Virus record (IMG/VR): IMGVR_UViG_3300036790_000419
Coordinates: 84,914-148,913 of that record
Reading direction: 5' to 3' (one strand)
Source of the DNA: a virus
Length of the DNA: 64,000 bases
Shown: positions 1 through 64,000 of the stretch, in pieces
Numbering within the stretch: the first letter of the stretch is position 1
Layout: each line of letters starts with the position of its first letter
The notes under the pieces: model-generated
Seen by the model: the letters and a program-made list of their open reading frames with translations, nothing else
Database searches by the model: none
What the model was told of the DNA's origin: nothing
Program-made: the position numbers and the translations under genes

Positions 1-13
1 GCACTCGGCCGCG

Positions 14-340
14 GTGCTCGCTGCTTCCGGGCACGGCAACGCCTCGGCCGCCAAGGCGCTGATCCGCAAGCGGGCCAGGGAGCTGGGGGTGGACGTGAAC
101 ACGCTGCCCGGGTTCGGGGGGTCCGGCAAGGAGAACGACAAGGCCGCCGCGTCGATGGTGGCCCTGGCCAAGCAGGCGGGCGGCGGGGTCGCGATGCACC
201 ACGCGCCGATGACCGGCACCCACAGCCACGCGCACGCGGTCGGCGCGACGCACGAGCACGACCACCAGCACTTCGGCGACAACAACCACAGCGGCGGCCC
301 GCTGCACCGTCCGGGCTCCGAGCCGCGAAGGGACTGGTAA
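14..340 (+). CDS. hypothetical protein (probably 5'-truncated by window edge), His-rich C-terminus
   Basis: GC3-rich ORF ending TAA; THSHAHAVGATHEHDHQH tract. Confidence 0.6.
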   Translation: MLAASGHGNASAAKALIRKRARELGVDVNTLPGFGGSGKENDKAAASMVALAKQAGGGVAMHHAPMTGTHSHAHAVGATHEHDHQHFGDNNHSGGPLHRPGSEPRRDW

Positions 341-342
341 CC

Positions 343-525
343 GTGTTCGGCTGGCTGTCCTCGCTGTTCTTCGCCATCGCGTTCATCCTGTACGCGGCCA
401 AGGCCGGCACCTCGCTGCCCTGGACCCCGGAGGGCTTCACGATCCTCGGCCTGCTGTGCCTGGCCCTGCACGTGGCGTTCTGGTGGTACCCGGTCGGCCG
501 CCGCCCCGGGCCGCCGGTCGCGTGA
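343..525 (+). CDS. small two-TM membrane protein
   Basis: Two hydrophobic segments; stop overlaps terL start (GTGA). Confidence 0.7.
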   Translation: MFGWLSSLFFAIAFILYAAKAGTSLPWTPEGFTILGLLCLALHVAFWWYPVGRRPGPPVA

Positions 526-2489
526 CCGCCGCCGGCGCGGCTGCCGCGGCCCTGCTCGGGTCGTCCGGCGGCGCGGGCACGTCCGCTACCGGGCCCGGCA
601 TCTTCGAGGAGGAGCCGGTCCCGCTTGACGTCTTCGTCCGGGACCGGGCCTACCTGGCCAACCCGCCGCTGAGCGAGGTCCAGTACGAGGCGGTCCGGCA
701 CGCTGAGCGGGTCTACTACCTGCCGACCTACGAGCTGCTGGCGGCCAGCGCCGACAAGGAGGTGAGGAACTACTGGTCGCAGCCGACGCGCATGGTCAAC
801 TTCCTGGAGCTGGAGTGGGGGAAGGGCGGGGGCAAGGACCACACCTGCCGGATGATCGCCATGCGGGTCTGCTACCTGCTGCTGTGCCTGAAGTCCCCGC
901 AGGATTACTACCAGATGCCCGAGCAGGATTCGATTCACGTCCTGAATGTCGCATCATCTTCGAAGCAGGCCCAGCGCGCGTTCTTCGCCCCCATGCGCCG
1001 CGCGGTGCAGCGGCCGGGCTGCTGGTTCCAGCGCAAGGCCGGCATCGACATCATCGACGCCGCCGCCCGCCAGCAGCGCGGCGCCCGCGGGGAGCGCACC
1101 GTCACGCTGCTGGACACCATCCGGTTCGAGCACAACATCGAGGCTGTCTCCGGCCACTCCGACGCCGACAGCCAGGAGGGGCTCAACCTCATCCTCGGCA
1201 TCGCCGACGAGATCGACGCGTTCCGCTCGGCCGCGGAGCTGGCTCGCAACGCCTCGGCCAAGCAGCGCGAGTCGTCCTCCTCGGCCGAGGCGATCCTCGA
1301 CATGATCCGGACCAGTGCCACCACCCGGTTCCCGGAGACCTTCAAGAACGTGCACATCTCCTACCCGCGCTACCTGGGCAGCACCATCCAGCAACTGGTC
1401 GCCAAGGGCAAGGCTGACAACGAGGCGCGCGGTGAGCGGAGCCGCTACTACGTGTCCGGCCCGCTGGCTACCTGGGAGGCCAATCCCCGCATCAGCGGGA
1501 AAGAGGCGTTCGCGGAGGACTACGAGAAGGACCCGGCGCTGGCCGAGGCGAAGTACGAGTGCAAGCCGCGCCGCGCGATTAACCCGTACTTCGCCAACGA
1601 GGAGGCCATCCGCGACTGCCTGGTGGAGTACGCCCAGCCGCCGGTGAGCGTGGCCTACGTGCGCGAGGGCGCGACCTGGAGGCCGCTCTACACCTTCAGC
1701 CCCGGGTTCTTCCCGGTCAAGGGTGCCTTGTACGCCATGCACGCTGACCTGGCGGCCACCGGCGACCGGGCCGGCGTGACGATGGCGCACGTCAAGCGCT
1801 GGCAGGACCACGCCCTTGTCGGCTACGACGAGGAAGGCCTGGAGATCAAGGTCCAGGAGCGCCGCCCGGTGGTGAAAGCCGACTTCACCATCAGCTACGA
1901 GGCGGACGCCGGCGCGAGGCCGCCGATGGAGATCCAGATTCGCTGGGCGAGGATGTTGTGCCTTGAGCTGCGCCGGATGGGATTTCCGGTAGTTTTCTTC
2001 TCATTCGATCAGTGGCAGTCAAAAGACTCCATGCAGATCCTGGAATCGCACGGAATAGAGACTGACCGGTTCTCCACCGACGTGTCCGAGGAGGGCTGGC
2101 GGACGCTGCGGGACGTCATGTACGAGGGCCGCCTGGAGATGCCCGCGCGCGAGCTGACCGTCATCGAGCTGCTCGGGCTGTCGCGGCTGCCGAACGGCAA
2201 GATCGACCACCTGGGTGACAGCTCCAAGGACGAGGCCGACTCCCTGGCCGGCGCGGTTTCCGGCGCGCTGAGGACCGGCGGCCAGGAGGACGCGAGCGGC
2301 AAGCGCGCCTACCCCGGCCAGGCCTCGTTCTACGGCCCGGCCGCTGAGATCCCCTCCCCGGCTGGAATGCCCGCGGCGATGTCAGTGCTCGGCCCGGATA
2401 ACTTCATGCCGGCGGACCGCCCCGGCATGGAGTACGGCAGCAGCTACCTGGACGACTGGGGCTCGGCCAGCGGGGACTACCAGCAGTAA
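522..2489 (+). CDS. terL: terminase large subunit
   Basis: Walker A-like WGKGGGKD, Walker B ILGIADEID, RNase H-like MHADLA and KIDH..SKDEADS; GTG at 522 coupled to upstream stop. Confidence 0.9.
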   Translation: MTAAGAAAAALLGSSGGAGTSATGPGIFEEEPVPLDVFVRDRAYLANPPLSEVQYEAVRHAERVYYLPTYELLAASADKEVRNYWSQPTRMVNFLELEWGKGGGKDHTCRMIAMRVCYLLLCLKSPQDYYQMPEQDSIHVLNVASSSKQAQRAFFAPMRRAVQRPGCWFQRKAGIDIIDAAARQQRGARGERTVTLLDTIRFEHNIEAVSGHSDADSQEGLNLILGIADEIDAFRSAAELARNASAKQRESSSSAEAILDMIRTSATTRFPETFKNVHISYPRYLGSTIQQLVAKGKADNEARGERSRYYVSGPLATWEANPRISGKEAFAEDYEKDPALAEAKYECKPRRAINPYFANEEAIRDCLVEYAQPPVSVAYVREGATWRPLYTFSPGFFPVKGALYAMHADLAATGDRAGVTMAHVKRWQDHALVGYDEEGLEIKVQERRPVVKADFTISYEADAGARPPMEIQIRWARMLCLELRRMGFPVVFFSFDQWQSKDSMQILESHGIETDRFSTDVSEEGWRTLRDVMYEGRLEMPARELTVIELLGLSRLPNGKIDHLGDSSKDEADSLAGAVSGALRTGGQEDASGKRAYPGQASFYGPAAEIPSPAGMPAAMSVLGPDNFMPADRPGMEYGSSYLDDWGSASGDYQQ

Positions 2490-2660
2490 GAAAGGGAGGC
2501 TGGCCCGCGGGCCAGCCTCCCTCGCTTCGCCATCTGCCCATGCCCGCCCGTGCGACCGGAAAGGCACTTCCAGTGTGCAGCCTCCGGAGGCCGTTGTCGC
2601 CCGCGCGAACGATTCCGAACGAAGGAAAACGCCCGCGTACGGAACTGGTAGGTTCCGGTC

Positions 2661-2864
2661 GTGCCGTGGTTCCGCCGCAAGCCGTTCCGGCTCCTGTGCC
2701 CGTACTGCGGCAGCTGCTTCTTCTGGGCCCGGGTCAGCCTGGCACGCAAGGGGTACGACCGGCCCCCGGCCATCACCTCGCTGCGCTATGACCTGACGTG
2801 TGACGATTGCGGCTTCGTGGCCGATTACCAGGATTTCATTGACCAGCACCGGGGCTGGCTGTGA
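2661..2864 (+). CDS. small Zn-ribbon protein
   Basis: CPYC...CDDC; coupled to the next gene. Confidence 0.6.
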   Translation: MPWFRRKPFRLLCPYCGSCFFWARVSLARKGYDRPPAITSLRYDLTCDDCGFVADYQDFIDQHRGWL

Positions 2865-3142
2865 GTATCCCGTTCGAGGCACTGGTTGAGTACGCGGCCG
2901 GCCTTGCCGAGGAGGACATGGAGGAGGGCCTGGACCAGCTCGCGGCGCGGGCCGGGACCGTGCCCGGGCGGCTGGCCGACGCGATGGTCGCGGCCAGGCT
3001 GGTGCGGCTGAACCCGGCGGAGGTCCGCGCGTCCGTGCACCCGGCGGTCCGCAGGGCGGTGGAGGCCGACCGGGGCGGGGTGGCTAGCGGCGCCGCGGCC
3101 AGCCTCTTTACCCAGCCAGAAATTCCCCTGGATTTAGCTTGA
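2861..3142 (+). CDS. hypothetical protein
   Basis: GC3-rich ORF, GTGA overlap. Confidence 0.6.
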   Translation: MSIPFEALVEYAAGLAEEDMEEGLDQLAARAGTVPGRLADAMVAARLVRLNPAEVRASVHPAVRRAVEADRGGVASGAAASLFTQPEIPLDLA

Positions 3143-3167
3143 CACCAGTCAAGCAGGGTAGTAACGT
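3139..3167 (+). promoter_or_regulatory. housekeeping-sigma promoter upstream of the tRNA array
   Basis: TTGACA-17nt-TAACGT; -35 lies inside palindrome CTTGAC-ACCA-GTCAAG (3138-3153). Confidence 0.75.
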
Positions 3168-3173
3168 AGTAGC

Positions 3174-3426
3174 TACCCGGGATGCGACCCAACCAGCCGC
3201 ACCCGGGGTTCACCGCAAAGAACTGGCGCGGGTTAGGCCCGCTCCGCTACCGTAAGGATCATGATGTCAAGGTCATCGAGTAAGCAGTGGCAGCGAGGGC
3301 ACGAGCCCTTCGCAGCCGCCGTGCTGCCCGAAGACAACTGCATCCCGGCGAACAAGGCGGTCGTTGTGTAGCGGCCAACCTGCACCAGCAGACCGCCTCG
3401 GGAGAAGCCTCCTGAAGGCGGTTTTT
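3174..3426 (+). ncRNA. structured leader RNA (Ms1-like candidate) ending in an intrinsic terminator
   Basis: Closing helix CCGGGATGC(3177-85)/GCATCCCGG(3340-48), internal hairpins, terminator hairpin 3392-3422 plus T-run. Confidence 0.5.
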
Positions 3427-3444
3427 AGTTGGACAACTCAACAT

Positions 3445-3517
3445 AGGGACGTAGTTCAGCGGCCAGAACGGCAGCTTCCAACACTGCGCGCCGGGGGTTC
3501 GAGTCCTCCCGTCCCTG
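3445..3517 (+). tRNA. tRNA-Trp(CCA)
   Basis: Cloverleaf; loop TT-CCA-AC. Confidence 0.85.
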
Positions 3518-3815
3518 CGACCGTCAGCAACGGCGAGAGCCCGCGCAGGCGCATGTCAATGCAGCTTGAGAACTCCACAGCGTGAGCATCAGCGGCGGGC
3601 GCCATCCCGTCGCACATGACTGGCAGCCGGGTGCGCTCACACCGTGCCCGGCTGCCGATCAACGCCCGGTTCACGGCATGCCGTGACGATGGGCAAGCAC
3701 CGTGCCGTCCGCCGGCCTCCGGGCTCGCGTTCCACCGTAGGGGTGTGCGGCCTGGCTCCGGCCAGGTGGCGGCGGTACTTGGTGTCAAGAGTTTTTGCAC
3801 GATATGCAAAGCAAT

Positions 3816-3888
3816 GGGGCCTTAGCTCAGCTGGTAGAGCATCTGCTCGGCAGACAGAAGGTCGGGGGTTCGATCCCCCCAGGCTCCA
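3816..3888 (+). tRNA. tRNA-Ala(GGC), C33
   Basis: G3:U70; loop TC-GGC-AG. Confidence 0.85.
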
Positions 3889-3890
3889 CA

Positions 3891-3961
3891 GCGGCGGGTT
3901 GCCGGTTCGAATCCGGTCCGGTCCACGCATGGGCTGGTAGCTCAAATGGACAGAGTGTCGC
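3891..3961 (+). ncRNA. circularly permuted tRNA-like RNA 1
   Basis: Order: GCGGC, variable loop, T-arm (TTCGAAT), acceptor 3' strand, loop, acceptor 5' strand, D-arm, GTCGC. Confidence 0.75.
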
Positions 3962-3965
3962 ATCT

Positions 3966-4038
3966 GGGGACGTAGCTCAGCTGGTAGAGCAGCCGCCTCG
4001 CAAGCGGCGTGTCGCGGGTTCGATTCCCGCCTTCTCCA
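3966..4038 (+). tRNA. tRNA-Ala(CGC)
   Basis: G3:U70; loop CT-CGC-AA. Confidence 0.9.
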
Positions 4039-4194
4039 CTTAGGGCACTACTGCCGCGCGTCGGCCGGCGCAAGGCGAGAGAGGGCAGCTGACCTCTCTG
4101 GTGCCTTACCGTTCACCCGTGCGGTAAAACCGGGGACCAGCGGAGCCGAATGTCCGGGGCACCGGGCTGAGGGTGGGGTAAGCCTCCGCAACAT

Positions 4195-4272
4195 CGGGGT
4201 GTGGCGCAGCTTGGCTAGCGCGCTACGTTCGGGACGTAGAGGTCGTGAGTTCAAATCTCACCACTCCGACCA
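4195..4272 (+). tRNA. tRNA-Pro(CGG)
   Basis: Cloverleaf, encoded CCA. Confidence 0.92.
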
Positions 4273-4332
4273 GGATCTCAATGGCTCAAGTGAGGCGGCA
4301 GTAAAGGGCCACGCCCTGCCGGAGATCCGTAA

Positions 4333-4404
4333 CGGGATGTAGTTCAGTGGAAGAGCGCCTGGTTTGGGACCAGGATGTCGCGGGTTCGAGCCCTGCCATC
4401 CCGA
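4333..4404 (+). tRNA. tRNA-Pro(TGG)
   Basis: Loop TT-TGG-GA. Confidence 0.9.
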
Positions 4405-4406
4405 CT

Positions 4407-4476
4407 GCTGGTCAGAGCCGCGTGGCGTGCGGGCCCTTAGCGGGGCACTCAGGGTTCGAGTCCCTGCCTGGTCAGC
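4407..4476 (+). ncRNA. tRNA-like RNA with truncated anticodon loop
   Basis: Canonical T-arm CAGGG-TTCGAGT-CCCTG, D-like arm, anticodon arm GCCC-TTAGCG-GGGC. Confidence 0.55.
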
Positions 4477-4553
4477 CGCTCCGGTAATAGGGACGCCAGC
4501 AGCGGACGCGCGCTGGCGGTCGGTGAAACCCCGTTGCGAATCCGGAGCACCCT

Positions 4554-4626
4554 GGGGCCTTAGCTCAGATGGCAGAGCGCCCGGTTGAAACCCGGAAGGT
4601 CGGAGTCTCGGAATCTCCAGGTCCCG
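4554..4626 (+). tRNA. tRNA-Phe(GAA), aberrant T-loop
   Basis: Loop TT-GAA-AC; T-loop CTCGGAA lacks TTC. Confidence 0.75.
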
Positions 4627-4640
4627 CGCAGTAACACAAT

Positions 4641-4713
4641 GGGGATGTGGCCGAACGGTTACAGGCACTTGCCTTCCAAGCAAGCTACGCGGGTTCGACC
4701 CCCGTCATCCCCT
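4641..4713 (+). tRNA. tRNA-Gly(TCC)
   Basis: Loop CT-TCC-AA, U73. Confidence 0.9.
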
Positions 4714-4841
4714 CTGGTACGGGCCGGACTCATACTCCGGTTGCGTGCAAGTAACCGGTCCGCGGCTGTCGGGCTGCGGACCGGGAGCGCCTGGGCTGCC
4801 CGGAGGGGCCGACACCCTCTCCGGGGGCACCAGTACTCAAT

Positions 4842-4913
4842 GCGCCGCGAGCATGTACGGCTATGCAGCGGACTCTTAATCCACGGAACGGGGTTCAAGT
4901 CCCTGGCGGCGCA
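4842..4913 (+). tRNA. tRNA-Lys(CTT)
   Basis: Loop CT-CTT-AA. Confidence 0.8.
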
Positions 4914-4957
4914 CTTCACCTGGCTTCGCCGATTTTCGGCAGAGTTCGGTGTTATTC

Positions 4958-5032
4958 GGGCGAGTAGAGCAACCTGGCAGACCCTCCGCTCCCAAAAAGC
5001 GGGATGTGCGGGTTCGAATCCCGCCTCGCCCA
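4958..5032 (+). tRNA. tRNA-Leu(CAA), C33, short variable loop
   Basis: CCGCT-CC-CAA-AA-AGCGG; 5-nt variable region. Confidence 0.75.
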
Positions 5033-5136
5033 CGCCGGCTGGCAAGGCCGTCCTGCGAATCCTTGCCCGGCCTCTCCTGTGGGGAGAGCAAAGGCCGTTA
5101 CAGGAGGGGGAGAAAAGGCCCCTCCCGTCAATTCAG

Positions 5137-5209
5137 TGGGGTATGGCGCAATTGGCAGCGCAGGTGCGTCTGGTGCACAAGGTTCTAGGTTCGAGTCCTG
5201 GTACCCCAG
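5137..5209 (+). tRNA. tRNA-Gln(CTG)
   Basis: U1-A72; loop GT-CTG-GT. Confidence 0.85.
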
Positions 5210-5212
5210 CGA

Positions 5213-5285
5213 GCTGGAGAATGCGGGTTCGAATCCTGCCCGGCGAGAGAGATCTCGCCGGTGGCTTAATCGGCAAAGCGCCAGC
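5213..5285 (+). ncRNA. circularly permuted tRNA-like RNA 2
   Basis: GCTGG, AGAAT, T-arm GCGGG-TTCGAAT-CCTGC, 9-bp acceptor helix capped by GAGA, D-arm GCTT/AAGC, CCAGC. Confidence 0.8.
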
Positions 5286-5321
5286 AACCCCGGGCACGGA
5301 CGGTATCCCGGCCCGGGGCCC

Positions 5322-5395
5322 GCCCTTGTAGCTCATCTGGCAAGAGCGCCCGCCCCGTAAGCGGAAGGTCCCGCGTTCGACTCGCGGCAAGGGCT
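5322..5395 (+). tRNA. tRNA-Thr(CGT), C33
   Basis: Loop CC-CGT-AA. Confidence 0.85.
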
Positions 5396-5506
5396 CGTAG
5401 TGTCCCGCCGAAGGCGTCACAGGCCCTCATGCCGGCTCCGTTCCAGGTGCCGTGCGGGGTTCGAGTTCTGCTCGTTTCTCCCTCGATCGCGCGTCGCGAT
5501 CATTAT

Positions 5507-5580
5507 GCCCGGATAGCTCAGACGGCGAGAGCGTATCCCCGGTACGGATGAGGCCCCGAGTTCGATTCTCGGTCCGGGCT
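5507..5580 (+). tRNA. tRNA-Thr(GGT), C33
   Basis: Loop CC-GGT-AC. Confidence 0.85.
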
Positions 5581-5591
5581 CGCAAGTTCAC

Positions 5592-5665
5592 GCGGATGTA
5601 GCTCAGTTGGTTAGAGCGTGACGTTGCCAACGTCAAGGTCGCCGGTTCGAGTCCGGTTATCCGCT
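5592..5665 (+). tRNA. tRNA-Gly(GCC)
   Basis: Loop TT-GCC-AA. Confidence 0.92.
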
Positions 5666-5666
5666 C

Positions 5667-5749
5667 GGGTGAGTGGCGTAATGGCAGCCGCGCACGGTTC
5701 AGGCCCGTGTGTCCGCAAGGACGTGAGGGTTCAAGTCCCTCCTCGCCTA
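5667..5749 (+). tRNA. tRNA-Leu(CAG)
   Basis: Long variable arm; loop TT-CAG-GC. Confidence 0.9.
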
Positions 5750-5859
5750 CTTCGAGGTTGTCCACCGTGGCCGCGGGCCGCTGCGCCTGCCGTGCGAGAG
5801 CACGGGTTCCAGGACGGCGGTTAGTTTCCCTGCTAGCGGGAGCGAACGGTGACCTACAC

Positions 5860-5943
5860 GGACGCGTGGCTCAGTGGCTACAGCAGCGCCCTGCTAAGGC
5901 GTACAGGGGTAACCCTGCGGAGGTTCGAGTCCTCCCGCGTCCG
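5860..5943 (+). tRNA. tRNA-Ser(GCT)
   Basis: Long variable arm; G73. Confidence 0.9.
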
Positions 5944-6028
5944 CTTCTGCGCCGGATACCAGCCGAGTCCGTCAGGTGGTGACGCAGGCGCAGTGCCCGT
6001 GGGGGACGGCAACCCGCGACGGGCGCCC

Positions 6029-6116
6029 GGAAGCGTAAGTCGAGCCGGCCTACCGACAGCGGTCCCGAAAACCGTGAGGGGTAACTCCCGTGTGGGTTCG
6101 AGTCCCACCGCTTCCT
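6029..6116 (+). tRNA. tRNA-Ser(CGA), C33
   Basis: Long variable arm; loop CC-CGA-AA. Confidence 0.8.
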
Positions 6117-6283
6117 CCGCACATGATTGAGGCGGCACCCACGGGCCGCTTGCGGGTACCGCCTCAATGTGTAATCAGCCAGGCTGGTGATCCAGTCCAG
6201 AAGGAAGGAACCACGTGCCTTTACGAGCAGCCTAGTTTACTGCTCGCGTTCGCAAGCATACGCACAGTCACAGTGATTGTCGA

Positions 6284-6360
6284 GGGCGGGTAGCTCAGCA
6301 GGTTGGAGCACTTCCCTGATAAGGAAGAGGCCGCTGGTTCGATCCCAGCCTCGCCCACCA
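6284..6360 (+). tRNA. tRNA-Ile(GAT)
   Basis: Cloverleaf, encoded CCA. Confidence 0.92.
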
Positions 6361-6361
6361 C

Positions 6362-6436
6362 GGCGGTATAGCTCAGCCGGTGAGAGCGCCCCGCTCATAA
6401 CGGGAGAGGCCGGGGGTTCGAGCCCCTCTACCGCTA
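6362..6436 (+). tRNA. tRNA-Met(CAT) (elongator Met or Ile2)
   Basis: Loop CT-CAT-AA. Confidence 0.85.
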
Positions 6437-6437
6437 C

Positions 6438-6511
6438 GGGCCGCTAGCTCAACTGCGCAGAGCGGCTGACCTTTAATCAGCGGGTTCGGGGTTCGAGTCC
6501 CCGGCGGCCCA
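6438..6511 (+). tRNA. tRNA-Lys(TTT), C33
   Basis: Loop CC-TTT-AA; D-loop lacks GG. Confidence 0.8.
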
Positions 6512-6519
6512 CTAGCCTG

Positions 6520-6675
6520 GTGCGCGTGAGGAACCTCGCGCTCCGGGCAGCTGAGCGCCTGCACGTCATCTTCGACGCCGTCCCGGTTTACGAGGACGAG
6601 CGGTGGTACAGGTACGGAGACTGGGGCTGCCGGGCGTCCAACTGGGTGCGCCGGCAGCGGAACAAGCGCCGGTAG
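6520..6675 (+). CDS. 51-aa basic protein inside the tRNA array
   Basis: VRVRNLALRAAERLHVIFDAVPVYEDERWYRYGDWGC...KRR; GC3-rich; stop lies inside the next tRNA. Confidence 0.5.
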   Translation: MRVRNLALRAAERLHVIFDAVPVYEDERWYRYGDWGCRASNWVRRQRNKRR

Positions 6676-6742
6676 CTCAGTCGGACAGAGCAGGCGGCTT
6701 CTAACCGCCAGGCCGCGGGTTCGAGCCCCGCCTGGCGCACCA
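6666..6742 (+). tRNA. tRNA-Arg(TCT)
   Basis: Loop CT-TCT-AA; encoded CCA. Confidence 0.9.
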
Positions 6743-6745
6743 CAC

Positions 6746-6818
6746 GGTCCTGTCGTCTAGCGGCCCAGGATGCCTGATTCTCGATCAGGTCGCGCGAGTT
6801 CGAATCTCGCCAGGACCA
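6746..6818 (+). tRNA. tRNA-Glu(CTC)
   Basis: Loop TT-CTC-GA. Confidence 0.9.
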
Positions 6819-6912
6819 CGCAGAGCCTGCTACGCGGGAGACGGCCATTGCCAAAGCAGGTACTCTGAGGTCCGCGCCGGGAGCTGGCTGAAATCCGCTC
6901 GGCAGGACGCAA

Positions 6913-6986
6913 GCCCCTCTCGACTAGCGGTCCAGGTCGCCTGCCTTTCAAGCAGGATGACACCGGTTCGAATCCGGTGGGGGGAA
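6913..6986 (+). tRNA. tRNA-Glu(TTC)
   Basis: Loop CT-TTC-AA. Confidence 0.85.
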
Positions 6987-7017
6987 CGAGGGCCTCCGGG
7001 GTAACCTGGGGGCGCGA

Positions 7018-7095
7018 CGCGGAGTAGGGGAGTTCGGTTGTCCCCGCGGCGCTTTCATAACGCCGAGATCGCGGGTCCGAATCCCGCCTCCGCCA
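7018..7095 (+). tRNA. initiator-like tRNA (CAT) with 9-nt anticodon loop
   Basis: C1:C72 mismatch; CGGCG-CTTTCATAA-CGCCG. Confidence 0.7.
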
Positions 7096-7186
7096 CGAGG
7101 CCCGGCACTGGCGGCCGGCGAAAGCCCCGGGGAATACGTGGCTGGCCCTGCTGGATAAGGGCTAAACAGCCGGGGGCCTCAGTCGA

Positions 7187-7259
7187 TCCGGCGTAGCTCA
7201 ATCGGCAGAGCAGCGTCCCGTTAAGGCGAGGGTTCCCAGTTCGAGTCTGGGCGCCGGAG
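7187..7259 (+). tRNA. tRNA-Asn(GTT), C33
   Basis: Loop CC-GTT-AA. Confidence 0.85.
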
Positions 7260-7364
7260 CGCGTCAGTCTGGGATACGAGGGGCAGCAGCCCTGCCGCGG
7301 CCCGCGCGGCGGTCGCCGAAGCGGGACGAGTGCCGGGGCTCCCCAGTCAGCCGCCGGCACACAT

Positions 7365-7440
7365 GGTCTTGTAGGGGAGCCTGGCCGTCCCCGCCGCCCC
7401 GTCAAGGCGAAGATCGCGGGTTCGAATCCCGCCAGGACCG
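7365..7440 (+). tRNA. tRNA-Asp(GTC), C33
   Basis: Loop CC-GTC-AA; G73. Confidence 0.85.
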
Positions 7441-7464
7441 CTTTCTCACCCGGGGCCGGGGCGT

Positions 7465-7599
7465 TTAGACACCGGAGCGCTTGCGCCGCTCGCCCAGCTC
7501 GGTCCGCCCGAGCCGGTACAGGGCGCGGTAGCCGCCGAGCCTCAGCCCGATCCAGATGCCGGAGCCGAAGGCGATGACCAGGAGGATGAAAATGCCCAC
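7465..7599 (-). CDS. 44-aa single-TM peptide antisense to the tRNA array
   Basis: MGIFILLVIAFGSGIWIGLRLGGYRALYRLGRTELGERRKRSGV; GC3-rich. Confidence 0.6.
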   Translation of the reverse strand: MGIFILLVIAFGSGIWIGLRLGGYRALYRLGRTELGERRKRSGV

Positions 7600-7641
7600 G
7601 TGATTAAACGGTACCTGGTTCTTTACCAGTGTCTAGGCACT

Positions 7642-7716
7642 GCCCCTGTAGCTCAACGGGAGAGCGCCGTCTCGACAAGGCGGAGGGAGGTGGTCCGACA
7701 CCACCTAGGGGCACCA
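7642..7716 (+). tRNA. tRNA-Val(GAC), C33
   Basis: Loop TC-GAC-AA; encoded CCA. Confidence 0.8.
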
Positions 7717-7717
7717 T

Positions 7718-7791
7718 GCACTAGTAGCTCAGCGGACAAGAGCAGCGGCCTACGGAGCCGCGTGGCGGGGGTTCGAGTCCCTCCTAGTGCA
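7718..7791 (+). tRNA. tRNA-Arg(ACG)
   Basis: Loop CT-ACG-GA. Confidence 0.9.
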
Positions 7792-7802
7792 CGCGAGTAC
7801 AA

Positions 7803-7874
7803 GGGCGCATAGCTCAGCGGAAGAGCGCTCGGTTCACACCCGAGAGGCCGGCGGTTCGATCCCTTCTGCGCCCA
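7803..7874 (+). tRNA. tRNA-Val(CAC)
   Basis: Loop TT-CAC-AC. Confidence 0.9.
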
Positions 7875-7875
7875 C

Positions 7876-7950
7876 GGTCGGTATAGCTCAACGGCAGAGC
7901 GCTGGACTGTGGCTCCAGACATACGAGTTCGATTCTCGTTACCAACCCCA
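7876..7950 (+). tRNA. tRNA-His(GTG)
   Basis: G-1/C73; encoded CCA. Confidence 0.9.
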
Positions 7951-7951
7951 T

Positions 7952-8035
7952 GGCGGAGTGACCCGAGATGGCAAGGGGGCCGGCTGTAAACCGGCTGCGC
8001 GAGCATGGCAGGTTCGAGCCCTGCGTCCGTCACCA
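7952..8035 (+). tRNA. tRNA-Tyr(GTA)
   Basis: Long variable arm; encoded CCA. Confidence 0.9.
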
Positions 8036-8036
8036 A

Positions 8037-8110
8037 GGTCTCATAGCTCAGTGGAACAGAGCACCCGCCTCCGGAGCGGGGGGCCGGCGGTTCGAGTCCG
8101 TCTGAGACCA
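8037..8110 (+). tRNA. tRNA-Arg(CCG)
   Basis: Loop CT-CCG-GA. Confidence 0.9.
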
Positions 8111-8198
8111 CGACTGAGTTCACCGCCGTGACCTGGCAGCGGGTAGCGGTGGGCCAGTAAAGCGGGGCGTGCTGCCGGCTACGCCTGCCCCGTCCAAT

Positions 8199-8274
8199 GG
8201 CGGTATGGCCGAGTGGTACAGGCGCACGCCTGCAAAACGTGCTTACCCGGGTCCGATTCCCGGTGCCGCCTCCA
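8199..8274 (+). tRNA. tRNA-Cys(GCA)
   Basis: U73; encoded CCA. Confidence 0.9.
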
Positions 8275-8275
8275 G

Positions 8276-8348
8276 GACCCTGTAGCTCAGCGGACAGAGC
8301 TGCTTCCCCCTAAGGAGCGAGTCGCTGGTTCGAGTCCAGCCAGGGCCG
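8276..8348 (+). tRNA. tRNA-Arg(CCT), C33
   Basis: Loop CC-CCT-AA. Confidence 0.85.
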
Positions 8349-8481
8349 CCTTCGGTGCTCACGCTGTGGCAGCCTGGAGACGGGAGACCGGGTACGGGCT
8401 CGGCTTCGCGGGTCTGAGATCGTTTCCGGTCTCCCGTCACACCAGGGTACATGCACATCACTGCGTTACGCTGGCCCTATT

Positions 8482-8518
8482 ACTCCCTGTTGTCCTCTTG
8501 AGGCTGACAGGGGTTTTT
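8482..8518 (+). terminator. intrinsic terminator closing the tRNA operon
   Basis: CCCTGTTG..CCTC/GAGG..TGACAGGG hairpin plus T-run. Confidence 0.7.
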
Positions 8519-8629
8519 GCGTTCCGGTCACGTTTTGAGGGAAACAGTTCCGCCGGCCGGCGGGGTGCGACATAGTGGACTGTTTCCCCGTGACAAGCAC
8601 AGGGGGCCTATGAGTGAGGGGTTTTACCT

Positions 8630-9565
8630 ATGAAGCTCAGCAGGCGGCTTGCTGCCGTCATTGCGGTACCTGCCCTGGCGCTGGGGACCGGGCTGGCCGC
8701 GGCCGGCACCGCGCACGCCGCGCCAGGTGTCACCCAGCCCGCTGTGACCGACACCTGGGGTTTCGCCGGCGACGAGGCCGCGGCTAACTCCGGGACCAAT
8801 TTCACCCACTTCTCCGCCCTGGTCGGCGCGGGCACGCAGTACAGCGCGGCCAACCCGGCGCTGCCGTCTGTCGGCAGCGTGCTGAACGGCGCGGGCTCCG
8901 CCTGGCACCCGGTACCGCTGAGCGGCTCGCTGGGCAGGGCGCTGGCCTCGGTTGAGGCTGCGGGCCTGCAGTTCGGCGCGCACGGCAGCGAGACCGCCTC
9001 GCTGGGCGTGCTGCGGGCTGGCAGCCGCAATGACGTGGTGGCCGTCATCACCGGCCACGGCAGCCTTTCCTACGCGGTGCTGGCCTCCTACCCGGTGGCG
9101 GACACCGTCGGCCTGGACCTGCTGCACGACGGCAGATCGGCCTACACGTTCCGTGGCCGGCACATCCAGGCTGGCGCGGTGGCGTTCAGCACCGAGGACG
9201 TCCGCGCCGGCATCAGCTCGGTGAAGACGATCGACAGCTCGCACGTCAGCGGCGGCGTCATCAGCGGCGGCTTCCACACCGCCCTGGGCGGCATCCTGTC
9301 CGGTGCCCGCGCGGCGCAGGGCGGCGTCAGCGCGTTCGCCTCTGACCCGGTGCCCGACACCGCCGGCGGCATCGTGGTCCGGCTGGCGCACCTGCACCTG
9401 GACGCCAACGCCACCGCGGGCGAGACCTTCTCCGAGGGCTTCCAGTCCGGCGCGGCCTGGGCGGTCATCCCGTACGCGGCCTCGGTGAGCAACCGCACCG
9501 TCGCGGAGTCCACCGTCTTCGCCTCCGACCACATCTCGGTCGCGGAGCTGAGCACGCAGCACTAG
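8630..9565 (+). CDS. secreted protein of unknown function
   Basis: Signal peptide MKLSRRLAAVIAVPALALG...AHA; SD GAGGGG; palindromic hairpin 9583-9616 after the stop. Confidence 0.75.
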   Translation: MKLSRRLAAVIAVPALALGTGLAAAGTAHAAPGVTQPAVTDTWGFAGDEAAANSGTNFTHFSALVGAGTQYSAANPALPSVGSVLNGAGSAWHPVPLSGSLGRALASVEAAGLQFGAHGSETASLGVLRAGSRNDVVAVITGHGSLSYAVLASYPVADTVGLDLLHDGRSAYTFRGRHIQAGAVAFSTEDVRAGISSVKTIDSSHVSGGVISGGFHTALGGILSGARAAQGGVSAFASDPVPDTAGGIVVRLAHLHLDANATAGETFSEGFQSGAAWAVIPYAASVSNRTVAESTVFASDHISVAELSTQH

Positions 9566-9637
9566 CCAGCCCTGTCTCACGCGGGCAGCCCCGGGCGACG
9601 TCGCCCGGGGCTGCCTGTGCTTCCCGATTAACCGGGC

Positions 9638-9937
9638 ATGCACCTCACGGGAATGTGGCACGAGTTCATGGCCGCCGCCGGCAATGCCCCGGGCGCGCAG
9701 AAGGGTGACGTCATCGTCACCCTGATGGACCCGGTCGGCGGGGTCGGCGAGGTCACGGTCCCCAGCAGTGACGTGACCATCGCGGCCGAGGCCGGCAACC
9801 TGATCGGCGTGCAGCTCAAGATGCCGGACGGGCGCCGCCTGTTCGTGTCCGCAGCCAACCTGGCCGGCATGATCGACGCGCCGCGCGAGGAGGCCCGGGA
9901 GGACAAGCCGGCCCGGGCGCGGCAGCCTGGCAGGTAG
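9638..9937 (+). CDS. hypothetical protein
   Basis: GC3-rich; CCGATTA 7 nt upstream. Confidence 0.7.
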   Translation: MHLTGMWHEFMAAAGNAPGAQKGDVIVTLMDPVGGVGEVTVPSSDVTIAAEAGNLIGVQLKMPDGRRLFVSAANLAGMIDAPREEAREDKPARARQPGR

Positions 9938-9953
9938 CCCCGATTAAGGGGGC

Positions 9954-11552
9954 ATGACTACACCGGGCGGCGGGCAGGGCTCCTACAGCTCCAGCGTGCA
10001 GCCGCCTGGTGGCCTCGGGGTTAGCAGTCAGGGCTACGGCCAGGAGGGCTACGTCCTGCAGGACGAGCAGACGCTTGTCCAGCCGCCCGACGAAGCTCTC
10101 AATTTTGCCACCGGCGTCCCGTACTTCCTCCCCTTCGCCACCCCGTACCGGGACTCGTGGGAGGTCTTCCGCGACGACCCGGTCAGCATCCGCCAGCTGG
10201 TCACCATGCGCCGCCGCGACGGCCAGGCCAGGGCGCTGTACCGGCTGCTGACCAAGCCGCTGCTGAGCGCGATGAAGAACGCCGACGTGGTGCCCGCCGA
10301 CGGGGTGACCGGCGGGGTGGAGGAGGCCCGGTTCTGCAAGGACCTGCTGTTCGCGCCGCGGGCGCAGGGCGGCATGTCTCAGTCGTTTGACAAATTCGTC
10401 AAGCAGATGCTGCTCGCGCTGTTCAACGGGTTCAGCGCCTGGGAGATGGTCTACTGGGTCCCCAAGACCGGGCCGAACAAGGGCAAGTGGACGCTGCGCA
10501 AGATGGACTGGCGCCCTTCGGAGACCCTCACCTTCCTGCTTGACGGCCAGGGCGAGTTCAACGGCTTCCGGCAGCGCACGTTCTTCCAGGGCCGGACGAT
10601 CGACGTCAAGATCGCGAAAGAGACCGCGCTGTACTACGCGCACGAGGAAGCCGAGCGGCCGTTCTACGGCGTGTCCATGTTCGAGAGCGCCTTCTACCAC
10701 TACGACAAGAAGGAGAAGCTCTACTACATCGCTCACCTGGCGGCGCAGCGGGCCGCGGTGGGCCTGCGGGTGGGCACGATGGTGCCGAATGCCCCGGCTG
10801 AGGACAAGAACAACTTCATCCGGGCGCTGGCCCAGCTCGGGCTCGCGCAGTACATCGCGCTGCCCACCGCCGACTGGACGGTGCAGACCCTCAACGAGTC
10901 AGCCAGCCGGTTCGACTTCCTGGGGCTGATCAACCACCACAACAGCCAGATGTCCAAGAGCGTTCTCGCCCAGTGGTTCGACAACGAGCAGGGAGGCGGC
11001 CAGGGGGACAGCACGCTGGTCGACTTCGGCAAGCAGGACGACGTCACCTACTTCCTGATGCTGGAGGGCATCCTGGAGGAGATGGCCGGGATCATCACCG
11101 ACCACATCTTCCCGCGCTTCGTCGACTGGAACTTCGGCTCCGGCAAGTACCCGCAGTTCAAGTGGGGCCCGCTGACCGAGGAGGCCAAGGCCGCCATCCA
11201 GGACACGTTCGACAAGCTGGCCACCGCCGGCCAGCAGGCCAACGTCACGCCGGAGTTCATGCTCGACCTGGAGCAGCGGATGGCCGTCGACTTCGGGTTC
11301 GACATCGACTACGACAAGATCAAGGCGGACCGCGAGAAGCAGCAGAAGCAGATGGCCGCCCAGCAGAAGCAGATGGCCGCCCAGGCCCAGCAGCAGGCGC
11401 AGAACCCGGTCCAGGCCGGGAAGGGCGGGTCCCCCCAGCAGCCGGTGGTGCACATCAAGGTCCCGGTCGGCTCCCAGACTTCCGCCACCGGCACGTCGGC
11501 CTCCGGCGGCAGCGCGGTCGGCCAGCGCAGCGGGAACGGGCTAGACAGGTGA
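9954..11552 (+). CDS. portal protein (Mu gp29/DUF935-like)
   Basis: Position and size; ALFNGFSAWEMVY, ERPFYGVSMFESA, INHHNSQMSKSVLAQ motifs. Confidence 0.85.
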   Translation: MTTPGGGQGSYSSSVQPPGGLGVSSQGYGQEGYVLQDEQTLVQPPDEALNFATGVPYFLPFATPYRDSWEVFRDDPVSIRQLVTMRRRDGQARALYRLLTKPLLSAMKNADVVPADGVTGGVEEARFCKDLLFAPRAQGGMSQSFDKFVKQMLLALFNGFSAWEMVYWVPKTGPNKGKWTLRKMDWRPSETLTFLLDGQGEFNGFRQRTFFQGRTIDVKIAKETALYYAHEEAERPFYGVSMFESAFYHYDKKEKLYYIAHLAAQRAAVGLRVGTMVPNAPAEDKNNFIRALAQLGLAQYIALPTADWTVQTLNESASRFDFLGLINHHNSQMSKSVLAQWFDNEQGGGQGDSTLVDFGKQDDVTYFLMLEGILEEMAGIITDHIFPRFVDWNFGSGKYPQFKWGPLTEEAKAAIQDTFDKLATAGQQANVTPEFMLDLEQRMAVDFGFDIDYDKIKADREKQQKQMAAQQKQMAAQAQQQAQNPVQAGKGGSPQQPVVHIKVPVGSQTSATGTSASGGSAVGQRSGNGLDR

Positions 11553-11851
11553 GCGCGCACGAGGCCATGGCGGCGCTCGCCCGCGACCTGGTCGAGGAGC
11601 TGGCGGCCGGGCGGGCACTGGAGCTGGCCGCTCAGGCCCAGGGGCCGGGGGCGCCCCCGGCCGCGCCCTTGCCCCCGGTACCGCCCGCGAAGACCGGGGC
11701 CGGGGCCGTGTACCCGCAGCTCGGCAGCGCGCTGCTGGTCCCGCCCGGCGATACCATCTCCGGCCTTGCCTACGCGCACCTGCAGCCGCCTCAGCCGCCT
11801 GGTGCCCCGGGCGGCCAGCCGGGCGCGCGGCCTCCGATTGCCGGTCAGTGA
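11549..11851 (+). CDS. Pro-rich hypothetical protein
   Basis: GTGA overlaps at both ends. Confidence 0.55.
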   Translation: MSAHEAMAALARDLVEELAAGRALELAAQAQGPGAPPAAPLPPVPPAKTGAGAVYPQLGSALLVPPGDTISGLAYAHLQPPQPPGAPGGQPGARPPIAGQ

Positions 11852-12306
11852 CCGACGACCGTCTGATGCGCCAGCAGGCCCCGTATCCCGAAGCCCTCGC
11901 TTACCTGGTGGAGCGCCTTGAGTACCGGCCAGGCTGGGAGTTCCGCCTTGCGGACGCCGACCGGGGCCAGGGTAGCGCGGGCCTCACCCTGACCATCACG
12001 ACACGGGGGTACGACAGCAGGCACCCTGACCGGGGTGAGAACTACCGGGTGGACCACTACATGCTGGTGCCGCCGGCCGCCTACGACCTCCGGTCGTGGC
12101 AGCACTGGCTATTTGAGCAGCTGCTCCTCGTTGAGCGGCACGAGGCCATGGAGTTCTTCGCCGTTCACGACTCGCCGGGCAGCGAGCACCTGGTGCGCCC
12201 GCTGTCCCCGAGTCACGGGCCGGGTAACGATCCTTACCTTGTCCGTGAGGTCGGTACTGATGTTGACCAGCGCACCAGCTTTCGCGGCGTCCTGAACCCG
12301 GGGTAG
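11848..12306 (+). CDS. hypothetical protein
   Basis: GC3-rich; CCGATTG 7 nt upstream. Confidence 0.7.
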   Translation: MTDDRLMRQQAPYPEALAYLVERLEYRPGWEFRLADADRGQGSAGLTLTITTRGYDSRHPDRGENYRVDHYMLVPPAAYDLRSWQHWLFEQLLLVERHEAMEFFAVHDSPGSEHLVRPLSPSHGPGNDPYLVREVGTDVDQRTSFRGVLNPG

Positions 12307-13313
12307 TGGCGGACCCCGGGCAGCAGGCCGCGGCAGCCGTGCGCCAGTCGGCGGCGGGGGCGGCCGGGTACCTCGCGTTGGTCACCCGCAGCAACCCGCT
12401 CGGCTCGGCCGACGACCTGCTGCGCCGCCCCGACACTGACGCGGTCCTGCGGCAGGCACTGGACGAGGCGCGCTCGGCGGCGGGTGAACTAGTCCGCCAG
12501 GCCTGGGACGACTCGGGCGCCGTGAGCGGCGACGACGAGACACTGAACGACCTGCTGGACGACATCGGCAAGATCTTCGGTGAACTAGCCCGCCTGCGCG
12601 GCCTTGTCCGGCACGCCCACGCCTCGGTCCCGCCGCGCGTCTTTATCCGCGGCGTGCACTCCCCGGGCGAGCACCCGTCCCAGAGAGCCGCCGAGGAGCG
12701 CGCGGACGCCGTGCGGGACGCTCTCCTCGGCTGGGGCCGCCAGGCTGCCCTGAGGGCCCGCATGGCCGCGCACGCAGCCGCTGGCGCCGGCGCGTCGGCT
12801 GCGGTTCTCGCCGGCGGCCTGGCCCGCGAGGCCGCCGGCGAGAAGCTGCGCAAGCGGTGGCGGGCGCACGCCGAGAGCCCGTCGTGCTGCTACTGGTGCC
12901 GGAAGCTGAACGGGGTGACGATTGGCCTGCGCGAGTCGTTCGCCCCGTACCTGGGAGGCCCGGTGGCGATGCCGCAGTCCCGCGAGCGGCGCGTGGCCAC
13001 GCGAGCGGGGGCCGCGCGGTACGGCCTGCCGGCGGGCTCTAGGATCGTCTACACGCACCCGCCGCGCCCGTACCACGGTAAGCTTCAGGGACCGTTGCTC
13101 CACCCCTTCTGCAGGTGCTGGCTGGAAATCGTACGTACTGGCGATTCCGTCAGGGTGCCTGTGGACGGCGGCCCGGCACCGGAGAAGTTCATGTCCGCGG
13201 ACGACATCCGGGACATGCCCGAAGACGGCTACCAGGCTGACCTCGCGTTCCTGCGGGCGGCCGTCCACGAGCTGGACCAGGTACTGAAGAGACTGGCTGA
13301 GGGTGGTGGCTGA
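12306..13313 (+). CDS. MuF-like minor head protein
   Basis: SCCYWCRKLNG ... PLLHPFCRC motif; follows the portal. Confidence 0.75.
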   Translation: MADPGQQAAAAVRQSAAGAAGYLALVTRSNPLGSADDLLRRPDTDAVLRQALDEARSAAGELVRQAWDDSGAVSGDDETLNDLLDDIGKIFGELARLRGLVRHAHASVPPRVFIRGVHSPGEHPSQRAAEERADAVRDALLGWGRQAALRARMAAHAAAGAGASAAVLAGGLAREAAGEKLRKRWRAHAESPSCCYWCRKLNGVTIGLRESFAPYLGGPVAMPQSRERRVATRAGAARYGLPAGSRIVYTHPPRPYHGKLQGPLLHPFCRCWLEIVRTGDSVRVPVDGGPAPEKFMSADDIRDMPEDGYQADLAFLRAAVHELDQVLKRLAEGGG

Positions 13314-13539
13314 CAAGACGCGCCAGTGGTTCGCGGACAGTACCGTTTCCTACGCGCTGGGCGTGCTCGCACTGTTCGAGTACGCGAGGGCACACGGGGT
13401 GAAGTACGTTTTCGGGCCGCTGGACACGCACTCGATGACCGACGGGGGACTCACCGTCTCCGGTGCCGAGCACGACCTGGACCAGGCCGCCGCCGTGCTC
13501 GCCGGGGTTCCCGGGCTGGTGGAGTACGAGCCCGATTAG
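13303..13539 (+). CDS. hypothetical protein
   Basis: Coupled GC3-rich ORF. Confidence 0.6.
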   Translation: MVADKTRQWFADSTVSYALGVLALFEYARAHGVKYVFGPLDTHSMTDGGLTVSGAEHDLDQAAAVLAGVPGLVEYEPD

Positions 13540-13689
13540 CTGTCCGTGGACAGCGAGTGGGCGATCCGGGACGACGGGGAGTGGGCGGTCAGGGAAGAGC
13601 CGCCGCCGGAAGACGAAAGCAGCTCCCGGGCCGGCGATGACCCGGGAGCTGCTAGCGCTGACGGTACTGCGGCCCCTGACGCTGGCGAG

Positions 13690-13893
13690 TTACGAGCCGA
13701 GCTTGTCGAACTCACCCTTGTTCACGCCACCGAGGAAGGCGTGCCACTCATCCGGAGTGAAGCGGAGCACCGCCCCGTCCCGGTCACGGCTGTTGCGGAC
13801 GCCCACTACCCCGTTGCCGAGGTCCGCCGCTTCCACGCAGTTGCCGTTCGCGAAGCTCAGGGAACTCTTGACCCATTCAGGATCGGGTGCCAT
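13690..13893 (-). CDS. DUF397 (BldB-like) protein
   Basis: WVKSSLSFANGNCVEAA..VGVRNSRD..LRFTPDEWHAFLGGV signature; SD AGGAG. Confidence 0.85.
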   Translation of the reverse strand: MAPDPEWVKSSLSFANGNCVEAADLGNGVVGVRNSRDRDGAVLRFTPDEWHAFLGGVNKGEFDKLGS

Positions 13894-13973
13894 ACACATT
13901 CTCCTGCCGTAGCTACCGAAAGTTGCAGCAGAGCCCATCTTGCCTGCTAACTAGACTCAAGTCAAGAGGAAGC

Positions 13974-14189
13974 ATGATCGCCAAGTCCCGCGAGGGCATA
14001 CCGGCCGAAGCAGCCGAGATCGCTGACCGCCTGGAAGCGGCCGGGCTGGACGACGCGGCGGCCAGCGTGCGCCGGGCCGCGCGGGTGGCGAGGACCGATC
14101 CCGCGCTGGCGGAGTCCATCCTGCGCGAGGCGGCCGATGACCTCATGGCCCGCAGTCCCGCCTACAGCCACCGGCGCAAAACCCCGTAG
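13974..14189 (+). CDS. small helical hypothetical protein
   Basis: SD GAGGA then ATG. Confidence 0.55.
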   Translation: MIAKSREGIPAEAAEIADRLEAAGLDDAAASVRRAARVARTDPALAESILREAADDLMARSPAYSHRRKTP

Positions 14190-14204
14190 TCCGATAACAG
14201 GGGC

Positions 14205-15320
14205 ATGCTCGATGACCTGCGCTGCATCATCCCGTCGCCTTCGGAGCAGACGTTTTCTCCTGTCGATGACGTGCCTGTAGCGCTGGCACGCACCAGGCGG
14301 GTGACCGGCAGGCTCTTTGAGAAGCACATCCTCAACATGGGCGACCTGATCCACCCCAAGACCGGGGAGAAGATCCGGGTCGACGACGCCTTCGTGGCGT
14401 CGCTGCAGGACAACTTCACCCGGGGCGTGTGCGACATCGTGCAGGTCCCGCTGGCCAACGACCAGAACCAGCACGTGGAGAACCCGGGCGCCAACCTGGG
14501 CGAGGTCGTCGGCATCAGCGCGCGCGGCAAGAAGGTGTACGCGCTGCTCGACGCGCGCCAGGACGCGGAGAAGTTCGGCAAGACCTACCTGGGCGCCTCA
14601 GCGTTCCTGAGCACGAACTACACCGACAGCGCGACCGGCAAGAAGGCAGGCCCCACCCTGCTGCACGTGGCGGTCACCAACCGGCCCTACGTGACCGGCC
14701 TGGACGACTACAAGGAAGTCCTGGCCGCGTCGGCCGATAGCACAGGCGAAGTTGTCGTCCTGACTCCCGCGCCGCCGGAGGAAACCGTGCCGCTTACCAG
14801 GGAAGAGCTGCTCGCCGCTCTGAAGAACGAGCACGGCATCGACGTGGCCGCGCTGCAGGCCGCTGCCCCGCCCGCGCCGGACACCGCCGCGCTGACCGCC
14901 TCCGTCGTGCAGGCGCTCAAGGACGCCGGCATGGTGGGCCTGAGCGCTGATCCCGGCCAGGTGAGCCTGTCCGACGTCACCGCCGCGGTGGTCGAGCTGG
15001 CCGGCAGCAACAAGGGCCTGCGCAGCGAGGTGGACGGGCTGAAGCTGGCCGCCGCCGCGACCGAGGTGGACGGCTACATCGGCGCCGGCCGGCTGCTGCC
15101 GAAGACGCGCGAGACCGCCATCGAGATGGCACTGTCCAACCGTGCCGGGCTGGACTCGATCCTCGCTCCCGAGGACAAGCCCTACGTCGCCCTCGGCGTG
15201 CAGAAGGGCGTCTCCGGCCCGGACGGCGAGCAGCGCCAGGAGCAGGACGTCGATGCTGAGCTGGCGCGGCTGGCCGCGGAGCACAAGGAGTTCTTCACTC
15301 CGGACGGCACCCGGAACTGA
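14205..15320 (+). CDS. Mu gpI-like capsid maturation protease with C-terminal scaffold
   Basis: LLHVAVTNRPYVTGL motif; coiled-coil C-terminal half. Confidence 0.8.
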   Translation: MLDDLRCIIPSPSEQTFSPVDDVPVALARTRRVTGRLFEKHILNMGDLIHPKTGEKIRVDDAFVASLQDNFTRGVCDIVQVPLANDQNQHVENPGANLGEVVGISARGKKVYALLDARQDAEKFGKTYLGASAFLSTNYTDSATGKKAGPTLLHVAVTNRPYVTGLDDYKEVLAASADSTGEVVVLTPAPPEETVPLTREELLAALKNEHGIDVAALQAAAPPAPDTAALTASVVQALKDAGMVGLSADPGQVSLSDVTAAVVELAGSNKGLRSEVDGLKLAAAATEVDGYIGAGRLLPKTRETAIEMALSNRAGLDSILAPEDKPYVALGVQKGVSGPDGEQRQEQDVDAELARLAAEHKEFFTPDGTRN

Positions 15321-15348
15321 CCGGGTTTAGCGACGAGGAGCGCGGCAG

Positions 15349-16038
15349 ATGCCATCCAACGACAGCTTCGAGTTCGACTACCCGCCGGGTTACGTCAAGC
15401 CGACGCACGAGTACGGCCAGTCGTACGGCGACGAGTTCCACGCTGAGGCGGTTCAGGAACTCCTGCTGTCCTATGCCGGCTTCACCCAGCGGGGCGTCAC
15501 CCTGGCGGCCGGGCAGGGCGTGCTGCCGACTGGCTGCATCATCGCCCGGCACGTCGCCTCCGGCCGGTACTTCTCCTACCAGGCGGGCGCCACCGACGGG
15601 CGGCAGGTCCCGGTCGGCGTGCTGCGCGACTCCCGTGACACCGGCGGCCCCGGCGCGGCGAGCCTGTCCGCCTTCAACGCCGGCACCAACGGCGTGAACC
15701 CGGACGGCATCACGCTGGTCGGCGGCGCGGTCGTCTTCCCGGCGAGCCCGGGCGGCAAGGTGGCGACCGACGCGCTCGGCAACATGGTGGTGCGCGGCAT
15801 CCTCAACGGCAACGTGGTCTCCGGCACCGACACGACCAACATCATCAACGGGCGCGGCCTCGGCTCCGGGGTCGGCCAGTCGATGGTGCTGCTCGGCGCG
15901 CGGTACGTGCCCTACGGCGGCGCGGTCTCCGGTGCCTCCCTCGGTGCCCCGTTCCCCGGCGGCCCGATGGACGGCGTGCCGCCGAGCAACGCGGGCGTGG
16001 TGCCGACCGGCGTCGGGGTCTCGGCGTTTATTTTCTGA
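15349..16038 (+). CDS. head decoration protein (lambda gpD-like)
   Basis: GVTLAAGQGVLPTGCII..PVGVL; lies between protease and capsid. Confidence 0.65.
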   Translation: MPSNDSFEFDYPPGYVKPTHEYGQSYGDEFHAEAVQELLLSYAGFTQRGVTLAAGQGVLPTGCIIARHVASGRYFSYQAGATDGRQVPVGVLRDSRDTGGPGAASLSAFNAGTNGVNPDGITLVGGAVVFPASPGGKVATDALGNMVVRGILNGNVVSGTDTTNIINGRGLGSGVGQSMVLLGARYVPYGGAVSGASLGAPFPGGPMDGVPPSNAGVVPTGVGVSAFIF

Positions 16039-16364
16039 TGGCTGACGGGCTGCTGTGGGCCTACAGCGGGCCTGCGCTCACGCAGGCGAAGAGCCCGCTC
16101 AACTCACCGTGGTTCGCGCTAGGGGGGCCACAGCTTTCTGCCAACAGCATCAGCCAGGCCCTGCTCTCATGGGCTGCGGCCGGGGGCACCACCACGGTGA
16201 CCGTGCAGGGCAGCTTTGACGGGGTGAACGTGGACGCGGACCTCACCTACACGGTGACGACAGGTACGCCGTTCAGCATCATTACCCCGTACTTCCGAGT
16301 GAACGTGGCACAGACCGTGGCAGATGCGACCAAGACCAAACTGGTTCTCGTTGGAAGGTCCTGA
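16038..16364 (+). CDS. hypothetical protein, possibly virion-associated
   Basis: TGATG coupling; beta-rich. Confidence 0.6.
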   Translation: MADGLLWAYSGPALTQAKSPLNSPWFALGGPQLSANSISQALLSWAAAGGTTTVTVQGSFDGVNVDADLTYTVTTGTPFSIITPYFRVNVAQTVADATKTKLVLVGRS

Positions 16365-16367
16365 CCG

Positions 16368-16685
16368 GTGATTTACGCGCAAGTAATTAGCATTCCTGCG
16401 AGTTCGGTCGTCGAGGTCTTCACGGAGATGGGTATCGACCCTCTCCGCTGCGAAGTCATTGTTCAGTTCGAGAGCCCGGTCGTTACCGGGATCGTGCTGT
16501 TTCTCGCGCAGGACGCTGCCGGAACCAATGTCGGGCCAGCGCTTGACACGGAGGCCGTGGGCAGCGGGGGGGCTGCGCTCCCGCTGGCTACCTCCCGTTT
16601 CTGCACGGATAAGGACCCGGTGTACCTCCAGAACACGCACAGCTCCGCAATTAACGTGGCAGTCGCGCTCACTGACCACCCCTAA
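16368..16685 (+). CDS. hypothetical protein
   Basis: ORF with lower GC3. Confidence 0.55.
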   Translation: MIYAQVISIPASSVVEVFTEMGIDPLRCEVIVQFESPVVTGIVLFLAQDAAGTNVGPALDTEAVGSGGAALPLATSRFCTDKDPVYLQNTHSSAINVAVALTDHP

Positions 16686-16704
16686 CCCCGCCGATAGCCC
16701 GGTC

Positions 16705-17046
16705 GTGTGGGTTCCGTGGAGGACTCTTCAGGTCGTGCTCCAGAAGATGGAGGCACGGCTCGACCAGCGGCTGTCACAGCTTGACAGCAGACTAGGAGCT
16801 GTAATGGCATCGCAGGATGACATCGACGCGGCAGTCACGCAGATCAACACCACGCTGGGCGACCTGCAGGCGCAGTCGACGGCCATCGGCACGGACGTGA
16901 CCGCCATCCAGGCCGCGCTCGCGGCCCTCCCGGCGGACGTGGACACCTCGGCCCTCAACGCCGCGGTGGCCTCGCTCGCGCAGAACCAGGCGAGCCTGGA
17001 CACCTCGGTCGGCGGCCTGTCCGCCGTGGTGCCGCCTGTCTCCTGA
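16705..17046 (+). CDS. coiled-coil hypothetical protein
   Basis: CCGATAG 7 nt before GTG; heptad pattern; alternative start 16804. Confidence 0.65.
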   Translation: MWVPWRTLQVVLQKMEARLDQRLSQLDSRLGAVMASQDDIDAAVTQINTTLGDLQAQSTAIGTDVTAIQAALAALPADVDTSALNAAVASLAQNQASLDTSVGGLSAVVPPVS

Positions 17047-17075
17047 GATTGACGGTTGCGCAGTACACCGCCAGT

Positions 17076-17113
17076 GCCAGCCCCCGGACCCACCCTCCGG
17101 GGGCCGGCTTTTT
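17076..17113 (+). terminator. intrinsic terminator
   Basis: GCCAGCCCCCGGA/TCCGGGGGCCGGC plus T5. Confidence 0.75.
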
Positions 17114-17132
17114 GCTATAGCCCTGTTCTGCG

Positions 17133-17948
17133 CTAGGGCTCTGTTCGAACTGTCGGCCGGGCTTTTCGCGACCGAGGTACCTGTGTCCGGACTGGCCAAG
17201 CATGCCAGGGCTGCGGGCAGGCGTCGTTTCTGTGGCGCTCGATGTAGTCGGCTGCGGCCCGGAGCCAGTCCGGGTTGTCGTCGAACAGCCCGATCCCCTG
17301 GTTGTGCCGGTGGCACAGCAGGTCCCGGAGATGATCAGTAGCGTGGTCGTGGTCGACCGGCAGGCCCCAGTTCCCTTCTCGCCAGTTCTGCGTAGGGGGA
17401 GGTGACGGCGGTTCCCCGCAGATCGCGCAGCGGTTGCCCTGGGCCGCGACCATCTCCTGGTACTGCTCGGGCGTGACCCCGTAACGACGGAAGCGCTCAC
17501 TGAGCCGCCATGGTGCGTTTATCTCCCGGCAGCTTCTTGAGCAGTACGCCTGATTTCCTTTACCGTGGCTGTTTCCTTTAACGACGAATTCGCGGGAGAG
17601 CAGGTGCCGTCCGTCCTCATCACGTTCGGGTAGCTCACAGCGTGGGTTGGCGCACACGAGTGTGAAGTCTGGGCGGCCAGGGCAGTCTGCTCCGCAGGTC
17701 TTGCTGTCTGCCCTGGACGGCTGATACGTGCGCTGGCATTTCTCGCACTGCCGTGGTCCGGGCTTCAGGTCTTCGAACATGCCCGCGCTGTCTCGGGTCC
17801 CTCCGCGTTTCCTGTTTGAGAGGGTCATCGCGCAGTTCCGGCCGGTTGAAGGCGGGCATGCCTCTTGCTTCCTGCGTACTGGTGTGAACTCTGCTTGGCA
17901 GATCACGCAGTTTCTGGGTTGAGCCCCAGCTAGTCGTCCCTGTGCCAT
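17133..17948 (-). CDS. endonuclease VII-family (homing-type) nuclease with N-terminal Zn fingers
   Basis: YGVTPEQY..QGNRCAICG..VDHDH..LLCHRHNQGIGLFDD. Confidence 0.85.
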   Translation of the reverse strand: MAQGRLAGAQPRNCVICQAEFTPVRRKQEACPPSTGRNCAMTLSNRKRGGTRDSAGMFEDLKPGPRQCEKCQRTYQPSRADSKTCGADCPGRPDFTLVCANPRCELPERDEDGRHLLSREFVVKGNSHGKGNQAYCSRSCREINAPWRLSERFRRYGVTPEQYQEMVAAQGNRCAICGEPPSPPPTQNWREGNWGLPVDHDHATDHLRDLLCHRHNQGIGLFDDNPDWLRAAADYIERHRNDACPQPWHAWPVRTQVPRSRKARPTVRTEP

Positions 17949-18079
17949 GGTTCTTCTCCCCGCCGATTAGACACGCGTAAAGGCCAGCCATGTGGCCCGG
18001 TGATTCGGGCGGCGCAGGCCGGGCACCCGCAGGTGTCGCTGCTACAGACATTTATTAGTCTACACCAGCTCACTAAGGG

Positions 18080-19288
18080 GTGGTCGAGATTCCTGACATA
18101 AGTCTACTCGAACCGGTAGTGCTACGCGGAGTAGTCGAGAAGTTCGTGACTCCGGAGACCCTGCTGCTGCTGAACAGGCTCGACCAGACCCCCTGGCCTT
18201 TCCCCAGCGCCACCTGGGACGTGGTGAAGGGCAGCCGCGCGGTCGCCAAGCCGAACGTGCCCAACAGCGAGGCGCACATCATCTCCCGGCTCGGCCGCAG
18301 CCAGGAGTCCGCGAGCTTCATCTACCTGCGCGAGAAGAAGGTCTTCGAGCCGACCACGCTGCACTGGCTGAGGACGCCGGGCGAGATCGCCCGCATCAAC
18401 GCCGAGCAGGCGGTGCTGCGCGAGATCAACGACCTCAACCAGCGGTTCGACAACTTCGCGGAGTGGAGCTGCTGGCAGGCCCTGGGCGGGGCGATCCAGT
18501 ACAACTACGCGGACATCCAGGCGACGGTCGACTACAAGTTCCCGTCGAGCCACTTCGTAACGCCCGCCGTGCCGTGGGTCACCAACACCGCGCTGGGCTA
18601 CTACACCACCGGCGGCACGTCGGTGAACAGCGGGGCGCCGGGCAGCGCGGCAACGCTCGGCCAGGCCAACACGAACCTGAACACCGGCGGTGCCGGCGGC
18701 ATCACCTACGCCACCCCGGTCGGCATCATCGAGGACGTCCGGTCCTGGAAGAGGCTGCTGCAGGTGCACGGCCGGGTGCCCGCCAAGGAGACCTTCGGTA
18801 CCTCGGTCACCATGGCGGGCCTGATGGAGGCCTGGGTGAGTGCCACGCAGGCCTCCACCGTGTCCATCCCGGCGACCATGCTGTCCGACCGGATGAAGGA
18901 CGAGTACTACTCGACCGGCATCATGACCGGCTTCATGGGCTTGACCTGGACCACGGTGGAGCAGGTCTTCGAGTCTGACCTCGGCAACCTGACGTTCTTC
19001 GTCCCGGACGGCCAGCTCTACATCGGGAACTACACCGACCAGCGGCCGGTGGAGATCCTGGTGGGCCCGACGGCCGATGACGAGGCGCCCCAGGGCTTCA
19101 CCGGCAAGTACGCGAAGACCTGGAAGGAGAAGGACCCGTCGGCCAGGCAGTACCTCCTGGAATGGCACCTCCTGCCGATCGTGACCAGGCCGGAGCAGAT
19201 GCTGGTGGCCACCAACGTCATCTCGGCCGGCGAGGACAACGCCGCGCCCGCGGGCTACTACAACGGCGGCGCCGGGTCGGTCGACTAA
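18080..19288 (+). CDS. major capsid protein (lambda gpE-like, HK97 fold)
   Basis: Size and position; AEWSCWQAL, VDYKFPSSH, KYAKTWKEKDPS..LPIV; true start may be ATT 18089. Confidence 0.85.
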   Translation: MVEIPDISLLEPVVLRGVVEKFVTPETLLLLNRLDQTPWPFPSATWDVVKGSRAVAKPNVPNSEAHIISRLGRSQESASFIYLREKKVFEPTTLHWLRTPGEIARINAEQAVLREINDLNQRFDNFAEWSCWQALGGAIQYNYADIQATVDYKFPSSHFVTPAVPWVTNTALGYYTTGGTSVNSGAPGSAATLGQANTNLNTGGAGGITYATPVGIIEDVRSWKRLLQVHGRVPAKETFGTSVTMAGLMEAWVSATQASTVSIPATMLSDRMKDEYYSTGIMTGFMGLTWTTVEQVFESDLGNLTFFVPDGQLYIGNYTDQRPVEILVGPTADDEAPQGFTGKYAKTWKEKDPSARQYLLEWHLLPIVTRPEQMLVATNVISAGEDNAAPAGYYNGGAGSVD

Positions 19289-19320
19289 GCTGAGGCCAGC
19301 TCTGCCCTAGAGCTGCGGTT

Positions 19321-19360
19321 GCGGAGAGCCCCCGGTAGTAGACGGCCGGGGGCTCTCCGC
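19321..19360 (+). terminator. hairpin after the capsid gene
   Basis: GCGGAGAGCCCCCGG/CCGGGGGCTCTCCGC inverted repeat. Confidence 0.55.
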
Positions 19361-19650
19361 GCCCGGGCGTAGTAGTTACCGTGCCGCGGCACGGGCCCTC
19401 CTCCCCGGACCCGGCACCGGGAATGAGGGAGGGGCGGAGGCAAACTGCTGGCCCGGAACGAGACACGCCGGCCCCGGCCGACGGCGAGGATCTCCGGGCA
19501 GAGCCGCTAGCCGTCCCTCCCGATTTCCGGGTATGCTCCGTGACTGCTAAGGGGATTCACCGTCAGGGCCGCCTTGCCCGCTAAGCCCTGGCCTCGAAGG
19601 GGCCCGGCCCGCAACCGGGCCCCTCTCGTGTTTCCGCCGATTGCCCTCGC

Positions 19651-20361
19651 ATGGCAGGACTGAGCGGCGAGCAGGCCGTTATCGACGTGGTGGCCCTCTC
19701 CGAGCGGCTGTGCCCCAGCACCTCCAACGAAACCGCCGCAAGACTGGAACTGCCGCCCGAGGTTCCAGCGGAAATTGGGCCCTCCTGCGCGCTCGGGCAC
19801 CCCAACGCGCCCGGCATGCGGTTCTGCGGCGCGTGCGGGCTGCCGGTCGGCGCGTCCATCCCGGTGCGCGGCGAGCCCCAGCGGCCCAAGCCGGCCGGCC
19901 AGCTGACCCCGGCGGAGAAAGCGGAGCGCGAGCGGCAGCACGCTGAGGCCGTGGCCGCCGCCGCGCGGTTCGAGAACCAGCCCCAGCGGTTCGTGCCGGC
20001 TGAGGGCGAGGCCGTGCTCATCCACTTCGTGGCCGACGGGCTGACCGCGTTCGGCCAGGTCTGGTACCGCGGGCAGGAGCTGCAGATCGGCCCGGATCAC
20101 CCGCGCTGGGCCGAGGCCCTGGGGTGGATCACCCTTAACCGCTTCCAGCAGGCCAGTCGCTGGGGTGAGCAGAAGTTCGACTTCGGCCCCTGGCCCGGCC
20201 GCCGCCACGTCGATGCCCTGGGCAGCTTCGAGCAGCTGACCGGCACCGACCCTCAGGGCAACAAGGTGGCCATCACCGGGCCGACCGAGCAGCAACTGCG
20301 CGACGCGGACGCGGCGGAGCGCAGGCGCGGCCGGGCGGTGCCCGCCCCGGCGTTCGGGTAA
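19651..20361 (+). CDS. Zn-ribbon-containing hypothetical protein
   Basis: CALGHPN..FCGACG; CCGATTG 7 nt upstream. Confidence 0.7.
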   Translation: MAGLSGEQAVIDVVALSERLCPSTSNETAARLELPPEVPAEIGPSCALGHPNAPGMRFCGACGLPVGASIPVRGEPQRPKPAGQLTPAEKAERERQHAEAVAAAARFENQPQRFVPAEGEAVLIHFVADGLTAFGQVWYRGQELQIGPDHPRWAEALGWITLNRFQQASRWGEQKFDFGPWPGRRHVDALGSFEQLTGTDPQGNKVAITGPTEQQLRDADAAERRRGRAVPAPAFG

Positions 20362-20366
20362 CCGCC

Positions 20367-21902
20367 GTGGCGCTGCCGGGCGGCCTGGCCACGGTCGAGG
20401 TCACCGGGCTGAACCTGCTGTCGCTGGACGGCACGCCGCTGTCCGGCACCGTAATCTTCAGCGTTGACGGGCCGGTCGCCGCTCCGGCGGTCAGCGCGCT
20501 GCTGGAGGGCTCGGCCGCGGCGGAAGTGCAGGACGGGGTGATGGAGCCGCTGGTCATCCCGGCTACCGACTGCGTCTCCCCCGGCTTCTCCTACACGGTC
20601 ACGCAGCGGCTGACCACCCCGGACGGGCCGGGCGGCAACCCGGTGCCGTCCGCCGGGGTGGCCATCCCGTCGAGCCTGGGCCCGTCGGTCGACCTGTCGT
20701 CCCTGGTGCCGTCGGCTCCTGTCCCCCCGCCGTCGGCATTCGGCACGGCCAACACCTGGGCGCAGACCCAGGCCTTTGAGGGCTCCCCGCCCCTGCTCGT
20801 GCCTGAGGGCGCAGCGGACGGCTACGTGTGGACCTCGGACGCTGACGGGGGCGGCAGCTGGCAGCCGGCCGGCGGTGGCGTCCCCGGCTCCGGCACGGTC
20901 ACCTCGGTCAGCGTCGCGAGCGCCAACGGGTTCGCCGGCACGGTCGCCAACCCGGGCACCGTGCCGCAGCTCACGCTCAAGACCACGGTCACGGGGCTGC
21001 TGAAGGGCAGCAGCGCCGCCGGCGCGGTCGCCGCCGCGGCCGCGGGTACCGACTACCTCGCGCCGGGCGGCTCGGGCGCGGCCCTGACGGGCATCACCGC
21101 CGCGCAGGCCGGCGCGGACGCCGCCGGCGCTGCCGCCAGTGCCCAGGCGGCCAGCCTGCAGAAGTCCGCCAGCCTGGGCGACGTCGCCTCGCCCGCCACG
21201 GCCAGGGCTAACCTGGGCCTCGGGTCGGCGGCGGTCCAGTCGTCCGCCGCATTCGACGCGGCGGGCGCCGCGTCGGCCGTCGAGGCCCTGGCGCTGCTCA
21301 TCGCGAGCAACCTGTCAGACCTGCAGTCGGCGGCGACCGCTCGCTCCAACCTGGGGCTCGGCACCGCTGCCACCCAGGCGTCGGGCGCGTTCGACGCGGC
21401 AGGCGCGGCGGCTTCGGCGCAGTCAGCGGCCGAGGCTTTCGCGTCCGGGCTGCAGCCGTCCTCAGGCAGCCCGCTGGCGGTCACTGACGGCGGCACCGGC
21501 CTGTCGGCTGCGTCGCTGGCCGTGCTGCTCGCCAGCCTGCTCGCGGCCGGCGGCGGGGCGATGGGCGCGGGCCTCGCGCCGAAGGTCGTCTCGCTGTCCC
21601 AGTCGGGCGGGTCGGTCGCCGTTGACGCGAGCGCCGGCAACGCGCTCAACCTGACGCTCACCGCTTCCGGCTGGACGATAGCCAACCCGTCCGGCCCCGC
21701 CGACGCGGAGGTGATCCGCTTCCGGATCACGCAGGGCGCCGGCGGCTCGTTCACCGTGGCGTGGGGCAGCGCCTACGACTTCGGGTCTGGCAGTGCCCCG
21801 ACGCTGAGCACCGCCGCCGGCAAGGTCGACATCATCGCCTTCGAGTACGTCAGCTCCAACAGCAAGTGGTGCTGCCTTAACAACGGGGGCCTGGATTACT
21901 GA
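20367..21902 (+). CDS. fibre-like structural protein (head/collar fibre)
   Basis: Ala/Gly/Ser-rich; two (N/S)L(S/G)D..S.ATAR.NLGLG fibre repeats. Confidence 0.7.
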   Translation: MALPGGLATVEVTGLNLLSLDGTPLSGTVIFSVDGPVAAPAVSALLEGSAAAEVQDGVMEPLVIPATDCVSPGFSYTVTQRLTTPDGPGGNPVPSAGVAIPSSLGPSVDLSSLVPSAPVPPPSAFGTANTWAQTQAFEGSPPLLVPEGAADGYVWTSDADGGGSWQPAGGGVPGSGTVTSVSVASANGFAGTVANPGTVPQLTLKTTVTGLLKGSSAAGAVAAAAAGTDYLAPGGSGAALTGITAAQAGADAAGAAASAQAASLQKSASLGDVASPATARANLGLGSAAVQSSAAFDAAGAASAVEALALLIASNLSDLQSAATARSNLGLGTAATQASGAFDAAGAAASAQSAAEAFASGLQPSSGSPLAVTDGGTGLSAASLAVLLASLLAAGGGAMGAGLAPKVVSLSQSGGSVAVDASAGNALNLTLTASGWTIANPSGPADAEVIRFRITQGAGGSFTVAWGSAYDFGSGSAPTLSTAAGKVDIIAFEYVSSNSKWCCLNNGGLDY

Positions 21903-22591
21903 TGGCTGTCAGCTTCCCCGCGACTGCCAGCGACGTCACTGTCGTGCAGGGGCTGGCGACCATGGCCGGAGCGCCGCCGGCGAACACGGCCGACGGGGAC
22001 GTGCTGGTCGCGGTCGCCTCCACCCGCACCGGGGCCGTTACCCCGCCGGCCGGGTGGACGAGCGTGGCGCCCCTGTTCGGGGTGGACGGCGGCGCGGTCG
22101 TCCACGTGCTGCCCGTGCCTGCCACGGGGTCGCTGCCCGGGAGCTGGACATGGTCGGCGGGTTCGGCCCGGTCGTCGCTGATCATCGCCCGGGTGGCCGG
22201 CGCGTCGCTGGCCAGCCCGGTGTCACAGGCGGGGACGCCGGGCTCGGGCGGGACCGACAGCCCGAACGGGCTGCCGCTGGTGCTGCCCGGCGTCACCGCG
22301 GGCGGCGGCGTGCTCGCGTTCGTGTTCACCTACTTCACCGCCACCGCCCCGCCGACGGCGTACGTGCCGGGGATGACGCAACTGGCGGTCGCGACCACCG
22401 CCGGATCCAACAGGTCGGGTACCGGCCTGTGGGGGATGACCGCCACCGGGGCAACCGGCGACGTCACCTGCGCGGACACCTCCACCTGGGCGTCCGGCGC
22501 GGCGACAGGCCAGTCGGGCGTGCTGGTCGGCATCGCCGCCGCCTCCGCGCCGGCCGCTCCCTCCGGCCTGCTCATGACCGGGATCATCTGA
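21902..22591 (+). CDS. beta-rich fibre-associated protein
   Basis: TGATG coupled; DGDVLVAVAS..PAGWT. Confidence 0.6.
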   Translation: MAVSFPATASDVTVVQGLATMAGAPPANTADGDVLVAVASTRTGAVTPPAGWTSVAPLFGVDGGAVVHVLPVPATGSLPGSWTWSAGSARSSLIIARVAGASLASPVSQAGTPGSGGTDSPNGLPLVLPGVTAGGGVLAFVFTYFTATAPPTAYVPGMTQLAVATTAGSNRSGTGLWGMTATGATGDVTCADTSTWASGAATGQSGVLVGIAAASAPAAPSGLLMTGII

Positions 22592-22629
22592 CTGTCCGAT
22601 TAGCGGTGCATGGCGTTCGCGAGGCTGCC

Positions 22630-23208
22630 GTGACCTGGCCGGTGCCGACCGTCACGGAGCTGGCCGAGTACACCGGCCGGCCGGTAACCGGCTACACCAG
22701 CTACGTCAATTCGGCGCTGCTGCAGTCCGCGATGATGTTCACCGTCCTGGCTGAGCTGGGCGCGGACGACTACGGGGGCATGCGACCGGACTTCCAGGCC
22801 CTGGCGAACATGGGCATCATGGCGATGGGGGACTACCTGTACCTGCGCTGGCCGTACGCGCAGGCCCTGGCGAGCCCGATGCAGAGCGAGACGATCGGCT
22901 CCTACTCCTACTCCAAGCCGGTCGAGCAGATGGCCCGCAACGCGCAGGCCATCGAGGTGACCTCGGAGAAGACCGGGGTTGACATGTTCGACCTGGCGGT
23001 ACGCCGCCTGGCCCGGCGGCGCTCGATGAACGGCGTGTTCTTCGGGCAGATCACAGGCTTCGAAAAGCGCGCCCGCGAAGACCTGGCGTACGTCAAGTGG
23101 GATCCTGACGAGGAGCGCATGGTGCTGGTCGGGCCGGCGGATAGAGATCAAATTGATTTCCAGTTCTTCAGCATCAGCTCCGAGTCCTTCCCCGGCGATC
23201 CTGCGTAG
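22630..23208 (+). CDS. head-tail adaptor
   Basis: PTVTELAEY..QSETIGSYSYSK motif; position. Confidence 0.75.
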   Translation: MTWPVPTVTELAEYTGRPVTGYTSYVNSALLQSAMMFTVLAELGADDYGGMRPDFQALANMGIMAMGDYLYLRWPYAQALASPMQSETIGSYSYSKPVEQMARNAQAIEVTSEKTGVDMFDLAVRRLARRRSMNGVFFGQITGFEKRAREDLAYVKWDPDEERMVLVGPADRDQIDFQFFSISSESFPGDPA

Positions 23209-23228
23209 ATGTCATATACACTGACGCT

Positions 23229-24011
23229 ATGCCTAGTGGAAGACCGCCAACTATTCACCTGACACCTGGCCAGCGCATTGGCCGGGGTGTCGTCATCGAT
23301 CCGGAAATCCGGCTAGCTCGCACGGCTGCGATGCCGAAAGGGCGGCGCGGCGCGAGACTCCAGTGCGATTGCGGCACGGTCTACGAGGCCGACATAGGCA
23401 GTCTGGTGGAGCGCAAGGGCCGGATCAACACCACGTCCTGCGGCTGCGTGCAGCGGGAAACCTCAGCCCGTATCGGGCGGCAGACCGTGCTGTACGCACA
23501 GACGGCCCGCTGGCAAGCTCGCGGGCTGGATGGCCTTTGTGCTGCGCGGAAGTCGGACTACCAGCGCTGGTCGAACATGATGGCACGCTGTTATAACCCG
23601 GAGTACCCGAGGTACCCGGATTGGGGCGGCCGGGGCATCCGGGTCTGCGAGCGCTGGCACGACTTCCGCTTGTTCCTGGAGGACATCGACCGGCTGCTTG
23701 GCCCTTGTCCGGACGGTTACACACTGGACCGGACCGACAACAACAGCGGTTACGCACCAGGCAAGGTCCGGTGGGCTTCCTACTCAACGCAGAACCGGAA
23801 CCGGCGCAAGAACAAGGGCGCAACCTCTCAGTACCGGGGGGTTAGCTGGGATACGAGCCGACGTAGGTGGCAAGCCAAGATTCAGGTAGCTGGCCGTACC
23901 GTATCGCTGGGCCGGTTCACTGATGAAGAAGACGCGCACAAGGCATACCTGGCAGCAGTGCGCGGCCTGCCTGGCGATCCGGGCTTAGCACGTAGTACGG
24001 GGCATGAGTGA
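23229..24011 (+). CDS. HNH-AP2 homing endonuclease
   Basis: CDCG..SCGC, WGGRGIRVCERW, TLDRTDN..YAPGKVRWA, AP2 SQYRGVSW..WQAKI..LGRF. Confidence 0.9.
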   Translation: MPSGRPPTIHLTPGQRIGRGVVIDPEIRLARTAAMPKGRRGARLQCDCGTVYEADIGSLVERKGRINTTSCGCVQRETSARIGRQTVLYAQTARWQARGLDGLCAARKSDYQRWSNMMARCYNPEYPRYPDWGGRGIRVCERWHDFRLFLEDIDRLLGPCPDGYTLDRTDNNSGYAPGKVRWASYSTQNRNRRKNKGATSQYRGVSWDTSRRRWQAKIQVAGRTVSLGRFTDEEDAHKAYLAAVRGLPGDPGLARSTGHE

Positions 24012-24249
24012 TTCACTGAGTGCTGAGAACGACGCCCTGGCCGCCGCGCTGCTATGGCTGAAGGACGCCCCGCAAGATGACCGGCTGTACGAGGCCGAGT
24101 TCGGCCGGTTCGCGAACAGCTCGGGCTGCTGGTGGTACCTGAAGCTGGTCACCGAGGTGCGCAACGGCGAGGTCCTGGCGAGCCCGGAGGACGACGAGAA
24201 GAAGTACCTGGCGGTCATCGAAGCCTGGCGCAAGGCCTACCAAGCATGA
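24004..24249 (+). CDS. hypothetical protein
   Basis: Coupled GC3-rich ORF. Confidence 0.6.
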   Translation: MSDSLSAENDALAAALLWLKDAPQDDRLYEAEFGRFANSSGCWWYLKLVTEVRNGEVLASPEDDEKKYLAVIEAWRKAYQA

Positions 24250-24692
24250 CCGAGCCGCGCCGCCGCCTGCTGGTCACCGGCTCACAGGACTGGGATGACG
24301 CGGTTACCGTCCGGCGGGTGCTGAAGGCCGTGTGGATGTACGACCCGGAGACGCTGCTGGTGTCCGGGGCCTGCCCGCGCGGCGCTGACCTGATCTGCGA
24401 GGCGTACTGGGGCATGTTTCTGCACGGCGACGCCGAGCGGCACCCGGCGGACTGGTACCCGGGCGGGAAGTACGACGGCACGGCCGGCATCCGGCGGAAC
24501 CAGGCGATGGCAGACCTGGGCGCATGGGGCTGCGTAGCCTTCGGGCTGCCCTGCGAGCGCGTGACGTGCAGGGGCAGGCAGCCCGACCCTGGCTGGCCGT
24601 TCCACGTAACGCACGGGACGGGGGGCTGCGCGCGCTACGCTGAGGCTCGCGGCATCCCGGTGAAAAGGTACGTGCCGATCCTGGCGGCATGA
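24246..24692 (+). CDS. SLOG-superfamily (DUF2493/YspA-like) protein
   Basis: LLVTGSQDW..VSGACPRGAD..HPADW..AGIRRNQAM. Confidence 0.8.
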   Translation: MTEPRRRLLVTGSQDWDDAVTVRRVLKAVWMYDPETLLVSGACPRGADLICEAYWGMFLHGDAERHPADWYPGGKYDGTAGIRRNQAMADLGAWGCVAFGLPCERVTCRGRQPDPGWPFHVTHGTGGCARYAEARGIPVKRYVPILAA

Positions 24693-24808
24693 GCGGGCTT
24701 TGGCAGTACTTCGGCCCTTCAGGCTGGTGGTCGCAGTGGTACTGGCCCGAGGGCGTGCACGGCTGCGTCTACAACTTCTTTCACGGGAACGGGTGGCAGG
24801 TGACGTGA
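24689..24808 (+). CDS. 39-aa Trp-rich peptide
   Basis: ATGA and TGATG overlaps at its two ends. Confidence 0.5.
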   Translation: MSGLWQYFGPSGWWSQWYWPEGVHGCVYNFFHGNGWQVT

Positions 24809-24948
24809 TGGTGCACCGCGGTATCCCTGAGCACGGTCCCTGGTGGAAGCTCGGCCGCGACCTGCTGTTCCTCATCATCGCCGCAGGCATCTTCGCCGCG
24901 CTGTTCATCCTCCTGAGCCTGGCCCTGCGCGGTACGGTCAACTGGTGA
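24808..24948 (+). CDS. small membrane protein
   Basis: Single TM helix; coupled on both sides. Confidence 0.6.
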   Translation: MVHRGIPEHGPWWKLGRDLLFLIIAAGIFAALFILLSLALRGTVNW

Positions 24949-25214
24949 GTATCCCGTTCGACGCGGGCACCCGCCAGCGGGCGGCCCGGCTAGCCATTTA
25001 CCTCTACTACCCGGACGGCTCATCGGCGGTGGCGGAGGGCACGGACCTGACGGTCGACTCCGAGTTCGACTACGGCGGGCGGGTGACCGACATCCAGGCG
25101 GCACCGGAGCTGACGTCCCGGCTGACCCCGGCCATGCGCCTGCGCATCTACCCGGCACAGCCCGGCCGGGCCACGCTGCGGGTGACGAAGCGCCCTCCGA
25201 TTAGCGAGACGTGA
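24945..25214 (+). CDS. hypothetical protein
   Basis: GTGA overlaps. Confidence 0.6.
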   Translation: MSIPFDAGTRQRAARLAIYLYYPDGSSAVAEGTDLTVDSEFDYGGRVTDIQAAPELTSRLTPAMRLRIYPAQPGRATLRVTKRPPISET

Positions 25215-25705
25215 CCACGCCGCAGCCTTACCAGCCTTTCGCGCCTGGCCAGGGCCTGCGGATGTTCTATTCCTCGGTCTGCCAGGTGCTGCGCCTCAAC
25301 CCCTCGCTCAGTGCGGGCGGCGGCATGTCATTCACCTGGGACCTGGTGAGCGACGTGGTGGACCACTACCTGAACGAGCCAGGCCTGCTGCAGTGCCGCC
25401 TTGACCTGACGTTCCTGCGCCCGGGCAAGGACCAGCCTGCCCCCGTCGTGGCCGGCCGCGCCCCGGACCGGACGGGCGTCTGCTACTTTGACCCCGCGCC
25501 CGACGCCAACGGCGCGTCGCTGGTCAAGGCGGGGGACCGGCTGCAGTGCGTGAGCGGCCCCGTCTTCGGGACATTTGAAATCAGGTTGATTCCAGATGTT
25601 GCACAAGGCTTGACCGGTGCACATCACATCGAAGTCCAAGTAGTGGAAGTCTCGCAGATGCTCAAGCCCGGCACATCGCCAACGCCGTTCGGCACTCCGG
25701 AGTGA
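25211..25705 (+). CDS. head-tail stopper/closure protein
   Basis: Position; VKAGDRL..HHIEVQV. Confidence 0.65.
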   Translation: MTTPQPYQPFAPGQGLRMFYSSVCQVLRLNPSLSAGGGMSFTWDLVSDVVDHYLNEPGLLQCRLDLTFLRPGKDQPAPVVAGRAPDRTGVCYFDPAPDANGASLVKAGDRLQCVSGPVFGTFEIRLIPDVAQGLTGAHHIEVQVVEVSQMLKPGTSPTPFGTPE

Positions 25706-25708
25706 GCC

Positions 25709-26137
25709 GTGGCTGAGTACTTCGCGGTCTACCTGGACGGCGCGGGCGGGGAGCTGGACCGCCTGGCGCGCGGCCCGGACGCCCGCACCATCGCCGCGAT
25801 GGAGGCGGCACTGCTGGAGGGCTACGCCATTACCGAGGGGCGCGTGCACGTCATCACCGGCGGCCTGCTGGAGTCCGGCCACCCGCAGTCGAGCTTCGAC
25901 AGGTACACCTGGTCCGGGGAGATCGACTTCGCGCGGGACCCCGGCATCTTCGAGCTGGCGCGCGGCGACGCCCCGACGGAGCACCACCCCGCGCCCGCGG
26001 GCCATTATTTCTTTGGCCCGGGCGGTCACGAGTTCGAGTCCGGCGTACGGCAGGCGTTCTGGGACTGGGTGACCGGCTACAAGGGCGGCAAGGCTCCCTC
26101 GGGCGGGCTGCCGTGGAAGTCCGGCGGCGACGATTAG
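25709..26137 (+). CDS. neck/tail-completion protein (HK97 gp10-like)
   Basis: Position; VHVITGGLLESG. Confidence 0.6.
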   Translation: MAEYFAVYLDGAGGELDRLARGPDARTIAAMEAALLEGYAITEGRVHVITGGLLESGHPQSSFDRYTWSGEIDFARDPGIFELARGDAPTEHHPAPAGHYFFGPGGHEFESGVRQAFWDWVTGYKGGKAPSGGLPWKSGGDD

Positions 26138-26144
26138 CGCCGGC

Positions 26145-26324
26145 ATGGACAGTGATTCGACCGCGCACGCCGAGATCCGCGAGCTGGTCAGCCTGGAGGA
26201 GGCGGACGCCTTCGTGCTCGGCTGGAAAGAGCGCGTCTTCTACGAGCTGGACCAGATGCGGAAGCAGATGCCCTACGCGGACACGCTTGAGCTGCGCCTG
26301 ACCAGCACGAGGCGGCCCGATTAA
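26145..26324 (+). CDS. 59-aa hypothetical protein
   Basis: MDSDSTAHAEIRELVSLEEA..; GC3-rich; below the ORF-track length cut-off. Confidence 0.6.
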   Translation: MDSDSTAHAEIRELVSLEEADAFVLGWKERVFYELDQMRKQMPYADTLELRLTSTRRPD

Positions 26325-26330
26325 CCCGGC

Positions 26331-26852
26331 GTGGACGACGTAGCGACCGGGAGCGTCAAGTACCTGACCGGGTTCAGCGACGTCACCTCGCTGCTCGGCT
26401 CCTACCCGCCGACCGACCCGCCCGGCTTCGCGAACAAGCCGTGGCTGTTCAGCGACATGAACCAGGGCGTGCTCAAGGTCATGGAGGGCACCTCGGCCGC
26501 GGCCATCGTGTGCGCCGACTTCGGCGGCTGGGAGGTGCCGGTGCCCGGCTCCAGTGCCCGGTACCGGCGGCTGCGCACGGACATCTGGATCGACCCGCAG
26601 CGCGACGCGGGCCAGAACGTGACGGAGTCCTCCTCCGTCACCGCCAACCGGGGCATGGCGGTGTTCAACGCGGTCCAGCGCCGCCTCCACCGGCTCGACC
26701 CTGACGCGGTGCTCTGGGGCGACCTGTGCACCGTGGGCTGCCAGCTGCTCACCGAGCCTGTCTTCCAGCCGGTGACCGACGGCGATTACCTGCTGCGCGG
26801 TACTGCCTACTTTGGGGTGGAGTACAGCGGCTGGACGGATGCGACCGAATAG
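26331..26852 (+). CDS. tail terminator (putative)
   Basis: Position and size; RLRTDIWID. Confidence 0.6.
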   Translation: MDDVATGSVKYLTGFSDVTSLLGSYPPTDPPGFANKPWLFSDMNQGVLKVMEGTSAAAIVCADFGGWEVPVPGSSARYRRLRTDIWIDPQRDAGQNVTESSSVTANRGMAVFNAVQRRLHRLDPDAVLWGDLCTVGCQLLTEPVFQPVTDGDYLLRGTAYFGVEYSGWTDATE

Positions 26853-26924
26853 TTACCCGCAGCCGCGTCATTACCGCCGGCGCGGCGCGTGAAGTCATCG
26901 CGAGCGTAAGGGGGAGAGCCTGAA

Positions 26925-28145
26925 GTGCCAGCTGACCGGCCGTTGAAGATCTTGATTAAGTCGCCGTTCTCTGAATACAGCGGCTACGGCCGGGACGGCT
27001 ACGGCCTCGCCCGCGCACTGCACCACTGGGGCTGCGACGTCTACCTGCAGCCGACCTGGCTGGACGTCCCGGTGCCGCGCGACCTGCTGCCACTGTTCGC
27101 CAAGGAGCTGCGTGCCCCGTTCGACCTGCTCATCAACCACTGGGACCCGTCGCACCTGTTCATCACCCCCGAGGCCCGCCAGTGCGCCCGGGTAGCGGTG
27201 GCCTGGACCATGTGGGAGTTCGCCGGCGGCCCCGGCAAGGGCGGCAAGGGCGTGTCCGGGCTGGTGCCGCACTGCGAGCAGCGGTCCAAGCTGCGCGCCT
27301 CGCTGCGCTGGTTCGACCTGGTGCTGGGCTACGACCAGGTGAGCCTGGACGCGCTGGAGCCTTACATTCCGGCGAGGGTGCACCGCGGCATCCTGCAGGG
27401 CGGCTACGACGCGGGCGAGTGGAAGCGGGCTGAGCGGGACTGGTTCAGCGAGCGGTTCGGCTTCATCATGCACGGCGCGCTCAACGACCGGAAGTGCCCG
27501 TGGACGGCGATCGAGGCGTTCCAGCAGCTGAAGTTCGAGAAAGGCGCGGACTTCGAGGGCGCGACGCTGGCGCTGCACACTAACGCCCCCGGCAAGCTGT
27601 TCCCCGAGTTGAACGAGCCGTTCAGGAACACCAAGATCCGGGTGTTCGTAGAGGCGTTCGACCGGCCCACGCTAGATGACTTCTACGCGGCCGGGCACTG
27701 CCTGCTCGCCCCGTCCCGCGGCGAGGGCAAGAACCTGCCGGCGCTGGAGTTCCAGACGACCGGCGGCGTGGTGGCGGCCACCAACTTCGGCGGTCACACG
27801 CAGTGGCTGAACGGCGACTACGCCTATCCGCTGGACTACGCCCTGACTCCCACTTTCCCGGATAAGCCCTGGGCTGCGCACGACGCCCGGGTGAGCGTGG
27901 GGCACCTGAAGGAGGTCATCTGGCACATCTACACCCACCGGGCCGAGGCCAGGGAGAAGGGGAACCTGGCCGCGCGGCTCATCCCGCAGATGTGCGACTG
28001 GTCAGTGGTCACGGAGAACCTGTTCCGGCGCATCGGCGACCAGGTGGCCGGCCCCGGGCCCGAGGTGGCTGCCCAGGCGTTCGCCTGCCGGCGCGAGCCT
28101 GAGCCGGGCCCGTCGGCCGCGCTGCCCGGCTGGCACCAGCCGTGA
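26925..28145 (+). CDS. GT-B (GT4-like) glycosyltransferase
   Basis: YSGYG; CLLAPSRGEGKNLPALEF..VAATNFGG. Confidence 0.85.
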   Translation: MPADRPLKILIKSPFSEYSGYGRDGYGLARALHHWGCDVYLQPTWLDVPVPRDLLPLFAKELRAPFDLLINHWDPSHLFITPEARQCARVAVAWTMWEFAGGPGKGGKGVSGLVPHCEQRSKLRASLRWFDLVLGYDQVSLDALEPYIPARVHRGILQGGYDAGEWKRAERDWFSERFGFIMHGALNDRKCPWTAIEAFQQLKFEKGADFEGATLALHTNAPGKLFPELNEPFRNTKIRVFVEAFDRPTLDDFYAAGHCLLAPSRGEGKNLPALEFQTTGGVVAATNFGGHTQWLNGDYAYPLDYALTPTFPDKPWAAHDARVSVGHLKEVIWHIYTHRAEAREKGNLAARLIPQMCDWSVVTENLFRRIGDQVAGPGPEVAAQAFACRREPEPGPSAALPGWHQP

Positions 28146-28405
28146 CCGTGGAAGAGGTCGAGATCCGCTGCCCGGTGCCGCAGCCGCTTCCCGGGGGAGA
28201 GTGCAAACCGGGGAAGCTGCTGATGAAGCTGCTGGTATCCGGCCGGCCGCCCTCGTTCGTGCACCCCGACAACCTCATCGAGCTGGCCTGCGACGACTGC
28301 CGGGCGCAACTGCGCAGGCGGGGGGTCCGCGTGAGGCGCGTGCTGCACCGGTTTGACCTCAGCGGCTCGCTGGTTGAGACACTGACTGACGGCCAGGTGA
28401 TATAG
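28142..28405 (+). CDS. Mu Com-like Zn-ribbon protein
   Basis: IRCP..CKPGKLL..IELACDDC. Confidence 0.55.
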   Translation: MTVEEVEIRCPVPQPLPGGECKPGKLLMKLLVSGRPPSFVHPDNLIELACDDCRAQLRRRGVRVRRVLHRFDLSGSLVETLTDGQVI

Positions 28406-28429
28406 CGGTAACCTCGCCGCGGAGGCGAT

Positions 28430-28900
28430 TTGATGAACAGGAGCGCGCGCGGGCTGCGGGTCATCCCGACCGAGGCCGCTGAGCTGGCCAGCCACATGGC
28501 GGCGATCGAGGACCACGAGGTGGAGTGCCGCGCCGGGCACCACGGCTTCGAGCTGGACACCTGGAAGATCAGCGACCCGCTGCCTGCCTCGGTGTACGCC
28601 CGCCCGGCCAAGGACGGCTGCTACGAGCTGGTCAGCCCCTGCGACAACTGCGGGGCGAAGCTCATCATCACCACCGGCCCGGGCGGCAGCCTGGACGGCG
28701 CGCTGCCGCGCCGCATCGACTACGACGGAACCTGGTACCACCTGCCCTCGCACCTGCCCCGGGGCAAGCGGGCGTTCCGGCGCGAGAAGTTCAAGCGGGG
28801 CCAGCCCAAGATCCAGGCCCGCATCCGCTCAGCCGCGCTGACAGAGGAGGCCGGGGCGTACAGGCCCGTGCCGGCGGTCACGTTCCGGGGTACCCGCTAG
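28430..28900 (+). CDS. Zn-binding hypothetical protein
   Basis: ECRAGHH..CDNCG; SD GGAGG. Confidence 0.65.
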   Translation: MMNRSARGLRVIPTEAAELASHMAAIEDHEVECRAGHHGFELDTWKISDPLPASVYARPAKDGCYELVSPCDNCGAKLIITTGPGGSLDGALPRRIDYDGTWYHLPSHLPRGKRAFRREKFKRGQPKIQARIRSAALTEEAGAYRPVPAVTFRGTR

Positions 28901-29164
28901 TTGGGCGGGATGAAGTTCACCCCGGCCGGGGTACACCGCGAGCCCCAGGGCGTGAAGCGGCCGGCTGAGTGGTACGTCGTCTGGCTGGGCCGGCCGCACG
29001 CCGAGGGCAGCGTCATCATCGGCCGGACCAGGCGGCTGCGGCGGCACCTGTGGCACCGCTGCTTCCCTGAGTCGGGCGGCGCGTGCCGCGACGTCAAGGG
29101 CCACACGGCGGGCGTCGAGTGGCTGCTGGAGATGTACCGGGCGGCCGTCCCGGCGCCCGATTAA
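28901..29164 (+). CDS. hypothetical protein
   Basis: GC3-rich ORF. Confidence 0.5.
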   Translation: MGGMKFTPAGVHREPQGVKRPAEWYVVWLGRPHAEGSVIIGRTRRLRRHLWHRCFPESGGACRDVKGHTAGVEWLLEMYRAAVPAPD

Positions 29165-29170
29165 GCGGGC

Positions 29171-29755
29171 GTGCACCGTGCTCCCCCCGCTGGCTGGCCC
29201 GCTCCTGTCGTGATGGCTCAGCCGCGGCCCGGGGACTTCTGCTGCGTTCCCGTCAGCGGCCCGGTCGGCTTCAGCATCACCGTCGGGCAGTGGCTGGACG
29301 GCGACGCCTTCCAGTTCTACGACCACGCCGAGGTCTACGTGGGCAGGGCCGACAAGGCGGGCCCGTACGGCTACACGGTCAGCACCTACCCCAGCGGGGG
29401 CGGCAAGCGCGCGCTGCCCTGCCCGCCGGCGAGGCTGCCGGGCTCCCTGTGGTCCAGCGGCCTGATCGACCTCACCGGCACCCAGCGGGTCGGCATCACC
29501 GGGTGGGCGCTCGCGCACCAGGGCACCGGTTACTCGTTCGCCGACTACGGCGCGCTGTTCCTGCGCATGATGCGCGTGCCGGCCCCGGGCCTGCGCGAGT
29601 ACATCGCGAGCACGAGGCACCAGATCTGCTCGCAGTACACCGACGCGGCCTACCTGGCCAACGGCGTGCACCTGTTCGACGACGGGCGCTGGGAGGGCTA
29701 TGTAAAGCCAGGTGACCTGGCACGGGTGCTGCAGGCCCGGATCCGGGTCGTCTAG
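29171..29755 (+). CDS. permuted papain-like NlpC/P60 amidase (YaeF/YiiX-like)
   Basis: PGD..DHAEVY..GYSF..ICSQY..KPGDL (His precedes Cys). Confidence 0.75.
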   Translation: MHRAPPAGWPAPVVMAQPRPGDFCCVPVSGPVGFSITVGQWLDGDAFQFYDHAEVYVGRADKAGPYGYTVSTYPSGGGKRALPCPPARLPGSLWSSGLIDLTGTQRVGITGWALAHQGTGYSFADYGALFLRMMRVPAPGLREYIASTRHQICSQYTDAAYLANGVHLFDDGRWEGYVKPGDLARVLQARIRVV

Positions 29756-29913
29756 CGGTTCCCCTGCGGCCTTCGTGATCTTGGTGTTACCGTCACCTGG
29801 TCCGCACCTGACCGCCAGCATGCCCGGTGGCCGGGCGCCCCGCGCCCCCCTGACCCCGGGGTGCCCGCCGGAGGGAGCCGGCACGGCGCTCACCGCCTGG
29901 CCGGGAGACACCT

Positions 29914-30594
29914 ATGCACGCACGCCTAGCGTCCCTTCTTCCGCCTGTCGCCTTGTCCGTCGCCGTCGCCGCGGCAGCACCCCTGGTCCCGCACCAGGCC
30001 GCAGTCGTCCCGGAGCCCGCCGTTGACGAGGCTCACGTTCAGCACGCCACCCTGGCCGTTCCCGCCGCGCACGTGCGCCGGGCGGCCCCGGGCACCTATA
30101 CCGTCCGTGCCGGCGACACCCTGTCCGCCATCGCCGGCAGCCTCTGCGGCGACCCGGGCGACTACCTTGCCCTGGCCTACAACAACCAGGTCGCCAACCC
30201 TGACCTCATCTACGCCGGGCAGGTGTTCAGGGCGGCCTGCCAGGCTGCCGCGCAGGCCGTCGCCGGCCGGTACGCCCTGCCGCCTAGTTCGCCGCCCGCG
30301 CGCCGTTACACGGCCCCCGCCGCGCGGGCGACGGAGACCCTCGGGGCAGGCACCTACCACGGTGACAGCGGCATGCAGGCGTGCATCATCGCCCGCGAGT
30401 CCGGCGGTAACAGCCAGGTGACGAACTCATCGGGCCACTACGGCCTTTACCAGTTCAGCGAGCAGACCTGGGCCGCGCACGGCGGCAACCCAGCCGACTT
30501 CGGTCACGCTTCTATCGCGGAGCAGAACCAGGTGTACGCGCAGACAGTGCATGACGACGGGTACTCAGACTGGAGCCAGTACGACGGCTGCTAG
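29914..30594 (+). CDS. secreted LysM plus Rpf-like lytic transglycosylase
   Basis: Signal peptide; YTVRAGDTLSAIA LysM; CIIARESGGN..YGLYQFSEQTW..EQ. Confidence 0.85.
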   Translation: MHARLASLLPPVALSVAVAAAAPLVPHQAAVVPEPAVDEAHVQHATLAVPAAHVRRAAPGTYTVRAGDTLSAIAGSLCGDPGDYLALAYNNQVANPDLIYAGQVFRAACQAAAQAVAGRYALPPSSPPARRYTAPAARATETLGAGTYHGDSGMQACIIARESGGNSQVTNSSGHYGLYQFSEQTWAAHGGNPADFGHASIAEQNQVYAQTVHDDGYSDWSQYDGC

Positions 30595-30667
30595 CCGGCC
30601 TTTTCCTGACCCGATTAAGAGGGCGTCCCGGACTTCCCGGGACGCCCTTCGTCGTGCAGGAGGCGGC

Positions 30668-31465
30668 ATGCCGCGGCAGGCAGGCAAGTACGGACGTCTC
30701 CGGCCCGACCCGGGCCGGCCCAGGCTGATCCTGGAGAAGTACCTGGACCCGCGGGCCCCGCTGCAGCTGGCCGGCCTGCCCGCGGTCCCGCTGACCGAGG
30801 ACGTGGACCGGGCCAGCGAGGTGACCAGCTGGCCCATGTACCTGAACGACCAGCTCGGGGACTGCACCATCGCCGCCGTCGGGCACATGTACGGCGCCTG
30901 GACCCGCTACGCGGGCCGCACCGAGGCGCTGTTCGCCGACGGCCAGGTGCAGTCGGTGTACTCGCGGGTCGGCGGCTACGTGCCCGGCCAGCCCGACACC
31001 GACCAGGGATGCGTCATGCAGGACGTGCTGGCCGACCAGAAGTCCGTCGGCATGACCGACGCCGACGGCCGGGTGCACAAGGTCGCGGGCTACGCGGCGC
31101 TGGGCAACCCGCACGACGCCATGCTGCTCGGCCAGGTGCTGGAGGTGTTCGGCTCGGTCTACGTCGGCATCGAGGTCCAGCAGGAGATGGAGACCGAGTT
31201 CGCGCAGGGCAAGCCCTGGAGCTGGAAGGCCGGCTCGGAGGTCATCGGCGGGCACGCGATCTGCCTGCAGCGCCGCCTGGGCAAGGGCGCCGCCCCGTAC
31301 GAGTACGTCACCTGGGGCGCGCTGCAGCCGGCCACCAAGAAGTTCCAGGCCGACGCCGTCGAGGAGGCCTGGGCGGTGGTCACCGAGGACTGGCTGAACG
31401 ACCAGAGCGTCACCGCCGAGGGCCTGGACCTGGACCAGCTGCTCGCCGACATGAGGCACGTCTGA
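30668..31465 (+). CDS. papain-like cysteine peptidase
   Basis: NDQLGDCTIAAVGH..GGHAI..VTWG; SD AGGAGG. Confidence 0.7.
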   Translation: MPRQAGKYGRLRPDPGRPRLILEKYLDPRAPLQLAGLPAVPLTEDVDRASEVTSWPMYLNDQLGDCTIAAVGHMYGAWTRYAGRTEALFADGQVQSVYSRVGGYVPGQPDTDQGCVMQDVLADQKSVGMTDADGRVHKVAGYAALGNPHDAMLLGQVLEVFGSVYVGIEVQQEMETEFAQGKPWSWKAGSEVIGGHAICLQRRLGKGAAPYEYVTWGALQPATKKFQADAVEEAWAVVTEDWLNDQSVTAEGLDLDQLLADMRHV

Positions 31466-31468
31466 GCC

Positions 31469-31999
31469 GTGAACGGGGCCGCGCTCGCCCTGGTCCTGAG
31501 CGTCGCGGGGGCATTCCTCGGCGGCGTCGGGACCTTCCTGGGCTACCTGTACGCGCGCTCGCGCAACGCCCGGGACGACGTGAAGGCGGAGACCCGGGCG
31601 CAGGCGGAGGCCAAGGCCGAGCGCGAGGTCACGCACGCCCTCGCGCAGTCAGCCCACGACCTGGCCACCTCGGCGAGGGCGGAGACCCGCGGGCTGCGCT
31701 CGGAGATGACCGCGCAGGACTCCCGGGTCTCCATCCTCGAATCGAAGATGGAGGTCTTCTGGCGGAATGTGGCATTCGACGTGAGCAAGATCCTGCACAG
31801 CCCGCACCCCGGGTGGGAGAACCTGGACGCACTGCTGGAGAAATTCCGGGACGAGGCCATCACGGCCACGGAGATGGCTGACCTGGAAACCCAGCTGCGG
31901 GACATGGTGGAAGGCCGGTGGACCCCGGCCGAGGTGACGCGCGCGGACCAGGTGGCGGCCTCGCTGCTGCTGCGCGCGATCGAGCAGACGAGGGTGTGA
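31469..31999 (+). CDS. membrane-anchored coiled-coil protein (lysis-associated?)
   Basis: N-terminal TM then coiled coil. Confidence 0.65.
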   Translation: MNGAALALVLSVAGAFLGGVGTFLGYLYARSRNARDDVKAETRAQAEAKAEREVTHALAQSAHDLATSARAETRGLRSEMTAQDSRVSILESKMEVFWRNVAFDVSKILHSPHPGWENLDALLEKFRDEAITATEMADLETQLRDMVEGRWTPAEVTRADQVAASLLLRAIEQTRV

Positions 32000-32002
32000 A
32001 GG

Positions 32003-32365
32003 ATGTCGGAGGCTGCCTCGCACAACCTGCAGCGGACCGTTGACGAGATCACCGGGTACCGCAAGCGCACCCGGAAGCTGGTCATCGGGCTCATCGCCGT
32101 CACGGTCGTCGCTGTCGTGCTGGCCGTGGCGGCGGTCTACCTCTACATCCGCCAGCACGACAGCAACGTGGGCAACTGCGTGGCGGGCAACCAGACCCGG
32201 ATCCAGCAGGAGCAGCTGTGGAACACGCTGTTCACCCTGGCGTCCAAGAACACCAGCGGCACGCCGCCGACCGCCAAGACGGTGCAACTGACAAAAGAGT
32301 TCCTGGGCGACGTGAAGAAGACTTACGCGCCGGTGGACTGCGGCGCGCGCTACCCGTTCTGGTGA
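32003..32365 (+). CDS. membrane protein (lysis-associated?)
   Basis: One TM, two Cys. Confidence 0.65.
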   Translation: MSEAASHNLQRTVDEITGYRKRTRKLVIGLIAVTVVAVVLAVAAVYLYIRQHDSNVGNCVAGNQTRIQQEQLWNTLFTLASKNTSGTPPTAKTVQLTKEFLGDVKKTYAPVDCGARYPFW

Positions 32366-32425
32366 GCTTCCGGCCTCGCCGATTAGACGTGCGAAGACCA
32401 CGGGCTACCGGGAGGTCGCGCGACC

Positions 32426-33088
32426 ATGCCTACCGCCAGCAACACTTTCGCGGGCACGCCGTTTGAGGGTTTCTCCCTCTCGCACGCGGCCATCCTCAAC
32501 GGCAGCACCGGCGCTGAGGGCGCGACCGTTTACGGTGTCCGCAACGGCACCATCAGCACGGACCAGGGCAACTTTGAGAACACTGGTGACGACGTAGTTC
32601 TCAGTGAACATTTTTGGATCAACTTTGCGAATGTGACCATTGAGGAGGGCTACATCCCCTTCTCGACGATCGCGTACATCACCGGCACGCAGGTCACCAG
32701 CTCGGGCGCGGCGGGCGCGGACTACTACGCCATCCCGCTGTGGACCCTGGCCTCCATGAACCAGGTCACCCAGCCGCTGGCCATCCGCGTGCCGTCCAAG
32801 GACGCCGGCGGACAGATCCGGACGCTGGACTTCATCCTGTACCGCGTGCAGTTCCAGCCGTTCAACTTCACGGGCCCCAGTTACAAAACTGGCCTGAGCT
32901 GCAGCATCGCGGGCCGCGCGCTGTTCTCCACCGTCAACGAGATCGGCACCGCGCTGCCCTCCGCCTACGGTGGCACCTCCGGCTCGGCCGGCAACGCCAT
33001 CGGCCGCCTGGTGTCCCTGCCCGGCACCGAGACCGGCGCGTTCGTACCCGAGCCGTTCCAGAGCACTGGCTCCGGGGGCATTGTCTAG
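32426..33088 (+). CDS. major tail protein
   Basis: Size, SD GGAGG, position before chaperones and tape measure. Confidence 0.75.
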   Translation: MPTASNTFAGTPFEGFSLSHAAILNGSTGAEGATVYGVRNGTISTDQGNFENTGDDVVLSEHFWINFANVTIEEGYIPFSTIAYITGTQVTSSGAAGADYYAIPLWTLASMNQVTQPLAIRVPSKDAGGQIRTLDFILYRVQFQPFNFTGPSYKTGLSCSIAGRALFSTVNEIGTALPSAYGGTSGSAGNAIGRLVSLPGTETGAFVPEPFQSTGSGGIV

Positions 33089-33089
33089 C

Positions 33090-33758
33090 GTGGGCCATGA
33101 CATCGTGGTGTCTTCGCTGGACGCCAATAAGGGCTACGCTCCGTATCCGGATACGCTCAGTACTTTTTCCACGGCTTCCGTGTCTGCTGATGCAGGAGAC
33201 CTCCTGATCTTTTGGATAGCTTCGACGTCAGGCGGCGGTAACTCGTCCAGTATCTCGGGTATTTCCGGGCTGACCTGGGAGAAGCAGGCTGCGCGGTCGT
33301 CTGATCCTGGGGGCCAGAGCCTTCTAGAATGCTGGACCGCCGCTGTCCCTTCTGGTGGTGTGTCCGGGTCGTTGACCGTGGAGTTCGCTGTCGGGACGAG
33401 CCAGTACAACTACGACCTGGATGTGGCCGAGCATGTGTGTTACCTCGTACCCGTAGTCGCCGGTAACGTCCAGACGGCTAGCGAAAACGGGAATCCCTCT
33501 TCGCTTACGTTCGACACTGCCGCAGACGTCGAGAACTTGTTCCTGTTCGGTTGCATGATCGAGTCCAACTCCGGTCAGACGCCTGAAGAGAGCCCGGCCT
33601 GGTCTGTTGTGGCCGATGTTTACCAAGTAGGTTCTTACACTCTTGGGCTGGAGACACAATTGTCGCCGGATGCCACTGATACCACGGCGTCTTCTTCGTG
33701 GTCTACGAATCCGGGCGACCGATGGGCCGGCATCGGCCTTGAGCTGGCGGCATGCTGA
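33090..33758 (+). CDS. beta-sandwich protein with atypical (lower GC) composition
   Basis: AGDLLIFWIA..LTWEK; start uncertain. Confidence 0.6.
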   Translation: MGHDIVVSSLDANKGYAPYPDTLSTFSTASVSADAGDLLIFWIASTSGGGNSSSISGISGLTWEKQAARSSDPGGQSLLECWTAAVPSGGVSGSLTVEFAVGTSQYNYDLDVAEHVCYLVPVVAGNVQTASENGNPSSLTFDTAADVENLFLFGCMIESNSGQTPEESPAWSVVADVYQVGSYTLGLETQLSPDATDTTASSSWSTNPGDRWAGIGLELAAC

Positions 33759-33785
33759 ATGCGTGCAGATAGGGCGGGGCTGTAA

Positions 33786-34016
33786 GTGGCGGGCAAGCAC
33801 CGCAAGAAGACCCGTGATGAGGTAGCAGCGGACGACCTTCTGGAAGTTGAGCCTCAGCCGGGCATCGCAGCCATGGCCCAAGGGTTGCCGGAGGCCGGGG
33901 TTAGCCCGGCTGAGGAGTCACCAGAGCAGCCGGACAACCTGGCCACCGGCGGCGAGGCCCTGGAAGAGCAGCAGCAGAACCCGGACCTGGACGACACCTC
34001 CGGGGCGCACCCGTAG
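33786..34016 (+). CDS. acidic hypothetical protein
   Basis: ORF. Confidence 0.5.
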   Translation: MAGKHRKKTRDEVAADDLLEVEPQPGIAAMAQGLPEAGVSPAEESPEQPDNLATGGEALEEQQQNPDLDDTSGAHP

Positions 34017-34066
34017 CCTGCGCCGATTGTCCCGGCATCTGATCCCGAGAGGCCCAGGAGGCCCGC

Positions 34067-34678
34067 ATGCCGGATGACAGCGAATTGGATCGTATCGATC
34101 CACAGCCGGAGACCTGCAAGCTGTCGACCGGCTTCGAGGTCGACATCGTGCGGATGCGCACCCGCCAGTTCTTCCGCCTGCTGCGCGTGCTCACCCACGG
34201 GGCCGGCCCGGCGCTCACCCAGGCCGGGCTCGACTTCTCGGCCGGGGCGGAAGAGTTCGGCCAGAAGCTGCTGATGCTGGTGGTCATGTCCATCCCCGAC
34301 GCCGAGCAGGAGGCGATCGGCTTCCTCGCCTCCATGTGCCGTCCGGCGGGGGTCGTGGACAAGCCGGCCAGCCAGCTCACCAAGCAGGAGAACGAGGCCA
34401 ACCAGGTCCTGTGGGACCGGTACGGCACCGAGCTGCACAACCCGGACCTGGAAGACACCCTTGACCTGATTGAGGTCATCGTCCGCCAGGAGGCCCCGGA
34501 GCTGCAGGCCCTGGGAAAAAAGCTGCAGCGGACACTGGAGGTGTTCCGCAAGACGGGCCAGGACAAGCAGCCGCCGGAGCCGGAGCCGGGCCCGCAGGAG
34601 ATCAACTTGCCGGCGCGTTCGCGGCGGCGTTCGACGGCCTCAGCCATGAGTACGGATGGACCGACGAGTACGTCCTAG
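34067..34678 (+). CDS. tail assembly chaperone (gpG-like)
   Basis: Position; slippery G-GGA-AAA at 34513-34519. Confidence 0.8.
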   Translation: MPDDSELDRIDPQPETCKLSTGFEVDIVRMRTRQFFRLLRVLTHGAGPALTQAGLDFSAGAEEFGQKLLMLVVMSIPDAEQEAIGFLASMCRPAGVVDKPASQLTKQENEANQVLWDRYGTELHNPDLEDTLDLIEVIVRQEAPELQALGKKLQRTLEVFRKTGQDKQPPEPEPGPQEINLPARSRRRSTASAMSTDGPTSTS

Positions 34679-35076
34679 ACCTCCCGGTCTGCCGGCTGAG
34701 GCAGTGCCTGGAGGCCGCGGGGGCGCGACGCCGGCGGGAGCAGCTGGCACGGCTGCGGCTGGCCGAGTGGCAGGTGAAGACAGTGTGCCAGTTCATCGGC
34801 GCGCAGGCCGCGATCGACACGTCCAAGACCGGCGGGCGCAACCCGCTGGTGGAGATGGCCGCCTCCATTGACATCTTCGGCGACAAGTCGCCCGAGGAGC
34901 AGGAGCTGGACCGCATCCGCGGCCCGAAGGTCGCTGACTCGGTCGAAGACGACCCGCGGTTCGGCAAGGTGGCCGCTGACCCGGATGCCGGGATCGAGGC
35001 CAGCAACTCGGCCGGCTCGTACGAGGCGTTCATGACGCTCATGGGCGGCCCGCCGCCTGTCCCGGGAAGGGGGTGA
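34513..35076 (+). CDS. -1 frameshift extension of the tail chaperone (gpGT)
   Basis: -1 frame open from the slippery site to 35076: HEYGWTDEYVLDLPVCRLRQ. Confidence 0.8.
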   Translation, partial: GKKAAADTGGVPQDGPGQAAAGAGAGPAGDQLAGAFAAAFDGLSHEYGWTDEYVLDLPVCRLRQCLEAAGARRRREQLARLRLAEWQVKTVCQFIGAQAAIDTSKTGGRNPLVEMAASIDIFGDKSPEEQELDRIRGPKVADSVEDDPRFGKVAADPDAGIEASNSAGSYEAFMTLMGGPPPVPGRG

Positions 35077-35085
35077 CGCCCCGCC

Positions 35086-38000
35086 ATGGCTTACGAAGGT
35101 CCGTCTTACTGGTACGTGATCTACAAGGCCGTGGGTTTACCCAGGTGACTTCAGCGACCTGATGCGGGACGCGGCCGAGGCCAAGGCCGCGCTGCAGGGC
35201 ATGTCCGACGCGGTCAAGGCGGAAACCGCCGCTGAGGTGACCGGCTCTACGCAAGCCGCCACCGCGCGCCAGAAAGACATCGTCTCCATCCAGCAGGAGA
35301 CGCAGGCCCTGTCCCAGCTGGCCAACTCCGCCAAGCAGACCAACGTTCAGCTGCTCTACGGCGGCCGGAACGACATGACCCAGCACCTGAGCGACATGGC
35401 CCAGGAGCTGAATTACACCACGCTGCTCAACCGCCAGAAGTGGCTCGGGTTCTCCAGCGTGCAGCAGGCCATGTCGTACCGCCAGCAGATGTACAACCTG
35501 GCACTTCTCGAAAACAAGGCCCACTTTGCCGGGTACCTGACGGCCGACCAGTACCTGGGCTTCCTGCAGCGGGAGACCGCGCAGACCGCCGCGCTGTCCG
35601 CCGCCATCCGCGACCGCACCGCCGCCATCGGGTCCGAGACGGCGATGCTGCTCGCGCACACCAACGCCCTGCAGGGCACCAGTCAGACGGCGGGCAGCCT
35701 CGGCGAGGGGCTGACCGCGGTCGGTGCCTACAACGCGGCGCTGGTCGGGCTGCCGGACACGGTGACCACCAAGGCCGTGCTGGACGACAGCCAGGCGATG
35801 GCGCAGCTCGCCGCCTACCGGGCGGCGCTGACCGGGCTCCCGCACGCCGAGCGGATGGACATCGTGTCGGCGGCCACGCGCGCGGGAGGGGTCCCGCTCA
35901 CCCCGCAGCGCGCCGCGGCGCCGGTCGCCGCGCACCCGGGCATCGACTACGCGTCGGTCAACCGCATGCTGTCGCAGGCGGCCAGCCAGGCCCGCCCGGC
36001 CGCGAGCGCGCCACTGGCCCTCGGCGCCGCCGGGCAGTCCGGTGACGCCTTGTCGGCTGCCTCCGGCGAGGCCAGCGCGCTCGCGGCGTCGGTGTCGGCA
36101 CTGAGCGACAAGGCCGCTGTCTCCGCCGACGCGATCCGCAAGTTCCAGGACTCGCTCATGCTCGCCGCGGTGGACGCCCGCGCGCTGGAGCAGGGGCTGG
36201 GCCGCCTGACCGCCGCCGAGCAACTGCTCAGCGAGGCCAGCGGCAAGTTCGGCAGCGCCCAGGTGGGGCGCAGCAACCGGCGCAGGCAGCTCAGCCCGCA
36301 GGAGAGCCAGCAGGGTATCGCGGACGTCGCCGGGCTGCAGGACATCACCGGGGCGCTGCGCGGCGGGGAGATGTCCAATGCGCCGCGCGGCTACCCGCTG
36401 CCCGCGCCCGGCATGCGGATTGTCCCGCCCGCGCAGGGGGGCGGGGAGCAGGACCTGTGGGGCGCGCTCAGCAAGTACATGCAGCCGGCCAAGGCGGCAG
36501 CGCAGGTCAGCGTCGAGGGCGGCGAGCAGTCCGAGGCCGTGCTGGACAAGATCGCCGTCCAGATGCAGTGGCTGGACAAGGAGGACGCCCGGCCGCGCCT
36601 GGACCTGGAGGGCGGCCAGCAGGCCGTTACCGAGGCGGACCTGCTGGCCCGCGAGCTGGCCGAGCTGGACACGCGGTCGCGGCTGAACGTCGGCATCGGC
36701 TTCGAGGAGGTCGAGCAGGCCCGCCTGGAGACGGAGGCACTGGGCGAGGACCTGGCCGGCCTGCCCCGGGAAGTGGACACCGTGCTGGTGGTCGAGTCCA
36801 GCGGCGCGACGCGCGAAGTCCGCGACTACACCCGCGACATCCAGGACATCGAGCGCGAAGTGGGCACCCGCGCCGACTTCGAGGACGCTGACGCCGAGAA
36901 CGGCCTGTCGCGGTACCTGACGGCGCTCATCGAGGCGGTGCAGCACAAGTACGAGTTCTACGCCAGCTTCGATGACACCGCCGCCAAGGAGGAGCTGAGC
37001 GGCTGGATCCGGGAACTGGAGGAGGCCCGGGCGCAGGAGAACCGCATCACCGCCGGCATGGGCGGTGCCTCCGGCGGCGGGGGCGGGGGCGGGCCGCCAG
37101 CGGGAGCAGCCGGCGCGGGCGACGCGCCAGACCCGGGTGACGCCCGGGCGTGGGAGGAAATCGCCAAGGCGATGCGCGACGCGGACCAGTCCGCGATCGA
37201 CGCCAACCGCGCCCTGTACGACGTCAAGGCCGGGCTCGGCGGGATGGCCGACCCCGCCGCCAAGGCTGCCTCCGCGCTGAAGGCCGAGGGCGACGCCGCC
37301 GTCTACATGGGCTGGCGCATCGGGCTGCTGCGCACGCAGGTCCAGCTCTGGTCGGGCGTCTTCGGGGACACCAAGCTCATCGGCGAGGTGGCCCTGTGGC
37401 ACATCCTGCTGGACAGCGTCGTGGAGGTGCTGGCCCTGTGGGTGCCCGCCCTGGCGACCGCCGCGGCCGGGCTCATCGCGTTCGGCGCGGCCGGCTACCA
37501 GTCTTTTAAAGAGATAACCCAGCAGTGGATGACCCTGAGCACGGTCGGCACCGCGCTCAACACGACGATCCCGCCGCTGACTGACAGCTTCGCCAAGCTG
37601 CAGGCCGCGGTCCGGCCGCAGGTTTACGAGCTGCTCGGCGACTACCTGACCGCAGCGGGCGACAAGACCGGCGTCCTCGGCCAGCTCATCAACGAGACTG
37701 GCAGCTACCTCGACAAGTTCGCCGCCAAGGTCGTCGTCGCCATGCAGTCCGGCGGGACCGGGCTGCAGGACTTCCTGTCGGCCGGCGCGAAGGACCTCGC
37801 GCTCATCGGCCAGGGGTTCGCATCCCTGGGCGTCATCGTCGTCAAGTTCATCCAGGCCACGGCCATCACGCACATCGCCGAGGACCTGGCCGCGGTCGGC
37901 GACCTCATCCTCAGGGTCGCCGCCGACGTCGTGTCGATCGTGCCGACGCCGGTCCTGGCCCTCGTGCTGGCCCTGCACGGCGTCATCCTGTGGGGCGGCC

Positions 38001-41000
38001 TGGCGGCCGATGCCGTGGGCAAGGTGGTCATCGGCGTGGCCGGGCTGGCCGGCAAGCTGCCCGCCCTCAGCGCCGGGGCGGAGGCCGTAGCCCGCGCGCT
38101 GGGCGCGACCAACACCCAGCTGGTCAGTATCGCCAGGAGCAGCACCGAGGTCAGTGCCGTCTCCGACATGATGGGGGCGAAGGCCAGCGAGGAGGAGCTG
38201 GCCCAGCTCGCGATCTCCATCAAGGCCACCGGGCAGAGCGTCGAGGAGTTCGTGGCCTCGGCCGGCACCACCTCAGCGGCGCGGCTTGAGAGGTTCAGCA
38301 CCGGGCTGGACGACGCGGGCAAGAAGTCCGTCGCCCTGGGCATCGCCGCCGGCGCGAGCGACACCCAGCTGGCCGGGATGGCCACCCGGCTGGGCGGCAC
38401 CGCTGAGGAAGCGGGCGCGCTGGCCATCGAGGGCGGCGCGGCGGCCGAGGCGGTCGGCGCGGGCGGGGGCGGGCTGCTGGCCGCGCTCGGCAACCTTGTC
38501 CCGGTGCTGGGCAACGCCTACGTCGACCTCGGCCTGCTCGCTGCCGCCCTGGTCGGCCTCGGGGTGTACCTGGGGACCCGGGCCGACCAGACTAAGCAGT
38601 TCACCGACGCCATGGGGCAGGCCGTCGAGAAGGCGTCGCTGCTCACGGTGATTTCCACCACGGTCGGCAACCTGGCCGAGGTCACCACCACCCTCAACAA
38701 GGCCCAGGCCACCGGCGTCGGCAACGCCAGCGAGCTGGCCGCCTCCCAGTCCGACCTGTCCGGCAAGCTCCAGGAGGAGCTGACCCACGTCGGCGACGTG
38801 TCCAAGGCCTACGGGACGAACTTCGTCGGCTCACTGGCACTGATGAACGCCGCCGGCGTCACCACCAACCAGCTGTTCACCACCCAGGCAGGCGTCTGGG
38901 CCGTGGCGATGCAGCAGGTCAAGGGCCTCATCTCCGGCTACCAGGCCATGGGCCAGCAGATGGGGGCGGTCGGCGAGGACCTCAACGCGCTGAACCTGCA
39001 GAACTCGGCGCAGGCCGCGTCGATGGACAAGCTCAACCAGGCCTACGACGCGTGGACCAAGACCGTCGGCCAGGGCCCGAGCGCGTTCATCTCCATGGCC
39101 CAGGGCTTCGCCACCTTCCAGAAGGACGCGGCAGCGGCCGGGGCCTCGATGTCCGGCCTGAGCGCCACCAGCCTCACCCTGCAGAGCGACTTCCAGGCCA
39201 GCTACGGCGATGTCGAGTCCCTGTTCGACGCGTTCCGCAACGACCAGGCGCTCACCGGCACCGGTGACTTCACGTCCTTCGTCAAGGACGCCGTCGCCCA
39301 GCTGATTCCCATGGCGGGCGGGTCCAAGGAGGCCGCGGCCCAGATCTCGGCGCTGGCCCAGGAGGCCGGCGGCCCGGCCACGACCAGCATCAAGACCCTG
39401 CAGCAGTGGGTCGGCAACATCACTGACCCGCTGCAGAAGATGTACGACGCGACCAACAGCGAGTCGGACGCCGCCTCCAACCTGAGCCAGGACGCCGCCC
39501 GGCTGACTAACACGCTGCAGCAGCAGCTCAACCCCGCCATGGCGAGCGCCATCTTCAACGCGCACGGCGGCCAGGGGGTCTTCAACGCGTTCGCTGACGC
39601 GCTGGCTAAGTCCGGCCCGTCCAGCGCGGCCACCGTGACAGCGGCACACAACGTGGCCGCCGAGCTGCTGGCGGTGTCCGGCACCAGTGCGAGCGCCAAA
39701 GCCAGTTTCGTCGGCTTCGGCGAAGCGATGGGGCTGAGCACCAAGAAGGCCAACGCGCTGTGGGCTCAGGTCACCGCGCTCCCGAAGAACGTCACGACCA
39801 CCTACGAGCTGGACGCCACCGAGGCGCTCAAGAAGGCGGCCAAGCTCCAGGCCGAGCTACCGGGACTTACCGGGAAGAAAAAGCTTGAGGTCGAGGCACA
39901 GATCAAGGACCTGAAGCTGCAGGCCCTGCAGGACAAGCTCAAGGCGGCCAAGGGCGACGTCTCCGACCTCGACAACGCGAGCCTGAGCAAGCTGCGCGGC
40001 GAGCTGGCGAAGACGGCCAGCTCCACAGCGAACCTGGTCAAGCCGGGCGAGACCGACACGATTCTCAAGTCGTTCAAGGACGGCACGTTCTACGAGGCGA
40101 CGTTCCTCGCCTTCATCCCCCAGGTGCAGCGCGGCCTGGAGGTCATGAACCACGCGATCGGCCAGTTCTTCGTTCACGACATCCCGGAGGCACTCGGCGT
40201 CACCGGCCACGCCTTCGAGGCGGCGTGGGACGGGATGGTCAACTGGTTCACCCAGTCGGTGCCGCACGCGCTGGAAGCCGCCTGGGACACGGTCTCCGGC
40301 TTCTTTGACCGGGCGTTCACGCACGACATCCCCGAGGCCTGGGACCGGGCCTGGAACGACCTGGTCTCCCCGGTGACCCACGCGTTCGACTCGGTGAAAA
40401 CCTGGGTCTCCTCCAATTTCGACAACTGGTGGAAGACTCACGGCAGCGCCGTCGAGGCAGTCTGGAACGCGGTCTGGGGGCAGGTCCGCGGTGACGCCCT
40501 CGCCGCGTGGCACTTCATCGAGTCCGACGCGACTACCGCCTGGCACGTCGTCACCGCCCTGTTCACCAGCGGGCCCGCCAAGCAGCTCTGGAGCGGGTTC
40601 GCCAGTGCCGGCAAGGACGTCTGGAACGGGTTCACCGGGGCTGCCCGGGCCGCCTGGGGCCTGGCGGTCGCCGGCGCCAAGGGCGCGCTGAGCAACATCG
40701 AGGCCGTCTTCAAGGCCGGCTGGGCCGTCGTCGCCGCGCTCGGCAAGTCCGCCTGGGACCTGCTTTCGAATTTCATCGTTGCCGACGTGAAATCCGCCGC
40801 AGCCGTGGTCGAGGCCGTCTTCAAGGTGGCCTGGGCCGTGGTGGAGGCCGCGGGCAAGATCATCTGGGACACCCTGGTCCTGGTAATCAACGAGTTCCTG
40901 GACATCGTCACCGGCCACTGGCAGACCGCGTGGAAAGACCTGCAGGCCTACGCCGTTCAGGTGTGGAACGCGATCAGGACCGCCGGCATCCAGGTGTGGA

Positions 41001-43687
41001 ACGCGCTTTCGAGTGCGGCCACCCAGGTCTGGAACAACATCTGGAACGCGGTCAAGACCTCGGCCACCCAGGTCTGGAACGCGCTGCGCACCGGCGGCCA
41101 GCAGGCGTGGTCCGCGATCTGGCACTCGCTGGACGCCACGGTCATCCAGCCGATGCAGCGGTTTTTCACCGGCACCGTCCCCGGCTGGTGGAACTCGCTG
41201 GCAGGCAAGTGGAAGTCCATGTGGTCGAGCGCGTGGACCACCTTCAACAGCGACATCCTGAGCCCGATCGAGAAGTTCTTCACCTCAACGCTGCCGACCG
41301 CGATGGAGAACTCCCTCAAGGGCGGCATCAACCACGTCATCGACGACATCAACAAGGTCATCGGCTTCATCAACGCCGTGACCTCGGTGGTGGGCGTCCA
41401 CATCGGCACCATCTCCCACCTGGCGTCGGGCGGCGCGGTGCGGATGGCCGCGGGCTCGGTGCCGGGCACCGGCGACGAGGACGGCACGCACATCATCGCC
41501 ATGGGCGGCGAGTACATGCTGCGCAAGCCCGCCCGGATGGCGCTGCAGCAGGAGTACGGGCCAGGCTTCCTGGACCGCCTGAACCAGGCGGACAGCTGGC
41601 TGGGCGCCGGCTCGCGCGGCAACGCGGCGTCGCAGCGCCGCCCCGGCGGCGGCCGGTACGCCAGTGGCGGCGGGATCCTCGGTGACATCGGCAACTGGGT
41701 CGGCGACGCGGCCAGCGCCGTGGCGGGGGCGGCCACCGACGTCTGGCACGGGATCAGCGACGCGGCCGGCGAGGTGGCCAAGTTCGGCGAGAAGGCCGTC
41801 TTCAACGCGATGTGGACCGTCTCCGGCGCCCCGGCGGAAAAGGCCATGGAGGCACTCGGCACCCCTGGCGACATGGGCGCGTCCTGGCTGCAGCAGGTCC
41901 ACAACGGCGTCGAAACCTGGATGACCGCCCAGACCTCGAAGGCCGCGGCCCAGGCCGGCGGCCCGGCCGGCGGCGCGACCGGCAGCGACATGGCCAACGG
42001 CCGGGAGCTGTACAACTACCTGCTGAGGAACCTGTTCGGCGGGAACAAGATAGCGGCGGCCGGGGCAGCTGCTAGCATCTGGGGCGAAAGTTCCTGGAAC
42101 CCGTTCGCGCAGGGTACCGGGGGCCGCGGCCTGATCGGCTGGACCCCGCCGAGCACCATCAGCGACGCCGACTTCAAGGGCGGCATGGCCACCCAGCTGC
42201 CGGCCATCCTGCGGTTCGTGACCTCCAGCGGGGACGCCGGCGTCATCGCGGAGATGTTCCAGGCTGGCAGCGTGCTGCAGGCGGCCAACGAGTGGGGGGT
42301 GGGCGTCGAGCGGTTCGGCATCAACGACGTGCACCCGGAGGGCGTCGCGCTGGCGTCCTCGTTCATGGCGGGCGGCGGGCCGGTGGCGGACGCGATCCGG
42401 TCGGTGACCTCCAACCTCAGCAACCAGGAGGCGATGGCAGTCAGCTCCTGGCTGCTGACCAGGATGAACCCGGCCGGGTCTGACACCGCGCACGGGGCGT
42501 ACGGCGCGTGGCTGCTGCCGCTGGCCAGGAACAAGGGCCTCACCCAGGCGCAGGCGCAGAACCCGCTGACCGAGGCACGCCTGGTGGCCCCTGTCTACGC
42601 CAAGGCGGTTCTCGGGTCCACCCCGGCCGCCTGGAAGGCGACCCCCGCGCAGGCGGCGGAGAAGGCCTACGCGGCGGCGAGCCAGTCCCTGGGCGTCCGC
42701 TGGGCCACCCCGGCCGCCGGCACCCTGGCGGCGGCCTGGAACGCCGTCTCCCAGGCACTCGGCCCGGCCGTGCCGCAGACCACCGCGGGCACCAGCTCCG
42801 CAAGCACCGCGGCCTACCAGGCCGCCGCCGCGCAGTTGTACCCCGACTGGGAGGGCGCGCTCGGCCCGTGGCACAGCCTGTACGCGCTAAAGCAGCCCAA
42901 GGGCACCCCGGCCGCGGACTGGGCGACGTGGCTGGCGCAGCGCGCCGTCGTGCAGAACCGGGTGGGCACCGCCAGCAGCTACATCGCGCCGCTGTTCACC
43001 GACCTGAAGGCCAACCCGCAGGAGCTGACGGCGGCCACGTGGTCGAACGCCGACTCCTCGGTCCGGCGCTGGCAGGCGGCGATGGACGTGGCCGGCTGGG
43101 CGAAGTCCAAGGAGGCCCAGTACTACAGCCCGGTCCAGTCGAACCTGGCGAAGCTGGAGCCGGAGATCATCGCGGCGGCCAACGCGTGGCACCAGGTGTG
43201 GGGCACCACGCACACCCCGGCCCCGGGGGACGGGTCCTCCGGGGGAGGCGGCGGGGGAACAGGGACCACCGGGCCGGGCTCCGGGCCGGGCGGCGGCGCC
43301 GGGCCCACCGTCATCGACCTCGCCCCGCTCATCACCGGCGGCCCGAAGGTGACCAACGCCGGCGACTACGGCTTCACCGTCGCCACCGGGGGCGGCGTCC
43401 CGGCGCTCGGCAGCGTGGCGGGGATGTTCAGCGGCGGCATGGGCATGGCGGCCGGCGGGGTGGTGCCTAACCTGTTCGTGCCGGGCCTGTCGGCTAACCT
43501 GTCGCGCCAGCTGACGGCCGCCACCTCGGGCCAGCTGCCGCGCACCCTGTCGGACGCGGCCGGCAACCGGGTGGGCCTGCACGTAGATCAGTTGAATATT
43601 TCGAATCCTGTTGGCCAGACCACTGAAGAATCGATAATTCGAACGAGCAACCGGCTGGCGTTCCTCGGGGGGCGCGGAATGATATGA
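35086..43687 (+). CDS. tape measure protein with lysozyme-like domain; frame discontinuity near 35134-35143
   Basis: 2841-aa ORF from 35162; W-periodic helical repeats; IWGESSWNP..GRGLIGWT domain; SD-led ATG 35086 lies in a different frame. Confidence 0.9.
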
Positions 43688-43707
43688 GCGGGGCGTAGCA
43701 GGAAGGC

Positions 43708-44220
43708 ATGGCACCTCCTCGCATACCCGTAGAAGTCCGCTTTTGGCGGAACGTCGAACGGCGCAGCTTCGCGGAGTGCTGACCCTGGCTGCTGACCACG
43801 GATAAGCGCGGTCGTGGTGTTTTTGGGCTTCATGCTGGCGAGCTTGAGGCTTTGCATACAGGCACTTACCTACCTGCGAGGGTGGCATACCGCCTCTTGT
43901 GGGGCCGTTGGCCTGACCCGCAGGCTCTCCATGGGTGTGACAACCCGCCGTGCTGCAACGCAGAGAACCCAGAGCACATCCACGAGGGAACACAGTTGCA
44001 GAACATGCAGGAGATGAACAGCCGGGGTCGTCATGCACATGGCTACTCCCTGAGCGCCCGTGCTGGTGAGCGACACCCGCTAGCGAGGCTCACGCAGGAG
44101 CAGGCAGATGAGATGCGACAGCTTGCCGGGGGCGTTAGCCGGAAGGACTTGGCCGTCATGTTCAACATCTCCCTGTCTCAGGTGGGCATGGTCTTGCGGG
44201 GCGAGTCGTACCGGCGATTA
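43708..44220 (+). pseudogene. HNH homing endonuclease with in-frame TGA
   Basis: RFWRNV..EC*PW..LHGCDNPPCCN..H..GT..N plus C-terminal HTH; TGA at 43780; frame stays open to 44466, end approximate. Confidence 0.75.
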
Positions 44221-44227
44221 GCCGTGT

Positions 44228-45088
44228 ATGCCCCAGGCTCCTGTTGCCGCGTTCTCCCCCAACGAGCTGTGGTTTTGGAACGGAATGCCACTGAATCAAC
44301 CGTTTTGGAACATCGCTACCTTCGGCGGCTCGCGGTTCGGCCTGCCCACATTGCGCGGCCAGGACTACCAGGTGCCCTACCGGGCCGGGCAGAGCTGGCG
44401 GGCGAAGTACCCCGACGAGCGCACCGTCACGCTCACCATGTGGACCGACAGCCAGATGTCGGGTAACCAGTCCTACCCCGCGTCTGACCCGCGCCGCGCG
44501 TTCAACGACAACTGGCAGGCGTTGCGGCAGGCGTTCTGGACCCGGGGCGTGCAGGGCAGCGTGCAAGGCCAGCTCACCCGCAACTGGTTCCTGACGGTGG
44601 GCGGCACGCCGGTCATGGTGCAGTCCACCGCCATGGCCGAGATCGCCGGCAGCATGGATCCGACGATGAACGGCCGCCTGAGCGCTGCGTTTTCCGTGGA
44701 CCTGCTCCTTGCGGACCCGTATTTCGCAGGGGGCCAGGTTACGCAGGCCGTAACAGGCAGCGGCACTGTCGTCAACCCCGGCGAGGGGGTGGCAGGGGAG
44801 AACTTCGCCAGTGCGGTCAACAGCTTCACTGTGGCCATCTCCGCAGCCTGCACGGTCACCAATTCCACAGCTGGGGTGTCGTTCACTCACAACGGGTCCG
44901 GGGTGGTGTCCTGGCCAGTCACCGTGGACGTACTGCGTGCCACGGCCGCGGACCACGCGGGAAACAACGTGATCGGCGGCTTGAGCCACACTGGTGCCCG
45001 GATGTTCATGGCTTTGCTTAACGGGTCGAACACGATCCTGGTCTCCGCTGGCACAGCGACGCTGGCTTACAACCCCCCGTATGTCTGA
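44228..45088 (+). CDS. distal tail (Dit-like) protein
   Basis: First structural gene after the tape measure; LLADPYF..LLNGSNTI. Confidence 0.75.
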   Translation: MPQAPVAAFSPNELWFWNGMPLNQPFWNIATFGGSRFGLPTLRGQDYQVPYRAGQSWRAKYPDERTVTLTMWTDSQMSGNQSYPASDPRRAFNDNWQALRQAFWTRGVQGSVQGQLTRNWFLTVGGTPVMVQSTAMAEIAGSMDPTMNGRLSAAFSVDLLLADPYFAGGQVTQAVTGSGTVVNPGEGVAGENFASAVNSFTVAISAACTVTNSTAGVSFTHNGSGVVSWPVTVDVLRATAADHAGNNVIGGLSHTGARMFMALLNGSNTILVSAGTATLAYNPPYV

Positions 45089-45182
45089 TGCTGCTGAAGA
45101 CGAGGCCGCTCGCGGTCGCCGCTTAACGCTTGCCGATTACGCCCCCAGAGTCCCAACGAGGATCGAGGGGGTGTAACGCAGC

Positions 45183-46097
45183 GTGGTGCAGTGGAGGTAC
45201 TACAGTAACACGGCTGTTCAGGACACCCTGGCTTCGGCTGTTAACACCTCGGTCACCTCGCTTGTCACCGGCTCCGGTGCCCCGCAGGGCTACCCGGTCA
45301 GCTTCCCGTTCACCTTGTCGCTGGAGCCGGGCACCGCTAACTTCGAGCTGGTCTCCGCCACCGCCGGCGCGGGCACCAGTGCCAGCCCGTGGACCGTGAC
45401 GCGCGGCTACGACGGAACCCTGGCCAGGGCTCACGCCGCCGGGTCCGTCCTCGTGCACTCCTGGAGCGCGGGCGACCTCACCGAGGCGGCGGAGCACTAC
45501 GCGATGGGCTCCGGCTCGGGGGTGCACGGCCTGCCCGCCTCAGCGTGGGCGGGCAACGCGGCGGTCACCGTCAACGAGGTCACGCTGGCGAACTCGACCA
45601 CCAACGTGGTGAGCTGGTCGGGCATCCCGGCCACTTACCAGCACCTGCTTATCCTGGTGCAGGCCCGGCTGACCGAGACCACCGCGCTGGCCGACGACGT
45701 CACGCTGACGTTCAACGGCGATACCGGCGCGCACTACTCCAGCCTCACCGTGTCGGCGACCAACACCTCCGGCTCGCTGGTCGGCCCGGCCGCGGCCACC
45801 GCCTTCGCCACGGCGAACATCCCGGCCTTCCGGGTGGCCGCCAGCCAGGCCGGGGCCCCGGCCAACGCGGGCAGCGGCTTCGCGTGGATCCCGAACTACG
45901 CCTCGGCCGCCTTCAACAAGAACGTCCTCGCCATGTCCGGAGCCGGCAACGGCACCTCCGCCATGGTCGACGGGCGGCTGCGCTGGGGCTTCTGGAACCC
46001 GTCCTCGCAGGCGGCGGTGACCGCCGTGTCGCTGACCGCCCCGGCCGGGTCCAACTTCCTGACTGGCAGCCAGTTCGCGCTGTACGGGGTGGGCTGA
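45183..46097 (+). CDS. minor tail protein
   Basis: WTVTRGYDGT..HAAG; GIPATYQHL..GSQFALYG. Confidence 0.7.
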   Translation: MVQWRYYSNTAVQDTLASAVNTSVTSLVTGSGAPQGYPVSFPFTLSLEPGTANFELVSATAGAGTSASPWTVTRGYDGTLARAHAAGSVLVHSWSAGDLTEAAEHYAMGSGSGVHGLPASAWAGNAAVTVNEVTLANSTTNVVSWSGIPATYQHLLILVQARLTETTALADDVTLTFNGDTGAHYSSLTVSATNTSGSLVGPAAATAFATANIPAFRVAASQAGAPANAGSGFAWIPNYASAAFNKNVLAMSGAGNGTSAMVDGRLRWGFWNPSSQAAVTAVSLTAPAGSNFLTGSQFALYGVG

Positions 46098-46327
46098 TGG
46101 CGACTGAGCGGATCGTCGACCTGGAGAACCAGCGCTACGCGGACCGCGAGTACGAGGGGCTGGTTCCCGAGAGCGCCGCTGCTGCTGAGGAAGCCAGCCG
46201 CGAGCGGCAGGCCCTGGCCCTGGCCCGGCTGCGCAAGCGGGTGCGCGAGCCCGCCAGCCCGAGGACCTTCCTGACTCTCTCCGACCTGACTGACCTGCTT
46301 ATCGTGCTGGGAGTGGACGACTGGTGA
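46097..46327 (+). CDS. small tail-associated protein
   Basis: TGATG coupled. Confidence 0.55.
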   Translation: MATERIVDLENQRYADREYEGLVPESAAAAEEASRERQALALARLRKRVREPASPRTFLTLSDLTDLLIVLGVDDW

Positions 46328-46479
46328 GCGAAACCGTGACCGTGACCGATTACGACGAGTACCGGGTGAGCGAGGGCCTGGAGCTGGGCTTGCGCGGCAC
46401 CAGGTTCGTCCCGTACCCGGCAACCCCCGGGCCACGCCCGCGTCCCGAGAATGCCGAGGGGCCACATGACGTCCGGTGA
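46324..46479 (+). CDS. 51-aa hypothetical protein
   Basis: GTGA coupled. Confidence 0.4.
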   Translation: MSETVTVTDYDEYRVSEGLELGLRGTRFVPYPATPGPRPRPENAEGPHDVR

Positions 46480-47155
46480 TTTTGCAGGAGCAGCTGAGCA
46501 GCTTCGCGTCGGGGCCAGTATCCCGCTAGGCGAGTTCGTCCGCGTGCGCACCTCACTCAACGTGAAGCGGTGGGACGCTGACCAGACCGAGTGGGCCCTC
46601 CGCAAGCTCGACCGTGACACGCTGGGCCTGCTCAAGGCGGGCCGGGACGTCACCATCTCTGCGGAGACGTTCGCCCGTCTCGGGGTGGCCCCGTACTCCG
46701 AGACGCAGGACGACGACTGCAACCTGGTGACGCAGGCCGGCTGGGTGGCTATCCTCGGCTCGGTTGCCGGCACGTCGATCGCCACCAAGTTCAGCGCGAC
46801 CGCCGGGCGCGTCGGGGCTGGCACCGTTAGCACCACTGCCACCTACGCCGATGCGCACCTGGGCGGGGACGGCAACTCGACCACCGCTTGGTACAAGCTG
46901 GTCTCCGGAGCCCCCGCCATCTCCACTGGCTCCTCGCCACCCACCCTGGCCTTCGCCGCGACGTTCGGCACGTCGGCGGGTAACTTCGCGTGGGCCGAGT
47001 TCGGCACCGACAACGGGACGGCCGACTCTAACACGGTCTCCGGCGTGTTCCTGAACCACGGCATCAGCGCGCAGGGCACCAAGGTCAGCGGCCAGACCTG
47101 GACCGCGACAGAGACCCTGACGTTCGGCTTTGCGCCACTAGTGGACATTAGTTAG
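46466..47155 (+). CDS. minor tail protein
   Basis: NLVTQAGW..ATFGTSAGNFAWAEFG. Confidence 0.7.
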   Translation: MTSGDFAGAAEQLRVGASIPLGEFVRVRTSLNVKRWDADQTEWALRKLDRDTLGLLKAGRDVTISAETFARLGVAPYSETQDDDCNLVTQAGWVAILGSVAGTSIATKFSATAGRVGAGTVSTTATYADAHLGGDGNSTTAWYKLVSGAPAISTGSSPPTLAFAATFGTSAGNFAWAEFGTDNGTADSNTVSGVFLNHGISAQGTKVSGQTWTATETLTFGFAPLVDIS

Positions 47156-47215
47156 CTGCCTTTAGGAGACCTCACATGATCATCGCTATAAATTTGAGAA
47201 AGGAGTTCCTGAAAG

Positions 47216-47629
47216 ATGAATTTTCCGTTCATTGGTGCCGCAAGCGGCGTTGAAGGAGTTCTAATCCCTGGGGGCATTCCGGGTTACAAGATCTCTCTTC
47301 GCGGGTTGCAAGTTACGGTGCAGTCAGCCCCGGTCGTTTCGGGGCCAGCCACGTTGGCCCTTAGTCAGCTCGCTACTGTCGACAACAAGCAGGGGCGGGG
47401 CCCTAACGGGAGTTTCGTTCTTACGTTCTTGCCGTCTACCACAAAAGCCCTCTACTTCTCGTATGAGTTCCCCGAAGGCTGCGTAGAGACCATTGGGTTT
47501 CCTGTTGAGGACATCCAAGGGCCGCCCGGTCAGCCATACAGCATCACCTGGGCAGTAACGCCTTCCGGGACAGACGACCTCAATGTAGATCTCGCCTACT
47601 GGGGGCAGTTTGTGCCCATCTCGGGATAA
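47216..47629 (+). CDS. low-GC inserted hypothetical protein
   Basis: AT-rich leader, SD AAGGAG, atypical codon usage. Confidence 0.6.
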   Translation: MNFPFIGAASGVEGVLIPGGIPGYKISLRGLQVTVQSAPVVSGPATLALSQLATVDNKQGRGPNGSFVLTFLPSTTKALYFSYEFPEGCVETIGFPVEDIQGPPGQPYSITWAVTPSGTDDLNVDLAYWGQFVPISG

Positions 47630-47702
47630 TTGTTCCGGCTAGGCGCAAACCGTCGTCGCAATTGCCCGAAAGTCCGGCAGGAGGTGAGGCGGTGATGTCC
47701 CG

Positions 47703-50700
47703 GTGAGCTTCAGCGCCATCGGTTCGCCCATCTCCCCGACCGTTACCAGTAAGACGTTCACAATAGTCCCGGGTGCCGCCGGCGATTTCATCTTGTTCAG
47801 CGTTGTCTGCACGTCGACTGTCGCTGACTGGGCCACGGCACTGACCAGCGCGGCAGGCCAGGTCACGTGGACGGCATTGGGTTCGCACTTCGCAGGTAGC
47901 GCGGGCATCAACGACGTTACCGTAGCGGTCTTCCTCGGGAAGGTCGTTACTGCCGCCTCCCACGTGGTCACCGTCACCACCAATGCTGGCTCGCCGTCCT
48001 TGCGCGTCGCCGGGCAGGAGTTCTCTAACACCGCCGGGTTCAGCGTGGTCACCCTGGACGCGTCGGGCACCATCGACGTGGCCTCCAGCGGCAAGTTTCC
48101 GGCGGTTACCCCGCTACAGGGCGCAGGTGACCTGTACTGGTCGTTTGTCTACGACAACGGAACCGGCGTCGTCGGCTCCACGTCGGGTTACACCTACCAT
48201 GTCGACGGCAACGGCAACATTCAGTGCTACAACCTGAGTTGCGCTAACGCCACGCAGCAGCCGAATATCGGCGACACTACCGACGGCACCACGGGCATTG
48301 CCGTCATGCTCTACGAGGCCAGCACCAGCACCCCGGTTTCGGTGGCGGACACCGCTGCCGCGAGTGACAAGACCGCAGTCAGCGCCACCTTTCCGCTAGG
48401 TGACACCGCCGCTGCGGCCGACAAGCTGGCAGTTGCCGTCGCCGTCCCGCTGACCGATACCGCTGCGGCTGCCGAGTCCCTGGCATCCGGCAGCCCCGTT
48501 GCCCTCTCTGATACCGCTGCTGCGGCCGACTCCTTGCAAGTCAGCGTCACGGTTCTGCTAGCCGACACCGCTGCGGCAGCCGACGCGTCGGCCAACATTA
48601 CGCCGACCCCGGCGGACGCCGCCGCCGCGGCCGACAAGCTGACGGTCGGCGGTGCCCTCGGCCTTTCGGACACCGCCGCTGCTGCTGACAGGCTGACGGT
48701 CAGTGCCGCTGTCCCGCTGCACGACACCGCGGCTGCTGCCGACGCCCGCACAGTGCCGTCCGTCACCGTTGCCCTGGGAGACACCGCCGCCGCACGGGAT
48801 GATCTCGGGGCGGTAGGGCCGGGCACCGGCCCTACCGGCTTCGGGTCCGCGCTGCCGAGCGCCGTCCTCAGTGCCTACTCCCCGCCCGGCTACCCGGGCG
48901 GCCCGTCGGGTGCGGGGTCCATCGCCCCGTCAGCGCTCGGCAACGGCTGGGAGGTCGAGGTCCGCGACGGCGGCGACTACGCCACGCTGCTCGCCGTCAT
49001 CCCCGGGTCGATGCTGCTGAACTGGCAGTTCGCCCGGATGCTGAACGACATCGGCTCAGGCACGGTGGTGCTCAGCCAGGACGACCCGTGGTGGGCGGAG
49101 GTGACGCTGCCCGGCGGCCTGCCGTCGGAGACCCTGCTTGACGACGAGTGCCTGTGGCAGGTGTGGAAAGACGGCGTGTGCCGGATGGAGTTCCTCGGCG
49201 AGACCATCACCGAGCAGCTGGCGGACACCAGCGAGCAGCGCCAGGTGACGGTCACCGGGCCGGGCACCGTCACCACGCTGAAGTGGGCCATGGTCGCCCC
49301 GCAGGGCTTCCCGGACATCGTGCTCAAGCTGGACGGGCTGCTTGACGCCTTCGACGAGGTGGACGGCGCGGGCGACCCGGTGCTGGACACCAACATCTGG
49401 ACCACGGCCTCACCCGCCAGCGACGTCTACATCACGCCCATCGCGGTCATCTACAACTACCCGACCGGGGCCGGCTACGCGCTGTCCACGCTGTACCCGT
49501 CGGGCTCGCTCACCCTGTCGGCCACGCCGGGGGCCACGTACCTGGGAGCCAGCCCGTACGACGCCACCGACACCCTCATCAGCGCCGAGATCTCGCCTGT
49601 CGGGGTGAGCAGCAGCTCCACCGACGCCACCGACGCGGCCAGCTACGGCACCGGGCTCGACGGCAGCGAGCTGACCCAGTTCTACATCCAGAGCAACTAC
49701 GACGACCGCGACTACGCGATGATCGGCTTGTCCGCGACAGCCTTCTACGCGCAGCTCGGGTCAGGCGGGCAGGTGCAGACTAAGGTCCTGCCCGCTTACG
49801 ACAGCCAGAGCCACGGCAACTGGATGATCACCGAGCAGGCCGGCAGCGGGGGCGGGGCGGGCACCTTCTACTTCTGGACCTCGCCCGACGGCCAGCAGTG
49901 GACCCAGCAGTGGACGACCGTGCACAGCTGGGACGCCACCAACGTGACGTTCTTCGTCACCGCCGCCTACTCCGCGGCGGGGTCTCAGGCCGTCCAGTTG
50001 TCCAACCTGAACTCCAACGTCACCACGCCGAGCTACCAGGGCTCGATCTACCTGGGCGAGCCGATGATGGGCGTCTGGTTCGACCAGTTCACCCGGGCCC
50101 AGGAGCGCGGCACCATCCCGTTCGTCACCACCACCGCCAGCCCCGCGGCCGACAGCTACGGCCGGGCGTGGGGCGATGTGGAGAACGTGCAGGCGGTCAA
50201 CGGCACCGACCTGTACTCGTTCCTGCAGGGTGCCACCGCGCTGGTGGACGCCGACTACGTGATGGACCCCGGCTTCCAGCTGCGCATCGGCATCCCGGTA
50301 GCCGGGCAGGTCACCCTCGGCGTGGACCGCTCGGGCTACATCATCTTCCGCGACGGCTACGACGTGCAGGCCAGGCAGCGGGTGCGGGCGCGCGACCAGA
50401 TCGCCACCCTCATCGGCGGGGAGAACAGCGACGGGCACGAGATCTCGGCCGAGAGCCCGTCGTTCATCGCCGAGTGGGGGCAGCGCGAGGCCTGGTTCCA
50501 GACCTCCGCCCAGGTCGACCCGGTCTCAATGGCCTACGCCACCGCCTCCAGCCTGGCGGAGAACGAAACCGAGGTCGTCTCCTGGACGTTTAACCTGCTG
50601 CCCAACGTGCCGGGCAAGACGGTGTTCGACGACTTTGACGTGGGCGACTGGGTGGGCCTGGAGCGCCCTGACTTCTCCGCGGTTGACATCGTGCGGGTGG

Positions 50701-53027
50701 TCGGCATCGCGGTCTCCGCCGACAGCGCCGGCGCGGAGACGCACGAGCTGACCTTCCAGAGCTACGTCCAGTGGCTCGCCGAGCAGCTCACCTACCTGGC
50801 CAACAAGCTGGGCGGCGCGTTCGTCAACACGCTCGGCACCACGCCGGTGGCGCCCTCCAAGTACGGCACCGGGCAGGTGCCCACCTACTTCACCCCGGCC
50901 GCCACGCTGTCCGGGCTCGCCGACGTGGCCTCCACGGCGGGCTCGGCCCAGTCGACCTCGCCGCTGGTCTACAACCCGGCCACCGGCCAGTACCAGCACG
51001 CGGGCACCACCGACCCGGTGACCGGGCAGGTAATCCCGGTCACCGTGCAGACGCCGAGCGGGTCTGCCACGCTGTCGGACACCTCCGTGCTGGTGAACAC
51101 GGGCAACGGGTCGACGCTCATCGGCCTGCAGGGCGACGGCACGGTGACCACGGTGGACGGCGGCGGCACCGCGCCGGCGGTCCCCGACGCCCCGGCCGTG
51201 GCGGGCATCGTGCAGGGCCTGGTGGTGGCCTGGGACGGGCTGCTGGGCGGAGCGGCCCCGCTGTCCAACTTCTTCCACGTGACCGCCTACGTCGGCACTA
51301 CCAGCTCGTTCACCCCGAGCGGGTCCAACCAGGCGGGCACGCTGGCCGCGGCCGGGGCGCTGACCGTCGGGAACCTGACCGCCGGGGCTACCTACTACGT
51401 CAAGCTGGCGGCGGTCAGCACTTCCGGCGCGGCCTCGGCGGCCACCTCCGCCGTCTCGGCGGTGGCCGCGGCGGTGCCCACCTCGCTGCTGACCGGGCAG
51501 CTCCCGGCCAGCCTCATCGGCAACAGCGCCGGCAACGCGCTCAACCCGAACCCGTTCTTCAACGGCGGGGACCTGACCGGGTGGTTCGTCACCAACGGCA
51601 CGGTGTCGGCGACCGCGCCGCCGTCCGGTGCCCCGGGGAACGCCCAGTTCGCCGCCCGGGTCGTCTCCACCTCGGCGAACTGCCTGCTGGCCGGCTCGAC
51701 CGCGCCGTTCCCGGTCACGGCCGGGCAGCCGTACGCGATGACAGCCTGGGCCTACAACCCGGGCGGCTCGGCCGTGAACGTGGCGATCGGCTTCAACTGG
51801 GCGTCCGGCACCGCGACGGTGAGCGTCTCGCCCGGCACCTGGGTACCGCTGACCACCGTGCAGACCTGCCCGCCCGGGGTGACCAGCGCCTACCAGGTCA
51901 TCGGGCCGACAGCCTCCGGGGTAACCGTCTACGTGCTCGGGGCGGTCGCCGCCGGGCAGGTGCCCGGCCAGCTGCTGGTGGCCAACTCGGTGGCCGCCGC
52001 GCAGATCGCGGCGAACACCATCACGGCAGCCCAGCTCGCCGCCAATACCATTACCGCCGGGCAGATCGCGGCGAACACCATTACCGCCGGGCAGATCGCC
52101 GCCAGTACCATCACGGCAGCCCAGATCGCCGCGGCGACCATCACCGCCACCCAGATCCTCGCCGGGACCATCACCGCCACCCAGATCCAGGCGGGTACCA
52201 TCACCGTCGCGAAGCTGGCTGCCGGCATCATCATCGCCGGGGCGGTCAACGGCACGACCATCACCGGCGCGCAGATCGTGGCCGACGGGTCGTCCGGCGA
52301 GATCCTCATCTACAGCGGCACCCCGGCCAGCGGCAACCTGGTCGGCAGCTGGTCAGCCAATGCCGGCAGCGACGGCTTCAGCAACGGGTACGACGCCGGC
52401 CTGTGGATCTACGACAGCGGCGGCAACTCGATCGGCCTGGTGCCCGGCGGGTCCGGCGCGGCCAGCCAGCTGGCACTGAGCACCGGCAGCGGGACCCCGA
52501 TGCCGCCGGGCGGCTGCGCGGCACTGTACGGCGCGGGCTCCGGCGCGGTGCAGGCGGTCGACGGCACCGACGGCCAGGCGTACGGCACGCAGCGCCGGTC
52601 GCTGGTGACCGGCAGCACGCAGCTCATCAGCTCCGGCACGCCGGCCTACTGGATAACCTCCCCGGTATCCGGCGGCAGCGGCAGCGGGCGCAGCTACCGG
52701 GTGCACGGCCAGGCGATCGTCAAGGCACTCGGCAGTACCGGGGTCATGAGCTTCTACTTCAACGGCCCGGCCGGCGCTGGCGGCAACGTCATCTTTACCT
52801 TCTACAGCGGAGCTGTACTCAACACGACCGGCCCGCAGAACATCGGTGTCGCTAACCAGCCGGCGTCGTTCAACCCCATGGTCAACGGCCAGTTCTACAC
52901 GGTCAGCTTTGACGGGGTAATCACCATCCCGGCCGGCGTCAGCGGCGCGATGGGCATCCAGGCAGCTACCACGGGCAGCAACTTCGACATCGCCGCCAAC
53001 TCGTTCATGGAGGTCATGCCAGTTTAG
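47703..53027 (+). CDS. large tail-tip/host-specificity protein (1774 aa)
   Basis: Repeat stalks, central tail-tip-like region, FN3-like and CBM-like (NPNPFFNGGDLTGW) segments. Confidence 0.8.
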   Translation: MSFSAIGSPISPTVTSKTFTIVPGAAGDFILFSVVCTSTVADWATALTSAAGQVTWTALGSHFAGSAGINDVTVAVFLGKVVTAASHVVTVTTNAGSPSLRVAGQEFSNTAGFSVVTLDASGTIDVASSGKFPAVTPLQGAGDLYWSFVYDNGTGVVGSTSGYTYHVDGNGNIQCYNLSCANATQQPNIGDTTDGTTGIAVMLYEASTSTPVSVADTAAASDKTAVSATFPLGDTAAAADKLAVAVAVPLTDTAAAAESLASGSPVALSDTAAAADSLQVSVTVLLADTAAAADASANITPTPADAAAAADKLTVGGALGLSDTAAAADRLTVSAAVPLHDTAAAADARTVPSVTVALGDTAAARDDLGAVGPGTGPTGFGSALPSAVLSAYSPPGYPGGPSGAGSIAPSALGNGWEVEVRDGGDYATLLAVIPGSMLLNWQFARMLNDIGSGTVVLSQDDPWWAEVTLPGGLPSETLLDDECLWQVWKDGVCRMEFLGETITEQLADTSEQRQVTVTGPGTVTTLKWAMVAPQGFPDIVLKLDGLLDAFDEVDGAGDPVLDTNIWTTASPASDVYITPIAVIYNYPTGAGYALSTLYPSGSLTLSATPGATYLGASPYDATDTLISAEISPVGVSSSSTDATDAASYGTGLDGSELTQFYIQSNYDDRDYAMIGLSATAFYAQLGSGGQVQTKVLPAYDSQSHGNWMITEQAGSGGGAGTFYFWTSPDGQQWTQQWTTVHSWDATNVTFFVTAAYSAAGSQAVQLSNLNSNVTTPSYQGSIYLGEPMMGVWFDQFTRAQERGTIPFVTTTASPAADSYGRAWGDVENVQAVNGTDLYSFLQGATALVDADYVMDPGFQLRIGIPVAGQVTLGVDRSGYIIFRDGYDVQARQRVRARDQIATLIGGENSDGHEISAESPSFIAEWGQREAWFQTSAQVDPVSMAYATASSLAENETEVVSWTFNLLPNVPGKTVFDDFDVGDWVGLERPDFSAVDIVRVVGIAVSADSAGAETHELTFQSYVQWLAEQLTYLANKLGGAFVNTLGTTPVAPSKYGTGQVPTYFTPAATLSGLADVASTAGSAQSTSPLVYNPATGQYQHAGTTDPVTGQVIPVTVQTPSGSATLSDTSVLVNTGNGSTLIGLQGDGTVTTVDGGGTAPAVPDAPAVAGIVQGLVVAWDGLLGGAAPLSNFFHVTAYVGTTSSFTPSGSNQAGTLAAAGALTVGNLTAGATYYVKLAAVSTSGAASAATSAVSAVAAAVPTSLLTGQLPASLIGNSAGNALNPNPFFNGGDLTGWFVTNGTVSATAPPSGAPGNAQFAARVVSTSANCLLAGSTAPFPVTAGQPYAMTAWAYNPGGSAVNVAIGFNWASGTATVSVSPGTWVPLTTVQTCPPGVTSAYQVIGPTASGVTVYVLGAVAAGQVPGQLLVANSVAAAQIAANTITAAQLAANTITAGQIAANTITAGQIAASTITAAQIAAATITATQILAGTITATQIQAGTITVAKLAAGIIIAGAVNGTTITGAQIVADGSSGEILIYSGTPASGNLVGSWSANAGSDGFSNGYDAGLWIYDSGGNSIGLVPGGSGAASQLALSTGSGTPMPPGGCAALYGAGSGAVQAVDGTDGQAYGTQRRSLVTGSTQLISSGTPAYWITSPVSGGSGSGRSYRVHGQAIVKALGSTGVMSFYFNGPAGAGGNVIFTFYSGAVLNTTGPQNIGVANQPASFNPMVNGQFYTVSFDGVITIPAGVSGAMGIQAATTGSNFDIAANSFMEVMPV
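48348..48800 (+). repeat. nine ~17-aa DTAAAAD coding repeats
   Basis: Visible in the translation. Confidence 0.8.
51985..52275 (+). repeat. 10-aa ITAxQIAANT coding repeats
   Basis: Visible in the translation. Confidence 0.8.
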
Positions 53028-53064
53028 GCACCACGCCCGTACGTGCCTGACCGATCAACCGGCC

Positions 53065-53394
53065 ATGTCCGTAGGAGCGCAGGCGAGCAAGGCAGTCCTT
53101 GACCAGAACCTCACCCAGCTGGCCCTGCAACTGCGCAGCGCCATGCAGCAGATCCAGAACGAGTGGACGTTCGTCAACAACGGCGCGGCCGGCTCGCCCG
53201 TCGAGGTGCTGACCGCGCTCGGCTACGACAACGCCAACAGCGACGCGCCGGGCGGCCAGTCGGACGCCAGCTACGCCAGCTACCTGCTGAACAACCTCAA
53301 CACGATGGCGGGGCTGTACTTCGGTACCGCGACGCAGGCCAGCCCGTTCGACTTCGCCAACGCCCTCGCGCCGCTGAGCGCCGCGCAGCCCTAG
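53065..53394 (+). CDS. hypothetical protein
   Basis: CCGATCA 7 nt upstream. Confidence 0.7.
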   Translation: MSVGAQASKAVLDQNLTQLALQLRSAMQQIQNEWTFVNNGAAGSPVEVLTALGYDNANSDAPGGQSDASYASYLLNNLNTMAGLYFGTATQASPFDFANALAPLSAAQP

Positions 53395-53397
53395 GCG

Positions 53398-54057
53398 CTA
53401 GGCCAGCGGTACCCCGGGGACCGCCGGCTGCGGCCCGGTCTGCGGCCTCCGGGGGCGCAGTGACGCCGCGCCCTCGCGCTCGGCCTGCTCCCAGGACCGC
53501 ACCTGGGCGGAGATGTTGGCCAGCCCGGCGGTCAGCCCGGCGCGCACCGAGTCCGCCAGCGACTGGTAGTAGGCGAGCTGGCGCTGGGCATCGACCGGCG
53601 CCTGGGCGGCGATGCGCGCGGCCTCCCGGCCGGCCTCGTCGACGGCCTCGCGGAGCATGCGCTCGCGCTGCGCGCGGCCGTCAGCCAGCATGCCCTCCCG
53701 CTGCCGCCGCCCGTTCTCCACCATGCTGCGGGCCTGGCCCTGCGCGTCGGTCATCAGCCGGTCCGCGCCCTCTTGCGCCCGGCGCAAGACGTGCACCGCC
53801 TGCTGCTCCACCGGGGGCGGGAGGTAGCTGCTGCCCGGCGCGGCGGCCAGCTCCCCGGAGAGGCGCCCGACCTCCTGCTCCAGTTCGTCGCGCTCGCTGC
53901 CGAGCGCGTCCAGCTCCGCGGCGACCCGGTTCATGAACCGGGTCACCTGCTCGGCGTTCAGTCCCCGGCTGAAGCCGGCCGAGGGGAAGACGGTCCCCCG
54001 GACCTCCGCGGAGGTCAGCCGCCCGGCCTCGCCGGCCAGCAGGCTTGAGTGCACCAT
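53398..54057 (-). CDS. DivIVA-domain coiled-coil protein
   Basis: LTSAEVRGTVF..SRGLNAEQVTRFMNRVA plus coiled coil. Confidence 0.8.
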   Translation of the reverse strand: MVHSSLLAGEAGRLTSAEVRGTVFPSAGFSRGLNAEQVTRFMNRVAAELDALGSERDELEQEVGRLSGELAAAPGSSYLPPPVEQQAVHVLRRAQEGADRLMTDAQGQARSMVENGRRQREGMLADGRAQRERMLREAVDEAGREAARIAAQAPVDAQRQLAYYQSLADSVRAGLTAGLANISAQVRSWEQAEREGAASLRPRRPQTGPQPAVPGVPLA

Positions 54058-54062
54058 GTCGC

Positions 54063-55190
54063 CTATCCCTCCCACCCGAAGTCCTCAGTGTGGACTTGCT
54101 CTCCGGGCATTCCCAGCGCCGTCAGGCGGCCTTTTGCCGCCCGCACCATCGGCGAGGAGCCGCAGACGTAGGCGTCCCGCTCGCGCCAGTCACCCTGGCC
54201 GGCCGCGACGTCCACGATGCTCCCGTGCCTCCCCGCGTAGCCCGGGGTCTCTCCCGGGTCAGCGGTTACCGCGTGCACGACTGTCAGCCAGTCGTGCTGA
54301 GCCGCCAGTTTCTCCAGCCGGTCAAGCTCGTACAGGTTCTCCGGGGCCCTCGCCCCGAAAAACAGGTTCACGGCCGGGGTCCGGGGCCAGGATGAGATCT
54401 CTTCGAGGATGGCCTGCAGCGGGGCGAGCCCGGTGGAGCCCGCGATGAGCAGGACGTCCCGGCCGGAGGAGGTGTCCAGCTTCAGGTTGCCGACCGGGGG
54501 CCCGAGCCGGAGCCGCGCGCCCGGCCCGGCGTGCAGGGCCAGGGCGGTGGACAGCATGCCGCCGTCCTCGACCTTGACGTGAAAGGTCAGCGCGCCGGAG
54601 TCGTCCGGCGCGTTGGCCGGGGAGTAGAACCGCCATACGCGCGGGGCGCGCTCGGGGAACTGGACCGCCACCGACTGCCCGGGCGCGTAGCTCATGGGCT
54701 GCGACAGCCGGGCGCGGATGACGGCGATGTCCGGGCCGCGCATCTCCCGCTCGGTGACCACCGCCTCCCACCACGGCGGGGAGTCCCCGGCGGCCTCAGC
54801 CCCGGACCGCATCACCTGGGCGATGAGCGCGTAGGCCGCGGCCCAGGTCTCCCGCACCTCCGGTGTCCAGGCTTCGCCGGCGAAGTGCGCCAGGGTGGCC
54901 AGCAGGGCCTGGCCTACCACGTCGTAGTGCTCCGGCTTCACGTCGAACTTGCGGTGGTCGCGGCCGAGCCCGGTCAGGAACCCGCTCAGCCTGTCCAGGT
55001 CGTCCACGTCGGTGACGATCCGCACCAGGGCCGCCAGCAGGCGGTCGCGCTGCGCCGTCATGGCCGGCGGGAACATGTCCGTCACCTCGGTCCCGCCCCG
55101 GTAGAACACCTCCGCGTAGAAGAACGCGGCCAGCTCCTCCGCCTGCGGGGCCACCAGGGCGAAGCTCTCCTTCAGCAGCTTGGTGTCCAG
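54063..55190 (-). CDS. flavohaemoglobin-like protein (globin plus FAD/NAD reductase)
   Basis: LGRDHRKFDVKPEHY globin; WRFYSPAN, IAGSTGLAP, AYVCGS; start uncertain. Confidence 0.88.
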   Translation of the reverse strand: MDTKLLKESFALVAPQAEELAAFFYAEVFYRGGTEVTDMFPPAMTAQRDRLLAALVRIVTDVDDLDRLSGFLTGLGRDHRKFDVKPEHYDVVGQALLATLAHFAGEAWTPEVRETWAAAYALIAQVMRSGAEAAGDSPPWWEAVVTEREMRGPDIAVIRARLSQPMSYAPGQSVAVQFPERAPRVWRFYSPANAPDDSGALTFHVKVEDGGMLSTALALHAGPGARLRLGPPVGNLKLDTSSGRDVLLIAGSTGLAPLQAILEEISSWPRTPAVNLFFGARAPENLYELDRLEKLAAQHDWLTVVHAVTADPGETPGYAGRHGSIVDVAAGQGDWRERDAYVCGSSPMVRAAKGRLTALGMPGEQVHTEDFGWEG

Positions 55191-55329
55191 GGCCGCTTCC
55201 CCCCTTAGTCCGGGTGTGTGATTCACACGCACAAGAGCGGAGCTTAACACCGCAATCCCTACTGGTCAGTTACTTGCCTGGATGCAAGCACATGTGCCCA
55301 GGGCCAGGTCAGGGGACGATTGCCCCGGC

Positions 55330-55959
55330 ATGACCCTGCTCCCTGACCGCGACGGCATCCGCTGGCACCCCCGCTCCGTCATCGAGAAGTACAGCAGCGA
55401 CCAGGTGCGGTGGGCGCGGCGGCGTGACCTCGCCGCGCCGCCGCGGTTGAACGGGGAGACCCTGCGGGGGCTGTTCCCTGAGCCGGAGGACGGGATAGTT
55501 GAAGACCAGGGCAACGGGGTGACCGCGGGCGGCACCGCCAACCTGGCGCTGGTGCTCACCGGCGCGGGCGGCCACCCGCTCGCGCCGGGCCGGGCGGTGT
55601 TCGGGGTGGGCAGCGACGCCACCGGGTTCAGCCGCGAGCACGTGCGCCTGGCGAATGCCGTGGGCGAGGAGCCGGGCCGGTCCTGGTACCGGCCGATGGA
55701 CGCCGGCTACCCGCGTGTCACCCGGACGGGGGCCGTCGAGGGGCAGGCCACGTTCGCTGAGGCCGAGGCCTGCTTCGCCTGGCACGAGTGGTGCTGGGGA
55801 ACCGGGCCGGGCGGGCCCGTGCCGCACCACTCGCTGCGCGGCTGCTACGGCGGCGAGCAGCCGGTGATGATGAACCGGCGAGCGCACCCTGCCGGGTACG
55901 GGGAGAAGCTCGCCGGGGTCGCGTGGGTGTTCCGGACGGAGGTGGCCATCGGAAACTGA
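55330..55959 (+). CDS. paralogue of minor tail protein 46466-47155
   Basis: Shared DQ..WA, N.VT..G, WY, ATF....FAW.E; ACGATTG 7 nt upstream. Confidence 0.7.
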   Translation: MTLLPDRDGIRWHPRSVIEKYSSDQVRWARRRDLAAPPRLNGETLRGLFPEPEDGIVEDQGNGVTAGGTANLALVLTGAGGHPLAPGRAVFGVGSDATGFSREHVRLANAVGEEPGRSWYRPMDAGYPRVTRTGAVEGQATFAEAEACFAWHEWCWGTGPGGPVPHHSLRGCYGGEQPVMMNRRAHPAGYGEKLAGVAWVFRTEVAIGN

Positions 55960-56329
55960 GGTGGCCATGAGGGCAGTGATTGCCCTATCCTTGGGTGAAG
56001 GCCCCCGTGTCAGTGGTGCAACTCCGGTTGTGTGCGCTGGTCTCACCACGGGGGCCTTTGCTATGCTCGCCAACGAGACCAGTGCACAGCACAACCAAAT
56101 GAACGCACCGCTGCCCTCTGCGGATGGGTGAGCCGCTTACTTATTTGATCTTGCGCTGGTGGAGAAGGCTTGGGGCACCTCTCCCCATGCGGACGGCACT
56201 GACCTGATGTCATGCCGGGGCACGGGCCCTCAACTCCTGAATTTCGAACACTTAACTTTTGTTCGAGTCCGGGGGTAGGGGGCGAGCCATGCCCCGGCAT
56301 GGCAATCAGCGCGAGGGCGGCGGGGCGGT

Positions 56330-56797
56330 ATGGGCGGGGCGGTTTACAACGCGTACCTGATGAGCGACGTGTGGCGCAGTAAGCGCCGCTGTCGGTTGGC
56401 GATCGACAGCGGCAGGTGCCAGGGCTGTGGCGTTATAAGCCGGCTTCATGTGCACCATCGCACGTATGAGCGCTTTGGCGGCCGGGAGCTGATGTCAGAC
56501 CTGGTTACGGTCTGTGAGAAGTGCCATGAGGCTATCCACAGGGCACACCGGGGTAAGAGCCGGCAGTCTCTTGACGCAGTAACAACGCGGGTGCTCGCGC
56601 GGCTTCACCGGGAGCGGCCTGGTCAGGTCAAGACCCGGTTGAAAAGAAAAGTCCGGGAGGCTCCTCGGAAGAAACAACACGTTGCGCCGGAGGCCACAGT
56701 GCCCTGGGAACGTGACTCGGACCCCACGTGGACGGCTAGGGCAGCTCACCGCACGGCCCTCACCCCCGCCGACGTACGTCGGCGGAACGGGCTTTGA
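56330..56797 (+). CDS. HNH endonuclease
   Basis: CQGCG..LHVHHRTY..DLVTVCEKCH. Confidence 0.85.
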   Translation: MGGAVYNAYLMSDVWRSKRRCRLAIDSGRCQGCGVISRLHVHHRTYERFGGRELMSDLVTVCEKCHEAIHRAHRGKSRQSLDAVTTRVLARLHRERPGQVKTRLKRKVREAPRKKQHVAPEATVPWERDSDPTWTARAAHRTALTPADVRRRNGL

Positions 56798-56816
56798 GCC
56801 TGGCATCCTTGACCTC

Positions 56817-57059
56817 ATGAAAACCTTGCGGGAGTGCCTGGAGTACAGGGACCGGCTGCTGCGCGCCGGCTACACGGTCGCCGGCTGCGGGGAGGTCCGG
56901 CTGGCCGAGGGCGCGGCGGGGGACCTGGGCGGCTGGTGGGCACGCCTCGGGGACGACGCCGAGACCCTGGCCGCCGTCATCTTCGTCCCGCTCGGCGCCG
57001 GGGCCTGGCAGGTGCTGCTGGCCGGCAGCAGGGTCCCGGCGGCGGTGGAGGCCCCTTGA
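56817..57059 (+). CDS. hypothetical protein
   Basis: GC3-rich ORF. Confidence 0.55.
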   Translation: MKTLRECLEYRDRLLRAGYTVAGCGEVRLAEGAAGDLGGWWARLGDDAETLAAVIFVPLGAGAWQVLLAGSRVPAAVEAP

Positions 57060-57069
57060 GGAGGTTCCG

Positions 57070-57276
57070 ATGCCGGGTTACGTTATAGCGGCTTCGCCGT
57101 CAGCGCCTTTCCCCGGCTGGTACCTGAAGAGCGTCGGGTCAGTGGACGCTTACTGGACGCCGGCACCGGCGGAAGCGATGCGGTTCACGTCTTCTGCCGC
57201 GGCGATGACTTACTGGGACTCTGTGCCGCCTGGCCTTGGCGCCTTTTTCCCGGTATCGGCGGAGGAAGCCCCTTGA
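57070..57276 (+). CDS. hypothetical protein
   Basis: SD GAGGAGG. Confidence 0.6.
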   Translation: MPGYVIAASPSAPFPGWYLKSVGSVDAYWTPAPAEAMRFTSSAAAMTYWDSVPPGLGAFFPVSAEEAP

Positions 57277-57464
57277 GGAGCAAGACCGTGGCCGTCACCT
57301 GGATGGACGACCGGACCGAGACGTACAAGACCCGCGGCTCCGTTGACGTGAACGAGGCTGAGCTGGTCATCACCAGCCCGGAGTTCGAGCGGGACCTGCC
57401 GGGCGGCAGCCGCACGCGCGTCCCGCTGGCCAACGTCCGCTTCTACGACATCACCCTGGACTGA
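57273..57464 (+). CDS. hypothetical protein
   Basis: Coupled; SD GGAGG. Confidence 0.6.
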   Translation: MRSKTVAVTWMDDRTETYKTRGSVDVNEAELVITSPEFERDLPGGSRTRVPLANVRFYDITLD

Positions 57465-57477
57465 CGTAGTAACAGTC

Positions 57478-57963
57478 ATGGGACGAGCAGCTTCAGGGAA
57501 GAGAACCCGCCGCGAGGTCGCCGAGGCGGCCGGCCTGCGGGCCTGGTACAACAGGCAGCTGGCCCGGCCGGAGGTGGCGGACGCTGAGTTGCAGGCCAGG
57601 CTGAAGGCTGACAACCCCGGCCAGCGCACCCGGCTGCGCCGGGCCGGCTGGACCCGGGCGGCGGAGGGGAACGACGGCATCGGCTGGTGGGCGCAGCCGC
57701 AGCGCGGCCAGAAGATGATCCACTCGGTCAGCCGCGAGGCCGACGGGCACCTGTGGGGGCACTTCTCCATGTCGCTGTACGGCGGCGAGCTGCCCGGCTG
57801 GTACGAGCTGCGCGACATGCAGTGGCTGCTGTACCCGGACCTGACGGGCATGCAGCTGGCGGTGCCGCAGGCCGCGCACGTCTCCATCGCCGAGGTGGCG
57901 CACATGTGGACGTGCCTGACCGCGGACCTGCTGCCGGCCTTCGGCCGGCTGGGCAGCATCTGA
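57478..57963 (+). CDS. hypothetical protein
   Basis: GC3-rich; HFSMS..LPGWYEL..HMW. Confidence 0.65.
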   Translation: MGRAASGKRTRREVAEAAGLRAWYNRQLARPEVADAELQARLKADNPGQRTRLRRAGWTRAAEGNDGIGWWAQPQRGQKMIHSVSREADGHLWGHFSMSLYGGELPGWYELRDMQWLLYPDLTGMQLAVPQAAHVSIAEVAHMWTCLTADLLPAFGRLGSI

Positions 57964-58125
57964 TGAGCGGGCACTGGCGGCTGCTCCCGTGACCCGGACG
58001 TGGTGGATCGGCCCCCGCGAGGTCGGGCGCTCGCTGGCCCGCTGGGGCCACTGCGTCGCCACGCTCTGGAACCCAGGGCACCTGGACGGGCGGTACCGGC
58101 TGTGACCCCGGTCCTGTGAAAATAA

Positions 58126-58162
58126 GAAGAGCCCGCACCAGCTCAGGGGGTGCGGGCTCTTC
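58126..58162. terminator. hairpin terminator between convergent genes
   Basis: GAAGAGCCCGCACC/GGTGCGGGCTCTTC. Confidence 0.7.
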
Positions 58163-58182
58163 GCGGCCTTGACGCTTACACC

Positions 58183-58929
58183 TTACGGCTCGATGTCCGC
58201 CTCGACGACCCGGTTCGGCGGGAGCACGAACTCGGTGTATTCCAGCAGGTCGTCCCCGTGCCGCCAGCCGCTGACCCCGGCGAGGACGTACGCGCCGCTC
58301 TCCAGCCCCAGGGCGGGCAGCTCGCGCCCGTCGTCCTTCGCCGCCCGGCATTCGAACGCGATGCCCCCGGCCAGCTCAGCCGGGTCGGTGCCGGACCGGG
58401 CCGCGATCAGGTGCCCGGCCCCGCGCGGGTCGGGCAGCGGGGCCGGCAGGGCCAGCTCGGGCACGCTGGGGAAGTACCGCGGGTGAACCCAGGTGACGCT
58501 CAGCCGCGACGGGCTGCCGTCGCGCAGCCGGGTGACCTCCTCGCGGCGGATGACCGGGTGGTCCGGCGGCCCGTCGGCTAGCCCGAACATCGGCACGATG
58601 TACCCGGGCGCGGTCACGGTGCCGGCGAAAGTGACGGTGACCACCTCCGAGGCCGGGCTGTCCCGCAGCCGCATGCGCTGCTGGGGGGACAGCGCGGCAC
58701 GGGGGGCGTCCACGTAGGTGCCGGAGGCGTCGGTCCGCACCAGGCGCTCGGCCAGGTGCAGGTGGGCGACCGCCTGCTGGGCCACGCCCTGGCTGACCCC
58801 CCACTCGTCGCGGATGGCGCGGACGGAGGGCAGCGGGTCGCCCTGCCGCAGCTCACCGCGCAAGATCATTTCCTTGTAGTGGGTGACGATCTGCTTCCAG
58901 AGCGGCTCGCTCCGCTGGGCCTGGGGCAC
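58183..58929 (-). CDS. GntR (HutC/UTRA) repressor, KorSA/TraR-like
   Basis: PLWKQI..GELRQGDPLPSVRAIRDEWGVS HTH plus UTRA-like domain; divergent from the tra operon. Confidence 0.85.
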   Translation of the reverse strand: MPQAQRSEPLWKQIVTHYKEMILRGELRQGDPLPSVRAIRDEWGVSQGVAQQAVAHLHLAERLVRTDASGTYVDAPRAALSPQQRMRLRDSPASEVVTVTFAGTVTAPGYIVPMFGLADGPPDHPVIRREEVTRLRDGSPSRLSVTWVHPRYFPSVPELALPAPLPDPRGAGHLIAARSGTDPAELAGGIAFECRAAKDDGRELPALGLESGAYVLAGVSGWRHGDDLLEYTEFVLPPNRVVEADIEP

Positions 58930-59005
58930 TGCGGCCTCCTGTTATTCGGTCAGTTCGCGTACGCCCCGATTTTACTTCGGCAAAGACCGGGGCCAGTGGA
59001 ACATC

Positions 59006-59034
59006 TTGCGAACGTGTACTGTTCACACTACAGT
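59006..59034 (+). promoter_or_regulatory. promoter of the xis-spd-traB operon
   Basis: TTGCGA-17nt-TACAGT, overlapped by ACTGT-N7-ACAGT dyad. Confidence 0.6.
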
Positions 59035-59083
59035 GAGCGGAACGAGGTGATTCCGCCGGAGATCTCAGAGAGGCGGAGGGGAG

Positions 59084-59347
59084 ATGCCGAAGAGCGCGCA
59101 AGAGGCAGGAGAGCAGCTGGTCCGGTGGACGGACGCCGCTCTCGAACTCGGCGTGTCCGTCGACACCCTGGAAGCGTGGTACGGCGACGGGATCGTGCCG
59201 CTGCGCCGTACCCCCGGCCTCCGCCTCACCTGGCGGTCCTGGCTGGACGCGGTGCTCGCGCCGAGCGAGCCGGGGACCGACGGGGACATCGCCAAGGTAA
59301 CCGCCGCCTGGTGGGCGGCGCGGGCAACGGCGGGGGTGGCGGCGTGA
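59084..59347 (+). CDS. Xis/MerR-like HTH protein
   Basis: DAALELGVSVDTLEAWYGDGIVP..RTPG. Confidence 0.7.
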   Translation: MPKSAQEAGEQLVRWTDAALELGVSVDTLEAWYGDGIVPLRRTPGLRLTWRSWLDAVLAPSEPGTDGDIAKVTAAWWAARATAGVAA

Positions 59348-60204
59348 TGTCCTCGTTCGGCGGTGTGATTAAGGCGGCGCGCGAGCGGGCCGACTCGCTG
59401 ACGGTCGGCACCGCCATGGGCGTGGTGGCGTTCTGCTCCGGCTTCATCAGCTTCACCCACATCAGCGCGCTGACCCAGTACCTGGGCGGGTCCTGGAAGG
59501 TCGCGCACCTGATGCCGTTCTGCGTGGACGGCCAGATCGTCATCGGCTCCGCGTACTTCATGTACGGGAAGAACTGGTGGTCCAAGTCGGCCGGGCTGCT
59601 GTTCGGCGTCATTCCCGGCATCGCCGAGTCGCTGATCGCCAACTGGGAGTCGGGCATCGCGCACGGGCTGTTCTCCGCGGGCTGGGACACCGTTCCCGCG
59701 CAGTCGTTCGCCTGCTCCATGATCCTGTTCGAGCGCTGGCTGCACCAGCGCCGGGCGGAAGGGCCGGCCTCGCGTCCGGCTCCCGTGACCGTCTCGCAGG
59801 CACTGGAGCCCGCCGCACCCGTGGCTCCTGAGGCCGGCCCGGCGCTGGTGCACCTGCACGCCGCGCCGGCGGGAGCGCCGTGGGGCCTGGCGGTCCCCGC
59901 GGCTGCTCCCGTGCCTGAGCCGGTGCCCGCGACCGCCGCGGCCTCGCTGCCGTTCCCGCTGCAGGTGGCCGGCCCGTCCATGCCGCTGGACAGCCGCCCG
60001 GCCCGGCCCCGCCGCCAGACGGCCACCACGTCCGTGAGCATCGACCGCAGGCCGCTGCCGGCGGAGGGCTCGGACGAGCTGCGCGCGCTGGTCAACAGCC
60101 TGAGCCGCAATGACCTGTACCGGCAGTACGAGGTCAGCAAGCACGGCGCGGACAAGCTCCGCGAGCAGTACCTGAACGAGGAAGTGGCCACCGATGTCGC
60201 CTGA
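59347..60204 (+). CDS. DUF2637 (Spd-type) membrane protein
   Basis: Four TM segments; SFTHISAL..AHLMPFCVDG; Pro/Ala linker; C-terminal HTH-like. Confidence 0.7.
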   Translation: MSSFGGVIKAARERADSLTVGTAMGVVAFCSGFISFTHISALTQYLGGSWKVAHLMPFCVDGQIVIGSAYFMYGKNWWSKSAGLLFGVIPGIAESLIANWESGIAHGLFSAGWDTVPAQSFACSMILFERWLHQRRAEGPASRPAPVTVSQALEPAAPVAPEAGPALVHLHAAPAGAPWGLAVPAAAPVPEPVPATAAASLPFPLQVAGPSMPLDSRPARPRRQTATTSVSIDRRPLPAEGSDELRALVNSLSRNDLYRQYEVSKHGADKLREQYLNEEVATDVA

Positions 60205-62263
60205 CAAGACCCCGAGCCTGCACCAGCAGGCACACCACGCGCGCAGCGAGCTGCTGGTGCGCGCCGTCCAGCTCGGCGTGCCGTGGGCCGTGTTCGCGCT
60301 GCTCACCATCTGCGGCAACGTGCTGCACCTGGTGTCCGCGCACGACCGCGCACTTGGCGAGTGGCTGCCGCTGACCGCGGGGCTGGCCATGGCGGCGGGC
60401 AGCGCTACCGTCGCCATTGACTGGCACCTGCGGCGCAACCGCACGTCGCGGGTCGGCCGGGTCATCGGGCCGGTCACCACCGGGGCCGCCACGGTGATGC
60501 TCACCGCGTTCCTGCTGGCCGGCTACAGCGTGCCGCTGGTGCTGCTGTGGCTGTTCGGCGGCATCGCCGGCTGCGCGGTGTGGGACCTGTGGTTCGCGCA
60601 CGCCCCGCGGCACGACCTGGGCACCGCGTTCGCGCTGTCCGCCGAGCGCGCGGGCCTCGGCCAGGTGCGGCTGTCCCCGGCCCGCGGGGGCACCGCCCCG
60701 GCCCTGCCGCAGCGCCCGGCCGCCCCCGGCCGCCCGGCCCCGCGCCAGCCGCTGTCGGCCCGGCTGCGGCCCTCGCGCGGGGCCCCGGCCCCCGGCCCGC
60801 AGCGCGGCACCATCTACTTCCCGCCCGGCGACGTGCCCGACGGGGAGCGCGCCGCCCGGGTGGAGAGCGCCAACCAGCTGCCGCCCGGCGCGCTGGTGCT
60901 GTCCCCCAACCCGGACAACAGCGCCGCCGCCGACTACGCCTACTCCGACCCGCGCACGCTGGACGCCCCGCAGCCGTGGCCCGGCCCGTCGGCGCCCGGC
61001 GCGGACATGAGCGTGCCGTTCCGCTACGGCCTCTACCAGACCGGCGAGGTGGTGCTGGTGCCCCGGCTGCCGCTGTTCCACACCCGCGGGATGGGCCAGA
61101 CCGGCAGCGCCAAGACCACCGGGTGGAGCTGGAACCAGCTGGGCGAGGGGGTGACCCGGCAGGACTACGCGGCGATGGTGCTGGACCCCTCCAAGGGCGA
61201 GCAGTTCTACGGGGCCTGGCGTCCCGCGCTGCACCGGTTCGAGACCGACGAGGAGAAGGGGCTGTACCTGCTGCGCGGCCTGCACCGGGCCCGCATCGCC
61301 CGGTGCAACTACCTGGGCCGCAAGCGGCTCATCAACTGGGAGCCGGGCTGCGGGCTGAGCTTCCTGGACGTGTTCATGGCCGAGGCTCCCGACATCATCC
61401 GGCTGCTGGAGACCGCCAGGACCCGGACGGCGAGCGCGGTCATGGCCCTGGAGACCTGGAACAGCGACGTCAAGAACGGCCGGTCCGCGGGCATCGCCTA
61501 CAACCTGGACCTGCAGCTCACCCTGGCCACCGAGATGCCGAGCGTCGCCCAGGGGCAGATGAGCCACCTGTGCCTGGGCGTGGAGGACCTGAAGCAGGCG
61601 GCGTTCGGCCTCTCCGCGCGGCAGAAGGCGGCGGGCTGCCGCCCGGAGCTGTGGGGCAAGCGGTACCCGGGCAAGGCGTACTGGGACGCGCCGACGGTGC
61701 CCGAGGAGTACGGCACCACCGCGATGCGGTTCTGGTACTGGGAGGGCGAGGCCCGCCAGGCGTTCGCCTACGCCGAGCAGTACGAGGCGGCCGGCCGGCC
61801 GCTCGACGACGTGACCGGCGAGGCGCTGGAGGCCGAGCCGGCCGCCCCGGCCAGTCACGCGCTGCCCGGCCCCGGCGGCACCCTGGCCGGCGCCCCGCCC
61901 CGCCCCGGCTGGCCGGCGGCCCTGCCGGGCAACGTCCGGCCGCTGTTCCGCGCGGAGCCGTCCGTGCCCGGCCGCGACGACGCGGCGGCCGAGGCCGAGG
62001 AGAAGGTCCGCGCGCACCTGGCCGGCCTGCTGGCCGCCGGCACCGCCGTGGTCGCGTTCGACGACCTGACCAAGCAGGGCCTGTGGGGCGGGGCCGGCGA
62101 CGGCCCCGGCGGCAAGACGGCCCGGTCCCGGTCGTGGGGCTACACCGCCATGGGGTCCATGTGCCACCTGGGGTACGCCGAGGCCCTGACGGGCGGGGGC
62201 CGCAAGCGGTGGAGGATCCTGCCGGAGGCCGCGCGCGGCGCGGCGGAGGGCGAGGAGGGCTAG
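60194..62263 (+). CDS. traB: TraB-like FtsK/SpoIIIE conjugative DNA translocase
   Basis: N-terminal TMs; GQTGSAKT Walker A; VLDPSKG; GRSAGI; C-terminal wHTH RSRSWGY. Confidence 0.8.
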   Translation: MSPDKTPSLHQQAHHARSELLVRAVQLGVPWAVFALLTICGNVLHLVSAHDRALGEWLPLTAGLAMAAGSATVAIDWHLRRNRTSRVGRVIGPVTTGAATVMLTAFLLAGYSVPLVLLWLFGGIAGCAVWDLWFAHAPRHDLGTAFALSAERAGLGQVRLSPARGGTAPALPQRPAAPGRPAPRQPLSARLRPSRGAPAPGPQRGTIYFPPGDVPDGERAARVESANQLPPGALVLSPNPDNSAAADYAYSDPRTLDAPQPWPGPSAPGADMSVPFRYGLYQTGEVVLVPRLPLFHTRGMGQTGSAKTTGWSWNQLGEGVTRQDYAAMVLDPSKGEQFYGAWRPALHRFETDEEKGLYLLRGLHRARIARCNYLGRKRLINWEPGCGLSFLDVFMAEAPDIIRLLETARTRTASAVMALETWNSDVKNGRSAGIAYNLDLQLTLATEMPSVAQGQMSHLCLGVEDLKQAAFGLSARQKAAGCRPELWGKRYPGKAYWDAPTVPEEYGTTAMRFWYWEGEARQAFAYAEQYEAAGRPLDDVTGEALEAEPAAPASHALPGPGGTLAGAPPRPGWPAALPGNVRPLFRAEPSVPGRDDAAAEAEEKVRAHLAGLLAAGTAVVAFDDLTKQGLWGGAGDGPGGKTARSRSWGYTAMGSMCHLGYAEALTGGGRKRWRILPEAARGAAEGEEG

Positions 62264-62481
62264 TGGGGCAGCGGGTGGCGGCAGTGGCCAGGATCGCGCG
62301 CGAGGGGGACGGCCGCGTGACCCTCGCGAGGGTCCAGGCGGACCCGGGCGTGCAGCGGCACGTCATGTCGCCCTCGCGCGTAACAGACATCATGGGCGAG
62401 CTGGAGGGGCACGGGCTGGTGCGGATGGTGTGCCGCCACCCGGTCCCCACGTGGCGGGTGACGGGGGAAGCATGCGGGTAA
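62263..62481 (+). CDS. stand-alone winged-helix protein
   Basis: SPSRVTDIMGELEGHGLV..WRV; coupled to traB. Confidence 0.6.
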   Translation: MGQRVAAVARIAREGDGRVTLARVQADPGVQRHVMSPSRVTDIMGELEGHGLVRMVCRHPVPTWRVTGEACG

Positions 62482-62889
62482 CCAGGATCGCCCGCGCCGT
62501 GTGCTCCGGGGACGGCGCGCGCCGTCCCGCAAGCGGGGTAAAGTCCGGTCGCCGCGACCCGGGCCCGCTTCCAGGGCCCGTTCCCGCCCCGCAAGCGGGG
62601 GGAAGTCCGGATACGCCGAAGGCCAAAACTAAGAAATCACCCTCAACACTGACAGTAACCGCCCGGGTACCCCCCCTGGCCGCCGGTGCCCCCGCGGCGG
62701 GCCCGGACAGCCCCGTAGCGGCCCTCAGGGGCCCGGCCAGGCCTCGCGGGCGCGCGAGGGCCCGCCGCGGCCCGCAGGGTGGCTCTCCGCGCCGCAAGCC
62801 CTCCGCCTGGCCGGGCCCTGGACCGGAGGATATCCTGGCCCTGAGCGGGCCCGTGAGCGCCCGCCAGGGACCTGGAGGTCACCGGAGCC

Positions 62890-63066
62890 ATGACGACCCG
62901 CACTCTCCGCGCCTGGGCCGTCCTGGGGGCCTTCGCGGCCGTGACCGCGGCCACTGCGGCGGGCACCAGGCTCGCCGAGGCGGCGGCCGGGATGCTGCTG
63001 GTCGCGCTCGCGCTGCTGCTGGTGAGCCTCGACGGCCTGCGCAAACGCGGCAGGACCCGCCGCTAG
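62890..63066 (+). CDS. 58-aa two-TM protein
   Basis: SD GGAG; two hydrophobic helices and a basic tail. Confidence 0.6.
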   Translation: MTTRTLRAWAVLGAFAAVTAATAAGTRLAEAAAGMLLVALALLLVSLDGLRKRGRTRR

Positions 63067-63380
63067 CCGCGTTTCCTGCGGAAAAACCCCCGGCCGGGCA
63101 TTATTTTCTTTCGGCTGGTCCCGGCTGGAAAAGGAAATCTTCCCGCTGGCTGCCGCGTCAGCCCGGCGGCCCTGCCTGTCAGGGTGATTGCGGACACCGG
63201 CCCGCGCCGCTGACAGAGATTACGCAGGCCAGGGCTCTGCGCCTAAACGGAGGCTTGTGCCTTTCAGGTGCCCTCCGCTCGCCGTTTCGCGGGTCTCCGC
63301 CCGGTAATTCCGGAGACCCGCCGCCGGGCGAAGTTAACTTTCCGCAGGTCAGCGAGATTCACCCTAAACGGAGGTTTGCC

Positions 63381-63863
63381 GTGGCCCTGGGCCGTAAGCC
63401 GGAACCGCGGCGCGAGGTCACCCCGCTGGCCATGTACCGCGCCGAGCGGGTCGAGGCCCGCCCGGAGGTGACCCCGCTGGAGCTGTACGGCGCGGTGGTC
63501 ACCGAGGACCTGTCCGGCATGTGGGTGTACGCGTTCGCCGACCACCCGGGCTCCCGGTGGTCGGACGGCAGGGTCTGGTACGCCGGGCAGACCGACCACC
63601 TGTGGTCACGGTGGCGCGACCACTACTACAGGTTCGGCGAGCGGTTCGCCGCGGCGGTCAAGTGGCGCATCCGGGTGGCCAACGAGGCCGAGGCCGACCT
63701 CATCGAGCTGGTGCTGATCCACTTCTACCAGCCCGAGTGCAACGACAAGGGGCGGCGCGCGGACCTGGAGGCGAAGGTCCGGGCCTGGGGCCGGGGCACC
63801 CGGCAGTACAAGCGCGGCGAGGGCTGGCCGGAGCGCCTTGACTCAGGTAAAGCAAGCAACTAG
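63381..63863 (+). CDS. GIY-YIG-like nuclease
   Basis: WVYAF..WYAGQT..SRWRDH..E..LI..PECN; SD GGAGG. Confidence 0.7.
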   Translation: MALGRKPEPRREVTPLAMYRAERVEARPEVTPLELYGAVVTEDLSGMWVYAFADHPGSRWSDGRVWYAGQTDHLWSRWRDHYYRFGERFAAAVKWRIRVANEAEADLIELVLIHFYQPECNDKGRRADLEAKVRAWGRGTRQYKRGEGWPERLDSGKASN

Positions 63864-63866
63864 ACT
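63838..63866 (+). promoter_or_regulatory. housekeeping-sigma promoter with two operator-like dyads
   Basis: TTGACT-17nt-TAGACT. Confidence 0.75.
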
Positions 63867-63896
63867 CGGGTTAAGCAACCAACCGAGGAGGACCCG

Positions 63897-64000
63897 ATGG
63901 CGGACAGGCTGAGGCCGAGTGCCGCGCGGCTGACCCCGGCCGCGCTGACTCTGCTGGCCAGGCAGAGCGCGTCCACCGCGCGCGCCGCGCGGTCGCAGGG
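63897..64000 (+). CDS. partial ORF running off the window
   Basis: SD GAGGAGG then ATG. Confidence 0.55.
   Translation, partial: MADRLRPSAARLTPAALTLLARQSASTARAARSQ

Follow-up and report, generated by a model that had tools for sequence, protein, structure and literature searches.

The switch described here bears on the question of what purpose tRNA arrays serve in phages and under which conditions they are expressed. The window, the whole 64,000-nt stretch of DNA that was analysed, makes up the final 64 kb of a virus record of 148,913 bp and has 70% G+C. ARAGORN detected an array of 33 tRNA genes on its plus strand (3445–8350), with tRNA-Trp first, the same number as in the original prediction, which had placed a structured leader RNA with a terminator and an antiterminator upstream of the array. 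We were particularly interested in what this leader is and whether it gates the array. The leader is neighboured by small phage ORFs and tRNA-Trp, and all features given below lie on the plus strand. The phage genome carries a 178-bp end repeat, and the best holder of phage reads was a soil metagenome. The closest cultured match of the portal was Microbacterium phage Magritte (50%), which, together with an rrn-type motif in the array, points to an actinomycete host. The exact attenuator pattern gave 0 matches in 185,579 GTDB genomes, a search that consequently yielded neither a prophage nor a host.

Promoter, leader reading frame and codon inventory

A sigma70-type phage promoter was found at 3139–3167 (TTGACA at 3139–3144, a 17-nt spacer, TAACGT at 3162–3167), exactly where the original prediction had put it, and its position is identical in all complete homologues. 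The −35 box is overlaid by a TTGAC-N4-GTCAA palindrome, and about 30 copies of the palindrome promoter occur in the genome (genome record G000 16–88,052), most in the first 42 kb. The palindrome is a candidate operator, probably one used by a phage regulator. In one relative the leader is preceded by a tandem duplicate of the promoter (L056:801 and 899).

Homologue comparison divided the transcript into a variable 5′ UTR (3174–3260), with a Shine-Dalgarno sequence TAAGGA at 3253–3258, and a 36-codon ORF (3261–3371) that had gone unnoticed; a second ATG at 3264 is a possible alternative start. The supposed 170-nt domain is therefore a variable 5′ UTR, measuring 43–123 nt from the −10 box across homologues, followed by a putative translated ORF. 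The 9-bp helix said to close that domain is present (3177–3185/3340–3348), but it is absent from the minimum-energy fold and, outside the window, is kept only in L055, the nearest relative.

Syntenic leaders were collected by pattern and protein searches of viral and metagenome contigs, yielding 15 distinct complete homologues from about three lineages. All 15 showed the same order of promoter, variable 5′ UTR, Shine-Dalgarno sequence, ATG, 31–38 codons, TAA or TAG, terminator and tRNA array. Their ORFs have six lengths (96–117 nt), and in a codon-blind DNA alignment the gaps inside the ORF were only 3, 6 or 9 nt, while those outside were irregular and 1–5 nt long. A pattern built on RNA features only gave 39 hits, with an in-frame TAA or TAG at the expected place in 20 of 20 hits preceding tRNAs and in 0 of 19 chance hits; once duplicates are removed, the 20 comprise 12 distinct sequences, including 6 new ones, and common descent explains part of the agreement. 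L002 and L003, the earliest hits of a pattern search, were discarded as chance, and a BLAST comparison of the leader with cultured phages and plasmids returned chance matches only. A short conserved ORF with a ribosome-binding site thus lies between promoter and terminator, as in leader-type attenuators. In one soil metatranscriptome study, low-depth contigs, possibly DNA, span the leader in two relatives while none covers the upstream gene, and one of these low-depth, possibly DNA contigs stops 12 nt beyond the T run; the contigs carry no weight in the reading given here.

The coding content of the leader was then examined over its usable codons, defined as those at which a ribosome leaves the antiterminator strand uncovered (24–31 per homologue; codons 1–29, the sensing window, in ORF 3261–3371). 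The usable codons specify 17–20 amino acids, compared with about 13.5 expected overall, 12.5–13.9 in equal windows of the phage's own genes and 11–15 when this leader DNA is read in its other two frames. Per-homologue P values were 0.0002–0.045, with one row at 0.057 whose start was mis-set; the homologues are related and these values are not independent. The window's own leader encodes 18 of the 20 amino acids, all 18 within 29 codons (P 0.008), and across homologues the final seven codons contribute few extra amino acids. Trp and Cys each occur exactly once in all 15 homologues, in four different alignment columns each, and Phe and Ile occur in every homologue, in seven and five columns respectively. 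The retention of single Trp and Cys codons at shifting positions indicates selection on the codon inventory rather than on the peptide. The rare codons AGG, CGA and TCA were present in 15/15 homologues (chance 0.18, 0.05 and 0.07 each), as was GGG.

The relation of this inventory to the array is broad. The sensing window contains a codon for about 24 of the 32 elongator tRNAs, and 21 of its 24 codons are readable by the array, a share that does not clearly exceed chance given that the array reads 77% of all codons; the window's leader peptide lacks Thr and Tyr, though the array holds both tRNAs. A strict model in which the codons match this array was therefore not supported, the anticodon match being broad. 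Judging by its amino-acid breadth, the leader looks like a general sensor. In the L040 relative the array is reduced to about 15 tRNAs and starts with a Trp-like tRNA overlooked by ARAGORN (L040:2330–2405), but its leader nonetheless encodes 18 amino acids.

Terminator, antiterminator and the proposed switch

An intrinsic terminator hairpin with a T run (3390–3426, −24.5 kcal/mol) follows the ORF, and an antiterminator (3355–3398, −25.5 kcal/mol) is formed by the last codons of the ORF and the 5′ arm of the terminator. The predicted strands were all correct: GACCGCCT (3391–3398) can pair with AGGCGGT (3416–3422), five T residues being at 3422–3426, or with the upstream AGGCGGTC (3355–3362). 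The two helices share one strand and both are conserved, which supports the mutually exclusive switch proposed earlier. In an alignment of 14 distinct sequences, pairing is kept in 90% of the antiterminator cells and in 97% of those of the terminator, whereas slid registers gave 28–60%; covariation is sparse, as only one pair per helix has changed on both sides. Both helices were better than all 200 shuffles (z −5.4 for the antiterminator and −5.2 for the terminator), and the fold of the whole leader had a z of −5.6. The last six ORF codons are the antiterminator strand, and its start and the end of the stop codon are 16 nt apart in 9/9 homologues examined. This fixed register puts the strand under a ribosome reaching the stop codon, as attenuation demands. 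A long hairpin within the ORF (3263–3344) beat codon-order shuffles in 15/15 homologues (z −1.4 to −5.1) and may serve as a pause for RNA polymerase or a timer for the ribosome.

The terminator and the antiterminator lie within about 3 kcal/mol of each other in 13/15 homologues. In a transcript without the terminator 3′ arm, the antiterminator was predicted with a probability of at least 0.99 while a ribosome occupied codons 1–28 of the window's leader; its loss at codon 30 and beyond follows by construction from the ribosome footprint and is not an independent result. The full RNA of the same leader prefers the terminator at equilibrium (P 1.0), so the decision of the switch must be kinetic and co-transcriptional. 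Without a ribosome, the antiterminator is predicted to form by default in 12/15 homologues, and a conserved fold that terminates without translation was found in only 2–3 of 15. L053 is an exception in which the antiterminator is not predicted to form, and the terminator tails of the L060 and L040 lineages are U-poor.

The conservation of both helices supports the earlier proposal that an attenuator gates the array, and we are largely confident that this is a real, conserved leader-peptide attenuator. The best reading of the DNA, and probably the right one, is that a pan-amino-acid leader peptide brings about transcription attenuation mediated by the ribosome. The ORF, its composition, the two helices, their fixed register and their conservation were established by computation, and they suggest the following course of translation, termination and switching, and its trigger. 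Host RNA polymerase would start near 3174, and a ribosome would load at 3261. If codons 1–29 were decoded on time, the ribosome would cover 3355–3371, the antiterminator would be blocked, the terminator would fold and an RNA of about 250 nt would be released. A ribosome delayed in the sensing window, or never loading, would leave the strand free to pair with 3388–3398 before the terminator 3′ arm exists. Such a delay could come from uncharged, cleaved or depleted tRNA, or from general ribosome inhibition, at any codon of the sensing window. Once the antiterminator had formed, the polymerase would enter the tRNA array, probably aided by rRNA-type boxA antitermination.

Alternative readings of the leader

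The attenuator could read bulk translation speed or ribosome availability, as a timer of rare codons and hairpin, and not single tRNA pools, with amino-acid breadth secondary. This would fit the conserved TCA and GCA codons and CCC, which have no reader among the array tRNAs, the low codon adaptation of the leader (0.44–0.59; genome 0.71), the conserved ORF hairpin and the default antiterminator of most homologues. Single-copy Trp and Cys codons are nevertheless kept while they move, and the L040 leader has 24 different codons in 24 positions, so that we regard this alternative, which overlaps the best explanation, as unlikely. The peptide could also be a functional small protein whose mRNA is merely ended by the terminator, or a protein or an antisense RNA could throw the switch. 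A good Shine-Dalgarno sequence and promoter, as well as the few leader positions that are invariant across homologues, are compatible with a small protein, but the invariant Arg residues are encoded by rare codons, the overlap with the antiterminator is fixed, and no NCBIfam match was obtained for the peptide. Moreover, differences among leaders are spread evenly over codon positions (0.39/0.39/0.34), with no third-position bias, and non-synonymous differences outnumber synonymous ones (1919 versus 253), unlike a protein under purifying selection. Such a role for the peptide, or an outside effector, is thus quite improbable.

The remaining alternative, which had been raised from motif resemblance, is that the terminated RNA of about 250 nt binds host RNA polymerase in the manner of Ms1/6S RNA, either as its sole function or as an additional one. 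Its length (about 200–290 nt), its own promoter and terminator, a long bulged hairpin and the actinobacterial setting do resemble the outline of Ms1 (RF02566; PMC4191392, PMC9130861). However, an Rfam scan of the locus gave no Ms1, 6S, T-box, raiA or riboswitch match and only chance miRNA matches (E 0.78 or worse). The RF02566 model did not match the locus, while the Ms1 of M. genavense, as a control, scored 221.7 bits. Because RF02566 misses the Ms1 of Streptomyces, a second profile was built from 18 Streptomyces candidates (motif from PMC9130861); the positive controls scored 221.7 and 106.5 bits. The Streptomyces profile detected mycobacterial Ms1 weakly (E 0.0017) and 0/6 phage leaders, and local alignment scores between phage leaders and Ms1 were at shuffle level. 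The motifs behind the Ms1 proposal were absent from the Ms1 sequences examined, bar one 5-mer. The Ms1-type long hairpin with a central bubble closed by 5′/3′ pairing is not conserved in the phage leaders, and the HAD hydrolase synteny of Ms1 was not found at the phage locus. Likewise, the closing helix and the 5′ part of the leader are not conserved, and what is conserved is a reading frame. Taken with these results, an Ms1-like RNA is very improbable.

The tRNA array, plasmid leaders and known systems

Further features of the array resemble rRNA operons. A weak, partly conserved copy of an rRNA-leader (boxA-like) motif lies at 3429–3443, and 3565–3584 is identical in 19/20 bases to an actinomycete rrn leader motif. 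In Streptomyces and Spirillospora that motif is located about 200 nt upstream of 16S rRNA, and it occurs also in Nonomuraea and on plasmid pCBMA213_1 (L243:2152). The copy at 3565–3584 overlaps the arm (3575–3598) of a long-range helix with 8346–8369, which is also present in L010; enclosing 32 tRNAs, the helix is a candidate rRNA-like processing stalk. Because of the rrn motif and the long-range helix, the array looks like an rRNA-style operon behind an attenuator. A terminator-like hairpin (8495–8521) ends the array.

Some details of the array were noted besides. The ARAGORN 'tRNA-SeC' at 7018–7096 is probably an initiator-like Met-CAT tRNA, homologous arrays having Met-CAT there. Structured non-coding spacers with no Rfam match follow tRNA-Trp (3600–3810) and the array (8379–8438). 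Weak YrlA (Y RNA-like) matches at 3886–3967 and 5215–5283 (E 0.004 and 0.058) are far below the family cut-off, and no Ro/TROVE or RtcB gene was found in the phage genome. In L017, about 430 nt (1715–2130), apparently coding and HNH-like by eye, separate the terminator from tRNA-Trp.

Three cultured actinomycetes, Pseudarthrobacter chlorophenolicus A6, Paenarthrobacter YJN-5 and Nonomuraea NBC_00507, each have a plasmid on which the same layout precedes a tRNA array, with leader sequences unrelated to the phage's; BLAST showed no similarity of the phage leader to any plasmid. The megaplasmids pACHL01 (P. chlorophenolicus; L244:3717–3869 = NC_011879.1 27778–27930) and pYJN5-1 (Paenarthrobacter; L247:3023–3175, NZ_CP053545.1) carry 50-codon Shine-Dalgarno-led ORFs in which none of the 20 amino acids is missing (P about 0.01); both ORFs are absent from the plasmid gene tables. 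These two ORFs differ by in-frame 3-nt indels, their last codons form an antiterminator (−25.7, versus −28.4 for the terminator), and the terminator is followed first by tRNA-Trp, then by a boxA-like motif and an array of about 38 tRNAs. The 31-codon leader of the Nonomuraea plasmid (L242:4955–5050, NZ_CP107854.1; antiterminator −29.7, terminator −23.4) has 15 amino acids, which is not enriched, and precedes 35 tRNAs in nearly the order of the phage. For two further phages, Magritte and ET08, and for the plasmids pCBMA213_1, Tsukamurella plasmid 8 and pEDY32-46I, simple scans revealed no comparable leader ahead of the tRNA array, the start of the Euzebya array lying possibly outside the stretch examined. 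These five arrays indicate that the layout is not universal.

T-box riboswitches are terminator/antiterminator switches tied to tRNA status that bind one tRNA, whereas the phage leader would sense through the translation of many codons. The leaders of classical attenuators (trpL, hisL, pheL, thrL, ilvL) repeat one to three amino acids. The phage leader avoids such repeats, and, unlike in these systems, a fold that would cause termination with the leader untranslated was not found in most homologues. The leaders trpL, hisL and pheL and the multivalent thrL and ilvL share with the phage an ORF whose 3′ end overlaps the antiterminator and mutually exclusive helices (PMC3082878). The whiB7 attenuator works in actinobacteria, and single codons of its uORF set which starvation is sensed (PMC10274678). 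By analogy, the whiB7/wblC uORF appears similar to the phage leader in layout and broad composition (19/20 amino acids in M. smegmatis) and to the phage model in terminating if translated and antiterminating if stalled, in the same host phylum (PMC10274678). It is longer and Ala-enriched and controls a transcription factor, whereas the phage leader has 31–38 codons and a tRNA array as output; no WhiB gene was found in the phage genome, and the leader is thus not one upstream of whiB7. The trn array of Anabaena is mobile, is induced by translational stress and is under the DNA-binding repressor TrcR (PMC8421152, PMC10272220); the phage array is likewise mobile with a proposed stress switch, but the Anabaena control is a repressor at the promoter and not attenuation. 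No account of attenuation of tRNA genes or arrays was found in the literature searched, which covered few subscription papers. The mechanism is of a known kind, and its target class, tRNA genes, was not found described in that literature.

On arrays of actinomycete phages and megaplasmids, all-codon leaders, unrelated between elements, may sense tRNA loss, such that host tRNA-cleaving defences or toxins would induce replacement tRNAs as a counter-defence; we regard this as an evenly balanced possibility. The phage is uncultured, but a direct test is possible in the cultured strains whose plasmids share its layout. A pan-codon sensor of 110 nt could double as a reporter of translation stress. 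On the present reading, production of the phage tRNAs probably takes place chiefly while translation by host ribosomes is slowed. If this is true, the array tRNAs would be an on-demand rescue set, opened when ribosomes slow, and the codons of the leader would reveal which tRNA losses the phage watches.

Follow-up and report, generated by a model that had tools for sequence, protein, structure and literature searches.

Two short elements in the tRNA array of a phage genome are best explained, with a probability of about 0.6, as genes for stand-alone YrlA-type heads without the Y RNA handle, which are co-transcribed with tRNAs, processed by tRNA enzymes and act via their tRNA-shaped core without Ro60. 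What they encode would amount to the parts of such a head, namely a T arm, a loop-closed acceptor helix, a D arm and a short closing stem replacing the anticodon stem. Both elements lie in the window, which refers to the whole 64-kb stretch of DNA analyzed here, and were delineated based on sequence and minimum-energy folds:

3891-3961, plus strand: copy 1, 71-nt permuted tRNA-like RNA, assigned to the head-only YrlA type
5213-5285, plus strand: copy 2, 73-nt permuted tRNA-like RNA

Fold and layout of the two elements

The permuted arm order described in the initial annotation is confirmed at both places by coordinates on the plus strand and minimum-energy folds. Each element runs from the 3' strand of the anticodon stem through the variable loop, T arm, loop-closed acceptor helix and D arm to the 5' strand of the anticodon stem. 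The anticodon loop sequence is absent from both, leaving the open end where that loop belongs, as first proposed, and the amino-acid end is sealed in both. The individual parts are:

Copy 1
3891-3895: anticodon-stem 3' strand
3896-3900: variable loop
3901-3917: T arm, loop UUCGAAU
3918-3924: acceptor 3' strand
3925: A73
3926-3929: CGCA loop
3930: U(-1), paired to A73
3931-3937: acceptor 5' strand
3938-3939: U8A9
3940-3956: D arm, loop with GG
3957-3961: anticodon-stem 5' strand, the stem being open
Copy 2
5213-5217: anticodon-stem 3' strand
5218-5222: variable loop
5223-5239: T arm
5240-5248 and 5253-5261: 9-bp acceptor helix
5249-5252: GAGA cap
5262-5263: UG
5264-5279: D arm
5280: G26
5281-5285: anticodon-stem 5' strand

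The acceptor helix of copy 1 comprises 8 bp (a 7-bp stem plus the A73 pair) and is closed by CGCA, while the GAGA-capped 9-bp helix reported for copy 2 is found at 5240-5261. In both cases, the permuted cloverleaf is exactly the unconstrained minimum-energy fold; the folding energy is unusual for copy 2 (z = -3.1) and unexceptional for copy 1 (z = -0.45). The tRNA tertiary signature is retained, including U8, A14, the GG of the D-loop and a T-loop of the UUCGAAU type. Once rotated at the acceptor loop and supplied with a generic 7-nt loop, both elements are called as tRNAs by ARAGORN. Unrotated, neither is called by ARAGORN or by the Rfam tRNA model (RF00005, Infernal), in line with the early expectation that standard tRNA scans overlook them.

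A strict pattern scan detected two such structures in the 64-kb window compared with none in 30 shuffles; a relaxed version of the scan was discarded as too noisy. When 3' and 5' halves of different tRNAs were combined, using 237 tRNAs of related arrays, perfect pairing of both the acceptor and the anticodon stem was observed in 12 of 54,572 combinations, indicating that chance complementarity between unrelated tRNA halves is on the order of 2 in 10,000.

Genomic neighborhood and predicted transcription unit

The source is a soil phage known from an uncultured metagenomic record, with a genome that is 98% complete. Its host, judged by a phage-encoded L7/L12 homologue, can be placed in the phylum Actinomycetota, no finer. 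The features surrounding the two elements are:

3139-3153, plus strand: promoter-like motif TTGACANNAGTCAAG, palindromic, ahead of the entire array
3816-3889, plus strand: tRNA-Ala(GGC), 3' end 2 nt before copy 1 (ARAGORN, Rfam)
3966-4039, plus strand: tRNA-Ala(CGC), starting 4 nt (AUCU) past copy 1 (ARAGORN, Rfam)
5137-5210, plus strand: tRNA-Gln(CUG), ending 2-3 nt ahead of copy 2
5288-5318, plus strand: G+C-rich hairpin between copy 2 and tRNA-Thr(CGU) (fold of 5210-5321, z = -3.7)
8495-8513, plus strand: terminator-like hairpin and U tract past the last tRNA (terminator scan)

The promoter-like motif is also located ahead of all arrays in related genomes and of a third element elsewhere in the same genome. 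The hairpin at 8495-8513 likely marks the end of the transcription unit holding both elements, and the array has no predicted promoter or terminator of its own close to either copy. The hairpin at 5288-5318 was not listed by the terminator scan and is not terminator-like because no U tract follows it. The elements would be transcribed together with 33 tRNAs from the array promoter and could be released as RNAs of about 75-80 nt. Their 5' ends may result from RNase Z-type cleavage past the preceding tRNA and, at least for copy 1, the 3' end from RNase P cleavage ahead of the next one. As the 3' end of tRNA-Ala(GGC) lies only 2 nt from copy 1, its 3' cleavage would set the 5' end of copy 1, and an RNase P cut at the 5' end of tRNA-Ala(CGC) would set its 3' end.

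It had been suggested that the elements could be precursors religated into tRNAs. They would then be permuted tRNA genes in the algal and archaeal sense, yielding a decoding tRNA once ligation of the transcript ends has restored an anticodon loop and the acceptor loop has been excised. Their gene order is that of Cyanidioschyzon merolae, and Gln(UUG) and Thr(UGU) are among the isoacceptors found in relatives and missing from the array of the window. However, no anticodon loop is encoded, and the conserved flanks AUCU and AACC do not yield a sensible one; the flanks of copy 1 would give a 6-nt loop with no alanine anticodon, and copy 2 is followed by a 36-nt spacer that includes the hairpin. 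Further, RtcB was not found in the genome, nor was any RNA ligase, kinase, splicing endonuclease or other RNA-repair family among its ~110 ORFs. Orthologues with long structured acceptor-loop arms are also a poor fit. Religation into decoding tRNAs is thus extremely improbable.

Alanine identity of copy 1

Copy 1 is located between two tRNA-Ala genes, as initially noted, with GGC upstream and CGC downstream. The alanyl-tRNA synthetase identity elements ascribed to it, G1-C72, G2-C71, G3:U70 and A73, are indeed present, but the 3:70 pair is not conserved among its orthologues: L004 shares the G:U of the window, whereas L001 and L005 have C:G (L-numbers denote related genomes). The acceptor end is also sealed.

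These features bear on the idea that RNase P opens the acceptor loop, followed by trimming of the 3' side and CCA addition, resulting in a two-piece anticodon-less tRNA body that, in the case of copy 1, might be charged with alanine. For M. smegmatis YrlA, whose acceptor stem has 7 bp, RNase P cleavage has been documented both in vitro and in vivo, as has the addition of CCA (PMC4201824). Copy 1 combines a stem of 7 bp with A73 and the pair that specifies alanine. Against this stand the pairing of A73 with U(-1) in copy 1, the continuous 9-bp helix of copy 2, the 54-76-nt coaxial arms that copy 1 orthologues carry where a loop would be and the presence of C3:G70 in two of the four. Based on the long arms, the A73 pairing and C3:G70, neither an RNase P site nor alanine identity is a conserved feature of the family, and we consider such processing decidedly unlikely.

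A conserved family under selection

Elements of this type form a family found in the genomes of more than 10 related uncultured actinophages. Each genome carries 1-4 copies, which usually occupy a tRNA "slot" 2-3 nt past a tRNA. Orthologues of copy 1 are found in L004, L001 and L005, with the AUCU flank 3' of copy 1 kept in L004 and L005; those of copy 2 are found in L005 and L001, in both cases directly preceded by tRNA-Gln(CUG). More distant members were identified in L086 (two in tandem), L080, L122 and L099/L100/L102/L103. Megablast of the array against cultured phages returned nothing close, and blastn of a 70-nt element against them returned zero matches.

Family members were aligned using R1, our own single-sequence covariance model, which scores copy 1 at 38-47 bits and copy 2 at 56.4 bits; the R1-guided alignment replaced a plain MAFFT alignment in which acceptor stems were misaligned. 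Most R1 matches within arrays turned out to be junctions of two adjacent real tRNAs (a 3' half plus the next 5' half), and every match overlapping an ARAGORN tRNA was excluded. The same artefact was described by Chen et al. 2014 (PMC4201824). Elements with 40-76-nt acceptor-loop arms are split by cmsearch and were parsed with our own script.

In the R1 alignment of 13 elements, which is fitted to the model with members picked for fit and in which paralogues may inherit covariation from different parent tRNAs, 95.8% of cells are paired compared with 73.9% after shuffling and 40-50% with partners slid, and 19 of the 22 pairs show changes on both sides. Comparison of orthologues represents a cleaner yet smaller test. 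Across the four positional orthologues of copy 1, none of 76 cells is unpaired and compensatory changes are seen in the T and acceptor stems; apparent compensatory changes in the anticodon stem were not counted because they arise where 4-bp and 5-bp stems are aligned one base out of register. The original argument that differing sequences with preserved pairings point to selection is borne out by these orthologues. Additionally, the Levitt pair covaries, being A15:U48 in copy 1, copy 2, L004, L001 and L002:13243 and G15:C48 in L002:20249, L005:15249, L001:11012, L080, L086 and Magritte. The motif GGTAGCTCA is found at positions 6-14 in 8 of 17 elements and in 14 of 237 tRNAs. Acceptor tips vary widely, ranging from tetraloops to 76-nt arms, so members need not all work alike.

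Core identity of elements across genomes is 70-85%, the same as that of the real tRNAs in these arrays (median 74-79%). No close parent tRNA for any element could be identified among the array tRNAs. Identity between an array tRNA and any element never exceeds 77%, which argues that the elements are not recent pseudogenes.

Non-functional relics, arising either when tandem tRNA duplications were trimmed from both ends or when a Y RNA lost its handle and Ro60, could in principle decay slowly in an array. tRNA arrays do gain, lose and decay genes, as illustrated by a tRNA-Leu(GAG) remnant at 5397-5506 of the same array, the number and position of elements differ between relatives, and the folding energy of copy 1 is unremarkable. 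However, the tRNA-Leu(GAG) remnant has lost its pairings, whereas orthologue stems remain perfectly paired via compensatory changes and nucleotides forming tertiary contacts are kept, including the covarying Levitt pair. Divergence equal to that of functional tRNAs, the presence of several copies per genome in many genomes and the rarity of chance complementarity between unrelated halves likewise argue against decay, making a relic origin distinctly improbable.

Relationship to YrlA-class Y RNAs

YrlA is a tRNA-mimicking Y RNA bound by Ro60/Rsr and found in bacteria and mycobacteriophages (PMC4201824; structure 10.1101/312249). Known Ro60 binding depends on a long basal helix whose 5' strand carries a conserved motif, GNCGAAN0-1G, while the binding partner of the canonical YrlA head is not known; the 2018 structure paper proposed an unknown factor touching the conserved D and T stems (10.1101/312249). 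Searches with the Rfam YrlA model (RF02553, 114 positions) yielded 30 bits for copy 1 (E 0.0016, model positions 17-92) and 25.8 bits for copy 2 (model positions 23-85), with matches confined to the tRNA-like core in both elements. Both scores are far under the gathering score of 69 bits. This threshold is ill-suited to phage members, as the YrlA of phage Bxz1, which adjoins its Ro-like gene, reaches only 32.5 bits. The suggested kinship with YrlA is therefore upheld, the core matches being in the range of this bona fide YrlA.

The closest cultured relative is Microbacterium phage Magritte (OR553905.1), with a portal protein that is 50% identical. It encodes a Y RNA head at 75919-75986 together with a basal stem, scoring 46.4 bits with R1 and located ~570 nt upstream of the gene for a TROVE + vWA_Ro60 protein, the Ro-like gp118. 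This element is a full YrlA-type Y RNA, and the pairing of its head with Ro60 fixes the family relationship of the window elements to YrlA. The initial annotation had stated that this would be a known system if YrlA matched in full and a Ro60 gene lay next to it; such an arrangement is found in Magritte and was not found in the phage genome analyzed here. No TROVE protein was detected in this 98%-complete genome or in 10 relatives, seven of which are at least 97% complete, and the clade yielded no matches to the Magritte Ro60, of the vWA_Ro60 type or to DUF2828. Nor were a basal stem, RtcB or an RNA ligase found in the clade, and an ACAGCAA handle is absent from the elements. The long Ro-binding stem is absent, as first noted: each element directly follows a real tRNA, and copy 1 is also directly followed by one. 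With tRNAs flanking the elements within 2-4 nt (5' side for copy 2), there is no room for a basal stem.

Alternatively, the elements could be ordinary Y RNAs with a closing stem and tails bound by a Ro60-type ring or another dedicated protein, encoded by the host or by an unrecognized phage gene. The same head is Ro60-linked in Magritte and Bxz1, genes for Rsr are present in many actinobacteria (Chen et al. 2014, PMC4201824), most ORFs of the phage have no Pfam match and the conserved 3' tails AUCU and AACC offer possible contact points. The lack of space for the basal helix needed for known Ro60 binding and the zero matches to Ro60-type families in the 11 clade genomes speak against this, and we regard an ordinary Y RNP as unlikely.

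Proposed function and significance

Under the preferred reading of handle-less YrlA-type heads, the RNAs would adopt an L-shaped fold with a protected acceptor end and without the possibility of anticodon-loop cleavage. They would act through the tRNA elbow and core, independently of Ro60. Most plausibly, they would tie up a host factor recognizing tRNA bodies, so that the RNA would be a competitor or decoy rather than a decoder. Candidate targets are a tRNA-directed defense enzyme or the effector, as yet unknown, of YrlA/Rsr-PNPase complexes in the host, and a putative decoy role against tRNA-targeting defenses, as already raised in the initial annotation, is plausible. We tentatively propose, as a possibility with clearly less than even odds, that the YrlA-type head has a Ro60-independent function of its own, and that phages of the Ro60-less clade produce 1-4 free heads per genome from the tRNA operon. 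Uncleavable and protected at their ends, such heads would be decoys of the tRNA body aimed at a host factor, which may be a tRNA-directed defense enzyme or a host Rsr/Y-RNA/PNPase effector.

No published description of handle-less Y-RNA-type tRNA mimics was found. Since 2014, when the tRNA-like domain of Y RNAs in bacteria and phages was described, its binding partner and role have been an open question. The clade keeps the head under selection without handle or Ro60 and Magritte has the complete Ro60/Y-RNA pair, which represents a natural separation-of-function series that makes this question testable. More generally, tRNA arrays may provide a platform on which non-decoding tRNA mimics, overlooked by standard tRNA and Rfam scans, are expressed and processed.

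Comparison with known systems

Unlike the window elements, canonical tRNAs have an anticodon stem-loop and an acceptor stem with free 5' and 3' ends. Two-piece tmRNAs also contain a permuted tRNA-like domain, and G3:U70 of copy 1 is found in tmRNA, but the elements have neither an mRNA-like tag frame nor pseudoknots. ARAGORN in tmRNA mode did not identify a tmRNA in the whole genome, and the sole match to the Rfam tmRNA models is a T-loop fragment scoring 8.3 bits. Permuted tRNA genes of C. merolae and archaea share the order of 3' half, linker and 5' half. In contrast to the window elements, C. merolae-type genes encode the entire tRNA including the anticodon loop. The splicing machinery circularizes their transcripts at a bulge-helix-bulge motif, and the circle is subsequently cut open at the acceptor end. 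The window elements have neither this motif nor the enzymes, and members of the family have either a stable tetraloop or a long arm as acceptor linker.

Similarity is most extensive to YrlA, a class characterized in vivo by Ro60 binding and by modification through TruB/Dus. The heads show the same permutation of variable region, T arm, closed acceptor stem of variable length and D arm, share the tRNA tertiary nucleotides and likewise have no CCA end or anticodon loop. Differences are the missing Ro60-binding basal helix, a plain 4-6-nt variable loop in place of a variable-arm hairpin, a clean 4-5-bp closing stem with short tails at the end, the position in a tRNA slot 2-4 nt from real tRNAs and the absence of a Ro60 gene within ~4 kb or anywhere in the 11 clade genomes. 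Unlike the window elements, the Magritte head sits atop a long basal stem containing internal loops and is located near Ro60. It otherwise resembles them closely in its 5-bp closing stem, 5-nt variable loop, 7-bp tetraloop-closed acceptor helix and near-identical D arm, with a shared sequence beginning GGUAGCUCA, and is also located within the tRNA region of its genome.

Phage, host and tRNA array

The window covers positions 84914-148913 of a 148.9 kb IMG/VR virus record with a completeness of 98%, and no close DNA-level relative of this phage was found among cultured phages. At the protein level, its portal shares 50% identity with the portal of Microbacterium phage Magritte (OR553905.1), and its ribosomal protein L7/L12 homologue is 52-63% identical to proteins of many Actinomycetota. 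Based on these two similarities, the host is, as judged from sequence, an actinobacterium, placed no finer. The L7/L12 homologue (47635-48015 on the phage's own whole record, C1, minus strand; L057:9635-10015) is full-length with both Pfam domains, and its gene is the sole minus-strand gene of its region. Pfam analysis of window ORFs of at least 90 aa also identified a flavohaemoglobin-like set (Globin, FAD_binding_6 and NAD_binding_1), a radical SAM protein and DivIVA, which represent unusual cargo in a phage late region. The main features of the array are as follows.

3139-3153: promoter-like palindromic motif upstream of the array (motif scan)
3445-8350, plus strand: tRNA array of 33 genes (ARAGORN)
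3891-3961, plus strand: copy 1, permuted anticodon-less tRNA mimic
5213-5285, plus strand: copy 2, permuted anticodon-less tRNA mimic
8495-8513: terminator-like hairpin with a U tract, 3' of the array (terminator scan)

The upstream motif, TTGACANNAGTCAAG, is a recurrent palindromic promoter- or operator-like element that precedes the tRNA arrays of all relatives in the clade. Each genome has a few additional sites, which in this phage are C1:11872, 15146, 30212 (minus strand) and 39321, and related loci carry one or two occurrences each. Near copies 1 and 2, neither a promoter nor a terminator is predicted. The array does not contain the Thr(UGU) and Gln(UUG) genes that relatives carry. At 7018-7096, ARAGORN calls a tRNA with the anticodon UCA ('SeC'; Rfam tRNA score of 43 bits), which may read opal codons or may have been miscalled; the matching slot in most relatives checked (loci L001, L004, L005, L006 and L007) holds an ARAGORN tRNA-Met(CAU).

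Architecture of the permuted elements

Sequence layout and folding bear out the permuted arm order that the initial annotation had proposed for both copies. From the 5' end, they consist of a 5-nt strand, a 5-nt variable loop, a T arm (5-bp stem, UUCGAAU loop), a loop-closed acceptor helix, two linker bases starting with U8, a 4-bp D arm with GG in its loop and a 5-nt strand pairing with the first strand. The acceptor helix of copy 1 comprises 7 bp plus an A73:U(-1) pair and is closed by CGCA, while that of copy 2 is indeed the GAGA-capped 9-bp helix described initially. The RNAfold minimum-energy structure of each copy is exactly the permuted cloverleaf. As anticipated, standard scans miss the elements, with neither copy being called a tRNA by ARAGORN or Infernal/Rfam as it stands. 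Their tRNA character holds up on rotation: once the ends are moved to the acceptor loop and a generic 7-nt loop is inserted, ARAGORN calls both copies. A strict pattern scan returned two such structures for the window, whereas 30 shuffles yielded none. A more relevant null is the juxtaposition of unrelated tRNA halves, and when halves of different tRNAs were drawn from 237 tRNAs of related arrays, acceptor (7/7) and anticodon stem (5/5) both paired perfectly in 12 of 54,572 ordered pairs. The permuted structures are confirmed and not due to chance.

Copy 1 is located 2 nt 3' of one real tRNA and 4 nt 5' of the next, and copy 2 begins 3 nt beyond tRNA-Gln, so that its 5' flank is not free. Because real tRNAs abut, there is no room at either copy for the handle, the basal stem bound by Ro60 in full Y RNAs, whose lack had been noted from the sequence.

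A conserved family with tRNA-like constraint

The two copies belong to a conserved family of tRNA-shaped RNA genes of the YrlA-head type, the head being the tRNA-like part of YrlA-type Y RNAs. These genes lie among co-oriented tRNAs, without a Ro handle or Ro60 gene. Relatives recruited via a 677-aa neighbouring protein and via the portal protein have syntenic tRNA arrays. Members were sought using R1, a covariance model derived from a single clean element, together with a custom parser, and matches representing junctions of adjacent real tRNAs were dropped, leaving one to four elements per genome. Positional orthologues of copy 1 are found immediately 3' of tRNA-Ala(GGC) in L004, L001 and L005, those of copy 2 immediately 3' of tRNA-Gln(CUG) in L005 and L001, and the remaining members 3' of Ala(CGC), Pro(CGG) or Leu(GAG), or 2.4-2.5 kb past the array.

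The phage's own genome encodes a third element outside the window (C1:11914-11987; L009:2915-2988), far from the array and just 3' of a TTGACANNAGTCAAG-type motif. It forms a perfect permuted cloverleaf with an 8-bp acceptor, a GAAU loop and a Glu-like D loop. Located about 12 nt 3' of a promoter-like TTGACA...TTATCT site, it overlaps an ECF-sigma-like ORF at that ORF's 3' end, and the roughly 500 nt beyond it contain no convincing ORF. Elements of this family move, because this one shares 85% identity with an element in the array of a relative, G001 (L002:13394-13468), and is missing from the syntenic locus of another, G004.

Thirteen members aligned to R1 form standard pairs in 95.8% of cells, compared with 73.9% after shuffling and 40-50% with partners slid, and both sides changed in 19 of 22 pairs; this alignment was fitted to the model with members picked for fit, and the orthologue comparison is given more weight. 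None of the 76 cells is unpaired in the four copy-1 orthologues, whose T and acceptor stems have changed in a compensatory manner, and the copy-2 family contains four compensatory pairs. Between genomes, the elements are 70-85% identical, compared with a median of 74-79% for real tRNAs, and the best identity of any array tRNA to any element is at most 77%. Given this tRNA-like divergence and the lack of any closer array tRNA, the elements are, on sequence grounds, old and constrained as functional tRNAs are, in line with the selection on pairings suggested initially. That they are neutral relics is improbable in light of this covariation and of the array's own negative control: the spacer at 5397-5506 aligns collinearly with the relatives' tRNA-Leu(GAG) of that slot and is a decayed pseudogene that has lost acceptor and T-stem pairing.

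The elements retain the tertiary nucleotides U8, A14, G18G19 and the T-loop. The Levitt pair covaries, apart from a few exceptions: both window copies and several orthologues have A15:U48, while six other elements, that of Magritte among them, have G15:C48. Together, these features point to selection for an L-shaped tRNA fold.

Acceptor tips range from tetraloops (CGCA, GAGA, GAAA, UUCG) to structured arms of 41-76 nt. In the copy-1 orthologues L001:9557-9673, L004:13269-13397 and L005:13217-13352, an arm of 54-76 nt replaces the tetraloop, with a conserved tip (AGUA, 3-bp hairpin, GAA) resembling the sarcin-ricin/loop E (bulged-G) motif; this arrangement is absent from the long arms of L099, L122 and L004:13850. 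Short 3' flanks are kept within orthologue groups (AUCU for copy 1, AACC for copy 2). The alanine identity pair noted in copy 1 is not a conserved feature: at 3:70, L004 shares the G:U of the window and L001 and L005 have C:G.

Putative function

The elements would be transcribed together with the tRNA array, their 5' ends arising where the preceding tRNA is cut at its 3' end and their 3' ends where RNase P cuts at the next tRNA. The predicted product is a compact RNA with a sealed acceptor end and no anticodon loop available for cutting. Elbow and core are conserved whereas the tip of the acceptor varies freely, which makes the tRNA body the probable working surface. We hypothesize that the elements most likely function as Ro60-independent competitors or decoys against a factor recognising tRNA bodies. 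Candidate targets are a putative effector of host Y-RNA complexes, a role for which PNPase has been proposed (10.1101/312249), or a tRNA-directed defence enzyme.

That RNase P opens the elements and CCA is then added, as for M. smegmatis YrlA (PMC4201824), is doubtful, given the 9-bp helices and long arms in the family and the fact that G3:U70 is not conserved. Searches for the Ro60 or RtcB genes that might have been present elsewhere came back empty: no TROVE domain was found in the phage's own genome or in ten relatives (of which seven have a completeness of 97% or more), Magritte Ro60 as a query had no match in the own genome, and DUF2828, RtcB and an 'ACAGCAA handle' are likewise absent here. 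Pfam analysis of about 110 ORFs of at least 90 aa identified replication, recombination, sigma-factor, structural and a few metabolic families and no RNA ligase, polynucleotide kinase, CCA-adding enzyme or Ro-like protein. ARAGORN and Rfam found no tmRNA. A partner protein provided by the host, or a phage partner so far unrecognised, is conceivable though unlikely. Religation into decoding tRNAs, also considered initially, is highly improbable, as no anticodon loop is encoded and the ORF scans found no ligase.

Relation to YrlA-type Y RNAs

At permissive thresholds, the Rfam YrlA model matches both copies over the head only (copy 1: 30 bits, model positions 17-92 of 114; copy 2: 25.8 bits, positions 23-85 of 114), below the gathering score of 69 bits. 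These low scores do not argue against the proposed YrlA kinship, because the best match in mycobacteriophage Bxz1, used as a control, scores only 32.5 bits (positions 23-87) and lies about 190 nt upstream of an annotated Ro-like gene. The stretch GGTAGCTCA (positions 6-14) is frequent in the elements (8 of 17, plus the Magritte head) and rare in tRNAs (14 of 237), which argues for shared descent of many heads rather than repeated independent permutation. Full-text literature searches on YrlA, phage permuted tRNAs and tRNA-like decoys in tRNA arrays turned up no account of stand-alone Ro-less heads.

Magritte provides the decisive comparison. There, R1 identified an element at 75919-75986 (46.4 bits), which together with its basal stem is a full YrlA-type Y RNA by the definition of Chen et al. 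2014 (PMC4201824). Directly 3' of the Magritte tRNA-Arg(UCU) and 5' of the Ro60 gene, a stretch resembling a tRNA 5' half (acceptor strand and D arm; 76105-76140, L065:5606-5640) may be part of a second Y-like RNA. The head of the Magritte Y RNA shares the design of the window elements, with a 5-bp closing stem, a 5-nt variable loop, a near-identical D arm and a 7-bp, tetraloop-capped acceptor. However, it is carried by a long basal stem and lies about 570 nt upstream of a protein with TROVE and vWA_Ro60 domains, whereas the window elements, in a genome without TROVE, are YrlA-type heads without the Y-RNA handle or partner.

Follow-up and report, generated by a model that had tools for sequence, protein, structure and literature searches.

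A phage tRNA operon whose spacers carry folded RNA modules exchanged among relatives, some resembling parts of tRNAs

The RNAs RNAC and RNAD (species 1 and 2) of phage T4 are encoded within the T4 tRNA cluster and are cut out together with the tRNAs. Both are small late RNAs of unknown function (PMC9697503). The window analysed here, a 64,000-nucleotide stretch of virus record IMGVR_UViG_3300036790_000419 (positions 84,914 to 148,913), comes from a soil phage of an actinobacterial phage clade, and its tRNA array was compared with about 25 related phage arrays (Table 1). The array sits between the terminase and portal genes; many of its neighbouring tRNAs are separated by spacers of 0–10 nt, and CCA is encoded by only 6 of the 31 measurable tRNA genes. 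Whether the tRNA operon is a chassis for variable RNA cargo in the manner of T4 species 1 and 2, mostly decoys or mimics, is in our judgement evenly poised, and this is the reading developed below.

Table 1. Position of the array, its leader signals and the elements in its spacers (window coordinates)
Feature	Coordinates	Strand	Remarks
Promoter-like site, TTGACA/18 nt/TANNNT, with overlapping inverted repeat	3139–3168	+	conserved in clade
Upstream ORF, 36 codons, Shine-Dalgarno-like site	3261–3371	+	similar ORFs in 16 arrays
Intrinsic-terminator-like hairpin and U run directly before first tRNA	3392–3427	+	kept in relatives
tRNA array	3445–8350	+	33 genes; order largely conserved across clade
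rrn-type boxA-like antitermination sequence, after boxB-like hairpin	3565–3584	+	clade-conserved
Circularly permuted tRNA body: T arm, closed acceptor stem, D arm; no anticodon loop	3891–3961	+	YrlA-like
Orphan three-way junction, possible loop-loop pair 4060–4065/4088–4093	4042–4107	+	folding z -2.7
Closed module, 7-bp terminal helix	4273–4328	+	homologues L135, L130
tRNA-shaped element, T loop, no normal anticodon loop	4406–4477	+	mascRNA E 0.58; no close homologue
Family C: closed module, invariant junction sequences, variable hairpin	4478–4548	+	4 members
Family A: tRNA-Met(CAU)-like anticodon arm 4724–4740, two-hairpin kissing-loop scaffold	4716–4833	+	covariation
Family D: three-hairpin RNA, invariant loops	5035–5128	+	16 members, most widespread cargo module
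Second permuted tRNA body; 9-bp acceptor stem, GAGA tetraloop cap	5213–5285	+	folding z -3.1
Closed multibranch module	5755–5856	+	3 members
Two-hairpin module	5948–6028	+	3 members, 5 double changes
Long conserved hairpin, conserved apical loop	6119–6172	+	folding z -4.3
Conserved -35/-10 promoter-patterned element	6215–6283	+	weak consensus fold, two conserved hexamer blocks
51-codon ORF in spacer	6520–6675	+	partial homologues
Module	6820–6912	+	96% identical in L047
Closed multi-helix junction RNA, invariant 7-nt loop	7097–7180	+	7 members, 4 compensatory pairs
Orphan spacer that folds like its shuffled controls	7263–7352	+	z -0.03
44-codon antisense ORF, small hydrophobic peptide, apparently leaderless	7465–7599	-	conserved in most arrays
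Family B: two helices, loop-loop pseudoknot 8135–8140/8171–8176	8112–8193	+	5 members

Conserved signals suggest that the array is expressed as a single attenuated, rrn-like antiterminated transcript from about 3175 to about 8500. A pattern search placed counterparts of the site at 3139–3168, at which this transcript would start, ahead of 17 of 19 arrays, with an eighteenth (L001) recognised through leader alignment. An ORF of 34–38 aa resembling that at 3261–3371 is found in 16 arrays, where it ends 63–82 nt before tRNA-Trp, and we infer that it may encode an attenuator leader peptide. The first ATG past the promoter was rejected as the leader ORF, since it is unconserved, the conserved ORF beginning at 3261. 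The hairpin at 3392–3427 was not flagged by a consensus scan. The boxA-like sequence is nearly identical to the boxA ahead of 16S rRNA in Streptosporangiaceae-family genomes.

According to the usual rules of tRNA processing, host RNase P would cut such a transcript at the 5′ end of each tRNA, and an RNase Z-type activity would cut after the mostly CCA-less 3′ ends. Spacers would then be freed as RNAs of 55–120 nt, often with ends clamped by a terminal helix, and their release as discrete RNAs seems probable. Over 183 non-redundant clade spacers the mean folding z was -1.9, with 46% below -2, compared with -0.1 and 3% for control 100-mers from the coding region of the window. Thus, the clade spacers fold better than controls, as the original prediction of compact spacer RNAs supposed; the window's own spacers averaged -1.5, and some of them fold no better than shuffles. 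Closing helices of at least 7 bp flush with tRNA ends occur in 62 of 166 spacers (12.4 expected). Those predicted at 4042/4100, 4273/4322 and 4478/4542 are present, as are further ones at 5763–5851 (6 bp), 5948–5992 (7 bp) and 7099–7179 (7 bp); the helix at 7267–7346 has just 5 bp, and this segment folds like its shuffles (z -0.03).

Helices flush with the cut sites, together with AT-rich last 5 nt of spacers (0.52 vs 0.34), would also suit modules that act in cis only, insulating GC-rich tRNAs from misfolding, blocking exonucleases or ordering processing before being discarded. The many tRNA spacers of 0–10 nt imply that self-folding inserts are tolerated, which fits such a role. However, an insulator needs no invariant loops, covarying kissing interaction, anticodon-arm copy or RNase P RNA, and many relatives leave the same slots unfilled, so that the modules appear dispensable for processing; we consider a purely cis role unlikely.

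Comparison among relatives indicates that the spacer modules are swapped like cassettes while tRNA order stays fixed, as would be expected of selected, folded modules traded among phages. The pool comprises about 80 module families, of which 8–22 are present per array, with a mean Jaccard index between arrays of 0.18. Modules are 75–97% identical between phages, compared with 53–72% at four-fold sites of TerL, and part of this high identity could reflect recent exchange, not selection. In five distinct relatives one of the spacer slots is filled by a complete RNase P RNA; it scores 264–266 bits in L017 and L045, and in L017 begins at most 3 nt from the upstream tRNA. In cultured phages, homology searches returned tRNA matches only.

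Module identity, compensatory changes, boundaries at processing sites and RNase P RNA in relatives' slots are the reasons for regarding the array as a cassette of noncoding RNAs, and most of its spacers very probably are RNA modules with selected structure. The idea of a polycistronic cassette in place of neutral linkers is therefore upheld in the main, with exceptions at 6520–6675 and 7465–7599, which hold small ORFs, and at 6215–6283. The first of these is protein cargo and not an RNA module, and the last looks like a promoter rather than a folded RNA. Neutral or decaying DNA, such as old tRNAs or hairpin-rich passengers with chance loop complements at 70% GC, would suit the orphans at 7263–7352, 4108–4192 and 5397–5506, and possibly 4042–4107 and 4406–4477; window spacers for which no homologue was found are 4042–4192, 4406–4477, 4915–4957, 5397–5506 and 7261–7364. 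For the conserved families this account is rejected by covariation, conservation and an out-of-sample test, being refuted for families A and D, and as a general explanation it is highly improbable. Covariation, proposed as a check, came out in favour of structure for 4716–4833, family D (11 pairs with double changes) and the 7097 family, whereas 8112–8193 has no double change and 4042–4107 has no homologue. A possible 3-bp pseudoknot in family D received no covariation support.

Family A, which occupies the Gly(TCC)–Lys(CTT) slot and has 12 distinct members, gives the clearest picture. Its kissing loops at 4767–4772 and 4809–4814 are paired in 66 of 66 alignment cells, with compensatory changes in 3 of the 6 pairs; over the whole structure, kiss included, such changes affect 7 of 20 pairs, and none of 500 shuffles gave the like. 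L138, a member found by the model outside its training set, retains the kiss by a double change of its own, and here too the loop is CAU. The kissing loop is thus strongly supported by covariation and by an out-of-sample homologue, although these data do not distinguish intramolecular from intermolecular pairing. The remaining hairpin has a 5-bp stem and a 7-nt loop, matching a real anticodon arm, and 7 of 12 members match clade tRNA-Met(CAU) anticodon arms at 15 or more of 17 positions, against 7 of 149 background hairpins; in 5 of 12 members the loop has drifted away from the Met arm. Two further notions about this family were dropped. A motif like 16S h18 is lost in L138, and a host origin was rejected, a model search across the order, covering 121 genomes, giving one chance match in a GC repeat, which is a weak test with 44 candidates scored per genome.

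Complementary loops had been predicted in three spacers, and all the segments lie where they were expected. Moreover, loop–loop complements of at least 6 bp are more frequent than chance, occurring in 9 of 183 clade spacers against 0.7 expected. A recurring, array-wide architecture was nevertheless overstated: covariation bears out 4716–4833, 6 of the 9 complements belong to one family, and at most 3 of the window's 19 spacers contain any. The family B pseudoknot is paired in 30 of 30 cells over all five homologues, but the changes are one-sided with no double change, so that the alignment is consistent with the pairing and uninformative about it. At 4042–4107, opening both loops would cost 7.1 kcal/mol and the kiss would gain -7.4 kcal/mol, a neutral balance that leaves this kissing loop unproven; no homologue of this element was found in clade arrays or by pattern scan, and the scan likewise gave no further members of family C. 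One or two families use the kissing loop as a scaffold device; it is not a design principle of the array.

Kissing loops may also pair between molecules and build oligomers, either cages like those of GOLLD and ROOL or, because the array lies between terminase and portal genes, a ring like phi29 pRNA. Of the two subtypes of family A, one is longer than the other by about 11 bp, or one helical turn, beneath the first kissing loop, so that length has changed and phase is kept, and GOLLD and ROOL are themselves found near tRNA islands with intermolecular kissing loops (PMC12286853). Against this, at most two families are concerned, no GOLLD or ROOL match was obtained, and family A is missing from several related arrays and cannot be an essential packaging RNA. 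We regard oligomer formation as very unlikely.

Our preferred reading, variable cargo acting mostly as decoys, draws on copies of RNAs of the translation apparatus. In the window these are the Met anticodon arm on the kissing-loop scaffold and two permuted tRNA elbows; in relatives they are RNase P RNA and, in one spacer of L017, a copy of 23S 1051–1089 (uL11 site, E 7e-11). The permuted bodies at 3891–3961 and 5213–5285 match the YrlA model with E 0.0017 (30 bits) and E 0.027 (25.8 bits), below the cut-off of 69, and such bodies occur at about 13 loci. Since several modules imitate tRNA parts, the tRNA operon probably also makes decoy RNAs, and the decoy part of the original prediction gains real support from this apparent tRNA mimicry. 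Most modules may then act in trans, soaking up host factors that recognise tRNA or rRNA, for example anticodon nucleases, a well-established form of host defence in actinobacteria (PMC10264068); that decoy or mimic is their main role has roughly an even chance overall. Ro60, RtcB, RNA ligase PF09414 and a CCA-adding enzyme, which would have hinted at a partner, gave no match in the phage genome, and in the corresponding search for Rnl1 the control was silent. Because T loops and missed tRNAs distorted it, a count of anticodon-like and T-loop hairpins carries no evidential weight. General rRNA mimicry was rejected, since short matches failed and conserved rRNA k-mers showed no excess over shuffles or antisense; the best rRNA profile match of the window families had E 0.23, none being significant, and the L017 spacer alone qualifies as a mimic of an rRNA domain, none of the window's modules doing so.

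Ribozymes and aptamers had also been suggested for the spacers. The location directly 3′ of tRNAs is that of theta ribozymes (PMC10879173), the junctions of families C, D and 7097 contain invariant nucleotides that resemble tertiary cores, and relatives carry one true ribozyme, RNase P RNA; modules could thus be undescribed catalytic or ligand-binding RNAs, such as theta-like cutters of 3′ trailers. However, an Rfam scan returned no ribozyme or riboswitch match at E<10, and home-made, crude descriptors of uncalibrated sensitivity, run on the window's array, did not detect any HDV-like, hammerhead or twister pattern. Hammerhead, twister, pistol and hatchet were rejected for want of a conserved core with an Rfam match, and theta or HDV-like RNAs because descriptors and Rfam revealed no nested double pseudoknot with P3/L3, P1.1 and a catalytic C in J4/2. 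As most tRNAs are also without such a module, this possibility appears quite unlikely, and the ribozyme part of the prediction found no support.

A more specific and tentative form of the decoy reading, possible although doubtful in our view, is that the array serves as an RNA-based cassette for counter-defence. Each slot might hold an exchangeable decoy (anticodon arm, tRNA elbow or rRNA site) directed at one particular toxin of the host that targets RNA, or at one immune nuclease; failing translation might induce the set by way of the leader-peptide attenuator, and the set might turn over between phages as anti-CRISPR genes do.

Phage tRNA clusters get annotated as tRNAs alone, and in this clade dozens of new, compact RNA families come with comparative evidence. 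The mimicry target of family A can be named, the tRNA-Met anticodon arm, and the decoy idea can thus be tested directly against tRNA-cleaving toxins. Some phages of the clade also carry RNase P RNA of their own within a tRNA operon, on which no paper was found in the literature searched.

Among described systems, bacterial RNase P RNA class A (RF00010) is present as full copies in relatives; no match was found in the genome of this phage, and the copies indicate the capacity of the slots, not the identity of the window's modules. GOLLD and ROOL likewise come from phages, lie at tRNA islands, have kissing loops that covary and are of unknown function, but they are many hundreds of nucleotides long and form cages, whereas the window's modules are of 55–120 nt; identity with them was rejected on this length and the lack of an Rfam match. 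Theta (minimal HDV-like) ribozymes are also compact and pseudoknotted and follow phage tRNAs immediately on the 3′ side, while family A combines a tRNA anticodon arm with a hairpin–hairpin kiss and has no nested double pseudoknot or catalytic-C junction. The Y RNA YrlA (RF02553; PMC4201824) shares with 3891–3961 and 5213–5285 the permuted order of T arm, closed acceptor stem and D arm; its 69 bits are a gathering cut-off, and both elements differ from it in having no GNCGAAN0-1G Ro60-binding motif, with no match to Ro60 (TROVE) in the 98%-complete phage genome, although a host might encode one. T4 species 1 and 2 are comparable in layout: in both phages structured non-tRNA genes lie between the tRNAs of one operon without a promoter or terminator of their own. 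T4 has two fixed RNAs, whereas here at least a dozen modules per phage are drawn from the exchangeable pool.

Spacers between the tRNA genes of this clade fold beyond chance, with a mean folding z of -1.9 for 183 non-redundant spacers and -1.5 for the window's own, versus -0.1 for coding-region controls, and several window spacers are individually unremarkable (e.g. 7263-7352). Terminal helices, starting ≤6 nt from the upstream tRNA and ending ≤12 nt from the next, reached ≥7 bp in 62 of 166 spacers (12.4 expected) and ≥8 bp in 44 of the same set (4.8 expected). About 80 module families emerged when 445 distinct spacers were clustered; full arrays carry 8-22 of these families, and module sharing between two arrays averages 18%. 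Across relatives, a given slot may be vacant or be filled by one module or another. Shared modules are 75-97% identical, compared with 53-72% at four-fold sites of the terminase large subunit gene (TerL). Family D has 16 members, 11 compensatory pairs and invariant loops, the family at 7097-7180 has four such pairs, and the modules at 5755, 5948, 4478 and 4273, with 3-4 sequences each, all show a few compensatory changes. Covariation and conservation above TerL four-fold sites make the original prediction of a non-coding RNA cassette, instead of neutral linkers, well supported at the sequence level. Neutral decay of the spacers is highly improbable in general and plausible for orphans.

Not all spacers are RNA genes: two small ORFs and one promoter-like element are found among them. 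The antisense ORF, which encodes a small membrane peptide from within the tRNA operon, is apparently leaderless. In related loci, spacer slots hold PD-(D/E)XK nuclease genes (Pfam; L132:15900-16724 and 19070-19474, L135:15375-15785 and 18509-18880) and an HNH-like ORF judged by eye (L044:3500-3938), which are possible agents of module exchange.

Coordinates of features in the window and of RNase P RNA genes in related loci
Feature	Position	Strand	Remark
TerL	456-2489		
Promoter with overlapping inverted repeat	3139-3168		conserved
uORF	3261-3371		36 codons, conserved
Terminator-like hairpin	3392-3427		conserved, ahead of first tRNA
tRNA array	3445-8350		33 genes, between TerL and portal
Family A	4716-4833		
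Family D	5035-5128		
Promoter-type conservation pattern	6215-6283		
ORF	6520-6675		51 codons
Antisense hydrophobic ORF	7465-7599	minus	44 codons, kept in most arrays
Family B	8112-8193		
Portal	9954-11552		
Class A RNase P RNA	L017:1717-2044		
Class A RNase P RNA	L045:3761-4175		
Class A RNase P RNA	L135:16884-17223		
Class A RNase P RNA	L028:3197-3672		
Class A RNase P RNA	L106:2360-2749		

The source phage is tailed, with a genome of 149 kb and roughly 70% GC. We infer an actinobacterial host because a TerL relative with 84% identity is located on a Streptosporangiaceae MAG contig and 3565-3584 carries a boxA-like sequence almost the same as the pre-16S rRNA boxA of genomes from that family. 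Similarity to cultured phages was limited to tRNA sequence, with nothing beyond. Portal and terminase searches gathered about 25 distinct related arrays, 17 nearly complete, and their tRNA gene order is largely constant. Most relatives have tRNA-Leu(GAG), Thr(TGT) and Gln(TTG) at the position of spacer 5397-5506; all three are missing in the window, where a T-loop-like hairpin is present and tRNA homology is not detectable. The ARAGORN call of tRNA-SeC(tca) at 7018-7096 is a second, initiator-like tRNA-Met with an anticodon loop two bases longer; its L001 orthologue has normal loop length and C at position 33.

All complementary segments quoted in the original prediction were found in place. 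The recurring kissing-loop architecture claimed there, with complementary hairpin loops paired, holds by covariation for family A and plausibly for family B, but not as a general architecture. Nine of the 183 spacers carry hairpin loops complementary to each other over ≥6 bp, where 0.7 would be expected; six belong to a single family, and independent cases number about four. In family A, 11 aligned homologues keep 66 of 66 cells of the 6-bp pairing paired, with double changes in three of the six. Over its full length the structure shows seven compensatory pairs and exceeds 500 of 500 shuffles, and its support collapses on sliding the partners. A covariance model trained without the kiss recovered a twelfth member, in L138, with loops TGACGG and CCGTCA, another double change. 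The family A kiss is real. Two subtypes differ by one helical turn beneath the first kissing loop, which favours oligomer-forming scaffolds, a very improbable reading of the modules. For family B the kiss is plausible; five homologues keep 30 of 30 cells paired, but with G-C/G-U changes only and no double change, and the second loop stays invariant amid variable sequence. The three-way junction at 4042-4107 is stable (z -2.7), and no homologue was found in related arrays; by calculated energies, opening both loops would cost 7.1 kcal/mol and the duplex would give -7.4, leaving this kiss unproven. A further kissing-loop family is not represented in the window and occurs at L015:1119-1226 (8-bp loop-loop complement) and L096:1292-1399 (apparent compensatory change).

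The leader at 3139-3427 is a putative translation-coupled attenuator acting on the entire array, and boxB/boxA-like signals come after it. Because the promoter, uORF, terminator-like hairpin and these signals are conserved, the array may be read as one attenuated, antiterminated transcript. After tRNA-Trp, 3519-3815 holds an rrn-like leader, with boxB/boxA-like signals and a conserved hairpin whose loop is of the UUCACAC type, as well as additional cargo modules, one common to L135. CCA is encoded in only 6 of 31 tRNA genes. In CCA-less tRNAs the 3' end is cut by an RNase Z-type enzyme and the next 5' end by RNase P; such cuts would release every spacer whole. Since a genome search showed no RNase P RNA, ligase or CCA enzyme, release would fall to host enzymes. 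That modules act in cis, as insulators, is unlikely.

Released modules may be decoys or mimics against host factors recognising tRNA and rRNA. This reading, which we give about an even chance, fits the fixed tRNA scaffold, the fast-exchanged cargo and the nature of identifiable cargo. Anticodon nucleases are a documented defence shaping actinophage tRNAs (PMC10264068). The 5' hairpin of most family A members bears a 7-nt loop, and in 7 of 12 members it agrees with a clade tRNA-Met(CAU) anticodon arm in 15-17 of the 17 bases, versus 7 of 149 background hairpins. A single base separates the window's arm from that of L136's second, initiator-like tRNA-Met, the L138 arm is identical to the L047 tRNA-Met arm, and other members show GCU, GAU or GAA. 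At 3891-3961 and 5213-5285, tRNA bodies occur in permuted order with the anticodon loop absent. About 20 similar matches to this pattern are spread over 13 loci, and in some of them the closed acceptor stem has cargo inserted; at L008:2492-2625, L046:3255-3455 and L047:1482-1622 this insert carries a loop-E (sarcin-ricin-type) motif. Complete class A RNase P RNA lies inside the arrays of five relatives, in differing slots. Spacer L017:167-374 contains a copy of 23S rRNA 1051-1089 (uL11/GTPase centre; E 7e-11), and its long insert shares 13 consecutive identical bases with E. coli 16S rRNA 510-522. Window modules failed when tested as copies of rRNA domains. A small family (L001:7733-7791, L047:7246-7304, L011:1138-1197) is weakly similar to 23S 2451-2477, at the peptidyl transferase centre, but with about 80 tests made its profile E of 0.017 falls short of significance.

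In an Rfam scan of the window, tRNA was the sole family reaching cut-off, and by sequence the array includes several new RNA families; that the modules are new ribozymes or aptamers is quite improbable. The literature searched, subscription journals being outside its scope, yielded no account of phage tRNA spacers drawing on a pool of modular cargo. The elements at 3891-3961 and 5213-5285 resemble YrlA (PMC4201824) but fail the score, Ro60 motif and Ro60 gene tests. GOLLD/ROOL at tRNA islands (PMC12286853) and theta ribozymes (PMC10879173) offer likeness only, the window RNAs not being members of either. Nearest in kind to the window's cargo RNAs are RNAC/RNAD of T4, small RNAs of unknown function (PMC9697503).

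Follow-up and report, generated by a model that had tools for sequence, protein, structure and literature searches.

Phage-encoded sigma factors that redirect the host polymerase are classic. The late promoters of phage T4 (TATAAATA) consist of a -10 element only and are read on host core polymerase by gp55, a minimal and highly divergent sigma that depends on both gp33 and the sliding clamp. In actinobacteria the -10 pattern is TANNNT, and their phages carry other short repeated signals: the known stoperators of Cluster A mycobacteriophages are conserved asymmetric sites of 13-14 bp, and the start-associated sequences of Cluster K mycobacteriophages contain an SD and are thought to act in translation. 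Promoters of the sigma-28 class (FliA/SigD/WhiG) have a -35 TAAA and a -10 GCCGATAA; the E. coli -10 element reads C-13 G-12 A T A A N-7 (bioRxiv 10.1101/2020.01.02.893370), and the promoters of Actinomycetota combine a -35 xT(C/A)Ax, 16 nt and a -10 GCCGA (PMC13595943). Phage phiEco32 has a sigma, gp36, with single-element middle/late promoters, tAATGTAtA (PMC8948821), and mycobacterial leaderless mRNAs have ATG or GTG at the first transcript base and no SD (PMC4633059).

Here we describe a short box, CCGATTA or a close variant, in a 64,000-nt window of soil-phage DNA (positions 84,914 to 148,913 of the 148.9-kb record IMGVR_UViG_3300036790_000419). From its sequence and context, we estimate at roughly 75% the probability that CCGATTA-N6-C-R is a late promoter, with a -10 element only, for host core RNA polymerase directed by a phage FliA/WhiG-like sigma. 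The window holds 15 copies of CCGATWA against 3.5 expected, a number reached in 0 of 100 shuffles, and CCGATWR occurs 19 times on the + strand and twice on the - strand, a bias that is weak evidence alone because 155 of 160 genes lie on the + strand. At 11 of the 19 + strand CCGATWR copies exactly 7 nt separate the box from a downstream ATG or GTG (offset 14), with almost no other offset represented, against a background of 0.024 per site (binomial P = 1e-13); six more copies have C at -1 and a purine at +1 with no start codon there (chance 3e-5). These counts bear out the initial annotation, which had described both arrangements, start codons mostly without an SD and purines followed by a leader, at 21 sites, and the sequence is present at every one of them (Table 1). 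Exact copies at 2821 and 46346, absent from that list, are without C-1/R+1 and are probably chance occurrences. Across the whole record, 21 of the 23 + strand copies fall in the virion-gene region (P = 6e-7), and expression of the boxed genes would be late. Variant boxes also precede the sigma operon and, at 43 kb, two small genes, which may make the label "late" too simple. The further suggestion that virion genes are transcribed individually did not hold up, with roughly 20 promoters for about 55 late genes.

In a 20-site matrix, whose register assumes that +1 is the first base of RTG, CCGATTA occupies -14 to -8, with C-13, G-12, A-11 and T-10 each present in 20/20 sites, C-1 in 18/20 and a purine at +1 in 20/20, and the base at -7 is variable (A6 C6 G6 T2). 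C-13 G-12 A-11 T-10 thus stand in the same register to the assumed +1 as in bacterial sigma-28 promoters, although the box prefers T at -9 where the bacterial element has A. Nothing is conserved upstream of -15, out to -64, and hence no -35 element (TAAA, or xT(C/A)Ax at a 15-16-nt spacer); nor was one seen by eye in low-GC relatives or at seven sites of Microbacterium phage Magritte, the one cultured relative. The initial annotation's proposal of a sigma28/WhiG-like promoter stands for the -10 sequence and register, which are placed as for leaderless mRNAs; a -35 element of the sigma-28/WhiG kind is absent. It is very unlikely that the boxes are instead promoters for the host principal sigma or another factor, aided by a phage protein, with the FliA-like sigma unrelated: A at -11 is common to all sigma-70-type -10 elements, and a conserved 67-aa protein co-encoded with the sigma could be the helper, but G at -12 and no T at -7 break TANNNT, and no sigma-70-type promoter was found at the box sites. 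Many asymmetric sites in one orientation, lying in short gene junctions, also recall stoperators, yet only 7 bp are conserved, no conserved 13-14-bp asymmetric sites of that kind were seen here, and both the distance to the start codon, exact to the base, and the C-1/R+1 signature, which resembles a transcription start, speak for something other than binding by a phage repressor or other DNA-binding protein, which we regard as extremely improbable.

As a -10-only promoter, the box has close counterparts. Like T4, the present phage has such elements scattered before many late genes, and a phage sigma would act on host core polymerase, although no partners of the gp33/sliding-clamp type were identified for it. 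The likeness to phiEco32 (PMC8948821) covers a phage-encoded sigma presumed to work on host core polymerase, one -10-like element without a -35 and with a start 6-8 bp downstream, and several copies before non-early genes; phiEco32 differs in its box sequence, its Gram-negative host, the absence of a leaderless design and the lack of homology between gp36 and sigma region 4.

Table 1 Boxes and the associated capsid leader, in window coordinates, with their state in orthologous genes.
Feature	Position	Strand	Arrangement	Orthologues
Box CCGATTA	9624..9630	+	7 nt, ATG 9638, 99-aa ORF; hairpin and T-rich tail just upstream	CGAT at -13 in 9/9 upstream regions
Box CCGATTA	9940..9946	+	7 nt, ATG 9954, portal gene; occupies 16-nt intergenic gap	kept in 6/12; 3 others have GGAGG-led starts in its place
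Box CCGATTG	11834..11840	+	7 nt, GTG 11848, 152 aa	kept in 12/12
Box CCGATTA	13532..13538	+	7 nt, GTG 13546, 134 aa	same arrangement in relatives L019 and L021
Box CCGATAA	14191..14197	+	7 nt, ATG 14205, head protease/scaffold gene	exact in 24/35, 1-nt shift in 9 more (33/35 together), including Magritte gene 19
Internal box CCGATAG	14734..14740	+	inside protease gene; G at +1; GGAGG leader; in-frame GTG 14787	
Box CCGATAG	16691..16697	+	7 nt, GTG 16705, 113 aa	kept in 9/9
Box CCGATTA	17963..17969	+	G at +1; ~100-nt leader; major capsid gene GTG 18080	same place down to about 50% capsid identity, low-GC relatives included
Two-hairpin 5' leader of capsid mRNA	17984..18079	+		conserved
Box CCGATTG	19637..19643	+	7 nt, ATG 19651, 236 aa; strong terminator 19598-19634 directly before	exact in 27/29, 1-nt shift in other 2
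Box CCGATTA	22596..22602	+	7 nt, ATG 22610	
Weak variant CCGATCC (doubtful)	24675..24681	+	7 nt, ATG 24689, 39-aa ORF	
Box CCGATTA	25197..25203	+	7 nt, GTG 25211, 164 aa; within 3' end of upstream ORF	kept in 13/25; most others SD-like
Box CCGATTA	26317..26323	+	7 nt, GTG 26331, 173 aa	13/25
Box CCGATTA	29157..29163	+	7 nt, GTG 29171, 194 aa	4/4
Box CCGATTA	30611..30617	+	G at +1; GGAGG leader; ATG 30668, 265 aa	
Box CCGATTA	32379..32385	+	G at +1; GGAGG leader; ATG 32426, major tail protein	box before same gene in Magritte (gene 33, DNA match)
Box CCGATTG	34023..34029	+	A at +1; GGAGG leader; ATG 34067, tail assembly chaperone	
Variant GCGATTA	44214..44220	+	7 nt, ATG 44228, 286 aa	
Box CCGATTA	45133..45139	+	A at +1; leader; GTG 45183, tail-fibre-like, 304 aa	
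Variant CCGATCA	53051..53057	+	7 nt, ATG 53065, 109 aa	
Variant ACGATTG	55316..55322	+	7 nt, ATG 55330, 209 aa	ACGATTG is a common box form in relatives

With the box at -14 to -8, transcription would start 7 nt beyond it, on the purine after the C. At 11-13 genes this purine opens the ATG or GTG start codon itself, so that the predicted mRNA is leaderless, a form that actinobacterial ribosomes can translate without an SD. At six other sites, those of the genes for capsid, major tail protein and tail chaperone among them, it would begin a short SD-bearing leader. The start codons at the predicted +1 are ATG or GTG only, never TTG, and those of the leaderless type open ORFs of 99-532 aa with high GC3. 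An SD core is found at 0/11 leaderless-type starts versus 15/31 other starts (P = 0.003), the latter made up of 4/6 leadered starts and 11/25 other late genes. Mycobacterial leaderless mRNAs likewise begin with their start codon, ATG or GTG, and lack an SD (PMC4633059); they come from promoters of the host principal sigma, whereas in the present phage an entire late regulon would have a sigma of its own.

Evolutionarily, CGAT stays at a fixed distance from the start codon in orthologues from dozens of relatives, with spacer letters that differ, as scored by an unbiased test for CGAT at -13 of the start codon in orthologous upstream regions. Orthologues without the box often have GGAGG-led starts; in low-GC relatives the box is retained, but the leaders behind it are SD-led. 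In Magritte the box takes a different form, G(G/C)CGATATCCCTG, which precedes late genes in 7 copies; one copy is separated by exactly 7 nt from the ATG of gene 19, a start that had been annotated independently. The fixed start-codon distance, and the overlap of several boxes with the end or stop codon of the upstream gene, would also suit a motif acting on RNA or in translation, be it a start-associated, processing or gene-junction coupling signal, and the Cluster K start-associated sequences are likewise short conserved motifs a few bases before many actinophage start codons. There is little chance that this is so, given that six boxes lie 40-115 nt before SD-led starts and still have C-1/R+1, that the SD-led low-GC relatives have the box nonetheless, that it contains no SD-like core (complementarity to the 3' end of 16S rRNA was judged by eye), unlike the Cluster K sequences, and that its invariant letters, matching the sigma-28 -10 element, are exactly those read by sigma-28.

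Several sites show particular features. The internal box at 14734 includes GAT, a rare Asp codon (5.4% GAT genome-wide) that 9/9 distinct high-GC relatives retain here; Magritte gene 19 has an equivalent internal box, and GTG 14787 is the putative start of a nested scaffold-like product. The leader of the capsid mRNA has 21 hairpin pairs, 9 with compensatory changes across 14 relatives, and matched no Rfam family at gathering score. The 113-aa product after box 16691 gave only weak, sub-threshold Pfam matches of coiled-coil type, and the 134-aa ORF after box 13532 has a weak coding signal (GC3 0.65). ATG 22610 opens only a 7-codon mini-ORF whose TGA overlaps the GTG of the next gene at 22630 (GTGA), the TA of box 26317 forms with the next base the TAA stop of the upstream gene, and the tail assembly chaperone gene is followed by a 2841-aa probable tape measure gene.

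The initial annotation had pointed to the rest of the genome as a place to look for a sigma of the FliA/WhiG family, and one is indeed encoded by the phage, at 48292-48984 of the record, a part of the replication module that the window does not cover. In NCBIfam this sigma matches FliA_WhiG best (87.8 bits and E 8e-25 over profile positions 2-219 of 224, compared with 28 bits for SigB/F/G), a score well under the curated cut-off of that family (TIGR02479, 189.6 bits). A profile of 15 orthologues matched E. coli FliA at 6e-31, Aquifex FliA at 5e-28 and Streptomyces WhiG at 9e-27 in the PDB, versus 1e-11 for SigF and 3e-8 for SigA, so that FliA/WhiG is the sigma class nearest to the protein throughout its length (regions 2, 3 and 4; region 1.1 is lacking); the JGI name for members of the family is FliA. 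Its invariant D87, R90, D93, R97 and R100 align with FliA D81, R84, D87, R91 and R94, and R34, R58 and R74 of FliA are kept as well; across the 15 orthologues and Magritte gp47, the -10 contacts R34, R58, R74, R84 and R94, plus D81 and R91, are conserved and mostly invariant, whereas the contact residues Q73, R95, R98, T69 and H26 are not conserved. In Magritte the homologue is gene 47, which keeps the same residues and is annotated only as "DNA binding protein". The C-terminus of the phage sigma remains region-4-like although its proposed promoters show no -35 element. The sigma gene is present in 10/10 relatives that are at least 90% complete, so that sigma and box occur together; no other sigma and no T7-type polymerase were found in the 148.9-kb record, and the neighbours of the sigma gene had no Pfam matches.

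These findings suggest that the phage sigma reads the box, starting transcription at the predicted base. That the boxes instead serve a host FliA/WhiG sigma, coupling virion production to host motility or development while the phage sigma serves another gene class, is decidedly unlikely: the box does match the actinobacterial WhiG -10 GCCGA (PMC13595943) and the sigma-28 register, but the WhiG/FliA -35 (xT(C/A)Ax at 16 nt) is absent, a sigma of this type is encoded by the phage itself and by all its complete relatives, and no second motif class that would suit the phage sigma was noticed. The host of the cultured relative is Microbacterium, a genus not known to sporulate, and we find no support for the tie to host WhiG, sporulation or Streptomyces development raised as a possibility in the initial annotation. 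Set beside bacterial sigma-28, the phage system shares the full-length homology with the key residues kept and the use of many promoters for one structural regulon; it differs in having a phage-encoded sigma far under the family cut-off, in dispensing with the -35 element, and in driving virion genes, many through predicted leaderless transcripts.

Functionally, having neither a -35 element nor a leader, such a promoter would fit between genes only 6-16 nt apart or within the last part of the gene upstream. Going further, and unlikely to be right in its entirety, soil actinophages of 125-150 kb, a large clade known mostly from uncultured members, may have captured a flagellar-type sigma and reduced its promoter to the -10 box alone, doubling as gene junction and stop codon, giving a late regulon of ~20 promoters with zero-length 5' UTRs; the retained region 4 would no longer read DNA, and the 67-aa protein, translated along with the sigma and likewise expressed from such a promoter, would be a co-factor closing a positive feedback loop. 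The literature searched contained no description of a FliA/WhiG-type phage-encoded sigma or of an actinophage late regulon of -35-less promoters giving leaderless mRNAs. For a large family of soil phages, the box makes the starts of late genes predictable by one compact rule, against which annotated starts can be checked, and the system is directly testable in the cultured phage Magritte. It would also be a natural case of how a group-3 sigma works without -35 contact, and possibly an orthogonal sigma/promoter pair for high-GC actinobacteria.

The CCGATTA-type box, a candidate sigma-28 −10 element, occurs in the window more often than expected (15 copies of CCGATWA versus 3.5), and all box coordinates of the initial annotation proved correct on re-reading. 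Its claim that the box stands exactly 7 nt before start codons was borne out by positional enrichment, with ATG or GTG at offset 14 in 11 of 19 plus-strand CCGATWR copies (P = 1e-13), as was its remark that such starts mostly lack a Shine-Dalgarno (SD) sequence: an SD core was present at 0 of 11 of these leaderless candidates versus 15 of 31 other late starts (P = 0.003). Aligned, 20 sites read CCGATTA, six variable bases, a C and then a purine, and this C-then-purine recurs at the same distance in all six copies without a start codon there (chance 3e-5), four of which, as leadered sites, have GGAGG and a start codon within 40–60 nt downstream. The leaderless candidates always start with ATG or GTG; mycobacteria do not use TTG for leaderless translation, for which a 5′-end ATG or GTG is necessary and sufficient (PMC4633059). 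The virion-gene part (81.9–131.3 kb of the record) holds 21 of the 23 plus-strand copies (P = 6e-7). Less typical sites include the weak variant at 24675 and box 13532, whose downstream ORF has a poor coding signal; the copies at 2821 and 46346, without the C-purine pair, are probably due to chance. At box 22596 (22596–22633), the ATG opens a seven-codon mini-ORF, predicted to be leaderless, and its TGA shares bases with the next gene's GTG (GTGA), a possible relay from leaderless to coupled translation.

The window is the final 64 kb of a 148,913-bp IMG/VR virus record (CheckV completeness 98%, GC about 0.70), with 155 of 160 called genes on the plus strand. Dozens of uncultured relatives (125–152 kb) were found, with Microbacterium phage Magritte as the only cultured one (capsid identity 49%); phage and plasmid collections held no close DNA match save a 96-bp Magritte stretch. 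A prophage with host flanks is disfavoured, and a free phage genome more likely, because two relatives of similar size carry direct terminal repeats. At the right end (53398–58929), minus-strand genes code for a flavohemoprotein (globin, FAD and NAD domains) and a DivIVA-domain protein, and a GntR regulator is also present; as the relatives are free, terminally repeated phage genomes, these genes may belong to the phage and not to a host flank.

Features of the phage record and of Magritte, with box conservation counted as orthologous upstream regions
Feature	Position	Remarks
Large terminase	window 522–2489	
33-tRNA array	window 3445–8350	
Portal, protease/scaffold, decoration, major capsid	window	head genes
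HNH and glycosyltransferase genes	window	
Major tail protein, tail chaperone	window	tail genes
2841-aa probable tape measure, 1774-aa protein	window	
9638 gene	window 9638	CGAT at −13 in 9/9
11848 gene	window 11848	CGAT at −13 in 12/12
Protease	window 14205	CGAT at −13 in 24/35; 33/35 with 1-nt shift allowed
Protease-internal promoter box	window 14734–15320	with SD and in-frame GTG 14787
16705 gene	window 16705	CGAT at −13 in 9/9
Post-capsid gene	window 19651	CGAT at −13 in 27/29; 29/29 with 1-nt shift allowed
29171 gene	window 29171	CGAT at −13 in 4/4
Portal, 25211 gene, 26331 gene	window 9954, 25211, 26331	CGAT at −13 in about half
Box CCGATTC ccccggc ATG, 93 aa	record 43033	replication region, outside window; coincides with called gene start
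Box ACGATCG caggggc GTG, 102 aa	record 43753	replication region, outside window; coincides with called gene start
Conserved 67-aa ORF	record 48096–48299 (L001, the stretch holding the sigma gene: 1266–1469)	just upstream of sigma gene, overlapping its start
Sigma gene, 230 aa	record 48292–48984	between DNA helicase and DnaB-like helicase
Magritte gene 47	OR553905.1 47155–47895	annotated 'DNA binding protein'; FliA-like sigma homologue

Conservation was assessed with orthologues found by protein N-termini, ignoring the motif, and scored as CGAT at −13 to −10 of an in-frame ATG or GTG (Table). The seven spacer letters vary freely among orthologues, and the letters at −9 and −8 vary by lineage (TTA, TTC, TTG, TGA, TAG, TAT). 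In low-GC relatives CCGAT(A/T)N is retained, with SD-bearing leaders. Across five complete relatives, CCGAT-N9-RTG has 9–15 coding-strand copies versus 1–2 for the reversed control. A GGAGG-type SD often replaces a missing box, as at the portal gene in three relatives, so that a promoter with leaderless start and an SD-led internal start look interchangeable. In its late region Magritte has G(G/C)CGATATCCCTG seven times. The annotated ATG of gene 19 (position 18374) follows the end of one copy after exactly 7 nt. From another copy, 7 nt lead to an in-frame ATG within annotated gene 9 (5332–5353); the annotated start of that gene, 5332, is 21 nt ahead of this box-predicted ATG. The rest stand before gene 17, gene 23, gene 41 and the gene for the major tail protein, apart from one inside gene 19.

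The Asp codon at the box inside the protease gene is GAT in 9/9 distinct high-GC relatives, although in the window, across seven long late genes, GAT accounts for only 5.4% of Asp codons. Judged from sequence, translation from the SD-led in-frame start there would yield a C-terminal product, nested and scaffold-like, and Magritte gene 19 has an equivalent internal box in the same layout. Separately, the major capsid mRNA leader (17984–18079) is predicted to form a conserved two-hairpin RNA, with nearly invariant strands GGCCAGCC / GCGCAGGCCGGG / GUCGCUG and compensatory changes at 9 of 21 pairs in 14 relatives, a set that takes in low-GC ones at capsid identity 42–56%; Rfam gave no family at gathering score.

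The initial annotation had suggested searching the remaining genome for a FliA/WhiG-family sigma, and one clear sigma factor is indeed encoded there. Its top NCBIfam match, FliA_WhiG, spans nearly the full profile at 87.8 bits, below the 189.6-bit cut-off, and SigB/F/G scores 28 bits; with a 15-orthologue profile, solved structures of FliA and WhiG scored 1e-27 to 1e-31, and other sigma classes 1e-11 or worse. The family-invariant D87, R90, D93, R97 and R100 align with FliA D81, R84, D87, R91 and R94, R34, R58 and R74 are likewise retained, and Magritte gp47, whose gene has the same neighbours, shows the same residue block. FliA D81 and R91 are DNA-contact residues in line with E. coli FliA mutational work. 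The same role of R84 and R94 was taken from bioRxiv 10.1101/2020.01.02.893370. The residue aligned with R220, the FliA −35 phosphate contact, is acidic in the family consensus, and that aligned with K208 is proline in this phage's own sigma; we infer only that both would fit the absence of a −35 element. The sigma is present in 10/10 near-complete relatives, and its family, labelled FliA by JGI, has at least 185 metagenomic members. Co-variation between the FliA T69-aligned residue and the base at −9 showed no pattern in 15 sequences.

That this sigma would read the box is suggested by its homology, by the register and by its co-occurrence with the box. The E. coli sigma-28 initiation complex numbers its −10 element C-13 G-12 A T A A N-7, with C-13 and G-12 as specificity letters (bioRxiv 10.1101/2020.01.02.893370), and CCGATTA at −14 to −8 falls in this register if the predicted transcription start, +1, coincides with the start codon's first base. 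Actinobacterial WhiG promoters combine a −35 xT(C/A)Ax, a 16-nt spacer and a −10 GCCGA (PMC13595943), of which this phage's box fits the −10 half whereas the −35 half is absent; the proposed tie to Streptomyces WhiG and sporulation found no support. No −35 or UP element was conserved upstream to −64 in a position matrix of 20 sites, and none was seen by eye at the sites of Magritte and low-GC relatives. A principal-sigma promoter is disfavoured by G at −12 and the lack of T at −7, and a sigma-70 consensus scan gave no promoter at box sites. The record yielded no second sigma, only two weak HTH matches, and no T7-type polymerase, the latter a weak negative since the control polymerase matched nowhere. 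A terminator ahead of every promoter was also considered and holds at few sites only (19598, 17080 and a hairpin before 9624), so most transcription units probably overlap by read-through.

We propose that the FliA/WhiG-like sigma would be produced from the replication module, bind host core polymerase and melt DNA at the CGAT box, with transcription starting 7 nt downstream; the mRNA would be leaderless at those sites where this base opens an ATG or GTG. T4 gp55 is a functional precedent for a phage sigma with single-element promoters. The closest is phiEco32 gp36, with single-element promoters tAATGTAtA and starts 6–8 bp downstream (PMC8948821). Pfam gave no match for the 67-aa ORF ahead of the sigma gene, and nothing useful for eight small box-preceded gene products (seven leaderless). 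Where sigma identity is at least 63%, relatives show ACGAT(C/T)N, then 7–8 nt and ATG ahead of this ORF, which suggests that the sigma operon may be under its own promoter type, in positive feedback, and since two further boxes of the leaderless type lie in the replication region (Table), the box regulon may not be purely 'late'.
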